Source: Bugula neritina
Lineage: Eukaryota > Animalia > Bryozoa
Direction of reading: 5' to 3'
Length of the DNA: 64,000 nucleotides
Assembly (NCBI GenBank): GCA_964035545.1
Contig: OZ037773.1
Location: 9,329,751 to 9,393,750, forward strand
Shown: positions 1 to 64,000 of the stretch, piece after piece
How the letters are laid out: each line of letters opens with the position of its first letter
Position numbering within the stretch: the stretch's first letter is position 1
The notes under the pieces: generated by a model
Database searches by the model: none
What the model saw: the letters and a program-made list of their open reading frames with translations, nothing else
Told to the model about the DNA's origin: nothing
Translations under genes and position numbers: made by a program

Positions 1-765
1 GCCAGGGTAGTTGGTTGATCAGAGCTCTGGTGTGTTCACTGTACAATCACAGCCGTGATGAGGATATTGAGACTATCTTCAGAAAAGTGAGTGATATCTG
101 TATTAATAAGTTTGTGATAGTTATACTAGCAGAGAGTTTAGCAATGCATCTTTTCTTTTAAACAAGTGAATGAATATTGATTAGGCTGCATATAGTTGCG
201 GGTTTTTTGTATCAAAAATGCATGATAGCTTCATATTATAACCTAAAGTAAACAATCATCTTTTAAGAACTCTAAGTGAAATTTTTGAGAGTGCTTTCTA
301 TACTTTTTACTATAACTGTAAAGAGGTAATATATAGTAACTTATAGTAAATGTGAATTTGGCACTTGTTATATATCACTGCTTTTCTTACTTTCCCATTG
401 CAAAAGAAGTACCACTTTGCTATGCATGCTATTCAATAGCCATGGTGCAGATTTAACCTTTAACAAATTATGTCAGCGTTTGAATCAATAGCAATGTTGA
501 ATGAACTTTTACTTCCACCTGTAGTATGAAAAATTTCCCTATTATAATAACTAAATAGAGATGTAAAACCAAGCTTACATTTCGTATTAGCAGAATAAAA
601 TGAAATTATTCTTTACAGGTAAAGAATATTGTCAGAGCAAAGAGTATCAAAGCATCTAAAAAAGACAGCCATTTAGGAGGACAGCAACCAACTTTTGAGA
701 GTTTTCCACCAAAGGGAAGACAACTTTGCTTGTTTCCTAGGTTCAGTCCTCCACAAACTGAGTGA
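1..765 (+). CDS. A0: last two exons of a caspase gene (small subunit); 5' part lies outside the window, presumably another ANK-caspase
   Basis: Exon <1-86 reads RQGSWLIRALVCSLYNHSRDEDIETIFRK, then GTGAGT. Exon 619-765 follows tttacAG and reads VKNIVRAKSIKASKKDSHLGGQQPTFESFPPKGRQLCLFPRFSPPQTE*. Both are nearly identical to the last exons of A1-A4. Confidence 0.85.
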
Positions 766-1631
766 AAGCTATAAAGAGAAAAGATTTAGTAAATCTGTTT
801 GTATAAATCAAACTGTTAAACTTGAAATCACTTGCAGTAGTCTTTTTAATAAAAGTCACACATTCGGTGTCTGGCAGCTCATTTATGTATCTTTACTAAC
901 AATGACAATTATTAATTGAGTTTGTTTTAGTATTTACGAGTTTTATATTCTATTCCCACCTTGTTTTGTTTCTTTATATTTGTTACTGTACATGCTGACA
1001 ATGGCAGCAACAGTATTAGCTGCGTGCATGCCTTAAATATCATATTGCATATAATATATACTGTTTAAAAACATACGTAGCTGGGTTCCTTTTTTATGCC
1101 CATGTAAGCCTTAATAAAGCTTTCCAAAACCTTTGATGGATGTTGTGAGAAAGTTTTAATAAAGAAAATATAATTTTTTTCCAGTTGAATTTACAAAAAC
1201 AAACTTAAAAAAAAATCAAATTTCATACGGGAATACGTGAATAATTTTGAGAACAGCATTGGTCACAGTGGCTATAGAGTTATCCCCCCTAACTAGAGCA
1301 AACGGCGAGAAGTTATGATCTATATCAGAAAGATATCTCTCTGGCTGTAACATACATTATGTGATTATAATGTTATTTTGGAAGACAGAAAAGGCAATTC
1401 CAAAAATTTTGTAGCCAAGTGCTATAGTTACAAATTAGCAACACATATACTGTATAACATTTAGAAGCTGGGAAAACCTACTGAATATGCCGTGGAATAT
1501 TGATAGAAAAATGATTTTGAAGCAGCTATTGGTAGCTGGAGGGAGAAGTTGCAATTATAGAAACTGATAATACAGGCATGAAAGCCCTAGGGCAAAAATA
1601 GAACATTAATTTACATAATACAGTCGATAAT

Positions 1632-2393
1632 CACGGGCTTTCCATGTACCGATCTCAGATCGATCTCGCTGAGATCGATCTGAGAAATGTGCTCAGATCG
1701 ATCGTTTTTCCATGAGAGTGTCAGATCGATCTCTCAAAGTTGCCTCCTCTTAAGTGAAGGATACTTTAAAATCATAATTTGTTCACCTATTTGAGTGATT
1801 AAAGCTACTACTGTTGAAAACGAGATGGTTGTAGCCTAAAATTTAATCCCAGCTATAAACTATACGCAGCAAAGCTTTCAGTGTATGGTAATTTGGCCAA
1901 TTTAAAATAATTAATTTTAATTTTTTAGCTTGACAGCTTATATAAAATTAATGGCTGTCTTGCAGATTATTAATAAACTTACAGGACTCTTGGGCTTAAA
2001 ATTACAAAGAAAATAGCTAATGAAACTAAGTTTTAATAGTCATTTAAATTCGATTTAAATTCTCCCATTTTTTTACCTTCTACTGCATATAATTGAGTTT
2101 TCTTAATCATTGTACTGAAAGTCAAAGTTTTGGCATCTGAAAAGGTGGCTATCATAATTATTTAATACTTTGCTTAGTAATTATCAATAACTTATCATTT
2201 TTATTAGCAGACAACATTGTAGCGCTCAATCTTTTTCTACTTCTCAGATCAATCTTTCGTCTTTCCATGGTCTTATTGACATGAGATCGATCTGAGTTCG
2301 AGCTCCACAGACCGACCAGCGTCGGTCTTTGGCGTCTTTCCATAGATCCATCTCGCTGAGATCGATCTGAGATCGGTACACGGAAAGCCGGTG
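1632..2393. mobile_element. Non-autonomous DNA transposon (MITE) with CAC...GTG ends and 3-bp AAT TSD; CMC/CACTA-like
   Basis: Left end CACGGGCTTTCCATGTACCGATCTCAGATCGATCTC and right end GAGATCGATCTGAGATCGGTACACGGAAAGCCGGTG form imperfect TIRs. Many subterminal AGATCGATCT palindromes. AAT on both flanks. The paralogous empty site at ~10971-10995 (cagtcgataatattacc) has a single AAT. Second copy at 57516-58292. Confidence 0.85.
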
Positions 2394-2955
2394 AATATTA
2401 CCTCAGTAACTGTAGTAATTATGAATGGAAAGTTTATGCAAAGTGATCAGAAAAGCTATCATTTAGGGGTCATGTGAAGTGCTATTATAATATAACAGAC
2501 TCTAAACATTGTTTCTGAGGTGAGAAGAGCCATTGAGCTACAGTCGCTACTGCATTTCTTTTGAAAGCTCGTATAAAGCTCTGCTGTTATTATATATAGA
2601 ACAATGTCCAATGAACAAACCAATATTCCATCTAGAAGAATTCCCACCATTAGACAACACAGATATCATTTATTAGGTTAAAGAATTGAAATATAATAAA
2701 TGTGCATAATATTAAATTAAAATATAATATTATACTGAGTTTTAGCTATTCAATAATTTGATCTTAGAAATTAAAGTGATTGCAGAAGGGAAGGTTTTGG
2801 AAAGCCTCCCTTCTCAATATTGCTAGTTAAATTTGAATTGTTATCCAGAGTGACCAAAATTACAATAACAATACTTTATATTTTTTATAACTATTCCTAC
2901 TGCATAGTGATTTTATGCCATTAAATGAAAAACAAACATTTAAAAACTACTACAG

Positions 2956-3621
2956 GAAATGCTGGCTGTGGTGAAACAAGAAACCCAGAGTTCAGAGTAT
3001 GAAGCGTTAGGGGTCAGTGCCCTATAGTGATCATGTCACATGGAACCAAGAACCAACTCTATGGTACAGACAACTGTCCTGTTCAACTTACAGACCTGCT
3101 CTCTCTCATTTCTTCAAATGCATTCCAAGTGATGGCCAACAAGCCCAAGATTGTTGTTATCCAGGCAGACTATATAGAGGTATACTTGAAGCGCTAAAAT
3201 AAAACTCAGGCAAATTTATAGCAGCTGTCCCTGTGAGAGAAACCCTTGATGGAAGAGGTTTTTGTTAAAGCTTGCTAAGAGCTTGAAGCGGTAGAATGCC
3301 AAACTATATATAATGTAGGATTTTTATACTTTTAGAAAAGTTTGAAACCTATTGATATATGCAGGATGCACCCTGAAAAAATCTTTCCATCTCGGCCTAA
3401 ATGTGCTATATTAAGCTAAAGTGCATATTATTTCTCCACACACGACTTACATGCATAACACATTTTTAATATATTGATATTATTCATTGTAGACTGCAGA
3501 CCTGATGCTTTAGACTTTAGAGCAATCTCCAAATTCTAGTGAAGCAATTCAACAACCACATCTTTTGTTTGAAAAGAGCTTAGCTACTGACGACTTGTTT
3601 TTTTGCAAGCAAGCTGGAATG
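2956..3621 (+). pseudogene. Relic of a divergent caspase (p20 exon plus linker/p10 exon), copy 1
   Basis: After tacAG: EMLAVVKQETQSSEYEALGVSAL, then a TA insertion giving a stop, then MSHG...KPKIVVIQADY. A second exon at ~3492 (DCRPDAL...DDLFF) is homologous to the DRPDSLG...DDLFLL exon of A1-A4. No catalytic Cys. Confidence 0.75.
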
Positions 3622-3736
3622 GTAAATTTATACTGCTCACAACAACATTGACCTATTTCAAGGTTTTGGTACACAACAGCACAGCTGCAGCAATATCTTA
3701 TCCTTCTCTTTATTTCATTCTTTAATAAATATATTC

Positions 3737-4357
3737 CTCCCGTTTCATTTCTCCATGACTCTGTGATAAGTTCAGTAAGCCTCAGTATAAGCTCCGCACC
3801 ACCTTTCTTCAACAGCTCAAGATAAATACCATCAACTCCTGTTGACTTCCTGTCAGAGAGTGCATTTACAGCTCTCATAACCTCTGTGACATCGAAACAT
3901 TCATTCATCCATTCCTGGGTTGGCTGCTGGTGTATGTGACTGGTGATGTCAGGGTCCACATTTCCTGTTTCATTTAGGAGTGTTTGAAAATAATATACTC
4001 TGTCCATCTCTGCATCAAGTCGTCTCTCTGGGTGAGGAGGGTGTGGCTGTCCTTGTCAAACAGTTGGTCTGGGTAGTTTACGGGTGGACCTCAGACTGCC
4101 CTCATGTTTTCATAGAAGCCTCTCATGTCATTTTGGTTAGCTAGTTCTTGCAGTTCAGCTGGCTTGTCTTGCCACCATTTGTTCTTTAGTTCACGCCATT
4201 TCTTTTGAAGTGCTCGGTTATATTCCTTGTACTTTCCTTTAGTTTTCCTGGTCGATCGGTTCGTGACAACGGAACGTGCTAAGTTCCTCTCACTTAATAG
4301 GTCTTGTAGTTCTATGGAGTGTTCATCAAACCAGTCCTCGTGTTTTCTGCCAACAGT
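3737..4357 (-). mobile_element. RTE-clade-like LINE fragment (region between endonuclease and RT), copy 1
   Basis: Minus-strand translation contains EYFQTLLN...EVMRAVNALSDRKSTGVDGIYLELLKKGG, typical of RTE ORF2 upstream of the RT. Frameshifted. Duplicated along with the tandem unit. Confidence 0.75.
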
Positions 4358-5282
4358 GCCTGTGATAGAGTTCTGGAAACCATATTTAAATAGGTGGAAT
4401 GTTTAATTTAGTGCTCTCTAATATATTAAATATTAAATAATGTTGGCTAAATTGTACTCAACATGTAGATGATTAACAATCAAATGTTATAATATATTAT
4501 ATAATATCCATGCACAATGCTATTATAAAGTATTTAGTACTTTTTAGTACTAGTATATTATAACATACGAAGAGACCAAACTGGCCATGATTTTATATAC
4601 TGTACTTACTTTATACTGAGCAGTATTGATTGATACTATAGAAATGTTATTATAACATTCACTATACATATATATAGCAACCAAAAGATGCTACGTGAAA
4701 CATGTTCAATAAGTTATAGTAGTAAAATACTTCAATAGAAAGTTCAGTGTTCATGTAAACCACATATACTAGGCTTAGAAAACGGCTTAGAATGAACAAT
4801 ATGCTTTGATGAACAAAGAAATGGTTGAACTAAGATTTCAATAACTTATATAATCATTCTTTGTTTGTGAAATTTTGAAAAGATTTTGTTATAATTGATT
4901 AGCTTTGATTGTTAACAGTGATCGGCGAATGTTATGTTATGTAAACCACATAGCTAGGCTAGGCACAGAACACTTACAAAGAAACATAGAAATGAATAAC
5001 AAAGGGGTGATTGTACTTATATATAATTTAGTATTCTATACAATCTTTGTTATTGACTTTTGAATTTACTACAAATTATTCTTATAGTTGCTTAGCTTTG
5101 ATCGTTGAAAACTATTATTGATTTTTTATTTTGTATTGGCAAGTTTTATACCACTAGCACTCTGGTTTAAAACAGTTTAAAGCTATATTGGAGCTTGTTA
5201 AGGTACAAAAGAATATATATACAACTGTGATTGCTTGTAAGTTGCATGTCATGGATTAGAGTGAAACATTTGAAGAAACAAA

Positions 5283-8200
5283 ATGTCTGCCAATGAGTTA
5301 CACACTCTGATAGACGATAGAGACAAGTTTGAAGAACAACTTCTAATGCTGCCTGTTGAAGACAGGTTTGAAGCTTTAAGAGAAGAGATTGGGGAAGAAA
5401 GCCAAACGGTGTTGCATATTGCAGCGACTAATGACTTAACACATATTCTAAAGTTAGTTATTGACAATGTGACAGAAGAGAGTCTGTTAGAATTGCTGAT
5501 GATTCAAGATGAAGATGGAAGTACACCAGTACACTATGCTGCCAGGGGTAATTATACAGGGCACATCCAGTGTATTGTAGATTCTATACCAGAAGAACAT
5601 TTGTGCAAAGTGTTTGCTATGAAGAATGAAACTGGAAACACAGCTGTTCACTGGGCAGTTGGAAATAGTAACACAGATATGTTGCAGTGTTTGTTCAAAT
5701 CCTTACCTCCAAACCAGATAGGTGAATTACTCAACATACAGAATCACAGTGGCAACACAGCTTTACACACTGCAGCAGATAGTGATAGTTTGGAAACTAT
5801 AGAAACTTTGCTCAAGAGCCTGAAGAATGCGACTGATTTAGAGAGACTTTTAGAAACAACAAATGAAGAAGGAAGGACTGCTATTTATTATATGGTAACT
5901 AAGAACCATTGTGATATAATAAAGTGGATGACAAGCACTTTGGATATGAACTTGCTAGAGAAACTGCTTAGCATACAAAATCAATCTGAATTCACTGCAG
6001 TTCATTGTGCAGCATTAAATGGCCATACCAACATAATGAGATGCATAGCAGAAACATTGTCGGAATCTATGTTATTTAGGCTGCTTAGTATTAAATATGA
6101 TGATGGTTGGACATGTGTTCACAAAGCAGTAATGGGTGGTCACACAGATATGATAAGATGCATAACAGAAAAGCTGCCAGAATCTGTGTTATCTAGGTTG
6201 TTTAATATTAAAACCAAAGATGGCCTTACATGTTTTCACCTCGCAGCAATGGAAGGTCATGCTGAGATTGTCGACTGCATATCAAATTCACTAACGAATA
6301 CGGAGCTAAAAAAAATACTTGCTAATCCAAATAAAGTTGGACAGACAGCAATGCACTTTGCGGCTGAATCTAATAAGAAAATGGTAGTGAGCAGCATCTT
6401 TGAATTTCTCCCAAAAGATGAAATTTTGGAAGTTATCTTTGGGAAAAACAACAAAAAAAACACACCATTCCATTTGGCAGTGATGAGTGGTCACACTGAA
6501 ACTTTGAAACTTATGATCCGTTTTCTCTCAGTTGAAAATCTGTTGAGTTTGCTGGAGATAGAAGACTCGGACTCTTTAACTCCTCTACACATTATAGCAG
6601 GAAATGGACATGCATTGGCATTAGAAGTCATTTCCTGCCATTTACCTGTTACTAGCTTATATGAAATGTTCACTGCTAACAGAAACCAGTGGAATGAAAC
6701 AGTGGCTCATATTGCAGCTGATAAAGGTCATGTCGAAGTTTTGGAAGTGGTTTTCAAAAACCTGTCATCAGAGGAAACTTTACAGCTGCTAGAAAAGAAA
6801 AATGATGATAGAAAAACAGCACTAGACCTAGCAAAAATAGCTAAACACACAGAAGCAGTAACTTTTATTAGAGAAAGTCAGAAAAAGGCGGAAAGAGCCA
6901 TCTCAGGTATATGTCTATTGTAAAATATAAAAAATCATGCTCTCTAAATGTTAAAGCATTATTTTTAAAACTTAATTGACTATCATTAAAGATATTCTTA
7001 TGTAATAGTGAGTTGGTGATAGCATAGATATTATGCCACATTGCATGTATGAGATATCTCACTGAAATATTATATATGCTACTAGTGAAGATTGTCTCAA
7101 TCACAGAACTATATAAGCCTGCACACAGTAAAATAAATTCTTTTGAAATAAAATCAAAACATGAAAGTAAAATGGCCATTTTCATGGCTCTAGCCTATAA
7201 GCTATATTTATTAAAAGTTTATATAGTATCTTTTAAAGCATTATATACTTGTATTTTCTAATATATGCCATTGTTTACAAGAACATTTGAAACTTTTCAA
7301 AACACAATTAATTCGCAAATATCTTATTTTATTACTAAAATATGCATGACTTCCTATCTTTTAAAATAATTCAGGTATAACTCATGAAGAAATTTTTAAG
7401 GTTAGAGTTCAACTGTGAAACTAAATAAATATAAAATATAGATTTTGATTAAAATGGCAAAAATAATTTACCAATATTTATTAATTTACTAAAATTTACT
7501 AAAGAAGATAATGTTTTAGACTGCACAGCTACTCTTGAAGCTAGTTCAACACTCCGACCTAATTGGCCAATCACAGAAGAGGACATAGTTGAGAAATATT
7601 TGAACGAGACAAATGTACATACAGATACCATCAACCTACCTCTAAGAACAAGTAGGCCTACACAACCAAACACAGAAGATATGTACGACTGCAAAAAGGT
7701 TTAGGGATTGACCTGCATTAAATTTTGATAAAAAATAAATATTTTTTCTATTTATGTGTATTATAACACCATTATTATAGTTTGGTTATGAAATTTAGTT
7801 TCTGGCAGTGCTATAGTTTAAATTATGTGTCATTTGACAGCTAATGTAGTTTTGTATATTGTACTCGTAGTTGTAAATCACTTATATAACTGCATTCTAT
7901 ATTGAGCACCTTTTTGACATAGCTGTGAACTGCGTTTAAGTAGACAGCTCTCAAGCTAAAAAAAATCAACTACTGAATGTATATTCACTGTTTTAGAAAT
8001 ATTACAAGATGACATCTCCCACCAGAGGAAGGTGTCTTATCATCAACAATAGAGACTTTAAAGCTCTCTCTGCACCAGACCAAGTAGAATTTGAAAAGAG
8101 GAAAGGTTCAGATGTTGATGTGGCAAACATTGTCAATGTCTTTACTCAGCTTAGTTTCATCTGTGAAGTTCACACTAACCTCTCCAGTGAGGTAAGCTAA

Positions 8201-9233
8201 GTTCACACCAAGCTCACCAGTAATTAAGATGTGGTAAGGGATATAGTGAATGAATGATGCAAAACTTCTATATATACCGAACAGATTAAGGGGTACGAGT
8301 ATTCCACCATTTTCTCTATGACCTTAGGACCACTGCTATAATACTAGTTTAGTAACAAAATTATTGAAAAGTTAATTTTATATTAGGCAAAGTTATTGCA
8401 ATGAAATAAAAAAAGCTACAGTAATGAAGTAGTTTTTAAAAATGTTGTCTTTTAAGTTCTATTTTGATCTAATCTTGTCAAGGCTATTATTAGCTCAAGG
8501 TCATCCTTTTTATTCTAAAAGGTGAAAATATGAAATGCGTAGAAATATTTTGAATTTGTAGGGAATGTTCCGTGTCTTGAACTGCGAAATACAAAATCCA
8601 GAACATGAGAGATTCGGAGTTAGTGCCTTTATCATAATGACTCATGGGACTGAAAACTCCATCTACGGTACAGATAGTCGCCCTGTCAAACTGTCAAAAA
8701 TCTTGGATCTTATGTCTCCATACGTATTCAAAGCCATGGCTGGTAAACCTAAGATAGTTGTCATCCAGGCCTGTTCTGGTGGTGAGTTTTATCAGAACTA
8801 AAGAATCATTGAACTGGTCCTTTCTCAAATTTTAATTCTGGGTTGACTCTTACAGATCTATGGTTACATATCTACATTATATGTATATACGTACATATAT
8901 ACTTATATATATACGTACATATATACTTATATATATACGTACATATATACTTACATATATACTTACATATATACTTACATCTATACATACACCTGTACTT
9001 TGTCTTGCAGACAGGCCAGACAGTCTAGGCTTCTTTACAGAGGACTCTCCAAGCGCTGGGGGAACTGTCAGTGATAGCAAATGGAAATCTGATCCATTTC
9101 CTGGAGATCACTTGTCTACTGATGACTTGTTCTTGTTGAGAGCCAGTTTTCTCAGTGAGTACAATCACATCTGATGGATTTAACTAGTGCTGAATGCTCA
9201 ACGTTAAATATAATTAATAATTTTAATAAAATA

Positions 9234-9297
<64 letters not shown>

Positions 9298-10110
9298 CTG
9301 CATGTTTCGTGTGTTGCAGGTTTCCGTTCAGCGAGACATACTCGTCAGGGTAGTTGGATGATCAGAGCTCTAGTTTGTTCACTGTACAATCACAGCTGTG
9401 ATGAGGATATTGAGACTATCTTCAGAAAAGTGAGTGATATCTGTATTAATAAGTTTGCAATATAGTTATACTATAGCAGAGGGTTTGGCAATGCATCTTT
9501 TCTTCTAAACAAGTGAATGAATATTGATTAGGCTGCATAGTTGCAGGTTTATTTGTATCAAACATGCATGATATAGCTTCATATAACTTAAAGTAAACAA
9601 ACATCTTTTAAGAACTCTGAGTGAAATATTTGAGGGTGCTTTCTATACTTTTTACTATAACTGTAAAGAGGTAATATAGTAACTTATAGTAAATGTGAAT
9701 TTGGCACTTGTTATATATCACTGCTTTTCTTACTTTCCCATTGCAAAAGCAGCGACACTTTGTTATATGCATGCTATTCAATAGCCATGGTGTAGATCTA
9801 ACCTTTAACAAATTATGTCAGCGTTTGACTCAATAGCAATGTTGAATGAACTTTTACTTCCAGCTGTAAGGTGAAAAAATTCATTATTATAATAAGTAAG
9901 TAGAGATGTAAAACCAAGCTTACACTTTGTATTAACAGAATAAAATGAAATTATTCTTTCCAGGTAAAAGATATTGTTAGAACAAAGAGTATTGAAGCAT
10001 CTAAAAAAGACAGCCATTTAGGAGGGCAACAACCAACTTTTGAGAGTTTTCCAACAAAGGGAAGACAGCTTTGCTTGTTTCCTAGATTCAGTCCTCCACA
10101 AACTGAGTGA
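5283..10110 (+). CDS. A1: ankyrin-repeat caspase, ~872 aa, apparently intact (13 ANK repeats + linker + C14A p20/p10)
   Basis: Exons 5283-6906, 7520-7698, 7997-8191, 8562-8781, 9011-9154, 9320-9429, 9964-10110. All introns GT-AG; total 2619 nt, open. Motifs: RGRCLIINN, RKGSDVD (S1 Arg), IMTHG (catalytic His), KPKIVVIQACSG (catalytic Cys), SARHTRQGSW. Confidence 0.9.
8880..8990. repeat. Intronic AT-rich 24/12-bp tandem repeat (tatatacgtacatatatacttata)
   Basis: Visible tandem units in A1 intron 4; produces the spurious IYIYVH ORFs. Confidence 0.7.
9237..9294. repeat. (TA)n microsatellite in A1 intron 5
   Basis: Perfect TA run; the paralogous run at 17815-17892 is longer. Confidence 0.95.
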
Positions 10111-11546
10111 AAGCTTAGAGAAAAAGTTTAGCAAATCTGTTTGCATAAACCAAACTGTTAAACTTGGAGTCACTTGCAGTAGTCTTCTTAATAAAAGTCA
10201 GGTGTTTGCTGCCTGGCAGCTCATTTATTTTATTAACAATGACAATTATTTATTTAGTTTGCTTTAGTATTCACAGACTTTGTATTCTATTTCCACTTTG
10301 TTTTGTTTGTTTATATTTGTTACTGTACATGCTGACAATGGCAGCAACAGTATTAGCTGCGTGTGCCTTAAATATCATATTGCATATAATATACTGTTTA
10401 AAAACATATGTAGCTGGTTTCCTTTTTTATGCCCATGTAAGCCTTAATAAAGTTTTCCAAAACCTTTGATGGATGTTGTGAGAAAGTTTTAATAAATAAA
10501 TATAATTTTTTTTTCAGTTGAATTTACAAAAACAAACTCAAAAAAAGAAAAATCAAATTTAATATGGGAAAAATACTTTGAATGATTTGTGAATAATTTT
10601 GAGAACAGCATTGGTCACAGTGGCTATAGAGTTATCCCCCCTAACTAGAGCAAACGGCGAGAAGTTGCGATCTATATTAGAAAGATATCTCTCTGACTAT
10701 AACATACATTATGTGATTATAATGTTATTTTGGAAGACAGAAAAGGCAGTTCCAAAAATTTTGTAGCCAAGTGCTATATAGTTACAAGGTACAACACATA
10801 CTGTATATATAACATTTAGAAGCTGGGAAAACCTACTGAATACCCCGGGGAATATTGATAGAAAAATGATTTTGGAGCAGCTATTGGTAGCTGGAGGGAG
10901 AAGTTGCAATTATAGAAACTGATACTACAGGCATGAAAGCCCTAGGGCAAACATAGAACATTAATTTACATAATACAGTCGATAATATTACCTCAGTGTA
11001 ACTGTAGTAATTATGAATGGAAAGTTTATGGCAAAGTGATCAGAAAAGCTATCATTTAGGGGTCATGTGAAGGGCTATTATAATATAACAGACTGTAAAC
11101 ATTGTTTCTGAGGTGAGAGGAGCCATTGAGATACAGTCGCTACTGCATTTCTTTTGAAAGTTTCTATAATAAGCTCTGCTGCTATAGAACAATGTCCAAT
11201 GAACAAACCAATATTCCATCTAGAAGAATCCCCACCATTAGACAACATAGATATCATTTATTAGGTTAAAGAATTGAAATATAATAAATGTGCATAATAA
11301 TAAATTAAGATATAATATTATTTTGAGTTTTAGCTATTAAATAATTTGATCTTAGAAATTAAAGTGATTGCAGAAGGGAAGGTTTTGGAAAGCCTCCCTT
11401 CTCAATATTGCTGCAGGTTAAATTTGAATTGTTATCCAGAGGGACCAAAATTACAATAACAATGCTTTATATTTTTCATAACTATTCCTACTGCATAGTG
11501 ATTTTATGTCATTAAATGAAAAACAAACATTTGAAAACTACTACAG

Positions 11547-12200
11547 GAAATGCTGGCTGTGGTGGAAAAAGAAACCCAGAGTTCAGAGTATGAGGCGTTA
11601 GGGGTCAGTGCCTTAGTAATCATGTCGCACGGAACCAAAAACCAATTTTATGGTACAGACAACTGTCCTGTTCAACTTACAGACCTGCTCTCTCTCATTT
11701 CTTCAAATGCATTTCAAGTGATGGCCAACAAGCCCAAAATTGTTGTTATCCAGGCAGACTATATAGAGGTATACTTGAAGCGCTAAAATAAAACTCAGGC
11801 AAATTTATAGCAGCTGTCCCTGTGAGAAACCCTTGATGGAAGAGGTTTTTGTTAAAGCTTGCTAAGAGCTTGAAGCGGTAGAATGCCAAACTATATATAA
11901 TGTAGGATTTTTATACTTTTAGAAAAGTTTGAAGCCTATTGATATATGCAGGATGCACCCTGAACAAATCTTTCCATCTTGGCCTAAATGTGCTATATTA
12001 AGCTAAAGTGCATATTATTTCTCCACACACCACTTACATGCATAACACATTTTTAATATATAGATATTATCTATTGTAGACTGCAGACCTGATTCTTTAG
12101 ATGAATCTCCAAATTCTAGTGAAGCAATTCAACAACCACATCTTTTGTCTGAAAAGAGCTTAGCTACAGACGACTTTTTTTTTGCAAGCAAGCTGGAATG
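11547..12200 (+). pseudogene. Divergent caspase relic, copy 2 (QADYIE in place of QACxG)
   Basis: ORF 11550-11786 MLAVVEKE...VIMSHG...KPKIVVIQADYIE. The next exon at 12080 has a frameshift in a poly-T run. No upstream or downstream exons recognised. Confidence 0.75.
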
Positions 12201-12314
12201 GTAAATTTACACCAGCTCACAACAACATTGACCTATTTCAAGGTTTTGGTACACAACAGCACAGCTGCAGCAATATCTTATCCTTCTCTTTATTTCATTC
12301 TTTAATAAAATATA

Positions 12315-12935
12315 TTCCTCCCGTTTCGTTTCTCCATGACTCTGTGATGAGTTCAGTAAGCCTCAGTATAAGCTCTGCACCACCTTTCTTCAACAGCTCA
12401 AGATGAATACCATCAACTCCTGTTGACTTCCTGTCAGAGAGCGCATTTACAGCTCTCATAACCTCTGTGACATCCAAACATTCATTCATCCATTCCTGGG
12501 TTGGCTACTGGTGTATGTGACTGGTCATGTCAGAGTCCACATTTCCTGTTTCATTGATGAGTGTTCGGAAGTACTCTGTCCATTTCTGCACCAAGTCGTC
12601 TCTCTGGGTGAGGAGGGTGTGGCTGTCCTTGTCAAACAGTTGGTCTGGGTGGTTTACACGTGGACCCCAGACCGCCCTCATGTTTTCGTAGAAGCCTCTC
12701 ATGTCATTTTGGTTAGCCAGTTCCTGCAGTTCAGCTGGCTTGTCTTGCCACCATTTGTTCTTTAGTTCAGGGCATTTCTTTTGAAGTGCTCTGTTACATT
12801 CCTTGTACCTTCCTTTGGTTTTCCTGGTCGATCGGTTCGTGACAACGGAATGTGCTAAGTTCCTCTCACTTAATAGGTCTTGTAGTTCTATGGAGTGTTC
12901 ATCAAACCAGTCCTCATGTTTTCTGCCAACAGTGC
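12315..12935 (-). mobile_element. RTE-like LINE fragment, copy 2
   Basis: ORFs 12295-12489 and 12505-12702 (RGFYENMRAV...WTEYF...STGVDGIHLELLK). Confidence 0.75.
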
Positions 12936-15900
12936 CTGTGATAGAGTTCTGGAAACCATATTTAAATAGGTGGAATGTTTAATTTAGTGCTCTCTAATAT
13001 ATTAAATATTAAATAATGTTGGCTAAATTGTACTCAACATGTAAATGATTAGCAATCAAATGTTATAATATATTATATAGTATCCATGCACAATTAATGC
13101 TATTATAAAGTATTTAGTACTTTTTAGTACTAGTATATTATAACATGGGAAGAGACCAAACTGGCCATGATTTTATTTACTGTACTTACTTTATACTGAG
13201 CAGTACTGTTTGATACTATAGAAATACTATTATATATCATCCACTACATATATAGCAACCAAAGGATGCTACGATAACTTGAAACATTTTCAATAAGTTA
13301 TAATAGTAAAATACTTTAATAGAAAGTTCAGTATTTATGTAAACCACATACTAGGCTTAGAAAACGGCTTAGAATGAACAATATGCTTTGATGAACAAAG
13401 AACTGGTTGAACAAAGACTCCAATAACTTATATAATCATTTTTTGTTTGTGAAATTTTGAAAAATTGTTTTTATAGTTGATTGTTAACATTGATCAGCTC
13501 GAATGTTATGTTATGTAAAGCACATAGCTAGGCTAGGCTCAGAACAATTACAATGAAACGTAGAAATGAATATAACAAAGGGGGTGATTGTACTTATATA
13601 TAATTTAGTATTCTATACAATCTTTGTTATTGGCTTTTGAATTTACTAAAAATTATTCTTATAGTTGATTAGCTTTAATTGTTGAAAACTATTATTGATT
13701 TTTTATTTTGTATCGGCAAGTTTTATACCACTATAGCACTTCGGTTTAAAACAGTTTAAAGCTAAGTTGTAGCTTATTAATGTACAAAAGATAATATATA
13801 CAACTGTGATTACATGTAAGTTGCATGTCATGGATTAGAGTAAAACATTTGAAGAAACAAAATGTCTGCCAATGAGTTACACACTCTGATAGATGATAGA
13901 GACAAGTTTGAAGAACAACTTCTAATGCTGCCTGTTGAAGACAGGTTTGAAGCTTTAAGAAAAGAGATTGGGGAAGAAAACCAAACAATATTGCACATTG
14001 CAACGACTGATGACCTAACACATATTCTAAAGTTAGTTATTGATAATGTGACAGAAGAGAGTCTGTTACAATTGCTGATGATTCAAGATGGAGATGGGAG
14101 TACACCAGTACACTATGCTGCCAGGGGTAATTATACAGGGCACATTCAGTGTATTGTAGAATCCACACCAGAAGAACATTTGTGCGAAGTGTTTGCTATG
14201 AAAAATGAATCTGGTAACACAGCTGTTCACTGGGCAGTTGGAAATAGTAACACAGATATGTTGCAGTGTCTGTTAAACTCTTTACCTTCAAACCAGATAG
14301 GTGAATTGCTCAACATACAGAATAACAGTGGCAACACAGCTTTACACACTGCAGCAGATAGTGATAGCGTCAAAATTATAAACATTTTGCTTAAGAGTCT
14401 GAAAGATCCAGCTGAGTTAGAGAGACTTTTACAAGCAGCAAATAAAGAAGGAATGACTGCTATTCATTACTTGGCAATTAATAACCAGTCTGGTATAGTA
14501 AAATGGATGACAAGCACTCTGGGGAAAAACATGCTAAAGAAACTTTTTAGCATACGAGCGAAAAATGGATTTACTGCAGTTCATTTTGCAGTCATTATTG
14601 GTCATACCAGCATAATGAGATGCGTAGCAGAAACATTGCCAGAATATATGCTATTGGAGCTGCTTAGTATCAAATGTAATGATGGTGAAACATGTGTTCA
14701 CTATGCAGCATTGGATGGTCACACAGATATGATAAAATTGATAATCGAAAAGTTGCCAGAATACATGTTATCGAGGCTGTTTGGTATTCAAACCAAAGAT
14801 GGCCTTACATGTTTTCACTATGCAACAATGAAAGGTCATGCTGAGATTGTCAACTGCATATCAAATTCATTAACAGCTAAGGCGTTGAAAGAAATACTCA
14901 CAAAAAAAAGTCGGCATGGAAGTACAGCAATACACTTTGCGGCTGAATCTGATAAAACGATGGTATTACGCCACATCCTTGAATCTCTTCAAAGAGATGA
15001 AACTTTAGAAATGATTTTTATGCATAACCAGTACAGAAACACACCATTTCAGTTGGCAGCGATGAGTGGTCACACCGACACTTTGAAAATTATGATCAGT
15101 TTTCTCTCAGTTGAAAATCTGTTGTCTTTGCTGGAAATAGCAGGCTTGTACTCTCTAACTCCTCTACACATTATAGCAGGAAATGGACATGCATTGGCGT
15201 TAGAAGTTATTTTCTGCCATTTACCTGTCGCTAGTTTATATGACATACTCACTAATAATAGAAATTGGTGTGGTGACACAGCAGCTCATATTGCAGCTGA
15301 AAAAGGTCATGTCAAAGTTTTAGAAGTGATTTTCAAAAACTTGTCATCAAAAGAAGCTTTACAGCTGCAAGAGATAAAAAATAATAATGAGAAAACGGCA
15401 CTAGACCTAGCAAAAATAGCTAAACACACAGAAACAGTAACTTTTATTAGGCAAAGTCAGAAAAAAGCGAAGAGAGCCTTCTCAGGTATGCCTATATAAT
15501 TGTAAAATATAAAATATGCTCTCTAAACGTATTATGACACATGTATGAGATATCTGACTGAAATATACAATGCTACCGGATTGTCTCAATCACAGAACTA
15601 TAACTCTGCACACAGTTTATTACTTTTATTTTTACTATATACATAGTTTTATTGTTGTTTTTGGTGAAAAAATTCTTTTGAAACAAAATTAAAGTTACAG
15701 TAAGGAAGTAGAATATAGTCATCTTCATATTCATAGGCTAATTGCTTATTAAAGGTTTAGTGTTTTTTAAAGCATTATACTTGTATAGTATATTATGTAA
15801 TTGTTTACCAGAACATTTAACACTTTTGAAATCACAATGAATTTGTAGATATGTTATTTTATTTGACAGCTTAAATGTAGTTTTTGCCTACCTATCTATA

Positions 15901-17811
15901 GCTTTTAAAATATTTCAGGTAAATTTTGAAGAAATTTCTAAGTTTTTTGTGTTAATGGTGGAATTAAATATATATAAAACATTTTTTTCCTAGCCTGGCG
16001 AAAGAATTGACCAATATTTTTCAATTTACAAAAATTCACTCATGCGTGTTTTAGAATGTGCAGCTAATCTAGGAGCTAAGTCAACAAACATACTTACTTG
16101 GCCAATCACAGATGAGGACATAGTTGAGAAATATTTGAACGAGTCCGATGTAAAGACAGACATGATCAACCTACCTTTGAGATCATGTACACAACCAAAC
16201 ACAGAAGATATGTACAACTGCAATGAGGTTTACAAATTGACTTGCATCAAATTTTATTGAAAAATGAATACTTTTTTTATTTATGCTTTACCACCATTAT
16301 TATATTTTTTTAATAAATTATGTGTCATTTAACAGTTAATGTAGTTTTATATAATATTGTAGTTGTAAACCACTTATATGACCACTATAACAATAAAACA
16401 CTGCATTTTATATTGAGCACGGTTTTGAAAAATAGCTGTGACCCGCATTTAAGTGGACAGTTTTTGTTATAATAACCCAACTGATAAATTTATATTCACT
16501 GTTTTTAGAAATATTACCAGATGACTTCTCCCACCAGAGGAAGGTGTCTTATCATCAACAATAGAGACTTTGAAGTTCCCTCTACACCAGACCAAGTGAA
16601 ACTTGATAAGCGACAAGGTTCAGATGTTGATGTGGCAAATGCTTTAAATGTCTTCACTCAGCTTAGTTTCATCTGCGAAGTTCACACTAACCTGACCAGT
16701 CAAGTAAGCTAAGTTCACACTAACCTCACCAGTAAGGTGTGGTAAGGGTTATAGCTAATTATTGATGCATAACTTCTATATATACCGAACAGATTAAGTT
16801 TAATTCTAATCAACGGTGAGAGTGAGGGGTCTTCAGGGGTACGAGTATTCCACCATTTTCTCTATGACCACTGCTAATACTAGTTGACTGTATATTAGTA
16901 TAATATATTTGCTTAATATAAAATTAACTTTTCAATAACTTTGTTATATTATAACAAACTTATTGAAAAGTTAATTTTATATTAAGCAAAGTTATTGCAA
17001 TGATAATTTTAGTGAAATCAAAAAAGCTACAATAATAAAGCAGTTTTTAAAAATGTTATCTTTTAAGTTCTATTTTGATCTATAATCTATTAAATGCTAT
17101 TATTAGCTCAAGATCATTTTTTTCATTCAAGAATGTGAACTGTATAGAAATATTTTGAATTTATAGGGAATGTTACATGTGTTGAACCGTGAAATACAAA
17201 ATCCAGAGCATGAGAGTTTTGGAGTTAGTGCCTTTATCATAATGACTCATGGGACTGAAAACTTTATCTAGGGTGCAGATAGTCGCCCTGTCAAACTGTC
17301 GGACATCTTGGATCTTATGTCTCCATATGCATTCAAAGCCATGGCTGGTAAACCTAAAATAGTTGTCATCCAGGCCTGTTCTGGTGGTGAGTTTTATCAG
17401 AACTAAAGAATCATTGAACTGGTCCTTTCTCAAATTTTAATTCTGGGTTGACTCTTACAGATCTATGGTTACATATCTACATTATATGTATATATGTACA
17501 TATATACTTATATATATACGTACATATATATACTTGCATATATACTTACATACATCCACATCTACATACACCTGTACTTTGTCTTGCAGACAGGCCAGAC
17601 AGTCTAGGCTTCTTTACAGAAGACTCTCCAAGCGGTGCTGGAGCAAATTTCAATGATGTCAAACAGAAATCTGATCCATTTCCTGGAGATCACTTGTCTA
17701 CTGATGATTTGTTCTTGTTGAGAGCCAGTTTTCTCAGTGAGTACAATCGCATCTGATGAATTTAACTAGTGCTGAATGCTCAACGTTAGATGATCAATAA
17801 TTAATAAAATA

Positions 17812-17814
<3 letters not shown>

Positions 17815-17892
<78 letters not shown>
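17815..17892. repeat. (TA)n microsatellite in A2 intron 5
   Basis: Perfect TA run. Confidence 0.95.
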
Positions 17893-17895
<3 letters not shown>

Positions 17896-18275
17896 CTGTA
17901 TGTTTCATGTGTTGCAGGTTTCCGTTCAACAAGACATACTCGCCAGGGTAGTTGGATGATCAGAGCTCTAGTTTGTTCACTGTACAACCACAGCTGTGAT
18001 GAGGATATTGAGACTATCTTCAGAAAAGTGAGTGATATCTGTATTAATAAGTTTGTGATAGTTATACTAGCAGAGGGTTTAGCAATGCATCTTTTCTTTT
18101 AAACAAGTGAATGAATGTTGATTAGGCTGCATAGTTGCGGGTTTATTTGTATCCAAAATACATGATAGCTTCATATTATAACTTAAAGTAAACAATCATC
18201 TTTTAAGAACTCTAAGTAAAATTTTTGAGAGTGCTTTCTATACTTTTTACTATAACTGTAAAAAGGTAATATAAT

Positions 18276-18382
18276 AAAGCAGTGATATATAACAAGTGCC
18301 AAATTCACATTCACTATAAGTTACTATAATATAGTAACTTATAGTAAATGTGAATTTGGCACTTGTTATATATCACTGCTTT
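18276..18382. repeat. Near-perfect inverted repeat (~52-bp arms, ~3-nt loop) in the last intron of A2
   Basis: aaagcagtgatatataacaagtgccaaattcacattcactataagttactat / atagtaacttatagtaaatgtgaatttggcacttgttatatatcactgcttt. A0 and A1 carry only the right arm. Confidence 0.9.
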
Positions 18383-19373
18383 TCTTACTTTCCCATTGCA
18401 AAAGCAGCGACACTTTGTTATATGCATGCTATTCAATAGCCATGGTGCAGATCTAACCTTTAACAAATTATGTCAGCGTTTGACTCAATAGCAATGTTGA
18501 ATGAACTTTTACTTCCACCTGTAGTATGAAAAATTTCCTTATTATAATAACTAAATAGAGATGTAAAACCAAGCTTACATTTCATATTAGCAGAATAAAA
18601 TGAAATTATTCTTTACAGGTAAAAGATATTGTCAGAGCAAAGAGTATCAAAGCATCTAAAAAAGACATTTATTTAGGAGGACAACAACCGACTTTTGAGA
18701 GTTTTCCAACAAAGGGAAGACAACTTTGCTTGTTTCCTGGATTCAGTCCTGCACAAACTGAGTGAAAGCTAAGAGAAAAGATTTAGCAAATCTGTTTGTA
18801 TAAACCAAACCATTAAACTTGAAGTCATTTGCAGCAGTCTTCTTAATAAAAGTCACACATTCGGTGTCTGGCAGCTCATTTATGTATCTTTACTAACAAT
18901 GACAATTATTAATTTAGTTTGTTTTAGTATTTACGAGTTTTATTTTCTATTCCCACCTTGTTTTGTTTGTTTATATTTGTTACTGTACATGCTGACAATG
19001 GCAGCAACAGTATTAGCTGCGTGTGCCTTAAATATCATATTGCATATAATATACTGTTTAAAAACATATGTAGCTGGTTTCCTTTTTTATGCTCGTGTAA
19101 GCCTTAATAAAGCTTTCCAAAACCTTTGATGGATGTTGTGAGAAAGTTTCAATAAATAAATATAATTTTTTCCAGTTGAATTTACAAAAAAACCTCAAAA
19201 AAAGAAAAATCAAATTTTATATGGGAAAAATGCTTTGAAGGATTTGTGAATAATTTTGAGAACATCATTGGTCACAGTGGCTATAGAGTTATCCCCCCTG
19301 ACTAAAGCAAGCGGGTAGGAGATTTGATCTATAAACTAGAAAGATATCTCTATGACTATAACATACATTATGT

Positions 19374-21349
19374 TTGTTTGTTTGTTTGTTTTTATTTTGT
19401 CATAGTAGGGAAAAAATTAATTGAGAAAAAAATAAACAAAATGACAGGGCCTATGGCGCAATAGCACTGTAGCTAGTCGAGGCACCGAGCCATGAATGGT
19501 TGACAGTTATATAAGATTTTTGTTTAGGTTTTTGGAAGTTTTAGCAACTTAAAAAATTTTTTTTTTATCTGGAAATTTGCCATTAGATGGTCTCTCAGGG
19601 CAAGTTTGAAACCAGCCTCCCTCCCCACAGCACGAATAGAACTAGGCAATTTATTCCATAGCGTCGAACATTGGAATTCCACTCTTCGTTGACCTGCAGC
19701 AGTTGATGATGGAGGAGTTTGTAGGCTAAACTCTGAAAATCTTGTGGGATAGTTATGTGTGAGATGTGTTAGTTGAGAATAGTAAAGTTTATGTGAGAGC
19801 AGTATTAGTTTGAATTTGTGTAGAGTGTGAATAGGCATGATTGAAGAACTAAGAAACAGTGGTTTAGATGGGGAAAGGTGATGCTTTTTATATATAATTC
19901 TCAGTATTTTCTTTTGCAGTAAATGTAGTGGTTCAAGATAAATGTTTGCTGCATTACCCCACGATTCTAGGCAATATGTTAATTTAGAATTTACAAAAGA
20001 GTTATATATTTGTATTAAAATTTTTCTAGGTAGGTGATTGGAACATTTACTTATCAAGCCTACTAAGGGCCTTAGGTTTTGACAAAGTTTGCTGCAATGT
20101 TGTTGCCAAGAAAGATGTGAATCTATTATAATACCTAAGAAGGTAGTTGATTTTACTTCCACTAATTTTTTGTTAAACATTTCTAATGCAAAGCCATTTA
20201 AATCTTGTTTATTTTGCGCTGTTTTGATTATCATATAGTTTGTTTTACTCATATTTACAGTTAATTTATTTTTATTGCACCAATTTTCAATTTTCTTTAA
20301 TTCACAGTTTATGATGTCCATATTGTTTAATAGATTTTTTGATTCAAAGAAGAGGTTCGTATCGTCGGCAAATAATATAGGGTCTAAATGCATAGTTACA
20401 TCTGGAAGATCATTTATATAAATTAGGAATAGTGTGGGACCAAGTATGGATCCTTGTGGTACTCCACATGTGATATGAATAAAGTCAGAATATGTGTTGT
20501 TAATAATAGTAGACTGTTGACGATTGGACAAATAATTTTTAATTAGCTTCACACTGTGACTTGAAAAGTGGAGCATTTTTAATTTAGCTAATAAGATTTC
20601 ATGATTTATTGTGTCAAAGGCCTTACTAAAATCGAGGAAAATTCCAGCTACAGAATTACCATTGTTCATGGCATTTAAAACCTTATTTGTTAGATTAATT
20701 AAGGCAATATTTGTGTTTCTATTTTGTCTAAAGCCGTACTGCTTATCAGTTAAATAATTTTTGCTTTCTAGAAAATCTACTATTTGCTTATTTAAAATCT
20801 TTTCAGCTATCTTACTGAAAACAGGTAATATAGAAATTGGGCGGTAATTACTTACATCAGTAGCTATGCCTTTTTTGTGTAGAGGAACAACTTTAGCTTT
20901 TTTTAGTTCATTTGGAAAAGCGCCATCATTGATAATTGTGTTTATAATGTAAGCTAAAGGCTTTGAAAGATGAGATGCAGATATTTTTATTAGGTTGGTG
21001 GGAGCTAAATCTAATCCTGCAGCTTTGGCTGGGTTTACATCTTTAAGTAAGCTTTCAATGACTGTGCTTTCAATATTTGTAAAGCTAAACTGTTCATCAA
21101 GTTTCTTATCTGACTTCCGAGCTGTAAAATCAAAATTGTCGTCTGTGAATTTCTTTGATAACGTTGTTCCTATGGAAGTAAAGTATTTATTAAAATTGTT
21201 TGCTATGTCCTTATCTTCAGTTAGTGTAATATTTTCAGATGTTAAACTTTTAGGAGCATTTAATCCCTTTGATCGATTTTTTCCTAGATGTTCGTTTATG
21301 ACTTTCCAACATTTACTAGAATTTGAAGTATTTTCAAAAAAAGATTCAA
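19374..21349 (-). mobile_element. 5'-truncated non-LTR retrotransposon (CR1/L2-like) with an open RT ORF
   Basis: ORF 19524-20669 has FLDFSKAFD, GVPQGSILGPTLF and LFADDTNL. The frame stays open upstream to ~21345 (AAGLD, YRPISILP, QYGFR). (AAAC)n 3' tail at ~19374-19392. It interrupts acatacattatgt/gatt, which is contiguous at ~1351 and ~10702. Probable short ATGT TSD. Confidence 0.9.
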
Positions 21350-22181
21350 ATGTGATTGTAATGTTATTTTGGAAGACAGAAAAGGCAGTTCCAAAATGTT
21401 GTAGTCAAGTGCTATATAGTTACAAGGTAGCAATACATAATGTATAACATTTAGAAGCTGAGAAAAGCTATTGAATATTCCCGTGGAATATTTAAGAAGA
21501 AATGGTTTTAGAGCTGCTATTGGCAGCTGGAGAAAGAAGTTGCAGTAAAGACTACTAATATATACAAGCAATAAAGCCCGAGGGCAAACATAGAACATTA
21601 ATTTACATAATACAATCGAGATTAATATTACCTCAGTAACTGTAGCAATTATGAATGGAAAGTTTATGGCAGAGTGATCAGAAAAGCTATCATTTAGGGG
21701 TCATGTGAAGTGCTATTATAATATAACAGACTGTAAACATTGTTTCTGAGGTGAGAAGAGCCATTGAGCTGCTGTGGCTGTTGCATTTCTTTTGAAGGTT
21801 TCTATAATAAACTCTGCTGCTATGGAACAATGTCCAATGAACAAACCAATATTCCATCTAGAAGAATCCCCACCATTAGACAACACAGATATAATTTATT
21901 AGGTTAAAGAATTGAAATATAATAAATGTGCATAATATTAAATTAAAATATAATATTATTTTGAGTTTTAGCTATTAGATAATTTGATCTTAGAAATTAA
22001 AGTGATTGCAGAAGGGAAGGTTTTGGAAAGCCTCCCTTCTCAATATTGCTAGTTAAATTTGAATTGTTATCCAGAGTGACCAAAATTACAATAACAATAC
22101 TTTATATTTTTTATAACTATTCCTACTGCATAGTGATTTTATGCCATTAAATAAAAAACAAACATTTGAAAACTACTACAG

Positions 22182-22842
22182 GAAATGCTGGCTGTGGTGG
22201 AAAAAGAAACCCAGAGTTCAGAGTATGAAGCGTTAGGGGTCAGTGCCTTAGTAATCATGTCACACGGAACCAAGAACCAACTCTATGGTATAGACAACTG
22301 TCCGGTTCAACTTACAGACCTGCTCTCTCTCTCATTTCTTCAAATGCATTTCAAGTGATGGCCAACAAGCCCAAAATTGTTGTTATCCAGGCAGACTATA
22401 GAGGTATACTTGAAGCGCTAAAATAAAACTCAGGCAAATTTATAGCAGCTGTCCCTGTGAGAAACCCTTGATGGAAGAGGTTTTTGTTAAAGCTTGCTAA
22501 GAGCTTGAAGCGGTAGAATGCTAATTGCTATATATAATGTAGAATTTTTATACTTTTAGAAAAGTTTGAAACCTATTGATATATGTAGGATGCACCCTGA
22601 AAAAAACTTTCCATCTTGGCCTAAATGTGCTATATTAAGCTAAAGTGCATATTATTTTTCCACACACCACTTACACGCATGACACATTTTCAATATATTG
22701 ATATTATTTATTGTAGACTGCAGACCTGATGCTTTAGGGGAATCTCCAAATTCTAGTGAAGCAATTCAACAACCACATCTTTTGTCTGAAAAGAGCTTAG
22801 CTATACTGACGACTTTGTTTTTTTTGCAAACGAGCTGGAATA
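22182..22842 (+). pseudogene. Divergent caspase relic, copy 3 (QADYR)
   Basis: EMLAVVEKE...MSHG, a CT-repeat frameshift at ~22325, then KPKIVVIQADYR and GT. Second exon DCRPDALGESPNSSE... with a TA insertion. Confidence 0.75.
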
Positions 22843-22956
22843 GTAAATTTACACCAGCTCACAACAGCATTGACCTATTTCAAGGTTTTGGTACACAACA
22901 GCACAGCTGCAGCAATATCTTATCCTTCTCTTTATTTCATTCTTTAATAAAATATA

Positions 22957-23583
22957 TTCCTCCCGTTTCATTTCTCCATGACTGATTTGTGATAAGTTTA
23001 GTAAGCCTCAGTATAAGCTCTGCACCACCTTTCTTCAACAGCTCAAGATGAATACCATCAACTCCTGTTGACTTCCTGTCAGAGAGCGCATTTACAGCTC
23101 TCATAACCTCTGTGACATCGAAACATTCATTCATCCATCCCTGGGTTGGCTGCTGGTATATGTGACTGGTGATGTCAGGGTCCACATTTCCTGTTTCATT
23201 TAGGAGTGTTCGGAAGTACTCTGTCCATCTCTGCACCAAGTCGTCTCTCTGGGTGAGGAGGGTGTGGCTGTCCTTGTCAAACAGTTGGTCTGGGTGGTTT
23301 ACACGTGGACCCCAGACCGCCCTCATGTTTTCGTAGAAGCCTCTCATGTCATTTTGGTTAGCCAGTTCCTGCAGTTCAGCTGGCTTGTCTTGCCACCATT
23401 TGTTCTTTAGTTCAGGGCATTTCTTTTGAAGTGCTCTGTTACATTCCTTGTACCTTCCTTTGGTTTTCCTGGTCGATCGGTTCGTGACAACGGAATGTGC
23501 TAAGTTCCTCTCACTTAATAGGTCTTGTAGTTCTATGGAGTGTTCATCATTAAACCAGTCCTCGTGTTTTCTGCCAACAGTGC
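22957..23583 (-). mobile_element. RTE-like LINE fragment, copy 3
   Basis: ORF 22937-23347 (136 aa), same sequence as copies 1 and 2. Confidence 0.75.
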
Positions 23584-24516
23584 CTGTGATAGAGTTCTGG
23601 AAACCATATTTAAACAGGTGGAATGTTTAATTTAGTGCTCTCTAATATATTAAATATTAAATAATATTGGCTAATTTGTACTCAATATGTAGATGATTAG
23701 CAATCAAATGTTATAATATGTTATATAATATCCATGCACAATGCCATTATAAAGTATTTAGTACTTTTTAGTACTAGTATATTATAACATGGGAAGAGAC
23801 CAAACTGGCCATGATTTTATTTACTGTACTTACTTTATACTGAGCAGTATTATTTGATACTATAGAAATACTATCATATCATTCACTACATATATATAGC
23901 AACCAAAAGATGCTACTAAAACTTGAAACATTTTCAATAAGTTATAATAGTAAAATACTTCAATAGAAAGTTCAGTGTTTATATGTAAACCACATACTAT
24001 AGGCTTAGAACATGGCTTAGAATGAACAATATGCTTTGATAAACAAAAAACTGGTTGAACTAAGATTTCAATAACTTATATAATCATTTTTTGTTTGGGA
24101 AATTTTGAAAAAATGTTTTTATAATTGATTAGCTTTGATTGTTAACAGTGATCGGCTCGAATGTTATGTTATGTAAACCACATAGCTAGGCTAGGCGCAG
24201 AACACTTACAAAGAAACATAGAAATGAATATAACAAAGGGGTGATTGTACTTATATATAATTTAGTATTCTATAAAATCTTTGTTATTGACTTTTGAATT
24301 TACTACAAATTATTCTTATAGTTGCTTAGCTTTGATTGTTGAAAACTATTATTGATTTTTTATTTTGTATTGGCAAGTTTTATTCCACTAGCACTCTGGT
24401 TTAAAACAGTTTAAAGCTATATTGGAGCTTGTTAATGTACAAAAGAATATATATACAACTGTGATTGCTTGTAAGTTGCATGTCATGGATTAGAGTGAAA
24501 CATTTGAAGAAACAAA

Positions 24517-27500
24517 ATGTCTGCCAATGAGTTACACACTCTGATAGATGATAGAGACAAGTTTGAAGAACAACTTTTAAAGCTGCCTGTTGAAGACAGG
24601 TTTGAAGCTTTAAGAAAAGAGATTGGGGAAGAAAACCGCACGATATTGCACATTGCAACGACTGATGACCTAACACATATTCTAAATTTAGTTATTGATA
24701 ATGTGACAGAAGAAAGTCTGTTAGAATTGCTGATGATTCAAGATGGAGATGGGAGTACACCAGTACACTATGCTGCCAGGGGTAACTATACAGGGCACAT
24801 CCAGTGTATTGTAGATTCTATACCAGAAGAACATTTGTGCGAAGTGTTTGCTATGAAGAATGAAACTGGAAACACAGCTATTCACTGGGCAGTTGGAAAT
24901 AGTAACACAGATATGTTGCAGTGTTTGTTCAACTCTTTACCTTCAAGCCAGAAAGGTGAATTACTCAACATACAAAATCTCAGTGGCAACACAGCTTTAC
25001 ACACTGCAGCAGATAATGAAAGTTTGGAAACTATAGAAATTTTGGTAAAGAGCCTGAAGGATGCAATTGATTTGGAAAGACTTTTAGAAACAACAAATGA
25101 AGAAAGAGAGACTGCTATTCATTACATGGTAACCAATAACCATTCTGATATAATAAAATGGATGACAAGCACTTTGGATATTAAATTGCTGGAGAGACTG
25201 CTTAGCATACAAGATCAATATGGATTTACTGCGGTTAACTATGCAGCTGTTAAAGGTCATACCAACATAATAGGGTGCGTAGCAGGAAAATTGTCAGAAT
25301 ATGCATTAGTTCAGATGTTTCGTATTAGATGTGATCATAGTCATACATGTGTTCACAAAGCAGCAATGGGTGGTCACACAGATATAATGAGATGCATAAC
25401 AGAAAATCTGTCAGAATCTATGCTATCTTGGTTGTTTGGAATTCAAACCAAAGATGGCTATACATGTTTTCACTATGCAGCAATGGAAGGTCATGCTGAG
25501 ATTGTCAACTGCATATCAAATTCATTAACAGCTAAAGCGTTGAAAGAAATACTCACAAAAAACAAAGTGAAAGTGGACGTACAGCTATGCACTTTGCAGC
25601 TGAATCTGATAAAAAAATGGTAGTAAGCTGCATCTTTGAATCTCTTCCAAGGGATAATATTTTGGAAATGATTTTTACCAAAGACAACAAAAACAACACA
25701 CCATTCCAGTTAGCAGCAAAAAGTGGTCACACTGACATTTTGAAACTTATGATCAGTTTTCTCTCAGTTGAACATCTGTTGAATTTATTGCAAATAAGAG
25801 ACTCAGACTTTCTAACACCACTACACATTATTGCAAAAAATGGACATGCGTTGGCATTAGAAGTAGTTTTCGGCCATTTGTCTGTCGATAGTTTATATGA
25901 CATACTAACTTATTATGGAATCTGGTGGAATGAAACAGCAGCTCATATTGCAGCCGAAAAAGGTCATGTCGAAATTTTGGAAGTGATTTTCAAAAACTTG
26001 TCATCAGAGCAAACTTTACAGCTGCTAGAAATAAAAAATAAATATGAACAAACAGCACTAGACTTGGCAAAAATAAATAAGCAGACAGAAACAATAACTT
26101 TCATTAAGAAAAGTCAGAAAAAAGCGGAAAAAGCAATGTCAGGTAAGGCATTTATAGTAAAATAATATAAAATATGTTTTGTAAATTTCAAAGCTTTTTT
26201 TATAAGCTTTCTTTGATTATCATTAAAGATATTTTTATGTAATAGTGAGTTGGTGATAGCATAGATATTATGCCACATGTATGAGATATGAGATAACAAC
26301 GCATACTGGTGAGGATTGTCTCAATCACAGAACTACTCTGCACACAGTTTATTACTTTTACTATACATAGTTTTATTGTTGTCTTTTGTGAATAAAATAT
26401 TTTCAAATAAGGTAAAGTACAGAAGTAAAATTGCTATCTTCACATCTATAGCCTAACTATTTATTAAAAGTTTAACATTTTAAAGCATTATACTTGTATT
26501 GTATATTATGCCATTGTTTACAAGAACATTTATAACTTTTCAAATCACAATTAATTTGCAAACATCGTATTTTATTTGACTACTGAAATATGATTGTTTG
26601 CCTTTATATCTTTACAAATATTTCAGGCAAATTATGAACAAATTTCTAAAGTTTTGGTTCAACTGTGAAACTACACAAATATAAAATATGTTTCGCCTAG
26701 CTTGGCAAAAATAATTTACCAATATTTTTTAATTTACTAAAATCTACAAATAATTGACATAATTTTTATAGACTGTATAGCTAGTCTAGGAGCTAATTTA
26801 AAAGATAGACCTGATTGGCCAATCACAGAAAAGGACATAGTTGAGAAATACTTGAATGAGTCAGATGTAGAGATAGACATGATCAACCTACCTCTAAGAG
26901 CATGTACACAACCAAACACAGAAGATATGTACAACTGCAAAGAGGTTTACATATTGAACTGCATTAATTTTTTTTTGAAAATTGAATACTTTTCTCAATC
27001 TCATTTTTAGAATCAGCATTAAAATTTAGCAAATACATTTAGTTTCTGACATGATATGATGGTGCAGTGCATTTAGACATAATGGAATATAAAAGCTACT
27101 TTGTTCAAGCTGTACAACTTTTGCTATAATAACCCAACCATAATAACGAATAATTTATCATTTCCGTGTTTTTAGAAGTATTACCAGATGACTTCTCCCA
27201 CCAGAGGAAGGTGTCTTATCATCAACAATAGAGACTTTGAAGTTCCCTCTGCACCAGACCAGGTAGAATTTGATAAGAGAGAAGGTTCAGATGTTGATGT
27301 GGCAAACATTGTCAATGTCTTTACTCAGCTTAGTTTCATCTGTGAAGTTCACACTAACCTCACCAGTAAGGTAAGCTAGGTTCACACTAACCTAACCGGT
27401 AAGATATTTTGAGGGTCTTAGATAATGAATCATACTAAACCTTTACTGTAAAGACTAAGTTTAGACAAAATATATCTTACATTCTTAAATTATATCAAAC

Positions 27501-29538
27501 TCAGCAAAATTTTGCATTTCTCAAGTTTTAAAGCACAAGAGGTGACCTTGTAATCAGTGGTCCAAGTGGGTGGTCGGCAAAAGTTTGGATACTACGCCAT
27601 TTTCTCTAGGCCTTGGCCACTGCTAATATATTAGCCCACTGCATGTATATAACAACTTTATTGAAAAATTATTTTTATATTGAGCAAAATTATTACAATG
27701 ATAATTTCAATGAAATAAAAAAGCTACAATAATGAAATAGTCTTCAAGAATGTTGTCTTTTAAGTTCTATTTAGATCTATTCTATTGCTATTATAAGCTC
27801 AAGGTCATCCTTTTTATTCTACATAGCGAGAATGTAGAATGTGTAGAAACATTTTGAATTTATAGGGAATGTTACGTGTGTTGAACCGTGAAATACAAAA
27901 TCCAGAGCATGAGAGGTTTGGAGTTAGTGCCTTTATCATAATGTCTCATGGAGCTGAGAACTTTATTTACGGTGCAGATAGTCGCCCAGTCAAACTGTCG
28001 GACATCTTGGATCTTATGTCTTCATATGCATTCAAAGCCATGGCTGGTAAACCTAAGATAGTTGTCATCCAGGCCTGTTCTGGTGGTGAGTTTTATCATT
28101 CAACTAATCCATTACTTTTTCTGGTATTGAGATGGAGTTGGCTGTTACATTTAATACCTATGTTTTCTTATATCTATTATACTTGTATATCTATACATAC
28201 ATTGGTAATTACGTGTTTACTTGTAATATTCCCAATATCTACATGCATGTATCATGTTGTAGACAGAAATGTATTTGCATTGATACTTATTATATATACT
28301 TCTATATATATACTTGTATATATACTTACATCTATACTTACACAATATATTATACTTACGTATATAATTATATATATATATTTACATACATCTGTACTTT
28401 GTCTTGTAGACAGACCAGACAGTCTTGGCTTCTATACAGAAGATTCTCCAAGCACTGCTGGAGCAACTCTCAGTGATAGCAAATGGAAATCTGATCCATT
28501 TCCTGGAGATTACTTGGCTACTGACGATTTGTTCTTGTTGAAAGCTAGTTTTCTCAGTAAGAACACAATATTATCTAATGAAATGAACTATAGTGAACAA
28601 ACTTTAACATTAGATAATTAATAATTATAATATAACAATATAGTCATCATATATACGTATGTATGCAACTGACTTTGTTATAATGGGCTTGTATAACCTT
28701 CTTGACTGACAATCTTTTAGGTAACACAGTCTGTATGTTCCATGTGCTGCAGGTTTCCGTTCAGCAAGACACACTCGTCAGGGTAGTTGGTTGATCAGAG
28801 CTTTAGTGTGTTCACTGTACAATCACAGCTGTGATGAAGATATTGAGACTATCTTCAGAAAGGTGAGTAATATCTGTACTAATATGTATACTAGCAGAAG
28901 GGCTGTTAAGTTTAGAGCTTATAGGTCATTCTCTTTCAATTCTTTTTAAAAAAAGGTGAATGAATGTTCATTATAGTGTGCAGTACGGCCTGCAGTGCAT
29001 TATCTGTATTATAGCAAACATGCACCAGAAATTAATAAAACTTAAGCTAAACAAATTTATTAAAAACTCTAAGCCAATTTTTTGAGAATATTTTCTATAT
29101 CATTCTTGCTACAGCTAAGAGTAGATAATTGTCACTAATATTGATATTGAGTTTACCACCTGCTTATATTAATACTATACTTTTCTTACTCTCACACTGC
29201 AACCAAGCAATACTTTGCTATACATGCTATCCAATAGCTGTAGTACAGATGTAACCTTCTAACAAATCTGAATGAACCCTTACTTCCAGCCGTAGTGTGA
29301 AAAACCTCATTATTATAATAAGTAAATAGAGATGTAAAACCAAGCTTATACATTTCGCATTAGCAGAATAACATGGAATTATTCTTTTTAGGTAAAAGAT
29401 ATTGTTAGAGCAAAGAGTATCAAAGCATCTAAAAAAGACAGCCATTTAGGAGGGCAACAACCAACTTCTAATTGTTTTCCAACAAAGGGAAGACAACTTT
29501 GTTTGTTTCCTAGGTTTAGTCCTGCTCAAACTGAGTGA
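24517..29538 (+). pseudogene. A3: ankyrin-repeat caspase with a +2 frameshift in an A-run of the ANK exon (pseudogene or assembly error)
   Basis: Exons 24517-26142 (1626 nt, versus 1624 in A1 and A2; frameshift at ~25557-25562), 26772-26944, 27176-27370, 27866-28085, 28410-28556, 28753-28862, 29392-29538. SHG and QACSG are intact. Confidence 0.85.
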
Positions 29539-30824
29539 AAGTCTTGAGAAAAAATTTGGCAAAACTAATAAACTAGAAATCATTTGCCGTATTATTTTTA
29601 ATAAAAGTCAGGTATTTACTGCCTGGCAGCTCATTTATGTATTTTTATTAACAATGACAACTATTTATTTAATTTTATTTAGTAGGCTATTTACGCACTT
29701 TATATTATATTTCTACCTTGTTTTGTTTGTCTATCTGTCACCTGTAAAGGCATTCAGCTGTTGCAATTAATTTATTACTGTGCAGGCTGACAATGGCAGC
29801 AACAGTATTAGCTGCTTGTGCCTTGAATATCATATTGCATATATACTGCATAAAAGCCTATGTTATAGCTCATTTCCTTTTTTCGATGCACGTGTAAACC
29901 TTAATAAATGCTGTGCTGTTAAATGTGGATCCTGTGAGAGTAAAGAAATATAATCCAATTTTTTTTCAGTTAAATTTACATAAACAAACACAAAAAAGAA
30001 AATACTACTAAAATCAAATTTCATATGAGAAAATAGCTATCAATGTACTCGTACATGAGCTATGAATGATGTGTGAATAATTTTGAGAACAGCATTAGTC
30101 ACTGTAGCTAGAGAGTTATCCCCTTGAATATATAGAGCAAACGGCTAGGAATAGTTGTGATCTATATTAGAAAAATATCCCTATGACTATAACATACATT
30201 ATGTGATTATAATACTATTTTGGAAGACAGAAAAAGCAGTTCCAAAAATTTTGTAGCCAAGTGCTATAGTTACAAATTAGCAACACATACTGTATAACAT
30301 TTTAAAGCTGGGAAAAGCTACTGAATATCCCATAAAATATTAATAAAGAAATGGTTTTAGAGCTGCTATTGGCAGCTGCAGGGAGAAGTTGCAGTAAAGA
30401 CTACTAATACAGGCATCAAAGCCAGCTGGCAAACATAGACCATTAATTTACATAATAAAATGATAATAATTTATCATGCACTTACAATACAAGTGATAAA
30501 CTTACTACATTATACCCCAGCAAGATAAACTAGATGAAAAATTCTACACCTGTTTATTGGCTCTTATTATAGCTAGTTTCAAAGTCATTATTAAATCATT
30601 GTTATCTAATGTAAACTACACTTACCCTTTAATCTTTCTTTGAAACTATGATTGTTACACATTAGTTTGCAACTAAATAAATGTAATGTGTTTGTCTAGT
30701 GATAGTCTTTCTAGCTACTCGCACTGTACTCAATGTTATATAAATTACTAATACTAGCTTATCATCAGTTGTTTAAGTAAAAGCCCGAGATTGAGGTATA
30801 GCATCTAAATGGTAATTACATTAC

Positions 30825-33800
30825 ATGACAAACATGTCAGGTGCAAGATTCCGTAAGTTGGTACAAGAAGAAAATGTGGCAGGATTTATTTGCAACTTTA
30901 CATCACTATCTTTGGATACCAAGTTAGCAGTTTTACAAGAACAGGACTTTTGTGGAAAAACGATAATGGGGCTAGCTGCAGAGCTGTCTTTGCCAGAAGT
31001 AGTTGAAAAAATAATAGACAGCATACCTCCGGATGAGCTGTGTGACATAGTTGCAATAAAAGACAAGCATGGAGACACTCCTCTACACATTGCTGCATAC
31101 TTTGGAGAAGAGAAAATAGTGAAATACGTACTCAATTCCAAACTAACCACTGCTCAACTGCGCCACATCTTAAATATAAGAAATAACAACAGCATTTCAG
31201 TTCACCAGCGTGCAGTTGCAGAAGGACATCTTAGAATGGCTGACACAATTTCAGACCGACTACAGCAGATTGAAAGAGAAGAAGATAAAAATGTATTGCT
31301 TCGAAAAGCTGTTGAGTCAAGTCAAATGAGCAGAGTTGAAACCTTTATGAATTCCATGTCTAAAATTGAATTTTATAGTCAGTTAGCAGCCCAAGATAAA
31401 GCTGGTAACACAGTTGTTCACATTGCAGCTCACTATGGATACAAAGAGATGATAGAACTGATGATACAAAGATTAGAACAACCTGATTTATACAAATTGC
31501 TAAAAATACAAAACAACAAAGGTTTTACTATCTTACTTGTAGCAGTGTGGAACAAAAACATTGAAACAGTAACACTAATTTTGGACAGCTTACCTCCAGC
31601 TGCTATGAGCGAAATACTTCAGATTCAAAACAAGCATGGTGCTACTGCATTTTCAATTGTTGTACAAAATGGAGTAATGGAAATTTTAGCGGTTATGGTA
31701 AGAAAACTCTCCAAGGCTGATCTTTATAGGCTAATTGTGCTAGCAGACAATGATGGTGATACAGCTATGCACTGCGCTGCATTTGGAAACCAGGCATACG
31801 CTGCTGTTTTCCTCTTAACCAGACTAACAGGTGAAGAAGCCAAGGATGTATTACAAGTAACAAACAACGATGGTTTTACTCCCATAGCATATGCTAATAG
31901 CGATGCAAACATAGATTTTGTTTCATCTATAATAACTTTTCAGAAACAAAAAGAGGCTAACCTAAAAGGTGAGAGCAAACAAGTGCGTGTTCTTATGCAG
32001 AATTGATTGGTAAATTAATTTGAAGTAATGTATTTTCTTTTTAGCACAAAAATATGTTCAACCTTAGTTATTAGTATATCCTTATTGTGTCAAAAAATAT
32101 TTGGCTATCCATTAACATGAGTTGTGGTTATTTGCCACTTGCTATAGTTGCTATAGTCAGTCGCTAATTACTAATAACTAGTAGCCACAGTCACTATAGT
32201 TATTATATTTTAAAGTTACTAGTTTTACATAGTTATACAATTAGTTGTCATTTATTAGTTGATTAATATAGTTTATTCAGCGATAATGTTTGCAATTTCA
32301 TGATGTGAAAAGTTAATAGAATTTAATTATATATATGCTATTTATTTGAGATATATTTTATGTTATTAGAACCAGCTGTACCAGCTAAAAGTATTGCACA
32401 AACAGCTGAAAACACAGAACTGGAAAATAGCGACACACCAAGCTGTGAATATTACGAAGACCCTGATAGTGCAAAAGGTTAGTTTCATGAAGAAATGGCA
32501 AACAATGACTCACCTAACTAAAAAGTATAAAATATGCATATTATGTTTTATTGAGGATAAAGTTTGGTGTAATACATTAGTGAGGTGAATTGCTCTGAGA
32601 ACTTAAACAAGCCTGTTGCTAAGTGAAGTCATGACAGTCAACGCACTCTTCACTAATTATTATATATCTCTTCTCTATAGCAACTAGAAACATATTTCTC
32701 CAACGTGTGATGCATATATATGTTAGGCAGGATGTATTACAGGTGTCCTGCATGTGTCCTGCAGGTGTCCTGCAGGTGTCCTGCAGGTGTCCTGCAGGTG
32801 TCCTGCAGGTGTCCTGCAGGTGTCCTGCAGGTGTCCTGCAGGTGTCGGTTAACAGCACCAGCTAACCATGAGTAATAATAATAATTCGTTTTCGTTGCAT
32901 GTATGATGATGCTATATGAACAGTGAGATTCAAAAGTTTACCTATAGCATGCTTTTATGCTTATAGTCTCACTATTCAAAGGCTAAAATAGCTGTGGGAG
33001 AATTTCAAGTGTGGGATAATGTATAGCCAGTTAAAAGGATTAGCAACTGTAAACTTTTCAAATTTTGTTCTTGCTTTCAGCAAAATCAAAGCTTGAAGAG
33101 CTTCCTCAAACTATAAGCTCTGTCAGCAGTGGGATTTCTAGCAATGCTGAAGCTTCTTTAGTAGAACGTAAGTTCTAAGCTTCATAAACCCAGATATACT
33201 ATTTACCTAATTTATATACAATCATCTTTAAAAACTGAAACTAATTCAGTTTTTTATGTAATAATGTGTTATAAAATGAAGACAACTAAATGACATATAG
33301 GTGAAATCATATTATCAACAGTAAGTTACAGATGCTTACATATTGCATAACAAAATCTGTGATGGTTATTTGTATATACAATGCTGAGCTTTCTTTAGTT
33401 CTTCAAGAGTTAAGTCTAGGAAAGAAGTTGGGTAGTGGCGGACAGGCGACTGTGTATGAGGGCACTTGGTTGGGTACTCCGGTGGCTATCAAGATGTTAG
33501 AACATTCTGTTGAAGCAGACTTGTCAAAGATAGCCGAGGGATACTTTGATGAATACAATGCCATAAAGTGAGAGATAAAATATAATCAAGATTATTACAA
33601 AACATTTTATTCAAGGAAAACATTCCTTTGGTTAGCAGTGAATAATAAGTAAATGGCTCTTTACTGATATGTACCCCACCTGATCATTATATATAACATA
33701 AATTATGGAAATGCATTAGCTATGGTTCTCAAACTAGTTTGTTGTTTCAATGTCTAACTTTTACTGTAGGTCTCTGCGACACCCAAATATTGTGCAGTTT

Positions 33801-36800
33801 TTTGGTGTTGGGCAGCTGCCAGAAGGAATTGGTCTGGTGATGGAGTTTTGTGACTCGGATCTAAAAGCCATGTGTGTGAAAATAAAAGCTGCTTCTCATT
33901 TGAAAGTTAGTGAATCTTTAGCAGTTATATAATAATATTTAAGCTGATTCAGGTAATGGGCAAAACTTTTACAAATCAAACTACTTACTCTGTACTTTCC
34001 TTAACTTTTCTAGTTTCTTCTTTTACTTCTTCTATAACCCTAAATTGCATGTTATAATAAACACTAACAACTACTACGATGCAGGCGTTATAGAAATTGA
34101 CATCAGTGGTATAAAGCCTGATTTTAGCAATAGCAATCACAAGTACTACAGTCGAATTTTACTCATTTAGTATGAATATGAAATAATTAAAAATTCTTGC
34201 AAAGAATAGTGTAAGCTTTTCATTTCACAGGTTATCTAGTTAATATCAAAACATGTGATTTATGCAAACACAGACAGGGATAATGTTTACACAAAATTTA
34301 AGATTAGAGATACTCCAGCACTTGCATTAAGCAAGCAGGCTAGACATTTGTTAGCAATGGTGATCCTAATTGTATGACAGATATATGTGTCAGTATTATC
34401 CTTGATGAACACTTTGAGTGGTTAGAGTATTAAATATTTATAATTATGCTCATTAAAGACTGGTGTTGTGTTGTAATAAAGAGAAACAACTCCAAAGTTA
34501 CATTTTGCCAGTTCTAACTTCTAAGGGAAAACTCGAAAAGTTGCAATTAAGCATGAATTGATGAAATTCCTGTTTATAGCACATTTTTTAATGTATGCTA
34601 GGGGAATCTAATACCTTATTGGTGTTCACAATCAAACACAAAATTAGCAACTCATCAGCAAAGAAGTAGCTGCATGCATGTGAACTAGTGTTAGGTGCTA
34701 TCTTGGGATGGGCATCAAGTTATAATTGCTCTTACACTCTTTAGAAACCCCTCGAATCGGATGCTGCCAGCTTTGTGAGAAGGTGCTGCTGTAGAAATTT
34801 GTTTCAATTAGTTGGTAGAAGTTGCATAATTTATAAGGAAACAATCTTAATTTCTGCTGGTAATTTTAACTTACGCTTTTAATCTAGCAGGTCAACGTGT
34901 TTTAAAGCAATACAGTCTGTAATGAATATTGGTCAAATATTGGTTCACTTAAATATTGTTTATATATTATATATATACATTATAGGAAAAGGTGCTTAAG
35001 ATAATAAAAGACTCTCTGAGTGGGTTGGTGTACCTCCACAGCAGGAACATGCTCCACATGGACATCAAACCACACAACATATTGGTGAGAAACCTTTCCA
35101 ATCTCAAATTTGGTTGCAGCATTAACTAATTCAATCATTGAAGAATATCATTTTTATAAACCTTCATTGCTATCATTAGCAAAGTGGCATTTACAATATT
35201 TCTGATACTTATATTTACAATTGCTCATAAAAACCTTTATAAATATTGTATTTGTATTGATCAATACATATAGTTCTTTACGCTTATTCATAACTTCTTT
35301 TAACTATTTAAAGCTCCTTTTTATAGATTCAATCTGGCAAAGGGAAATTGGCAGACTTTGGCTTAACTGACTTTGTTGGAAATTTCAATGACATGACAGT
35401 CACTTACCAAACATGGCAAGGTCAGTCTCAATGGTTTCTTGGTTTACATGAAGGCACATTTTTTTAATATCCTAGGAACAACAACTCATTATCCAGGTCC
35501 TTTGCAGAAGAAACCGCATTCACTATAAAAAATTGTCTGCATATGTATATTATCTATAAAATATTACATCATTTGTCTCTAACTTCATGCTTCAAGAGTT
35601 CCATTTAAGCTTTTTGAAAAAACTGCACAGCATTGGTGTTGTTGTGGAAAGCTGCTTCCAAAATCTGCCTCATATAAAACTTATTTTAATTGTAAAATGC
35701 ATGTCATGGTTACAGTTACTTTACCTGTAGACATCTGAGTTAATTGATTAATTAGGTTAAATTCTAAGATGTACATTGGAGGGTATTTTATAGCCTGTTA
35801 TATAGTTATTCTACATTGACCAAACAGTGTGAATCTTAATGAGGCAGAATACTGTCCTTGTGAGGGCTATTTAATGGTCACAGCCAATCAGTGTGAGAGT
35901 TGATTGATGCTACACATAATCTATGTGATTGTGACAGTGTTAAAGTTGACAGTAGTGTGACAGTTGATGCGGGTAGTGACAGCTAGTGTGACAAATTAAT
36001 AGTTGATGAGTAGTAACAGCTAGTGTGACAGTTGATGTGTATAGTGCTGACAGCTAGTGTGACACATAATGGGTAGTGACAGCTAGTGTGACAGTTGATG
36101 GGTAGTGACAGCTAGTGTGACAGTTGATGGGTAGTGACAGTTATTGTGACACATGATGAGTAGTGACAGCTAGTGTGACAGTTGATGGGTAGTGACAGTT
36201 ATTGTGACACATGATGAGTAGTGACAGCTAGTGTGACAGTTGATGGGTAGTGACAGTTATTGTGACACATGATGAGTAGTGACATGTGTTGATTTTGCAG
36301 GAACTCCAAGATACAGAGCTCCGGAGCTGCTACACAGAAAAGCACCTTCAAAAGCAGCAGACATGTGGTCTATGGGTGTGACAGCACTGGAGGCTTTGAC
36401 CGGTAGGTCTACATGATGCATTATATAACCCTTAAACCTTCATAACCTGCAGGTTTGCTAAGCACTAGCTGTATCAAGTTTGTCATATCTTATAAGTTGA
36501 ATATCAGCTAAAAATTTCAAGAACTTTAACATTATGTTATTTGTAGCCCTCTTCGTAGAATAACTTTATTAGCAAATCAATGCAGAACTGCATATATAAT
36601 TTTACATGTATCCAATAAAATTTAGCTCCACTATAAAATTATTTGCGTAAGCAAAAACTGTGTCTTAAATTTTTTCTGGTTTACTCACATCTTAAACCTT
36701 GTAGGAAGCTCATGTTACAAAAACATGGTGAAACATAAAAGATCATTTGTGCCGAAGGATATTTTGGAAACGAGACTACCCACAGCCTTGCAGAACTTGT

Positions 36801-36904
36801 CTCACCATAATCAAGAAATATTCAAATTAGTGCTGAATTTTGATCCAGAAAAACGATCATCGGCTTTAGAATGGCTCAAATGTCTAAACAGCTACGAGTT
36901 GTAA
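30825..36904 (+). CDS. K1: ankyrin-repeat protein kinase (TKL/RIPK-like, non-RD), ~712 aa, intact
   Basis: Exons 30825-31968, 32370-32477, 33081-33167, 33399-33567, 33770-33905, 34986-35084, 35327-35420, 36301-36402, 36705-36904; 2139 nt, open. Motifs: LGSGGQATVY, PVAIK, alphaC Glu (FDEY), LRHPNIV, YLH...HMDIKPHNIL, LADFG, GTPRYRAPE, DMWSMG. Confidence 0.9.
32737..32845. repeat. 11-bp minisatellite (CCTGCAGGTGT)n in K1 intron 2
   Basis: About 9-10 units; only ~2-3 units at the paralogous site in K3 (~55397-55432). Confidence 0.9.
35930..36285. repeat. ~29-bp minisatellite (GTGACAGCTAGTGTGACAGTTGATGGGTA-like) in K1 intron 7
   Basis: Degenerate GTGACA-based tandem units ending just before the 36301 acceptor; the paralog at 59315-59995 is longer. 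Confidence 0.85.
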
Positions 36905-38608
36905 AGAATTGATAAACTTGAATGCATGCTTTTGCTTTTCAAACTATTTTATGCATTGTGCATTTAAATTTTTAAGCTACTATAAATAAATAAGCCTAGT
37001 AAAATAATCTGAAATTTGACATTCAAGTGAATTAAATTTGACAGTCTATTATTAAACTTCTAATTAAATAAGAAACTTTTTCTTAATTTAATTTTGATCA
37101 ATTATACAACCCAAAAGTAATTTGGATTTTTAAACAGAAAATAATTATTACACGTAGACTTTGCTTATTTTAAAATCATAGCAATTAATTATTGTAATAA
37201 ATTAGGCATTTCATAAAAGCAATATGTACTTACGTTCTATTGAAAATAAAATTTATTTGAATTTTATTATAAATCTGACCGAGATTATTGCTCACATTAT
37301 TCAAACAGCAGTTGGCAAAGGGCCAGAATATTGGTTAGAAAGACTTATATTGTAGAGTATGAATTCAAAGCAATAATACATGTAGAAGTGTAGATGTTCT
37401 GCAAGTGTAAGATGCAGTTAAAAGTGATAATTTACTGTATAGGCTGCTATAGACATCTGACGCAACTATATATTAGGTTATGGCAAAATATTACTTTGCT
37501 CATTAAGAGTAATTATTGCTGCACTTTCTTTTAATTTTTTAAAAAGACAAGCCAACAAAAGCCCAAATGATAGTTTTCCTCCGTTTAAAAATAATAGACA
37601 CTGCAAAGATATAACGTTTTTTTATAATATAATACTTATTAGCCTACTCAATGTTGCACGTTTCATCTAAATTTATACAAGTTTATACCAGCTGAAGCAT
37701 GTTATTTTAAATCAACATGCAATTTTATAAGTACCTATCAAGTTATCATTCTTATTCTTCCAGCTCACTCTCAACTCGCAGTGTTTTATAAGTGTTGAAC
37801 AATTAAATTGTTTAAACCATACCATTTATGTTATATCTTATATACCGTATATATATAGCTGTATTATCTAAAGCCTATGTCAACTAGGTGGTAAAATTTA
37901 GTTTCAGTTGTAACATAGTCCTGTCATCTAGTGTACAGCAATGTATGTCTATATATAGCATTATGTTCTATATAGCACAGTCCTGGTTAATTTAGCTTTG
38001 CATACCTTTTAACCTCTGCAGTTCAGCACTTACCCTACTTTTGTTTGTATAAATCACATGTTTTATACAGCAACTGAGACCGTGAAACTTATTTTAAACT
38101 GCCTTCCTGCAGCTGACATGTGTAAAGTGACTTCAATTCCAAACAATAAAAGAAACACTGTCTTGTCTTGGGCTGCACAATGTGGACTTATGGATGTGTT
38201 AAGACTGCTTGTAGATATTATTCCACCAGAAGAGCTGTATTCACAAGTTCTGGTAATAGATAATGATGGTGACACAGTCATACATTGTGCTGCTTACGGG
38301 AACCAATCAGAAGCTGCTGTATACCTGCTTGACAAGTTGACGGAGAACCAAATTGGAGAAATATTTGAAATACAAAACAAAGAAGGTCACACTCTGATTG
38401 AATATGCAAAAAGTAAAGCTAACCATGAGTTTGTGACTCTAATTGAAGCTTATTTGAAAGATAGAGAAATTTTTCCAAAAGGTAAAGTTCAACAACCTGC
38501 TTTCAGCTTTGGTTGGAAACAATCAACATAATCTTAAAATTTTGAGCTTTTGCATTATGCATAGTATATTATATTAGTACTCTTGTACGTGTTGGAAGTA
38601 TGTAGGCC

Positions 38609-39020
38609 AAATTCTTGTACACATGCAGTCAGGGTTGGGGTCAATTACATATGAATGTAATTAATTACAATTGCAATTATATGAGAATTTGTCCATATTA
38701 CAATTACAATTATATAATTTCAGTTCTAATAAATGTAATTAATACAATTTCAATTACTTTTGTTCTCCTTCTGGAGTCCAACTACAACGGGCAATTTTGA
38801 CAACATACAGCCTTCTTTGTTCTCAGCAGTAACCAATAGGGTGACAAATACACACTAAATTAATCTAAATTTTTTATTAAGCATGTAGGCAGGCAGTAAG
38901 CAAGACAGGAAAAATATGAGTTTTATAAGATATAAAAATTGAAGTAAGTGTTATGTAATTATAAAGTATTTGTAAAATTCGATTACATTAGCAATGTAAT
39001 TAATTACAATTACATTGTAA
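38609..39020. mobile_element. Possible non-autonomous DNA transposon remnant (CAGGGTTGGG end with AATTAC/GTAATT motifs)
   Basis: Starts cagggttggggtcaattac with clustered aattac/gtaatt motifs; same sequence at 63780-64000. No matching far TIR or TSD identified. Confidence 0.3.
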
Positions 39021-39914
39021 TATGGATCATTTTACTTAATTTAGTACACACCGGAAGTTTCCAGTTTTCAGCTATTTTTCACAATTTAGCTGCTAATGAA
39101 CAAGGGTTTTTGCCCAAAACTAGTTAAATGTCAATCAACACACAAATAATCGAGGTTCTTTTTAATTTTGATTGATTTTCCATGTTTTTTTCTAATTATT
39201 TAGCTACTTTTGATTGCAGACCGTTATGTTTTTTTTATGACCTGTAGAAGCTGCTGTAGTTGAATAAAAAATTGAACAACAGCTATAATGAGTTGAGCAT
39301 TTTTCTCGGATCAATTTGCATTAACTATGAGAAAGATATGCTGGCCAACATTATAATTTTTACAGGTTGTATCTTTGACAAAATTACTTTTTTAGTGCAA
39401 AATGGCTTGCAATAATCTTGAAATGTTTGACTTGCAGCTAAAATGCTGCCTCCGCTCTAGACTCAAAGTACATATATAATTCAAAATGATGGATGCATAG
39501 AAAATAAATTTAAATTTATTGTAGACAGAAAACTGAAAGTTGACTTTAACCAGAACACAAGTTCTGCTTACTCCTACAAGAACACAAGCTTTGCTGACAG
39601 TGGAATATCACTTGATGTTGAAACCAGTGTAGTAGACAGTGAGTGTATAAATTACTTCTTTGATACTGCAGGTACTAGATAATATATACCAATGATGGTC
39701 CAGCAAACAGATTCTAAACTATAAGCTGCACTCAAATGATGCGCCAATTCAGCGGTTGGCTTTGTTGAGCTGTTACCAGAGCAATCCTAGCTTTTTTACT
39801 TACGAATGTGTGGTTTGGTCTGCATGAAAATAAGTACGGTACTCACAAAAAACGGTTTAAAGAATTCACTTTTTGAAGCCAAACTTTAGTAAACAAAATA
39901 CAACTGTGAAGTGG

Positions 39915-40710
39915 TTTTAGAATGTCAAATATAAAATTGTGTGTGACAGTTTGGTATAAGCTTAAAAATTTCAACTGCTATATGTTGCACTGCTTGGCCG
40001 TTGATACATGAAAAGTGTTTTGCCGGTTCAAAATGTAATGATGCAATGCTATAAGTAAAACTCAAGTGTTTATTGCTTGTATATATAACAAAATTTTTTG
40101 TATCCAAGTGACATTTAGGCTGCATAAAACTGTTGAGGTGCCATCGAGCTTAGCTACTCTAATTTTGGAGTATAATGTAAACACAGATAAATATTATAGA
40201 CTTTTATAAACTCACCACATTTTAATTGAAAATTTGGCACAAATATTTTCAATAATGTTAAGTAATTTTAGAATGTCAAATATAAAACTGTGACAGTTTG
40301 GTATAAACAGTTTAGAAATTTGAAACTGTATAGCTGTGATAATGAAATTTATATGTTTTTTAGTTAAAGTTGGAAGTTCATGTAATGATATCTTGCTTCT
40401 ATATATAAGTTTATAAAATGGAATTTTCAATAATTACTTAACAAATTGTATAGCTATGTACACTGCTTGGCCTTTGATACATGCAAGGCATTTTGTTGCT
40501 TCATCATATACGTAATGGTGCAACGCTAAGTGCAACTGAAGTTTTGTTTATGTAAAACAATACCATCTCTACCCAAATGGCATTTAAACTGCATAAAGCA
40601 TTTGAGGTGCTAGCCAGTCTACTCAACTTTAGGGATGATAATGTAAACACACATATATATTATAGACTTTGATAAACTCATAACCTTTTAATTGAAAATT
40701 TTGCACAAAT
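39915..40710. repeat. Diverged tandem duplication (~330-440-bp units) in K2 intron 2
   Basis: ttttagaatgtcaaatataaaa...gtgacagtttggtataa at ~39915 and ~40266; aatgtaaacac...tattatagactt...ttttaattgaaaattt at ~40175-40235 and ~40640-40705. Confidence 0.7.
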
Positions 40711-41630
40711 TTGTCATTAGTATTCATCAATAAAATGCAAGTTAATAGACATAATTAACCAATAGAATACATTTCTAAAGTGAATAATTATTGCTTTACT
40801 AAATATAGGCTTTAAATCTTCACTTCTTTAAAGTGACAACATAAGGGATTTGTGGATATTGAATGCTCATTTTATAGGTTTTACCACTTTACGTTTGGAA
40901 AAGTAAAACCCCAAATTACATCCAAATTTAATCTCTGTTAACAGAAAAAATGTATACATAACGTCTATAAGCTGCATTTATTTCTTATTTCAGTGCTGCA
41001 CAGTTTAAAGGTTGAAGAAAAGCTAGGCAGTGGTGGACAAGCAACAGTGTATAGGGGGACTTGGTTGAGTACCCCAGTGGCTATCAAAATCTTACCAAAT
41101 TCCATGGGTATAGACTTGTCCAAGACATCATTACAGGAACTAGAGGGGTACAATGCTGTCAAGTATGGGGAACAATACAAGTTGTTTACATTTTTTAAAT
41201 TTATCTAACCACTATTGAAGGCTTCTTTTAAATCAAACAAGGTGTAGCATTCTGTTTTCCTGATGCTTTTGTCTTTTGCTACAGGAACCTTCGACATCCA
41301 AACATTATCCAGTTCTTTGGAATTGGGCAGCTAATGACAGATATAGGTCTGGTGATGGAACTCTGTGACACTGATTTGAAGATAATGTCTCAACAAATTG
41401 GACAGAGTGCATGGAGATGCATTGGTAAGAGTTGTCTGAAAGCTCGATTATCTTGGTAAGTTTAAGACTTCTCTGTAGAAAATATTGTTGGTTTTATACT
41501 AAATCAAATTTGTTATTTCGCTAACCAACAAAGCATAACAACTTAGTTTGAGTTGCGCTGTGTTACATTGCGATTTTTTATGTTTTGTGCAATATGATTG
41601 CTTGTATTTTGTGTTTTGTGCCTTTTGCTT

Positions 41631-43605
41631 TGTGCCTTGTGCCTTGTGCCTTGTGCCTTGTGCCTTGTGCCTTGTGCCTTGTGCCTTGTGCCTTGTGCCT
41701 TGTGCCTTGTGCCTTGTGCCTTGTGCCTTGTGCCTTGTGCCTTGTGCCTTGTGCCTTGTGCCTTGTGCCTTGTGCCTTGTGCCTTGTGCCTTGTGCCTTG
41801 TGCCTTGTGCCTTGTGCCTTGTGCCTTGTGCCTTGTGCCTTGTGCCTTGTGCCTTGTGCCTTGTGCCTTGTGCCTTGTGCCTTGTGCCTTGTGCCTTGTG
41901 CCTTGTGCCTTGTGCCTTGTGCCTTGTGCCTTGTGCCTTGTGCCTTGTGCCTTGTGCCTTGTGCCTTGTGCCTTGTGCCTTGTGCCTTGTGCCTTGTGCC
42001 TTGTGCCTTGTGCCTTGTGCCTTGTGCCTTGTGCCTTGTGCCTTGTGCCTTGTGCCTTGTGCCTTGTGCCTTGTGCCTTGTGCCTTGTGCCTTGTGCCTT
42101 GTGCCTTGTGCCTTGTGCCTTGTGCCTTGTGCCTTGTGCCTTGTGCCTTGTGCCTTGTGCCTTGTGCCTTGTGCCTTGTGCCTTGTGCCTTGTGCCTTGT
42201 GCCTTGTGCCTTGTGCCTTGTGCCTTGTGCCTTGTGCCTTGTGCCTTGTGCCTTGTGCCTTGTGCCTTGTGCCTTGTGCCTTGTGCCTTGTGCCTTGTGC
42301 CTTGTGCCTTGTGCCTTGTGCCTTGTGCCTTGTGCCTTGTGCCTTGTGCCTTGTGCCTTGTGCCTTGTGCCTTGTGCCTTGTGCCTTGTGCCTTGTGCCT
42401 TGTGCCTTGTGCCTTGTGCCTTGTGCCTTGTGCCTTGTGCCTTGTGCCTTGTGCCTTGTGCCTTGTGCCTTGTGCCTTGTGCCTTGTGCCTTGTGCCTTG
42501 TGCCTTGTGCCTTGTGCCTTGTGCCTTGTGCCTTGTGCCTTGTGCCTTGTGCCTTGTGCCTTGTGCCTTGTGCCTTGTGCCTTGTGCCTTGTGCCTTGTG
42601 CCTTGTGCCTTGTGCCTTGTGCCTTGTGCCTTGTGCCTTGTGCCTTGTGCCTTGTGCCTTGTGCCTTGTGCCTTGTGCCTTGTGCCTTGTGCCTTGTGCC
42701 TTGTGCCTTGTGCCTTGTGCCTTGTGCCTTGTGCCTTGTGCCTTGTGCCTTGTGCCTTGTGCCTTGTGCCTTGTGCCTTGTGCCTTGTGCCTTGTGCCTT
42801 GTGCCTTGTGCCTTGTGCCTTGTGCCTTGTGCCTTGTGCCTTGTGCCTTGTGCCTTGTGCCTTGTGCCTTGTGCCTTGTGCCTTGTGCCTTGTGCCTTGT
42901 GCCTTGTGCCTTGTGCCTTGTGCCTTGTGCCTTGTGCCTTGTGCCTTGTGCCTTGTGCCTTGTGCCTTGTGCCTTGTGCCTTGTGCCTTGTGCCTTGTGC
43001 CTTGTGCCTTGTGCCTTGTGCCTTGTGCCTTGTGCCTTGTGCCTTGTGCCTTGTGCCTTGTGCCTTGTGCCTTGTGCCTTGTGCCTTGTGCCTTGTGCCT
43101 TGTGCCTTGTGCCTTGTGCCTTGTGCCTTGTGCCTTGTGCCTTGTGCCTTGTGCCTTGTGCCTTGTGCCTTGTGCCTTGTGCCTTGTGCCTTGTGCCTTG
43201 TGCCTTGTGCCTTGTGCCTTGTGCCTTGTGCCTTGTGCCTTGTGCCTTGTGCCTTGTGCCTTGTGCCTTGTGCCTTGTGCCTTGTGCCTTGTGCCTTGTG
43301 CCTTGTGCCTTGTGCCTTGTGCCTTGTGCCTTGTGCCTTGTGCCTTGTGCCTTGTGCCTTGTGCCTTGTGCCTTGTGCCTTGTGCCTTGTGCCTTGTGCC
43401 TTGTGCCTTGTGCCTTGTGCCTTGTGCCTTGTGCCTTGTGCCTTGTGCCTTGTGCCTTGTGCCTTGTGCCTTGTGCCTTGTGCCTTGTGCCTTGTGCCTT
43501 GTGCCTTGTGCCTTGTGCCTTGTGCCTTGTGCCTTGTGCCTTGTGCCTTGCACCTTGTGTCTTGTGCCTTGCGCCTTGCGCCTTGTGTCTTGTGCCTTGT
43601 GCTTT
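41631..43605. repeat. (CCTTGTG)n 7-bp satellite, ~1.9 kb (~275 units), in a K2 intron
   Basis: Essentially perfect from 41631 to 43550 with degenerate edges; open in all six frames. Confidence 0.98.
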
Positions 43606-46600
43606 GTATAAGTGTGTGTGTGTTTCCAAGTAGTCCCAAAACAGAAGCAGCTCTAACAACCTGCCTATGTAGCTGAAAAAAAAACATACTCAACAAACAA
43701 GCTGCAAAGATAAATTACTAATTTTGAATAAAACTTCACAGGACATTTGAAAAAGCTCATAATAACTGTCATGCATAAGATTGTTCATTGTGACTTGGCA
43801 AGATGCCATGCATGGCATTAAAATTCCATGAGTACACAATTCCTACTATATTTTCTTGTAGGATAAACTACTGAGGATTATTAAAGATTCTCTGTGTGGA
43901 TTAGTTTATCTTCATGATAAGAACATGATTCACATGGATATTAAACCACATAACATACTGGTAGGACAACTTCTGAATTAAATAAAAAAGATGAAAATAA
44001 TGCATATTATATGTAAAATACTAGATTAATATTTCATCTAATAATATAACGATTTAAACGTTCATTGTTTTCATGTTATGATACTATATTATATACTACT
44101 GTGTTGATTGTAGGTTCAATCTGGAAGAGGAAAACTGGCAGACTTTGGTTTAGCTGACTTGGCAGAAAACTTTCAGGACATGTCTATTACGTATTCTCCA
44201 TGGCAAGGTGTGTTTTGTATATACGTTTTGTTTTTCAGTCAATTAAACTTCCCTTTAAAACTTGCTATTACAAACCTTTTAAAGCTACATATATTTAGCA
44301 TCTCGCATACTTCAATCTGCTCAAATTATAGACATCGCAATTCAAAGTTTTAAACATAGGAGTATGATTAGTTCTCCTGTACCAAGTATAATTACTTTAA
44401 AGTTTTGTTTATCCTTCATTGCAAAACTAATTATTACTTAAAAATGTTTAATCACACGCACACGCACACACATATATATATGGAATTTCTAAAGCCTGTT
44501 TTCCATAGAATTAATGTCTAAATTTTTTGCCTGAAAAAGCTTTTTAAACAGCAATTTTTTTTTTTAGCTATTTTGAAAAAATGCTCATTTCTAAATGGTT
44601 CTCTATAGCAGTAATGAAACCATTTGGAATATAATGTGAAAACTTTTATTGTTTCTGGTATGGTAAAATATCATTATAACATTATATCAAATAAAATTTG
44701 GCCATGTCTTTTGTCATGGAATGAGTACAGCTGATTTCTGCTTCAATTTCTTTGTTTTAGGAACTTCATTGTACAGAGCTCCAGGGCTACTACACAGATA
44801 TGCTCCAACCAAGGCAGCTGACATGTGGTCTATGGGTGTAACAGCACTCGAAGTCTTCACAGGTGAATAAACCAAAGCAACTGATAATTACACATTCACA
44901 GCATCCTGTCAACGTGGCATGTGTGAAATATAGTTATTCTGCAGATTCTGTACATACATAAGTTGCATTAAAAATATTATTTTATTCTACAGGAGAACTT
45001 CCTTATCCTCTTGAAAACTTTGTTCGACATAAGAGAGCGAGAGTACCCAAAGATCTCCTTGACAAAAAGCTTCCTCAGTCTCTCCAGATGTTGTCAAATA
45101 GAAATCAGAAAATTATGCAGTTGGTGTTGACCTTTGAACCTGACCAGAGATTGTCTGCAGCTGATTGGCTTGAAAGACTGCAAAACTATCAAATTTAATT
45201 TTATTTTAATTGAATTCAAATTGTCAATAAATATATCATTTGCACCACTATATACCCACAACTGGGGTGACAAAGTTCAATTTATACAAACTTTTGTTAC
45301 ATCAGTTTATCGAGTATGTTGATGAAATATCTATTTTGAATCAACATTTTTACTGCCTATGTTGATTAGCAGAGTAAATAGTGTATCCATTGAATATTGC
45401 TAAAATTGAGTGATTATTTGATAGATGTTAATTGTCTCCACCTCACCTTAATCTGTTTGTTTGCTTTTAGCGTGATAGCTTTGATATTTTAGATTATTAT
45501 TTTCCAGATAATTTACATTTTTCAATATCAATATTAATATATGGCTTGCAGTTTCAAATCACTACAAAAATTTGTCTTTCCGAAACACTAAATATTCTGC
45601 ATTCTCACTGCCATTCAAATGCTAATAATAGCATATCCATTGTTTATTACACTAATAGTAAGAAGAAAGGTAATTAATTCAACATAAGCTGCAACAAATG
45701 CTACTAAAACAACACCAAAGTATGTTTGTTTACTGAGCATAGATTAGATTTGATAATTTCTCACTAGACTATTAAGAACCTTGGTGTGCAATGTTTATAT
45801 ATTTCATAATTTTCACAACTGAATGGATAACCTTCAAGAAGTATTATTTATCACATCTTGGAGTTATCCCACCTCATCAATTTAGTAAGCAAAGTATCCT
45901 ATTCTATATATAATCAAGTTGGTAGTTGTCTTACCAACACTATTCTTTTATTTAACAGGCTTGAAGTGCTTAGCTTAAAGGCACTAACACATTATTTATT
46001 CACTATACATACAACTCTAAATAACTGTTTTACACCTACTCAAGCAACGCCCATGTTTGATTGAAAATTTATGTCAAATTTTTTAACACCAGTTTATTTT
46101 CTTTGTTGACAACTCTGGCAACTCAAGCAAAAACTAATGCTTTATACCCATTTATTTGGGTATTACACAGCTGAAATAGTACATCATATACTAGTTTCCT
46201 TTTGTTTAATTACTGCTGCATGTTTCACTGATTTCTTACAAAGTTATACCAACTTATACCAGCTGTATCTAGTATCTTATCTCAAGCTAGCATGTGAGTT
46301 CTTCAGATACGTTATCATTCTCATCCTCCCATCAAACTCCTAACTCGTTCTGTTTAAGAGTTAAATTATCAAACTGTGCAAACATTATGTTATATTAATA
46401 CCTTATACTAGCTGTATTATCTAAAGCCTCAGTGAAATATAGACAGTACAGTTTTATTTTACATATACATCAATGGTATCTTATAGAGTATAGTATAACT
46501 TGAACTTTGATAAACCTGCAACTTAGTTCCTTTAAAAACACTCATATGGAACTAGTTTAGTCTCGCGCTTCTTATATTTAGTGTAGACACTATTCTTCTA

Positions 46601-46941
46601 TGCAAAGATGATATAGGTTTTTATACAGCAGATAACTTGTGCAAGAGCAGGCATTTAACAAGTTAATTTCATTTCATTATTTTAGGTTTGGTTCAGTAAA
46701 ACAATCTGAATAAACTACATGACACATTAGCTATATTTGCAACCACTTACTCTCTAAATAGTGCTGGATCTGTGTATAGCTGACTTGCTGTGTTTAGTAT
46801 AATGTGTGAATCAAATTTAAACACAACACTGAAAAGAATATAATATAATTGTATGAGCATATTTTTGATACCTTAAAAAAATTTGGTCGATATTTTATAA
46901 ATTTTAGAATTACTGTTGATCATGGAGAGATAATAAACCAA

Positions 46942-47060
46942 CAGCCAATCACAAGCAGTTATTTGTTTACACTCTATGTTATATATTATATGCGAGGTAC
47001 TATACTGGGTCATTCAACAACTGTATGCTGAGTATATAACTGTGGCTTAGAAATAGTGTA
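46942..47060 (+). promoter_or_regulatory. Conserved upstream block with a CCAAT box, shared by A4 and K4
   Basis: cagccaatcac..gcagttatttgtttacact..atgttatatattatatgcgaggtactatact occurs at 46942 and ~62694, each ~125 bp upstream of the ATG. Function is inferred only. Confidence 0.4.
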
Positions 47061-47066
47061 GTTAGT

Positions 47067-50000
47067 ATGCCAACAAGTAAGAGTTTCAATAGGCTGTTGG
47101 AGTTTATTAAGGAAGGAAGTGAAGTTGGATTTAAACAAATGATATGGTCTCTGACTGCTTCACAATGGCTAGATGTTCTTAAAGAACAGGATGATAAACC
47201 GGTTACGTTACTTGAATATGCAGCAGGATGGGGTCTTACTGAGATAGTGAAAGTTGTCATAAGATCAGTACCAGCTGGTGAGCTTCATGGTATTCTAGCT
47301 ATACAAGACTGCAAGGGTAATACACCTTTTCACGTGGCAGCTTACTTTGGGCACACAGAAATAGTGAAGCTTATAGCTAACTCTATTCTCACAGCTGATC
47401 TGTATCGTCTGTTGAAGATACAAGATAAGAATGGAAATACTCCATTAAGATGTGGATTGGTGGAAAAAAAAATTGAGACTGTAAAATTTATTTTAAACTG
47501 TCTTCCTGCAGCTGACATGCGTAAAGTGATATCAATTCCAGACAATCATGGAACCACTGTCTTGTCTCATGTTGCAGAATGTGGACCTATGGATGTGTTA
47601 AAACTGTGTGTCGATATTATACCACCAGAAGAGCTGTATTCACATGTTCTGGTAGCAGATACTGATGGTGACACAGTCATACATTGTGCTGCTTGCAGGA
47701 ACCAATCAGAAGCTGCTGTATACCTGCTTGATAAGTTGACAGGGAACCAAATTAGGGAAATATTTGAAATACAAAATAAAAAAGGTTACACTCCTTTTGA
47801 ATATGCAAAAAGTAAAGCTGACTACGACGGTGACGATGACTTTGTAACAGCAGTTAAAGATTGCCTAAAAAAGAGAAGAATTTTTTTAAAAGGTAAATTG
47901 ATAAACAACTTTTGTAAGCTATAGCTCAAGCAATAACCAACTATTTAAATAATGATAACTATGGACCTATAATATTTATGCTGAAAATGTACATCAATCT
48001 TGTTTAATATGTTATAAGGAAGATTTACTTGAGGGAAATTATAGTCCTAACACCCTGTATTTTAGACAAGAATATTCTGAGAGCAAAATAGTTTCTAATA
48101 ATTTTAGACTATTTAAGTTGTGGTCTATTCATCTACTCATTTCTTTCTATGGCCATTCCTTAATATAGCAAACCAAAGTTATAATAGTAATATTTGCATA
48201 GAGGATAAATTCATTGTAGATGAAACAGTGAAAGCTGATTTTCACCAGAACACAAATTCTGCTGACAGTGGAATAACACATGATGGTGAAACCAGTTTGG
48301 TACACAGTAAGTGTGAATATAAGAATCATTAACGTACCCCGTATTACATGATACGTATTACATAAGACGCAAAATGTGTGGTCTAGTAAATAAAGACGCT
48401 TGCAGTAATCAAGCACTATGTCAAAAAATGATCAAGTTTGTCGCTGGCATGCTATTCACACTTGCGTGGTTTGCTTAGAATATAATTATATTATTTACTT
48501 TGGTTTCAGTGGAAAACTACATCTGCCAAGTAGTTTTTGAATGTCAACCAAAAACTATGTTTTAAAAACTTGGAAATTCAAAGTATATAAAAATTATCAA
48601 TGTTGTATGTTTTTAGTTGACAGTTTGCAGTACCTTAGTTGTAATAAATAAGTTGGAAAGACTGGTCTTCAAAAATAACCTTATCTGCAGACCAATTTAC
48701 TATTACATAAAATTCATGCAAGTTTATAGTCACTACATCGCTGAGAGAACCCACGAATTAAAGAGCTTTTTAAAGAGAAATTATGACTGCATGCATGGAT
48801 ACTTTTTCTACCATCACCGATAGCTTTTGCTGGACCAATGACTTTTTGTTTACTAAGCTAACGCTACATAACCCTTAGACCACAGCTGCTCCCATCTTTT
48901 CGACACACAGGTCTCTGTAAAAATCTCTACAACAAAGCCCACTTTTGAAATATAGTTTTAAGCCAAGCTGACTTAGAGTTTTATAAGCCTATTTAGTAAT
49001 AGAGCTTATAGCTTCCAGGTAATTAATTGCAGGTAGTTAATCTACTTGAATAAATAGATGCCAATCTGACTATTTGTGTTTAAACTTTATAGTATCAAAA
49101 TACTAAAATTGAAAATAAGTTTTTTACTATGATTTCTTAATATTATGCAAACTCTTAATAAGCTATAAACTCTGCACCACTGAATAATTTTTTGTCATTT
49201 TCATCATAACTGCAGTACAGTAGATAAAAAATGTTCAGTTTGCTTTATTTTTCCTAGTTTTTAAGTTTATAGTCACATATGAGAAGTCTATAACTATAAC
49301 CAACTGTAATACCTGGTTCTCTGTATATATACATTGAACTTTCAATTAATCTATTATATTGCTACTGTAGAGAATTTTCTTCAACTGTAGAAATAAATAT
49401 AAAATATATATTCACCCAGCCTGAACAAAATATTCCAGGATTTGCAGCTACTCTAGAAGCTAGTTCAACAGCCCGATCTAATTGGCCAATCACAGAAGAG
49501 AACATAGTTGAGAAATATTTGAATGAGTTCGATGTAGAGGCAGACATGATCAACCTACCTCTAAGACCATCTACTCAACCAAACACAGAAGATATGTACA
49601 ACTGCAAAGAGGTTTACGTATTATCTAGCAACAAATTTTATTAACGATTGAGTAATTTTTTCGATTTCTTTTTTAACATCAGTTTTATAATTTTGCTAAT
49701 AAATTTACTTTCTGGCAGTGCTGTAATTAAAAGTAGTCACATGACAGCTAATGCAGTTTTACATAGTATAATTCCAAACCAAACACCAGACTATTGGAAC
49801 ATAATTGTTAGGGCATAATTGTTAATGAGCACCAATTTGACATAGTATAGCTCGAAGCTGTGTTTAAGGATACGGCTTTTGTTACAATAAGCTAACTGAT
49901 GAATTTACAATCATTGTTTTTAGAAGTATTACCAGATGACATCTCCCACCAGAGGAAGGTGTCTTATCATCAACAATAGAGACTTTGAAGTTCCCTCTAC

Positions 50001-52163
50001 ACCAGACCAAGTGAAACTTGATAAGAGACAAGGTTCAGATGTTGATGTGGCAAATGTTTTGAATGTCTTCACTCAGCTTAGTTTCATCTGTGAAGTCCAC
50101 ACTAACCTCTCCAGTGAGGTAAGCTAATTTCACACTAAACTCTCCAGTTTAAGGTGAGCTAAGTTCACACTAACCTCACAAGTAAGGTACGTTAAGAGTT
50201 ATAGCTAATGAAGTATACAAAACTTCTACCCTACAGATCGAGTGTAAGCAAAGCATCCTATATTCATAAATTATATCAAACTCAAAAAATAAATATTTCT
50301 CAAATTTTACAGCATGAGAGGTGACCTTGTAATCAGTGGTCAAACTGAGGGGTCAGCAAGGATTTGGGTACCCCACCATTTTTGCTAGACCTTGGCCACT
50401 GCTAGTATTAGTCTAGCTAATGCAATGGCTCTATTGAAAAATTTAACATACTTAACAGAATTGCTATATAATGCAAAGTTATTTCAATGATCATTCTAGT
50501 GGAAAAAAATTACAATAATTTTTAAAAATTTTGTCTGTTATAGACTCCATTTAGATCTGATCTATAAGTCAATGCTGTTATTAGCTCAAGATCATCCTTT
50601 TCATTCTAAAAGGCGAGAATATGAAATGTGTAGAAATATTTTGAATTTGTAGGGAATGCTACATGTGTTGAACCGTGAAATACAAAACACAGAACATGAG
50701 AGATTTGGAGTTAGTGCCTTTATCATAATGACTCATGGGACTGAAATCTTTCTCTACGGTACAGATAGTCGCCCAGTCAAACTGTCGGACATGTTGGATC
50801 TTATGTCTCCATACGTATTCAAAGCCATGGCTGGTAAACCTAAAATAGTTGTCATCCAGGCCTGTTCTGGTGGTGAGTTTTATCATTTAACTATAATCCA
50901 TTACTTTTTTCTGATATTGAGATGGAGTAGGCTGTTACATTTAATATCTATGTTTACTCACATCTATACATACATAAGTATACTTACGTGTTTACTTGCA
51001 TTATTCCTAATATCATCTTGTAGACAGACTTTTATTTGCATCGACACTTATTATATATATACTTGTATATACTTACATCTATACTTACATAATATATTAT
51101 ACTTACATATATACTTATATCTACATACACCTGTACTTAGTCTTGTAGACAGATCAGATCCTCTAGGCTTCTATACTGACGACTCTCCAAGCACTGGGGG
51201 AACAACTCCCAAATGGAAATCGGATCCATTTCCTGGAGATCATTTGTCTACTGATGATTTGTTCTTGTTGAAAGCCAGTTTTCTCAGTGAGTACAATCAC
51301 ATCTGATGAAGTTAACTAGTGCTGAATGCTAAACGTTAGATAATTAATAACTAACATAATATAATAATATAATCATTATATATATGATATATACATATAT
51401 GTATACAACTTATTATGTTAATAAACTTGTATAACCTTCTTGACTGACAATCTTTTAGGTAACACAGTCTGTATGTTTTATGTGTTGCAGGTTTCCGTTC
51501 AATGAGACATACTCGTCAGGGTAGTTGGATGATCAGAGCTCTGGTGTGTTCACTGTACAATCACAGCTGTGATGAGGATATTGAGACCATCTTCAAAAAG
51601 GTGCATGGATGATACGGTACTAATAAGTTTATGATAGCTACTAACAGAAAGGCAAAAATTTTGAAAGATATTCTTTATACTTTTTTATTACAGCTTTAAA
51701 GAAGTAATAAATGCAGTAATTAATATATAGACTGTTAGTTTACTTATACTTAGTATAGACTACCGCTTTTTTGCTTTTTTACTCTCACAGTGCAAACAAG
51801 CAACACTAAGATGTACATGCTTTCCAATAGCCATGGTACAAATTCAATCTCCTAACAAGTTAGATGAATGCATGACTAAATAGCGGTGATGGAAAAACTT
51901 CTACCTCTAGTTGTAGCATTAAAAATGTATGATTATAATAGCTAGATGAATGTATAAGAAGTAAGAACTATATAAGCGTACACTTTATATAAAAAAAATA
52001 AATTCGGATTTTACAGGTAAAGAATATTGTTAGAGCAAAGAGTATTGAAGCATCTAGAAGAGATTTCAATATAGGAGGGCAGCAACCAACTTTTGAGAGT
52101 TTTGCAACTAAGGGAAGACAACTTTGTTTGTTTCCTAGATTCAGTCCTGCACAAACCGAGTGA
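47067..52163 (+). CDS. A4: ankyrin-repeat caspase, ~631 aa, intact; ANK exon and first linker exon are of the kinase-gene (K2/K4) type
   Basis: Exons 47067-47892, 48220-48306, 49439-49611, 49924-50118, 50653-50872, 51149-51286, 51491-51600, 52017-52163; 1896 nt, open. THG, QACSG and SMRHTRQGSW are present. Confidence 0.8.
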
Positions 52164-53449
52164 AAGCTTTGAAAGAGATAAGCAAATCTGTTTTCATTTA
52201 AACGAAAGATATTTGCATAAACCAAACTATATTATTTTTTTTAAGAATCAAGCATTTACTGTCTTGCAGCTCATTTATGTCTTTTTATTAACAATGACAA
52301 CCTTTACTTTCCCTCTTTTTAGTATTTAAGGATTTTCTATTTTATTTCTACCTTCATCTTGTTTGCTTATATGTAAAGGTCGATTTGTGTCTTCAGTTTT
52401 GACAATTAATTTATTACTGTGCATGCTGAAGATGACAGCAACAGTCTTAGCTGTGTGTGCTTTAAATATCATATTAAATGCATATAATATACTGTATAAA
52501 AAGATATGTAGCTCATTCCCTTTTGTCTATGCACATGTAAGCCTTTGAAGCTTTCAAAAAATTTTTGAGAAGGAATAAATATAATTTAAGTTTGTTTTCT
52601 ATACTTAAATCTGCAATATTATTAAATACTATTAAAATCAAGTTTCATATGGGAAAATAGTATCAATGAACTCGTGAGCTTTGAATGACGTGTGAATAAC
52701 TTTAAAAACAGCATCGGTCATTGTAGCTATATAGTTATCTCCCCTAACTATATAGAGCAAATGGCTAGGAATAGTTGTGATCTATAAATTAGAACGATAT
52801 CTCTATGACAATAACATACATTATGTGATTATAGTGTTATTTTGAAAGACAAAAAAGGCTGTTCCAAAATGTTATAGTCAAGTGCTATAATATATAGTTA
52901 CAAAGTAGCAATACATACTGTGTAACATTTAGAAGCTGAGAAAAGCTATTGAATATCCCATAGAATATTAATAAAGAAATGGTTTTAGAGCTGCTATTCA
53001 TGGCAGCTGGAGAGAGAAGTTGCAGTAAAGACTACTAATACAGGCATCAAAGCCAGCAGGCAAACAGAGATCATTAATTTACATAATAAAATGATAATAA
53101 TTTATCAATTACAATATAAGTGATAAATTACTAGATTATACCCCAGCAAGATAAACTAGATAGAACATTCTACACCTGTTTATTGGCTCTTATAGCCAGT
53201 GTCAAAGTCATCATTAAACCATTGTTATCTAGTGTAAACTACACTCCCCTTTTAATCTTTCTTCGAAACTATGATTGTTACGCATCAGTTTGCAAATAAA
53301 TAAATGTAATGGGTTTTTCCAGTGATAGTCTTTCTAGCTACTCACACTGTTCTAAATGTTATATAAATTACTAATACTAGCTTATCATCAGTTGATTAAG
53401 TACAAGCCTGAGATTGAGGTATAGCATCTAAACGGTAATCACATTACAC

Positions 53450-56400
53450 ATGACAAACATGTCAGGTGCAAGACTCCGTAAGTTGGTTCAAGAAGAAAAT
53501 GTGGCAGGGTTTATTCGAGACTTTACATCACTATCTTTGGATACCAAGTTAGCAGTTTTACAAGAACAGGACTTTTGTGGAAAAACGATAATGGGGCTAG
53601 CTGCAGAGCTGTCTTTGCCAGAAGTAGTTGAACAGATAGTAGACAGCATACCCCCGGACGAACTTTGTGACATAGTTGCAATAAAAGACAAGCATGGAGA
53701 CACTCCTCTACACATTGCTGCATACTTTGGAGAAGAGAAAATAGTGAAATACGTACTCAATTCCAAACTAACCACTGCTCAACTGCGCCACATCTTAAAT
53801 ATAAGAAATAACAACAGCACCTCAGTTCACCAACGTGCAGTTAGAGAAGGACATCTTAGAATGGCTGACACAATTTTTGACCGACTACAGCCGATTGAAA
53901 GAGAAGAAGATAAAGATTCATTGCTTCGAGAAGCTGTTGAGTCAAGTCAAACGAGCAGAGTTGAAGCCTTTATGAATTCCATGTCTAAAGTTGAATTGTA
54001 TAGTCAGCTAGCCGCTCAAGATAAAGCTGGTAACACAGCTGTTCACATTGCCGCTCACTATGGATACAAAGAGATGATAGAACTGATGATACAAAGATTA
54101 GAACAACCTGATTTATACAAATTGCTAACAATACAAAACAACAAAGGATTTACTATCTTACTTGTAGCAGTGTGGAACAAAAACATTAAAACAGTAACAC
54201 TAATTTTGGACAGCTTACCTCCAGCTGCTATGAGCGAAATACTTCAGATTCAAAACAAGCATGGTGCTACTGCATTTTCAATCGTTGTACAGAATGGAGT
54301 GATGGAAATTTTAGCGCTTATGGTAAGAAAACTCTCCAATGCTGATCTTCATAGGCTAATTGTGCTAGCAGACAATGATGGTGATACAGCTATGCACTGC
54401 GCTGCTTTTGGGAACCAGGCATACGCTGCTGTTTTCCTCTTAACCAGACTAACAGGTGAAGAAGCCATGGATGTATTACAAGTAACAAACAACAATGGTT
54501 TTACTCCCATAGAATATGCTAATAGCGATGCAAACATAGATTTTGTTTCATCTATAATAACTGTTCAGAAACAAAAAGAGGCTAACCTAAAAGGTGAGAG
54601 CAAACAAATGCGTGTCCTTATGCAGAATTGATTGGTAAATTAATTTGAAAAAAAATATTTTTTTTTAGCACAAAAATATCTTCAACCTTAGTTATTAGTA
54701 TCCTTATTGTGTCAAAAAATATTTGGCTATCCATTAACATGAGTTGTGGCTATTTGCCACTTGCTAGTTGCTACTTATTAATTGCTAGTTGCTAGTCAGT
54801 TGCTAATTACTAATAACTAGTAGCCACAGTCACTAGTTATTATAAAGTTATTTTAAAGTTACCAGTTTTAGTTACTATATAGTTATGCAATTAGTTGTTA
54901 TTTATTAGTTGATTAATATAGTTTATTCAGTGATAATGATTGCATTTGCAATTGTATGATGTAAAAAGTTAATAGAATTTAATTATATATATGCTATTAA
55001 CCTGAGATATATCTTATGTTACTATAGAACCAGCTGTACCAGCTAAAAGTATTGCACAAACAGCTGAAAACACAGAACTGGAAAATAGCGACACATCAAG
55101 CTGTGAATATTACGAAGACCCTGATAGTGCAAAAGGTTAGTTTCATGAAGAAATGATAAGCAATGACTCACCTAACTAAAAAGTATAAAAAATACATTAT
55201 ATGTTTTATTGAAAATAAAGTTTGGTGTAATACATTAGTGAGGTGAATTGATCTCAGAACTTAAACAAGCCTGTTGCTAAGTGAAGTCATGACAGTCAAC
55301 ACACTATTCACTAATTGTTTTATATCTTTTCTCTATACAACTATAGAAACATATTTCTCCAGCGTGTGATGCATATATATGTTAAACAGGATGTATTACA
55401 GGTGTCCTACATGCAGGTGTCCTGCAGGTGTCGGTTAACAGCACCAGCTAACCATGAGTAATAATAATAATTAGTTTTTGTTGCATGTATGATGATGCTA
55501 TATGAACAGTGAGATTCAAAAGTTTACCTATAGCATGCTTTTATGCTTATAGTCTCACTATTCAGAGGCTAAAATAGCTGTCGTCAATTTAAACTGTGGG
55601 AGAATTTTAAGTGTGGGAAAATGTATAGCCAGTTAAGAAAATCAGCAACTGTAAACTTTTCGAATTTTGTTCCTGCTTTCAGCAAAATCAAAGCTTGAAG
55701 AGTTTCCTCAAACTATAAGCTCTGTCAGCAGTGGGATTTCTAGCAATGCTGAAGCTTCTTTAGTAGAACGTAAGTTCTAAACTTCATAAACCCAGATCAA
55801 CTATTTAATTAATTTATATATCATCATCTTTAAACACTGAAACTAATTCATTTTATTATGTACTAATGTGTTTTAAAATGAAGACAACTAAATGACATAT
55901 AGGTGAAATCATATAATTATCAACAGTAAGTTACAGATGCTTACATATTGCATAATAAGATCTGTGATGGTTATTTGTATATACAATGCTGAGCTTTCTT
56001 TAGTTCTTCAAGAGTTAAGTCTAGGAAAGAAGTTGGGTAGTGGCGGACAGGCGACTGTGTATGAAGGCACTTGGTTGGGTACTCCGGTGGCTATCAAGAT
56101 GTTAGAACATTCTGTTGAAGCAGACTTGTCAAAGATAGCTGAGGGATACTTTGATGAATACAATGCCATAAAGTAAGAAATAAACTATAATAAAGATTGT
56201 TACAAAACATTTTATTCAGGGAAAACATTTCTTTGGTTAGCAGTAAATAATAAGTAAATGGCTCTTTACTGATATGTACCCCACCTGATCATTATATATA
56301 ACATAAATTATGGAAATGCATTAGCTATGGTTCTCAAACTAGTTTGTTGTTTCAATGTCTAACTTTTACTGTAGGTCTCTGCGACACCCAAATATTGTGC

Positions 56401-59400
56401 AGTTTTTTGGTGTTGGGCAGCTGCCAGAAGGAATTGGTCTGGTGATGGAGCTTTGTGACTCGGATCTAAAAGCCATGTGTGTGAAAATAAAAGCTGCTTC
56501 TCATTTGAAAGTTAGTGAATCTTTAGCAGTTATATAATAATATTTAAGCTGATTCAGGCAATGGGCAAAACTTTTACAAATCAAACTACTTACTCTGCAC
56601 TTTCATTAACTTTTGCAGTTTCTTCTTTTACTTTTTCTATAACCCTAAATTGTATGTTATAATAAACACTAACAACTACTACGATGCAGGCATTGTAGAA
56701 AGTAAAATCAGTGGTTTAAAGCCCGTTTTTAGCAATAGCAATCACAAGTACTACAGTAGAATGAAAAAATTAAAAATTCTTGCAAAGAATAGTGTACGCT
56801 TTTCATTTCACAGGTTATCTATAGTTAATATCAAAACATGTGATTTATGCAAACACAGACAGGGATAATGTTTACACAAAATTTAAGATTAGAGATACTC
56901 CAGCACTTGCATTAAGCAAGCAGGCTAGACATTTGTTAGCAATGGTGATCCTAAACGTATGACAGATATATGTGTCAGTATTATCCTTAATGAACACTTT
57001 GAGTGGTTAGAGTATTAAATATTTATAAGTATGCTCATTAAAGACCGGTGTTGTATTGCAGTAAAGGGAAACAACTCCAAAGTTACGTTTTGCCAGTTCT
57101 AACTTCTAAGGGAAAACTCGAAAAGTTGCAATTAAGCATAAATTGATAAAATTCCTGTTTATAGCACATTTTTTAATGTATGCTAGAGGAATCTAATACC
57201 TTATTGGTGCATGTTCACAATCAAACACAAAATTAGCAACCCATCAGCAAAGAAGTTATAGCCGCATGCATGTGAGCTAGTGACCGGTGCTATCTTGGAA
57301 AGGGCATCAAGTTATAATTGCTCTTACACTCCTTAGAAACCCCTCGAATCAGATGCTGCCAGCTTTGTGAGAAGGTGCTGCTGTAGAAACTTGTTTCAAT
57401 TAGTTGGTAGAAGTTGCATAATTTATAAGGAAACAATCTTAATTTCTGCTGGTAATTTTAACTGACCTTTTTAATCTAGCAGGTCAACTTGTTTTAAAGT
57501 AATACAGTCTGTAATCACGGGCTTTCCATGTACCGATCTCAGATCGATCTCGCTGAGATCGATCTGAGAACTGTGCTCAGATCGACTGCTTTTCCATGAA
57601 AGTGTCAGATCGATCTTGCGAAGTTGCCTCCTCTTAAGTGAAGAGTACTTTAAAAGTATAATTTGTTCACCTATTTGAGTGATTAAAACTACTACTGTTG
57701 AAAACAAGATGGTCGTAGTCTAAAATTTATTTCCAGTTATAAACTTTACGCAGCAAAGCTTTCAGTGTATGGTAATTTGGCCAATTTAAAATAATTAATT
57801 TTAATTTTTTAGCTTGACAGCTTATATAAAATTAATGGCTGTCTTGCAGATTATTAATAAACTTACAGGACTGTTAGGCTTGAAATTATAAAGAAAATAG
57901 CTAATGAAACTAAGTTTTAATAGTGATTTAAATTCAATTTAAATTCTCCCATTTTTTACCTTCTACTGCATTATAATTGAGTTTTCTTAATCATTGTACT
58001 GAAAATCAAAGTTTTAGCATCTGAAAAGGTGGCTATCATAATTATTTAATACTTTGCCTTAGTAATTATCAATAAGTTATCATTTTTATTAGCAGACAAC
58101 ATTGTAGCGCGCAGTCTTTTTCTACTTCTCAGATCGATCTGGCGTCTTTCCATGGTCTTATTGACATGAGATCGATCTGAGTTCGAGCTCTACAGACCGA
58201 CCAGCTCAGATCGACAGAGATCGATTTTTGACGTCTTTCTATGGATCGATCTCGCTGAGATCGATCTGAGATCGGTACATGGAAAGCCGGTGAATGAATA
58301 TTGGTTAAATATTGGTTCACATTACTATTGTTTATATATATATAATTATATATATATACATTATAGGAAGAGGTGCTAAAGATAATAAAAGACTCTCTGA
58401 GTGGGTTGGTGTACCTCCACAGCAGGAACATGCTCCACATGGACATCAAACCACACAACATATTGGTGAGTAACCTTTCCTCTCAAATCTGGTTCCAGCA
58501 TTAACTAATTCAATCACTGAAGAATATCATTTTTATAAATCTTCATTGCTATCATTAGCAAAGTGGCATTTACAATATTTCTGATACTTATATTTACAAT
58601 TGCTCATAAAAACCTTTATAAATATTGTATTTGTATTGATCAATACATATAGTTCTTTACGCTTATTCATAACTTCTTTTAACTATTTAAAGCTCCTTTT
58701 TATAGATTCAATCTGGCAAAGGGAAATTGGCAGACTTTGGCTTAACTGACTTTGTTGGAAATTTCAATGACATGACAGTCACTTACCAAACATGGCAAGG
58801 TCAGTCTCAATGGTTTCTTGGTTTACATGAAGGCACATTTTTATTTCTTTTAATATCCTAGGAACAACAACTCATTGTCCAGGTCCTTTGCAGATGAAAC
58901 CACATTCACTATAAAAAATTGTCTGCATATGTATATTATCTATAAAATATTACATCATTTGTCTCTAACTTCATGCTTCAAGAGTTCCATTTAAGCTTTT
59001 TGAGAAAACTGCACAGCATTGGTGTTGTTGTGGAAAGCTGCTTCCAAAATCTGCCTCATATAAAACTTATTTTAATTGTAAAATGCATGTCATGGTTACA
59101 GTTACTTTACCTGTAGACATCTAAGTTAATTGATTAATTAGGTTAAATTCTAAGATGTACATTGGGGGGTATTTTATAGCCTGCTATAGTTATTCTACAT
59201 TGACCAAACAGTGTGAATCTTAATGAGGCAGAATACTGTCCTTTTGAGGGCTATTTAATGGTCACAGCCAATCAGTGTGAGAGTTGATTGATGCTACACA
59301 TAATCTATGTGATTGTGACAGTGTTAAAGTTGACAGTAGTGTGACAGTTGATGCGGGTAGTGACAGCTAGTGTGACAAATTAATAGTTGATGAGTAGTAA

Positions 59401-60615
59401 CAGCTAGTGTAACAGTTGATGTGTATAGTGACAGCTAGTGTGACAGTTGATGTGTATAGTGACAGCTAGTGTGACAGTTGATGTATATAGTGACAGCTAG
59501 TGTGACAGTTGATGTGTATAGTGACAGCTAGTGTGACAGTTGATGTGTATAGTGACAGCTAGTGTGACAGTTGATTGGTAGTGACAGTTAGTGTGACAGT
59601 TGATGGGTAGTGACAGCTAGTGTGACAGTTGGATGGGTAGTGACAGCTGGTGTGTCAGTTAGTATGATAGTTGATGGGTAGTGACAGCTAGTGTGACAGC
59701 TAGTGAGACAGCTAGTGTGACACATAATGGGTAGTGACAGCTAGTGTGACAGTTGATGTGTATATAGTGACAGCTACAGTGTGACAGTTGATGTATATAG
59801 TGACAGCTATAGTGTGACACATAATGGGTAGTGACGGCTATATAGTGTGACAGCTAGTGAGACAGCTAGTGAGACAGCTAGTGTGACAGTTGAATGGGTA
59901 GTGACAGTTAGTGTGACACATAGTGAGTAGTGACAGTTAGTGTGACACATAGTGAGTAGTGACAGTTAGTGTGACACATAGTGAGTAGTGACATGTGTTG
60001 ATTTTGCAGGAACTCCAAGATATAGAGCCCCGGAGCTGCTACACAGAAAAGCACCTTCAAAAGCAGCAGACATGTGGTCTATGGGTGTGACAGCACTGGA
60101 GGCTTTAACTGGTAGGTTTACATGATGCATTATGTAACCCTTAAACCTTCATAACCTGCAGGTTTGCTAATTGCACTAGCTGTATCAAGTTTGTCATATC
60201 TTATAAGTTGAATATCAGCTAAAAATTTCAAGAACTTTAACATTATGTTATTTGTAGCCCTCTTCGTAGAATATCTTTATTAGCAAATCAATGCAGAACT
60301 GCATATATAATTTTACATGTATCCAATAAAATTTAGCTCCACTATAAAATTATTTGCGTAAGCAAAAACTGTGTCTTAAATTTTTTCTAATTTACTCACA
60401 TCTTAAACCTTGTAGGAAGCTCATTTTACGAAAACATGGTGAGACATAGAAGATCATTTGTGCCGAAGGATATTTTGGAAACGAGACTACCCTCAGCCTT
60501 GCAGAGCTTGTCTCACTATAATCAAGAAATATTTAAATTGGTGCTGAATTTTGATCCAGAAAAACGATCATCGGCTTTAGAATGGCTAAAGTGTCTGAAC
60601 AGCTACGAGTTGTAA
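53450..60615 (+). CDS. K3: ankyrin-repeat non-RD kinase, ~712 aa, intact; recent paralog of K1
   Basis: Exons 53450-54593, 55028-55135, 55683-55769, 56004-56172, 56375-56510, 58367-58465, 58706-58799, 60010-60111, 60416-60615. Every exon length equals K1, and all kinase motifs are intact. Confidence 0.9.
57516..58292. mobile_element. MITE copy 2 (same family as 1632-2393) in K3 intron 5
   Basis: Same TIRs and AAT TSD. The K1 site at ~34909-34930 (aatacagtctgtaatgaatatt) is empty. Confidence 0.88.
59315..59995. repeat. GTGACA-based minisatellite in K3 intron 7 (expanded relative to K1)
   Basis: ~680 bp here versus ~355 bp in K1. Confidence 0.85.
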
Positions 60616-62818
60616 AGAATGGATAAACTTGAATGCATGTTTTTGGTTTTCAAACTATTTTATGCATTGTGCTTTTAAATTTTTTAGCTTTCAATTAAAA
60701 AATTCAAGAAATACTGATGAAATATTATGAAAAAAAGTTGCAATGGTATAAAGTTTACAAGATAGTTGCAAAAATATTTTCTAATAGTGAGGAAATTCAA
60801 AAAACAAAAGCAAATTGATTAAATAATATTTAAATGAAAAATGAGATACAACACCTTATGGTTGCTTTTGTTTTTTAAATTTATCAACTGGTTTTCTTTA
60901 TTCAGTTGCTGTTGCTTACGCTCCAAAACTTCTTTTTCCTGTCAAACATAATAGTTAAAAGAAGTAAAATATTTTAGTAAGGAAAATTTAGCCAAGTGAC
61001 TTTGAGTTTTTTGAAATGAATTTATCAAGTAGATGTTTAGAATAAATAACTATCATGTTGCAGTTAGTTTGATTCTTTGAAATCTGAATTATTTAATAAA
61101 TGATATATTTTTAATCACACCCAGTGACTTTATGGCATTCAAAAAACAAACTATAGAAAAGTTACTATAGATAAGCCTATATAATATATAATTATAATCT
61201 GAAATTTGACATATAAGTGAATTTAATTCAACACTCTATATATTACTAAATTTCTATCTAAATAAAAGACTTATATTTACTTTTATTTTGATCAATTATA
61301 CAGCCCAAAAGTAATCTGGATTAATAAACAGAAAATAATTTTTACACGTAGACTTTGCTTATTTTAAAATCATAACTAATAATTATATTGTTCTAAATTA
61401 GGCATTTCATAAAAGCAATATGTACTTACGTTCTATTAAAAATAAAATTGATTTGAATTTCTATTATAAATCTGACTGAGATTATTGCTGACATTATGCA
61501 AACAGCAGTTGGCAAAGGGCCAGAATATTGGTTCGGTATAGTATCATGGATTCAAAGCAATAATATAGTTATAAATGTAGAAGTGTAGATGTTTTGCATG
61601 CAGACATTATTACACTTTATGTGCAAAATACAGCTAAAAGTGATATCTCACGCATGTATATATAGGCTGAAAGCTCAGCATTTAGCTTCCTTATACTTAG
61701 CAGCCCTATGTTATATTAAAGCATACAGTATGCTGTGCTATAGACATCTATATATTAGGTTATGGCAAAATATTACTTTGCTAGCTAAGAGTAATTATTG
61801 CTAATCTTTCTTTTAATTTTTTAAAAAGACAAGCCAACAAAAAACCAAATGATAATTTTCTTTGGTTTAAAAATAATGGACACTGCAAAGATAGGTACGT
61901 TATGCTGTATAATATAATACTTATTATTCAACGTTGCATGTTTCATCCAAATTTATACAAGTTTATACCAGCTCAAGCATGCTATCTTAAGTCAACTCGC
62001 AATTTTATACGTACATCAAGTTATCATTCTTATTCTTCCAGCTCAATCTCAACTCACAGTGTTTTATAAGTGTTGAACAATTAAATTGTTCAAACATAAC
62101 ATTTATATCATCTTATACTAGCTGTAATATTTAAAGCCTATGTCAACTATATATGGTGGTAAAATTTTGCTGTACCTCTTCTCTTACCTCTTCTTCTTTA
62201 GAAAGCACTAGAGCATGTAGCAAGTGGTGCTCCTCAATAGGTTGCAGTCTTTGGTTAGCTCGTACATGCATGTCAACTAGTTGTCAAATGACTAATGTGC
62301 ACATCATTACGTATAAATGTACATCACTTTTACCGTATAGAAAGTTTAGATTTAAGTTCTCGTACTGTCTTTGGTAAAAAGCTATTGTTATAATTGTAAC
62401 ATAGTCCTATCCTTTAGTGTACAGCAATGTATATCTATAAAACATCATGTTCTATATAGCACAGTCCTATAAATACCTGGTTAATTTAGCTTTGCATACC
62501 TATTAACCTCTGGTGTAGCACTTACCCTACTTTTGTTTGTATAAATCGCTGTGACTTATGACGTGTTAACTATGAGCTTAAACATTTTATAAGGATTGAG
62601 GCTAGTTTTGTCATATTCCAAAGGTCATTATCACTTTCCTCACCTTGAAGCAATGCTACTAAGATGAATTAGGTAAAGGCAATTGAACTATATCAGCCAA
62701 TCACATGCAGTTATTTGTTTACACTATATGTTATATATTATATGCGAGGTACTATACTAGGTCATTTAACAACTATATGCTGAGTATATAACTGTGTCTT
62801 ATAACTAATGTAGTGAAT

Positions 62819-63632
62819 ATGTCCACAAGTAAAAATTTTGATAGACTGTTGGAGTTGATAAAGGAAAAAAATAAAATTAGATTTAGGCAAAAGCTAAGTT
62901 CTCTAAGTGTTTCACAACGATTGGATGTTCTTAAAGAACAGGATGATCAACAGGTGACGTTACTTGAATGTGCAGCAGGATGGGGTCTTACTGAGATAGC
63001 AAAAGTTGTCATAGCTTTAGTACCAGCAAGTGAGCATTATAACATTCTAGCTATACAAGACATTAATGACGACACACCTCTCCATGTGGCAGCTTACTTT
63101 GGGCGGACAGGCATAGTGGAGCTTATAGCAAGTCTTCTGCTTACAGCTGATCTGTATCGTCTTCTGAGAATAAAAAACAAGGATGGGAATACTCCGATAC
63201 AATGTGGATTGAAGAACAGAAGAATTGAGACCGTGAAATTCAGTTTAAGGTGCTTTCCTGCAGCTGACATGTGTGAAGTGATTTCAATTCCAGACAATAA
63301 AGGAAACACTGTTTTGTCTTGGGCTGCACAGTATGGACTTATGGATGTGTTAGTACTGTGTGTAGATATTATTCCACCAGAAGAGTTGTATTCACAAGTT
63401 CTGGTAGCAGATAATGATGGTGACACAGTCATACATTGTGCTGCTTACGGGAACCAATCAGAAGCTGCTGTATACCTGCTTGACAAGTTGAAAAAAAGCC
63501 AGGTTGAAGAAATTTTAGAAATACAAAACAAAGAAAGTCACACTTTGATTAAATATGCAAACATTAAAGCTAACCATGAGTTTGTGACTCTAATTGAAAC
63601 TTATTTGAAAGATAGAGAAATTTTTCCAAAAG
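62819..63632 (+). CDS. K4: first (ANK) exon of the full-length paralog of K2; gene continues past the window
   Basis: ATG at 62819, open to AAAG/GTAAG at 63632. The C-terminal half and the following intron match K2 (38075-38850), so a kinase effector is expected downstream. Confidence 0.8.
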
Positions 63633-64000
63633 GTAAGGTTTAACAACCTGCTTTCAGCTTTGGTTGGAAACAATCAACATGATATTAAAATTTTGAGCTT
63701 TTGCATTATGCATAGTATATTATATTAGTACTCTTGTACGTGTTGGAAGTATGTAGGCCAAATTATTGTACACATGCAGTCAGGGTTGGGGTCAATTACA
63801 TATGAATGTAATTAATTACAATTGCAATTATATGAGAATTTGTCCATTACAAATACAATTATAATTACAGTTCAAATAAGTGTAATTAATCACTATTCCA
63901 ATTACTTTTGTTCTCCTTCTGGAGTCAAACTACAACGGGCAATTTTGACAACATACAGCCTTCTTTGTTCTCAGCAGTAACCAATAGGGTGACAAATACA

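Follow-up and report, generated by a model that had tools for sequence, protein, structure and literature searches.

A 64-kb stretch of chromosome 9 of Bugula neritina—the window of this analysis—forms the core of a ~97-kb tandem array of 13 units that has expanded through tandem duplication and unequal crossing-over. We consider it rather probable that these units are chimeras of ankyrin repeat (ANK) modules with either caspases or kinases, in which the ANK module replaces the death-fold prodomain. Nine genes or gene parts lie in the window, A0-A4 of the caspase kind and K1-K4 of the kinase kind (Table 1), and all nine were found on the plus strand at the positions originally claimed. They are built alike: one exon at the 5′ end encodes an ANK array whose repeats are 39 residues long, and caspase or kinase exons occupy the 3′ end, giving two kinds of chimera with the shared order of ANK solenoid, short acidic linker, and effector.

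Table 1. Units, relics, and insertion in the window (positions in nucleotides of the window)
Feature	Position	Strand	Description	Exons and details	Basis
A0	1..762	+	3′ end of upstream ANK-caspase gene B	exon 6 (part) 1-86; last exon 619-762	blastn of A1 exons; tblastn over extended region
Relic, first copy	2389..3729	+	QAD-type pseudo-caspase relic	exon 4/5-like only, with TGA	Peptidase_C14 match, comparison
A1	5283..10107	+	intact ANK-caspase, 871 aa, 7 exons	5283-6906 (13 ANK repeats), 7520-7698 (linker), 7997-8191, 8562-8781 (THG...QACSG), 9011-9154, 9320-9429, 9964-10107	in-frame GT-AG model, Pfam
Relic, second copy	10984-12310		QAD-type pseudo-caspase relic		Peptidase_C14 E=5e-10 for 11535-11783
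A2	13862..18762	+	ANK-caspase with single in-frame stop	TAG at 17269-17271 (TAC in A1/A3/A4); rest open, every splice site retained	paralog comparison
Insertion 3′ of A2	19373..21350	-	~2 kb insertion	reverse-transcriptase ORF 19524-20669 (RVT_1)	not present in A1 unit
Relic, third copy	21624-22952		QAD-type pseudo-caspase relic
A3	24517..29535	+	ANK-caspase with frameshifted ANK exon	+2 nt at 25562-25563 in ANK exon; 6 exons 3′ of it open	paralog comparison
K1	30825..36901	+	intact ANK-kinase, 711 aa, 9 exons	30825-31968 (ANK), 32370-32477 and 33081-33167 (linker), kinase 33399-33567, 33770-33905, 34986-35084, 35327-35420, 36301-36402, 36705-36901	in-frame GT-AG model, Pfam
K2	38058..45195	+	ANK-kinase, ANK exon 5′-truncated	ANK exon 38058-38531, ~410 nt missing from its start; kinase exons open; (TTGTGCC)x285 microsatellite in intron, 41616-43607	paralog comparison
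A4	47067..52160	+	intact ANK-caspase, 630 aa, 8 exons	47067-47892 (ANK) and 48220-48306 (first linker), both of kinase (K2/K4) type; caspase 49439-49611, 49924-50118, 50653-50872, 51149-51286, 51491-51600, 52017-52160	in-frame GT-AG model
K3	53450..60612	+	intact ANK-kinase, 711 aa, 9 exons		in-frame GT-AG model
K4	62819..64000	+	ANK exon, rest beyond window	ANK exon 62819-63632	Pfam, tblastn over extended region

The original prediction that the ANK modules are joined to the effectors holds as a sequence-based prediction for four genes: in A1, A4, K1, and K3, hand-built models using GT-AG introns only give unbroken ANK-linker-effector reading frames. Splice sites are kept across all compared paralogs, and the downstream exons match, one after the other, successive segments of Peptidase_C14 or Pkinase in Pfam. 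By their frames, phases, conserved splice sites, and the recurrence of the layout, both kinds of chimera look real. The two units at the window edges turned out as anticipated: A0 contributes just the final two exons of gene B, the remainder of which precedes the window, and the kinase exons expected for K4 are located at window +65757..68252, its linker exons likewise lying past the window end. A2 (stop codon), A3 (frameshift), and K2 (5′ loss) are broken. The three QAD-type relics, which read SHG ... QAD at the catalytic motifs, were absent from the earlier unit count. Large microsatellites and a retroelement are also embedded in the array.

The caspase exons are colinear with Peptidase_C14 columns 1-48, 61-128, and 173-206, so that both the p20 and the p10 part are present, and in a PDB search the active-site exon finds CED-3 and caspase-3 as its best solved matches. 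A1, A2, A3, and A4 all carry the catalytic His-Cys dyad (THG and QACSG); KRKGSD, QAC, and SAR lie, as judged by eye, at the places expected for an Asp-specific S1 pocket (Arg179, Gln283, and Arg341 in caspase-1 numbering). These proteins share with CED-3 and caspase-3 (C14A) the colinear p20/p10 arrangement, the THG His, the QACSG Cys, and, in p10, an SxR motif. They differ in the pentapeptide itself, which is QACSG and not QACRG, in the Trp of SWR, which is replaced (SAR/SMR/STR), and in the prodomain, where an ANK solenoid with 7 or 13 repeats (275-541 aa) takes the place of a short peptide or CARD. Candidate self-cleavage sites are predicted by sequence before p20 (NTED) and in the intersubunit linker ((F/Y)T(E/D)D), and are kept in A1-A4; in A5, a further caspase unit of the array, NTEE stands in place of NTED, which counts against a self-cleavage step.

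The claimed absence of death-fold domains agrees with the Pfam results: the ANK exons, the A1 linker exon, and the stretch with the third exon of A4 gave no match to CARD, DED, or DD, the N-terminal exons matching ANK families only. Nor did Pfam reveal NACHT/NB-ARC or another NTPase in the full models, which consist of ANK, linker, and caspase or kinase only. The array caspases resemble the initiator caspases (caspase-2/8/9/10 and Dronc, acting in the PIDDosome, DISC, and apoptosome) in placing a long N-terminal interaction domain before the protease and in having Asp-rich linkers that are possibly self-cleavable. Unlike these, they show no CARD, DED, or DD, and activation by induced proximity is here something that we infer.

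In the K-type units, the effector exons match Pkinase columns 3-46, 55-90, 100-130, and 160-192 in succession. K1 and K3 contain VAIK, HMD (HMDIKPHN), DFG, and APE, while K2 reads HMD and APG. The catalytic loop HMD has no Arg before the catalytic Asp, which bears out the non-RD assignment; the proteins are apparently active non-RD Ser/Thr kinases. The further claim that they are RIP-type is unsupported: in PDB searches made exon by exon, three kinase exons match differing kinase groups best (MLK1/BRAF; GCN2/DRAK2/CDPK; CaMK1/MST4), RIPK1 appears only at about rank 30 for one of the three, and the N-lobe exon alone leans to MLK-like TKL kinases. The RIP-kinase architecture, with the kinase N-terminal and RHIM, DD, CARD, or ANK C-terminal, was rejected for K1 and K3, whose ANK is N-terminal and whose kinase is C-terminal. 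This order is the reverse of that in RIPK4, ANKK1, and DAPK1, which likewise hold ANK and kinase in one chain, and equals that of ILK and TNNI3K when compared by domain order; the 39-residue period of the repeats sets the array proteins apart from these ANK-kinases. With the non-RD innate kinases (IRAK1, RIPK1/2, Pelle, and the plant XA21/FLS2 class), the likeness is the HMD loop, a one-residue trait, whereas a death domain, an LRR ectodomain, or a TKL-type signature is not demonstrated in the array kinases.

Each ANK module is encoded by one exon, as claimed, and matches Ank_2 with E-values of 1e-17 to 1e-52. The A4 ANK exon is predicted by AlphaFold as an ANK solenoid (pLDDT 92.8), for which Foldseek gives TM 0.65-0.73 to gankyrin, DARPins, and AnkB. 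With a period of 39 residues, and with three helices per repeat in the A4 model, the canonical 33-residue two-helix repeat is not matched. Phase 1 is shared by the ends of all ANK exons and by both ends of the linker exons (phase 1-1); therefore, the ANK module can shift between effectors in frame. Such an exchange is seen in A4 and A5, where a kinase-type ANK exon precedes a caspase. Copies differ by gains or losses of entire 39-residue repeats and are mosaics of identical and diverged stretches—B and A1, for instance, are identical over codons 79-273 and divergent thereafter, with B bearing one additional 117-nt repeat. Together with the broken copies and the exchanged module, this agrees with the birth-and-death turnover that had been proposed.

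The ANK part evolves faster than the effector, with dN/dS of 0.45-0.59 versus 0.28-0.42 in the A-type and 0.38 versus 0.25 between K1 and K3. At the five canonical ANK binding positions, A-type dN/dS is 0.87-2.24, compared with 0.34-0.46 at the 29 positions outside a wider ten-position surface set, and the variability at the five is significant by permutation (p = 0.0008); this comparison is based on five copies, and because three of the five are broken, some of the A-type ANK divergence may be relaxed constraint. In the K-type, no clear excess is seen at the binding positions. Faster evolution of surface than of framework positions is suggestive for the A-type and weak for the K-type, and it is the one observation suggestive of a sensor or docking role of the ANK module and of a role in immunity or allorecognition.

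If the ANK array does the regulating and target binding that a CARD/DED/DD prodomain does elsewhere, a ligand or partner on its concave surface would cluster or release the caspase, which would then cut itself at the xTED-like sites described above, and kinases whose ANK is of the same type would respond to that cue by phosphorylation. The likely setting would be regulated cell death, be it in defence, in allorecognition, or in the turnover of zooids. A more specific version—ANK arrays as direct ligand sensors in a two-armed receptor family for immunity or colony allorecognition, one specificity being coupled to death by a caspase and, in sister genes, to signalling by a non-RD kinase, with neither NTPase switch nor death-fold adaptor, and diversified by gains and losses of repeats, by gene conversion, and by the shuffling of phase-1 exons—is a tentative idea that we hold to be rather unlikely. 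The array resembles NLR/R-gene clusters and fungal or bacterial C14/CHAT conflict proteins in pairing a repeat array with a death or signalling effector, and also in tandem birth-and-death, inter-copy mosaicism, repeat-number change, and fast-evolving surface residues. It differs from NLR/STAND and repeat-caspase-like conflict proteins in the absence of a NACHT/NB-ARC switch, in having the repeats first and the effector last, and in using an animal C14A caspase. For the parallel to prokaryotic and metazoan conflict systems, which is no more than an analogy, we follow PMC8195603 and PMC7159879.

Beyond the array, the ANK-caspase layout is common, its genes forming a family across the B. neritina genome, and it appears to be undescribed. 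Of the nearest caspase loci sampled, five of six are preceded on their own strand by an ANK array in one exon, retroelement ORFs lying upstream of the sixth; loci on C2, C6, and C7 show the same exon plan, and in two distant paralogs a single ORF spans both ANK and caspase p20. The proposed pairing of caspase with kinase is not general: around the two other ANK-kinase genes, which lie on C6, no match to caspase exon 4 occurs within roughly 0.9-1.1 Mb, and kinases are missing from the neighbourhood of most ANK-caspase loci. Both architectures occur in existing annotation. In Watersipora subatra, the predicted RefSeq protein XP_067951279.1 carries ANK repeats followed by a full Peptidase_C14 under the misleading name 'PP6 regulatory ankyrin repeat subunit A-like', and the 2020 Bugula draft annotation contains an ANK+Pkinase product of 778 aa; ANK+Peptidase_C14 proteins were found in metagenome contigs, too. 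The Watersipora protein and the other ANK-caspase and LRR-Roc-COR-caspase loci of the B. neritina genome share the repeat-first, caspase-last plan, but belong to other subfamilies, the loci showing no clustering with ANK-kinases, and the best local matches in the hit set with XP_067951279.1 share only ~26-29% identity with the A-type caspase. Public annotation hides these genes, with 'hypothetical protein' and 'ANKFY1' among the further names.

Lineage-specific expansion of a developmental death toolkit, serving polypide regression, metamorphosis, and budding with ANK as scaffold or localisation module and not as a non-self sensor, strikes us as fairly improbable. Bryozoans undergo cyclic polypide degeneration, and the caspase family is indeed very large, the genome giving at least 177 Peptidase_C14 matches at exon level and 122 to the active-site exon of A1. 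Its N-termini are diverse—LRR-Roc-COR ORFs adjoin caspase exons elsewhere in the genome, where this module appears to be another caspase partner—and overall dN/dS is below 1 everywhere. However, the many broken or recombined copies and the fast A-type binding surface suit arms-race families better, and in a word-based protein search close relatives were found neither for the ANK exon of A1 nor for the active-site exon of A4, those of the K1 ANK exon being Bugula proteins only.

A split into independent genes, with every ANK exon forming an ANK-only gene of its own and the effector exons transcribed separately from an internal start, is quite unlikely. Each ANK ORF does extend 5-13 codons beyond the donor before a stop, in-frame Met codons occur in the caspase linker, and in the 2020 draft AUGUSTUS, run with transcriptome hints, predicted an ANK-only protein of 392 aa from the K1-like ANK exon; yet the same annotation fuses ANK and Pkinase in the neighbouring gene, as the Watersipora model fuses ANK and caspase. 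A-type and K-type exons, only 24-29% identical (tblastn), have their phase-1 GT donor in the same position, the frame holds across every junction in four genes, and the ANK-then-caspase order at five other loci and the single exons with ANK and p20 of two paralogs argue in the same direction. Neutral churn in a recombination-prone segmental-duplication hotspot, with mostly decaying copies and selection signals stemming from pseudogenes and gene conversion, would accommodate the broken B, A2, A3, and K2, the three relics, the K6 fragment of the wider array, the retroelement and large microsatellites, and an A3 counterpart in the 2020 draft that is out of frame at the same site, but is very unlikely given that A1, A4, K1, and K3 are wholly open with all catalytic motifs kept, that ANK framework positions and effector exons show dN/dS of 0.25-0.46, and that K1 and K3 are closer in exons (94-100% DNA identity) than in introns (88-95%).

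Animal caspases are thought to be activated through death-fold prodomains or by upstream caspases, and to our knowledge the cell-death and immune genes of Bryozoa are almost unstudied. As read here, with ANK-caspase and ANK-kinase chimeras, a whole gene family swaps the death-fold prodomain for a long ankyrin solenoid, and the cluster shows how introns of the same phase let a recognition module hop between protease and kinase. If the ANK array controls the protease, this would be a new route coupling recognition to caspase activation, and the repeat-plus-protease conflict proteins of fungi and bacteria would have a counterpart in animals.

The window holds ANK-caspase and ANK-kinase genes that form a lineage-specific tandem family subject to recombination. 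Its DNA is AT-rich and eukaryotic (G+C ~33%), and its long plus-strand ORFs encode arrays of ankyrin repeats (ANK), which match Pfam Ank_2 at E-values from 1e-17 to 1e-52. The original prediction had counted nine co-oriented genes or gene parts, and this count is right—A0 (a 3′ end only), A1, A2, A3, K1, K2, A4, K3, and K4 (its 5′ part), with A for ANK-caspase and K for ANK-kinase units; the kinase exons expected for K4 were found just beyond the window end. Examined together with 30 kb before and 40 kb after the window, the array spans ~−10.3 kb to +86.8 kb in window coordinates, on a single strand throughout, and its units follow each other as copy A (a pseudo-caspase of the QAD type, with SHG...QAD), B (whose 3′ end is A0), A1, A2, A3, K1, K2, A4, K3, K4, K5, A5, and a K6 fragment. 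The ORFs in the flanks of the array are unrelated. A self-comparison of the window shows tandem segmental duplication of entire units, introns and spacers included, at 76–95% identity.

The assembly tzBugNeri2.1 of B. neritina (Darwin Tree of Life) comprises 216.00 Mb in 320 scaffolds plus the mitochondrion, with a longest scaffold of 35.64 Mb, an N50 of 24.8 Mb, and 9 chromosomes (PMC11480708). The caspase family is very large genome-wide: Peptidase_C14 was matched at the exon level at least 177 times, and the active-site exon of A1 122 times; copies at least 83% identical to A1 are confined to this array in the genome search. The kinase family is small: five of its seven genome matches lie in the array and two on C6. 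This C6 pair (1.40 Mb and 1.17 Mb), with 62% and 44% identity to K1 in the G-loop exon, represents unlinked ANK-kinase genes, which may be older members of the kinase family; no caspase exon-4 match was found within roughly 0.9–1.1 Mb of it.

Gene models were assembled manually on the basis of reading frames and GT-AG splice sites, and domains were classified exon by exon on contiguous DNA rather than on spliced proteins. A1 comprises seven exons open over 871 aa, in which a 60-aa linker exon separates 13 ANK repeats from the caspase that follows; A4 has eight exons (630 aa). K1 comprises nine exons (711 aa), with ANK repeats, two short acidic linker exons, and then the kinase; its near twin K3 has exons 94–100% identical and is likewise open. 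All acceptors and donors are conserved in paralogs. The caspase exons fall on Peptidase_C14 columns 1–48, 61–128, and 173–206, and the kinase exons on Pkinase columns 3–46, 55–90, 100–130, and 160–192. No Pfam family was found in the minus-strand and other ORFs at 22940–23626, 3552–4055, 12508–12978, 21299–21700, and 58132–58482, or in the plus-strand ORF 20974–21444.

From these models and sequence comparison, chimeric ANK-caspase and ANK-kinase genes are predicted on the strength of frames, splice sites, and recurrence. Alternatively, the ANK exons might be stand-alone genes and the effector exons genes of their own. The 2020 draft of the Bugula genome, which was annotated by AUGUSTUS with transcriptome hints (PMC7576161), calls a K1-like ANK exon a separate protein of 392 aa. 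We regard such a separation as unlikely, because several observations speak against it. In four genes, the frame is intact across six to eight canonical introns, and a phase-1 donor sits at the identical point of every ANK exon, A-type and K-type alike; the two array types share only 24–29% identity in tblastn alignments. Six caspase loci on C2, C6, and C7, the nearest to the A-type, were sampled: in five, a single-exon ANK array of 386–1009 aa precedes the caspase by ~1 kb in the same orientation, and the remaining one has retroelement ORFs upstream. In two distant paralogs on C9 (at 8.25 Mb and 6.75 Mb; 4024–4686 and 2263–4086 of the respective pieces, both on the minus strand), a single ORF even spans the final ANK repeat and the p20 of the caspase. 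Chimeras have also been annotated by others: the same draft combines ANK and Pkinase in a 778-aa product of the gene adjacent to its K1-like ANK exon.

A search with one such single-ORF ANK-p20 piece against 1.84 billion representative proteins gave 124 hits, among them the predicted protein XP_067951279.1 of Watersipora subatra (557 aa), which combines Ank_2 with a full Peptidase_C14 domain. Its database name is ‘PP6 regulatory ankyrin repeat subunit A-like’. Among the hits, three proteins derived from contigs likewise combine ANK with C14. The ‘hypothetical protein EB796_013034 [Bugula neritina]’ shows 89% identity to the ANK exon of K1. In the word-based protein search, the A1 ANK exon had no match at E<=1e-20 and the A4 active-site exon yielded no candidate; hence, relatives of the A-type outside this genome were not found by this route.

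The best matches of the caspase active-site exon are CED-3 and caspase-3. Its catalytic His (THG) and Cys (QACSG) are conserved, and p10 reads SAR, SMR, or STR versus the SWR of caspases. The intersubunit linker of A1–A4 keeps the Asp-containing motif (F/Y)T(E/D)D, and NTED is kept immediately ahead of p20; both are possible self-cleavage sites. In A5, NTEE stands in place of NTED. No death-fold domain was found, in agreement with the original prediction, and Pfam revealed no NTPase domain on the ANK exons, the effector exons, and other stretches. Elsewhere, ORFs of 570 to 690 aa adjoin caspase exons at C7:7.66, C7:7.68, C7:5.08, C3:4.51, C1:32.87, C6:6.13, and C6:15.61 Mb. These ORFs have LRR-like motifs and motifs of P-loop GTPases; interpreted by eye as LRR-Roc-COR, they suggest a second large caspase family with a different sensor-like N-terminus.

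K1 and K3 carry VAIK, HMD, DFG, and APE; by these motifs, they look active and are non-RD kinases, as had been proposed. The accompanying label ‘RIP-type’ is unsupported, since the best matches of the exons spread over differing kinase groups: MLK1 and BRAF for the N-lobe exon; GCN2, DRAK2, CDPK, and IRE1 for the catalytic-loop exon; and CaMK1, MST4, and PAK for the activation-segment exon. The domain order ANK-kinase is also opposite to that of RIPK4 and ANKK1.

The ANK repeats keep a strict period of 39 residues. The A4 array (47067–47891) was modeled confidently with AlphaFold (pLDDT 92.8); the model predicts three helices per repeat instead of the canonical two, and the structures closest to it are gankyrin, DARPins, and AnkB at TM 0.65–0.73. 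Between paralogs, dN/dS of the A-type is 0.45–0.59 for the ANK exon versus 0.28–0.42 for the effector; between K1 and K3, it is 0.38 versus 0.25. A-type change clusters in repeats 5 to 11 and, within a repeat, at positions 35–39, 1–2, and 9–11. Five binding positions (38, 39, 2, 10, and 11)—set beforehand as those randomized in designed ANK binders—show a dN/dS of 0.87–2.24, versus 0.34–0.46 for the 29 positions outside a wider ten-position surface set, and their variability exceeds that of random position sets (p = 0.0008). This pattern fits a binding surface under diversifying or relaxed evolution; it is not proof of positive selection, because few sites are involved, broken copies make up three of the four aligned, and loops vary anyway. 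K-type arrays display no clear excess of change at the binding positions.

Exchange between units is apparent at several places. B and A1 are identical over codons 79–273 and diverge sharply afterwards—a mosaic that suggests gene conversion—and B has exactly one 117-nt repeat more than A1. In A4 and A5, which group together, the ANK and linker exons are of the K2/K4 type, with 83% DNA identity to K4. Such swaps preserve the reading frame, because every ANK exon ends in phase 1 and the linker exons are of phase 1-1. In the 2020 draft, a K1-type ANK exon and linker stand directly ahead of a K2-type linker and kinase exons (8559–16544 of the draft piece); window 29399–45222 holds ~6.9 kb missing from the draft, namely the kinase exons of K1 and the truncated ANK exon of K2. 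The two related genomes thus differ structurally within the cluster.

Several copies are broken, and relics and an insertion lie between the units (table below). The full copy of the QAD-type caspase gene lies upstream of the window. The insertion downstream of A2 is probably a truncated retroelement. The frameshift of A3 (24517–29535) is probably real and old, because its counterpart in the 2020 draft (2354–4000 of the draft piece) has lost the frame at the same A-run (+1 versus +2 nt). Despite this lesion, the downstream caspase exons of A3 are still open at a dN/dS of ~0.3. Among the introns, the one between kinase exons 5 and 6 of K2 contains a perfect 2-kb heptanucleotide microsatellite, (TTGTGCC) × 285, at 41616–43607; the matching place in K5 (~+75364..75949, beyond the window) holds a G+C-rich simple repeat, and the K3 intron 59314–59993 contains internal tandem repeats of ~78–80% identity.

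Lesions, relics, and insertion in the array (window coordinates)
Feature	Position	Strand	Remark
A2 stop	17269–17271	+	single TAC>TAG in active-site exon
A3 frameshift	25562–25563	+	two extra bases in A-rich run of ANK exon
K2 truncation	ANK exon without ~first 410 nt	+	APE motif reads APG
QAD-caspase relics	2389–3729, 10984–12310, 21624–22952	+	one ahead of each A-type unit; SHG...QAD
A2-unit-specific insertion, ~2 kb, downstream of A2	19373–21350	− (RT ORF)	RVT_1 E=3e-25

By sequence, these genes fall into three families—caspases, ANK proteins, and protein kinases—and count neither as death-fold initiator caspases nor as RIP kinases or NLRs. The ANK-then-kinase layout is already known from ILK and TNNI3K. 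For ANK-then-caspase in animals, no description was found in the literature, which is weak evidence as the searched collection is incomplete; predicted proteins of this layout already exist in public databases, filed under unrelated names.

The array belongs to a genome-wide habit of placing repeat arrays ahead of caspases. Where other caspases have a death-fold domain, the ANK array would serve as the prodomain that binds targets and regulates the enzyme; ligand binding might lead to clustering or release and, thus, to caspase activation, and the same cue might be answered by kinases with the same ANK type. The immune or allorecognition role put forward in the original prediction is plausible for these genes in a colonial animal but has a serious rival in developmental tissue turnover.

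Follow-up and report, generated by a model that had tools for sequence, protein, structure and literature searches.

Chimeric genes are known to form where tandem segmental duplications adjoin and, in gene clusters, through unequal crossing-over, as in Drosophila jingwei and Sdic and in plant NLR clusters. Initiator caspases such as CED-3, caspase-8 and caspase-9 carry long interaction prodomains. Exon shuffling of symmetrical class 1-1 modules proceeds by intronic recombination (Patthy; reviewed in PMC8001218), and class 1-1 modules are mostly extracellular (PMC8001218). In amphioxus, 45 caspases make up an expanded family with domain recombination (PMC3196919); their prodomains are of the death fold (CARD, DED, DD), and that account does not mention ankyrin and traces no breakpoint (PMC3196919).

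The gene described here, A4, lies in the window (the whole 64,000-nt stretch of DNA that was analysed), and its sequence would make it a clear and well-preserved case of a known process, exon shuffling through introns. As in class 1-1 shuffling, its domain boundaries are introns, its junctions are in phase 1 and it carries a 1-1 linker of 87 nt; non-homologous introns are joined, with a dispersed repeat in the breakpoint interval. Unlike class 1-1 shuffling, the modules are of intracellular type (ANK and caspase, with a TKL-like kinase in the K genes) and the event is young, with both parents, intron remnants and leftover kinase exons still side by side. Most inferences of exon shuffling concern events that are old and eroded; at this locus the sequence itself can tell by what mechanism and in which direction an effector was swapped, because these traces and two chimeras lie within ~90 kb. 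The locus shares with amphioxus a lineage-specific caspase expansion and varied N-terminal interaction domains on a caspase domain; unlike in amphioxus, the prodomain is an ANK array common to a kinase family. A4 also resembles the initiator caspases in its long N-terminal interaction region, p20/p10 organization, His-Cys dyad and Asp-rich intersubunit linker, but its prodomain is made of ankyrin repeats instead of a death fold, its pentapeptide is QACSG, and its activation and specificity are predictions.

Gene model and predicted protein of A4

The host genome is AT-rich and belongs to an animal, to judge by its spliceosomal introns and caspase repertoire, and A4 sits in a tandem gene cluster with the order A3-K1-K2-A4-K3-K4-K5. 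The model (47067-52163, forward strand) has eight exons with GT-AG at every intron and an open reading frame of 631 aa; the exons would be spliced into one mRNA. The predicted protein begins with an ANK module of 275 aa, followed by the linker, a pre-caspase segment of ~58 aa and the caspase p20/p10. The features are as follows.

44453-47066, forward strand: K-type 5' context of A4 (last two K2 kinase exons, intergenic DNA and promoter-proximal region)
44760-44867 and about 44990-45195, forward strand: last K2 kinase exons, k4 and k5, inside this 5' context
47067-47892, forward strand: exon 1, 275-aa ankyrin-repeat module of K2/K4/K5 type, ending in phase 1 (Ank_2, 8.3e-32)
48220-48306, forward strand: exon 2, phase 1-1 linker of 87 nt (ETVKADFHQNTNSADSGITHDGETSLVH), present on K-type genes and on A4/A5
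48307-49438, forward strand: junction intron holding the putative recombination breakpoint
48528-48631, forward strand: K-type intron remnant by local alignment (parent intron: the one separating the linker from the first kinase exon)
48709-48901, forward strand: copy of a dispersed repeat, ~190 nt, in the breakpoint interval
49375-49432, forward strand: weak A-type intron remnant by local alignment (parent intron: ahead of the first caspase-side exon)
49439-49611, forward strand: exon 3, A-type pre-caspase segment, starting in phase 1 (73-80% aa identity to exon 3 of A0-A3)
49924-50118, forward strand: exon 4, start of caspase p20 (Peptidase_C14, 2.6e-7; 83-95% aa identity to A0-A3)
50653-50872, forward strand: exon 5, caspase p20 with catalytic His and Cys (Peptidase_C14, 6e-8; PDB matches to CED-3 and caspase-3 chains)
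51149-51286, forward strand: exon 6, Asp-rich linker between the subunits (homologues in A0-A3 and A5)
51491-51600, forward strand: exon 7, caspase p10 with GSW motif (Peptidase_C14, 2.4e-4; 89-94% aa identity to A0-A3 and A5)
52017-52163, forward strand: exon 8, C-terminal end and stop codon (3' half in the A0-A3 derived state by peptide alignment)
52164-53100, forward strand: A-type 3' flank, running colinear with those of A0, A1 and A3 for about 0.9 kb

Exon 1 encodes the tandem 33-aa ANK repeats of an ankyrin-repeat protein: Ank_2 matches four stretches (8.3e-32), and Ank, Ank_3, Ank_4 and Ank_5 match as well. On the other side, PF00656 (Peptidase_C14) matches exons 4, 5 and 7 and is covered over profile positions 1-206 of 233. 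The catalytic motifs are THG at 454-456 (His 455), QACSG at 496-500 (Cys 498) and GSW at 557, and the same motifs are present in the paralogue A5. By domain model and catalytic motifs the product is thus classed as a putative caspase (Peptidase C14A), for which Asp-specific proteolysis and autoprocessing are predicted. Both the E1/E2 and the E2/E3 junctions of A4 are in phase 1. The same phase is found at the ANK exon donor in A1, K1, K4, K5, A4 and A5, at the linker exons (1-1), at the exon 3 acceptor and at the acceptor of the first kinase exon, as the sequence-only reading had proposed for the module junctions and as held at all of those tested.

The K-type front and the A-type back

The likeness of A4 to the K genes begins upstream of its coding region. 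Over 44453-47827, identity is 80% to the K5 locus and 84% to that of A5; 46942-47822 matches K4 (62694-63574) at 82.5%, including the K4 upstream region (46942-47066); and 47471-47909 matches K2 at 82.5%. The promoter-proximal region is common to the upstream regions of K5, A5 and K4. The peptide of the ANK exon shares 66-73% of its residues with those of K4, K5 and A5, 38% with K1 and K3, and about 28% with A1-A3. The ANK tree places A4 and A5 in a clade with K2, K4 and K5 (100/100), with K1 and K3 outside. The ANK exon is therefore of the K2/K4 type and not of the A1-A3 type, in agreement with the sequence-only reading. The linker exon points the same way: 48244-48314 matches K2 (39576-39646) at 84.5%, and homologues are found in K2, K4, K5 and A5 and as K1 exon 3 (33081-33167), which is also 87 nt long and has the linker's SSGIS...SLVE motif. 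A tblastn search with the linker exon matched only K2, K4, K5, A4 and A5 in the extended cluster, and nothing in the unlinked ANK-caspase loci. The earlier match to the K2 linker and the shared length with K1 exon 3 were thus upheld, but the K2 linker itself is not 87 nt: the exon has this length in K5, A4 and A5, and 114 nt in K2 and K4, because of an internal 27-nt duplication.

From 49437 on, the exons and introns of A4 match A1, A2 and A3 at 77-85%, and the AG acceptor of exon 3 is at the same position as in A0-A3. In the caspase tree, A4 and A5 belong to the local A1-A3 clade (100/99), apart from the unlinked ANK-caspases, with a dS of about 0.23-0.25 between A4 and A1-A3. The 3' flank of A4 runs into K3 as the A3 flank runs into K1. 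The downstream exons are thus an A-type caspase, as had been claimed, and the two modules group in separate trees with different parents, an incongruence that had been predicted. The description of the introns as A3-like needs to be qualified: the longest colinear match is the one to A3, but A4 has a mosaic make-up and A5 comes closest to it.

Probable origin of the fusion

We propose that A4 is probably a chimera, in which illegitimate recombination joined phase-1 introns of two neighbouring genes of the tandem cluster. The recipient would have been a K2-type gene (an ANK exon, an 87-nt linker exon and then TKL-like kinase exons), and the donor an A-type gene (a long ANK exon and then caspase exons). 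Six caspase-side exons would have replaced the kinase exons downstream of the linker; the reading frame was kept, because both introns are in phase 1. The fusion would have happened once, and the chimera would later have been duplicated to give A4 and A5. The fusion of a K-type ANK exon and linker to an A-type caspase had been put forward from the letters of this DNA, and flanks, exons, introns, trees and intron remnants now bear it out. The wider proposal that sensors and effectors can be exchanged rests on one inferred event, later duplicated, and does not extend to repeated swapping.

The junction intron carries much of the argument. Against shuffles, the alignment of its segment 48528-48631 reaches z = 7.8 with the K2 intron (40260-40377) and z = 11.9 with the K4 intron (65413-65530), and that of 49375-49432 with the A3 intron (26653-26713) is weak, at z = 4.2. 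Because remnants of both parental introns persist, the exchange is placed inside phase-1 introns, and the breakpoint, earlier assigned to 48307-49438, is narrowed by the two remnants to 48632-49374. A4 thus combines what is expected of exon shuffling, namely same-phase introns at the module boundaries, incongruent module trees and an intronic breakpoint with parental sequence on each side, that of the A side being weak. The intron has two copies genome-wide (216 Mb), in A4 and A5, and holds no Rfam family, tRNA or long ORF. Between the copies it is 94% identical overall and 97-99% identical over 48400-49200, a stretch that by default we read as a gene-conversion tract. The dispersed repeat at 48709-48901 is shared with A5 at 97% and has at least 39 more copies on many contigs at 67-85% identity; recombination mediated by it is unsupported, because the K-type and A-type parental introns have no copy of it.

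The second chimera, A5, lies 32 kb downstream of A4, beyond the window, with the same architecture and junction intron. Its model is open (625 aa, GT-AG at all sites), and it is colinear with A4 over 44001-52199 at 84-94%, junction intron included. Downstream of A5 there are open orphan kinase exons k4 and k5, adjoining an inverted copy of the k3-k4 intron. These orphan exons, together with the much older ANK-linker-kinase architecture of K1 and K3 (only 38% identity in ANK and 60-80% in the kinase), point to a kinase gene as the recipient of the caspase cassette.

The cluster layout fits in part the known chimeras of tandem duplication: the order A3-K1-K2-A4-K3-K4-K5 agrees with duplication ends in an A-type and a K-type intron, and the A4 3' flank is colinear on into K3 and K4. 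Unlike in such chimeras, the paired segments are unequal. The caspase-K1-K2 and caspase-K3-K4 blocks are 0.75-0.87 identical over the caspase part and flank and 0.91-0.99 identical from 30100/52720 onward (51356-51393 was masked in the locus alignments behind these values and the A4 mosaic comparison), and dS is 0.43 for ANK (A4-K5) and 0.25 for caspase (A4-A3). The duplicated block of the sequence-only reading is thus colinear as described, but consists of two age layers. We reject a single tandem duplication as the full explanation; because the paired segments are unequally diverged, it would have to be supplemented by gene conversion afterwards or by a second event. Only as far as about 51400 is A5 the closest match of A4, and A5 exon 8 is closest to an unlinked gene and looks ancestral. 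The history of A4 is a mosaic, and no single simple event fits it.

The two parts could also adjoin without being one gene, the ANK-linker part being a decapitated kinase stump and the caspase a 5'-truncated copy, each silent or separately expressed. The search of sequencing runs found no RNA run that contains the A4 stretch, which agrees with this view; one metagenomic 'RNA?' run shares 5% of the words, a fraction that DNA from a relative diverged by ~8-10% would be expected to give. Among 1.84 billion representatives there was no close spliced ANK-caspase protein to A4, in a library that may omit this genome's records; the matches were only short single-exon ORFs from metagenome contigs. Exons 3 and 4 include in-frame Met codons from which translation of a caspase alone could begin, and in the A4-A5 comparison the linker exon and exon 3 are without detectable constraint (pN/pS 0.86). 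An independent JGI metagenome contig, L008, has 46 nt deleted in its ANK exon, not a multiple of three, and an ORF in two pieces, so that this orthologue may be broken or the contig in error. Against this view, both parts are open in both paralogues: at a dS of about 0.21-0.26, pN/pS is 0.33 for the caspase (Fisher p = 1.1e-6) and 0.60 for ANK (Fisher p = 0.0065), a codon pattern indicating that A4 and A5 have been kept open under purifying selection since their split. The exon 2 donor and exon 3 acceptor are also intact in both, with matching phases. Pseudogenes are indeed common in the cluster (a frameshift in A0, a TAG stop in A2, an ANK-exon frameshift in A3 and a 5' deletion in K2), yet a stump and a truncated copy should have decayed in the same way. 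We regard two separate halves as unlikely.

Reversing the direction of the swap is very improbable. The ANK-linker-caspase gene of K2 type would then be older, and the kinase genes K2, K4 and K5 would have captured its front. This would agree with the ANK tree, where the K2/K4/K5 subclade excludes A4 and A5, with the best ANK matches beyond the cluster, which are ANK exons of unlinked ANK-caspase genes (33-34%), and with the ancestral look of A5 exon 8. But K1 and K3 have the homologous 87-nt linker exon with a kinase at far deeper divergence, the A4/A5 caspases lie inside the local A clade at a dS of about 0.23 from A1-A3, and kinase 3' exons are left behind A5; two events would be needed, against one for capture of the caspase cassette by a kinase gene. 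A false join within 48307-49438 is extremely improbable. The intron's near identity between copies does make it a repeat of ~1 kb in a tandem array, but the same architecture recurs in both copies between flanks diverged by 10-20% on each side, and since the intron occurs nowhere else, no K or A gene carries it to be mis-joined. Its restriction to these two genes argues for one origin and against misassembly. L008, ~93% identical to 46317-48608 by mismatches only (89.9% by BLAST over 2312 aligned columns), independently spans the first two exons and 300 nt of the junction intron before it ends, with the same splice sites as A4 and a short, A4-type intron 1; a search of metagenome contigs with exon 3 found no related locus. 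One DNA run, which may be the source sample, has 79% of the sampled words. A chimera formed by intronic recombination remains the reading that we prefer.

One front and two possible effectors

In the chimera, the ANK module would act as a binding or sensing prodomain that controls caspase activation, the same type of sensor driving a kinase in the sister genes. If A4 and A5 are expressed, they and their K sisters would be naturally matched, with one type of front joined to either a caspase or a kinase, and comparing them could help to find out what is recognised by the ANK module and how it controls its effector. The linker has a motif, (I/V)(S/T)xD followed by G/V, which reads ITHD-G in A4, ISRD-V in A5, VSRD-V in K5 and ISLD-V in K2/K4. 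It is tempting, but decidedly doubtful, to see the cluster as a working 'one sensor, two outputs' system, where a fast-evolving ANK module and a conserved linker are placed either on a caspase, for death, or on a TKL-like kinase, for signalling, and where the motif may be a caspase cleavage site. If so, the caspase paralogues could free both the kinase paralogues and themselves from the sensor, or activate them. More generally, the locus suggests that a type of ANK 'sensor' is not tied to a single output in the very large ANK-caspase repertoire of this animal. One caspase exon has at least 138 matches in the genome.

Gene model and relatives of the A4 chimera

The window holds part of a tandem cluster, viewed together with 20 kb upstream and 40 kb downstream (window numbering continued outward); the host genome is 216 Mb with 33% GC and spliceosomal introns. 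The cluster order is Am1, A0, A1, A2, A3, K1, K2, A4, K3, K4, K5, A5 and two orphan kinase exons. Am1 and A0 to A3 are long-ANK caspases and K1 and K2 are ANK-kinases; the kinase N-lobe is nearest MLK and B-Raf, which places it in the TKL group. The A4 model has eight exons, GT-AG at every intron and 631 open codons, and contains the THG, QACSG and GSW motifs.

Exons of A4
47067-47892, +, exon 1, ankyrin array (Ank_2, 8e-32)
48220-48306, +, exon 2, linker, 87 nt
49439-49611, +, exon 3, gene model
49924-50118, +, exon 4, Peptidase_C14 match
50653-50872, +, exon 5, Peptidase_C14 match; CED-3 and caspase-3 chains matched
51149-51286, +, exon 6, gene model
51491-51600, +, exon 7, Peptidase_C14 match
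52017-52163, +, exon 8, gene model

A TA-rich stretch of 38 nt (51356-51393) is intronic.

The sequence-only reading had proposed a K-type ANK front on an A-type caspase; indeed, the two halves of A4 have different relatives. In nucleotide comparison, the front half, made up of the 5' flank and the first two exons, matches the K2-type kinase genes: identity is 82.5% to both K4 and K2 and 84.5% in the linker, and the K5 locus agrees at 80% across 3.4 kb. From 49437 onward the relatives are A0-A3, at 70-85% over exons, introns and ~0.9 kb of 3' flank. A whole-genome search located the K2-type ANK exon at only five places: A4, A5, K4, K5 and, 5'-truncated, K2. The ANK tree groups A4 and A5 with K2, K4, K5 and the K5-like metagenome contig L007 (98/98 for these four) in one clade (100/100), K1 and K3 falling outside. 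The tree of caspase exons 4-8, with four unlinked ANK-caspase genes for comparison, unites A1, A2, A3, Am1 and the pair A4 + A5 (81/83) at 100/99. The modules thus have incongruent histories, as had been expected.

All module junctions examined are phase 1, in agreement with the earlier claim: the ANK exons of A1, K1, K4, K5, A4 and A5 end in this phase, the linker exons are symmetric 1-1, and caspase-gene exon 3 and the first kinase exon share a phase-1 start. An 87-nt length for the K2 linker is wrong: A4, A5 and K5 have 87 nt, whereas an internal duplication of 27 nt brings the exon to 114 nt in K2 and K4. The 87 nt claimed for K1 exon 3 is correct.

ANK exons ending in phase 1
5283-6906, A1
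30825-31968, K1
62819-63632, K4
70077-70890, K5

Linker exons besides that of A4
39525-39638, K2
64676-64789, K4
71702-71788, K5
80546-80632, A5
33081-33167, K1 exon 3, homologue with the same SSGIS...SLVE motif

Linkers of the K2 type and those of A4 and A5 all share the short conserved motif ADSG(I/V)(S/T)xD(G/V)ET(S/T)(L/V)V, in place of which K1 has SSGISSNAEASLVE; the Asp could, speculatively, be a processing site.

The junction intron and its second copy

By BLAST, K-gene homology stops at 48314 and A-gene homology begins at 49437. More sensitive local alignment recovers a K-intron remnant at 48528-48631 (z 7.8 to the K2 intron and 11.9 to the K4 intron) and a weak A3-intron remnant at 49375-49432 (z 4.2). 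The breakpoint, earlier placed in the junction intron at 48307-49438, is therefore narrowed to 48632-49374. A dispersed 190-nt repeat, with at least 39 other genomic copies, lies inside this interval (48709-48901); since the parental introns hold no copy of it, repeat mediation of the recombination is not shown.

Over 44001-52199, junction intron included, the A4 locus aligns colinearly and at 84-94% identity with a second one that lies 32 kb downstream. This second locus carries A5 (79397-84457), which has the same eight exons, GT-AG at all sites and an open 625-aa product 79% identical to A4. A misassembly within 48307-49438, the danger named in the sequence-only reading, is thus very unlikely, as A5 carries the same junction intron. 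One fusion followed by duplication into A4 and A5 is implied. Between them, dS is 0.26 in the ANK and 0.21-0.23 in the caspase, and these near-equal values mean that both modules diverged together.

In a whole-genome search, the junction intron was found only at A4 and A5. The two copies (48400-49200 and 80750-81550) are 97-99% identical, against 80-90% in the flanking exons and a dS of ~0.23. No RNA family, tRNA or ORF that would account for this identity was found in the intron, and the simplest reading is that the stretch is probably a recent gene-conversion tract.

Direction of the swap and history of the locus

Three lines of evidence point to a kinase gene as the recipient of the caspase cassette. 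K1 and K3 have diverged deeply from K2, K4 and K5 (ANK 38% identical; kinase exons 60-82%) yet share their ANK-linker-kinase architecture, whereas the A4/A5 caspase differs from A1-A3 by a dS of only 0.23-0.30. Behind A5, an inverted k3-k4 intron copy and a long TA microsatellite precede open exons k4 and k5, and k1-k3 are absent.

Kinase-gene pieces behind A5
85642-85844, inverted K-type k3-k4 intron copy, 200 nt
86344-86451, orphan kinase exon k4, open
~86580-86780, orphan kinase exon k5, open

These pieces are the leftovers of a kinase gene, the front part of which now leads into a caspase. As the third line of evidence, the long-ANK caspase architecture is old as well, being present in Am1 and in unlinked genes that have an identical layout of exons 4-8.

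The order A3-K1-K2-A4-K3-K4-K5 fits a tandem duplication whose ends fell within the two introns, and so does the A4 3' flank, which runs into K3 colinearly with the A3 flank running into K1. One single tandem duplication was rejected as the full account, because the divergences do not fit. Identity rises from 0.75-0.87 over the caspase part to 0.91-0.99 at ~30100/52720; ANK dS is 0.43 for A4-K5 versus 0.19 for K4-K5; and A4 is nearest A5 only until ~51400, being nearer A0-A3 beyond. A5 exon 8 (84302-84457) is 83% identical in nucleotides to the corresponding exon of a gene on contig C2, an unlinked ANK-caspase (C2:31062517-31062665), above its 76-79% to A4 and A0-A3; it has either kept the ancestral state or undergone ectopic conversion. 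Considering these unequal divergences and changing nearest relatives, the locus is a mosaic of further duplication and gene conversion, and either A4 or A5 may sit at the primary site.

A4 is a case of exon shuffling in which two phase-1 introns recombined, against the background of a lineage-specific expansion of caspases. Exon shuffling between same-phase introns is an established mechanism (PMC8001218), and caspase families, that of amphioxus among them, are known to recombine their domains (PMC3196919); the mechanism behind A4 is not new, and A4 is an unusually legible case of it. Functionally, the ANK module would be a sensor prodomain that can be coupled to either of two exchangeable outputs, a caspase or a kinase.

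Constraint, decay and relatives

Between A4 and A5, pN/pS is 0.33 in the caspase (Fisher p 1.1e-6), 0.60 in the ANK (Fisher p 0.0065) and 0.86 in linker + exon 3 (Fisher p not informative). Neighbouring genes are in decay: caspase exon 5 is frameshifted in A0 (-740..-517) and carries an in-frame TAG in A2 (17167-17386), a frameshift splits the ANK exon of A3 (25587-25623), and K2 is without the first ~400 nt of its ANK exon. Only A1, plus A4 and A5, is intact among the A-type genes viewed, and most of those in view look like pseudogenes. Comparing K2 (38058-38481) with K4 (62548-63222), ~675 nt are missing from K2, start codon and ANK start included, and its remaining ORF begins at an internal ATG (MFYTATETVK...).

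An independent JGI metagenome contig, L008, matches 46317-48608 at 89.9% by BLAST (~93% counting mismatches only). Its splice sites are those of A4, its intron 1 is of the short A4 type, and it extends 300 nt into the junction intron; the ANK exon has lost 46 nt to deletions, and its ORF is split. In a related metagenome, the 217-aa ORF P0034 starts in a frame-shifted reading of kinase exon k3, crosses an intact k4 (GTPRYRAPELL...TALEAL) and passes directly into the latter half of an ANK exon of K type; it may have arisen by a further recombination or be a relative's processed copy.

In each A-type tandem unit the ANK exon is preceded by the relic of a caspase exon 5 of divergent sequence (3012-3167, 11550-11756 and 22185-22393; 53-58% identical); the relic at 11550 has lost the active-site Cys, reading QAD in place of QAC. 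A ~2-kb stretch (19373-21350) breaks up the A2/A3 tandem units and holds a 381-aa ORF (19524-20669, -), which by eye looks like a LINE-like reverse transcriptase; a different repeat-like ORF family left fragments at 3549-4007 and 22937-23347 (-). The K2 intron between k2 (41283-41399) and k3 (43862-43978) contains a near-perfect ~2-kb microsatellite of the heptamer TTGTGCC (41616-43607; 285 copies, 99% matches), which causes the GC spike at 42-44 kb.
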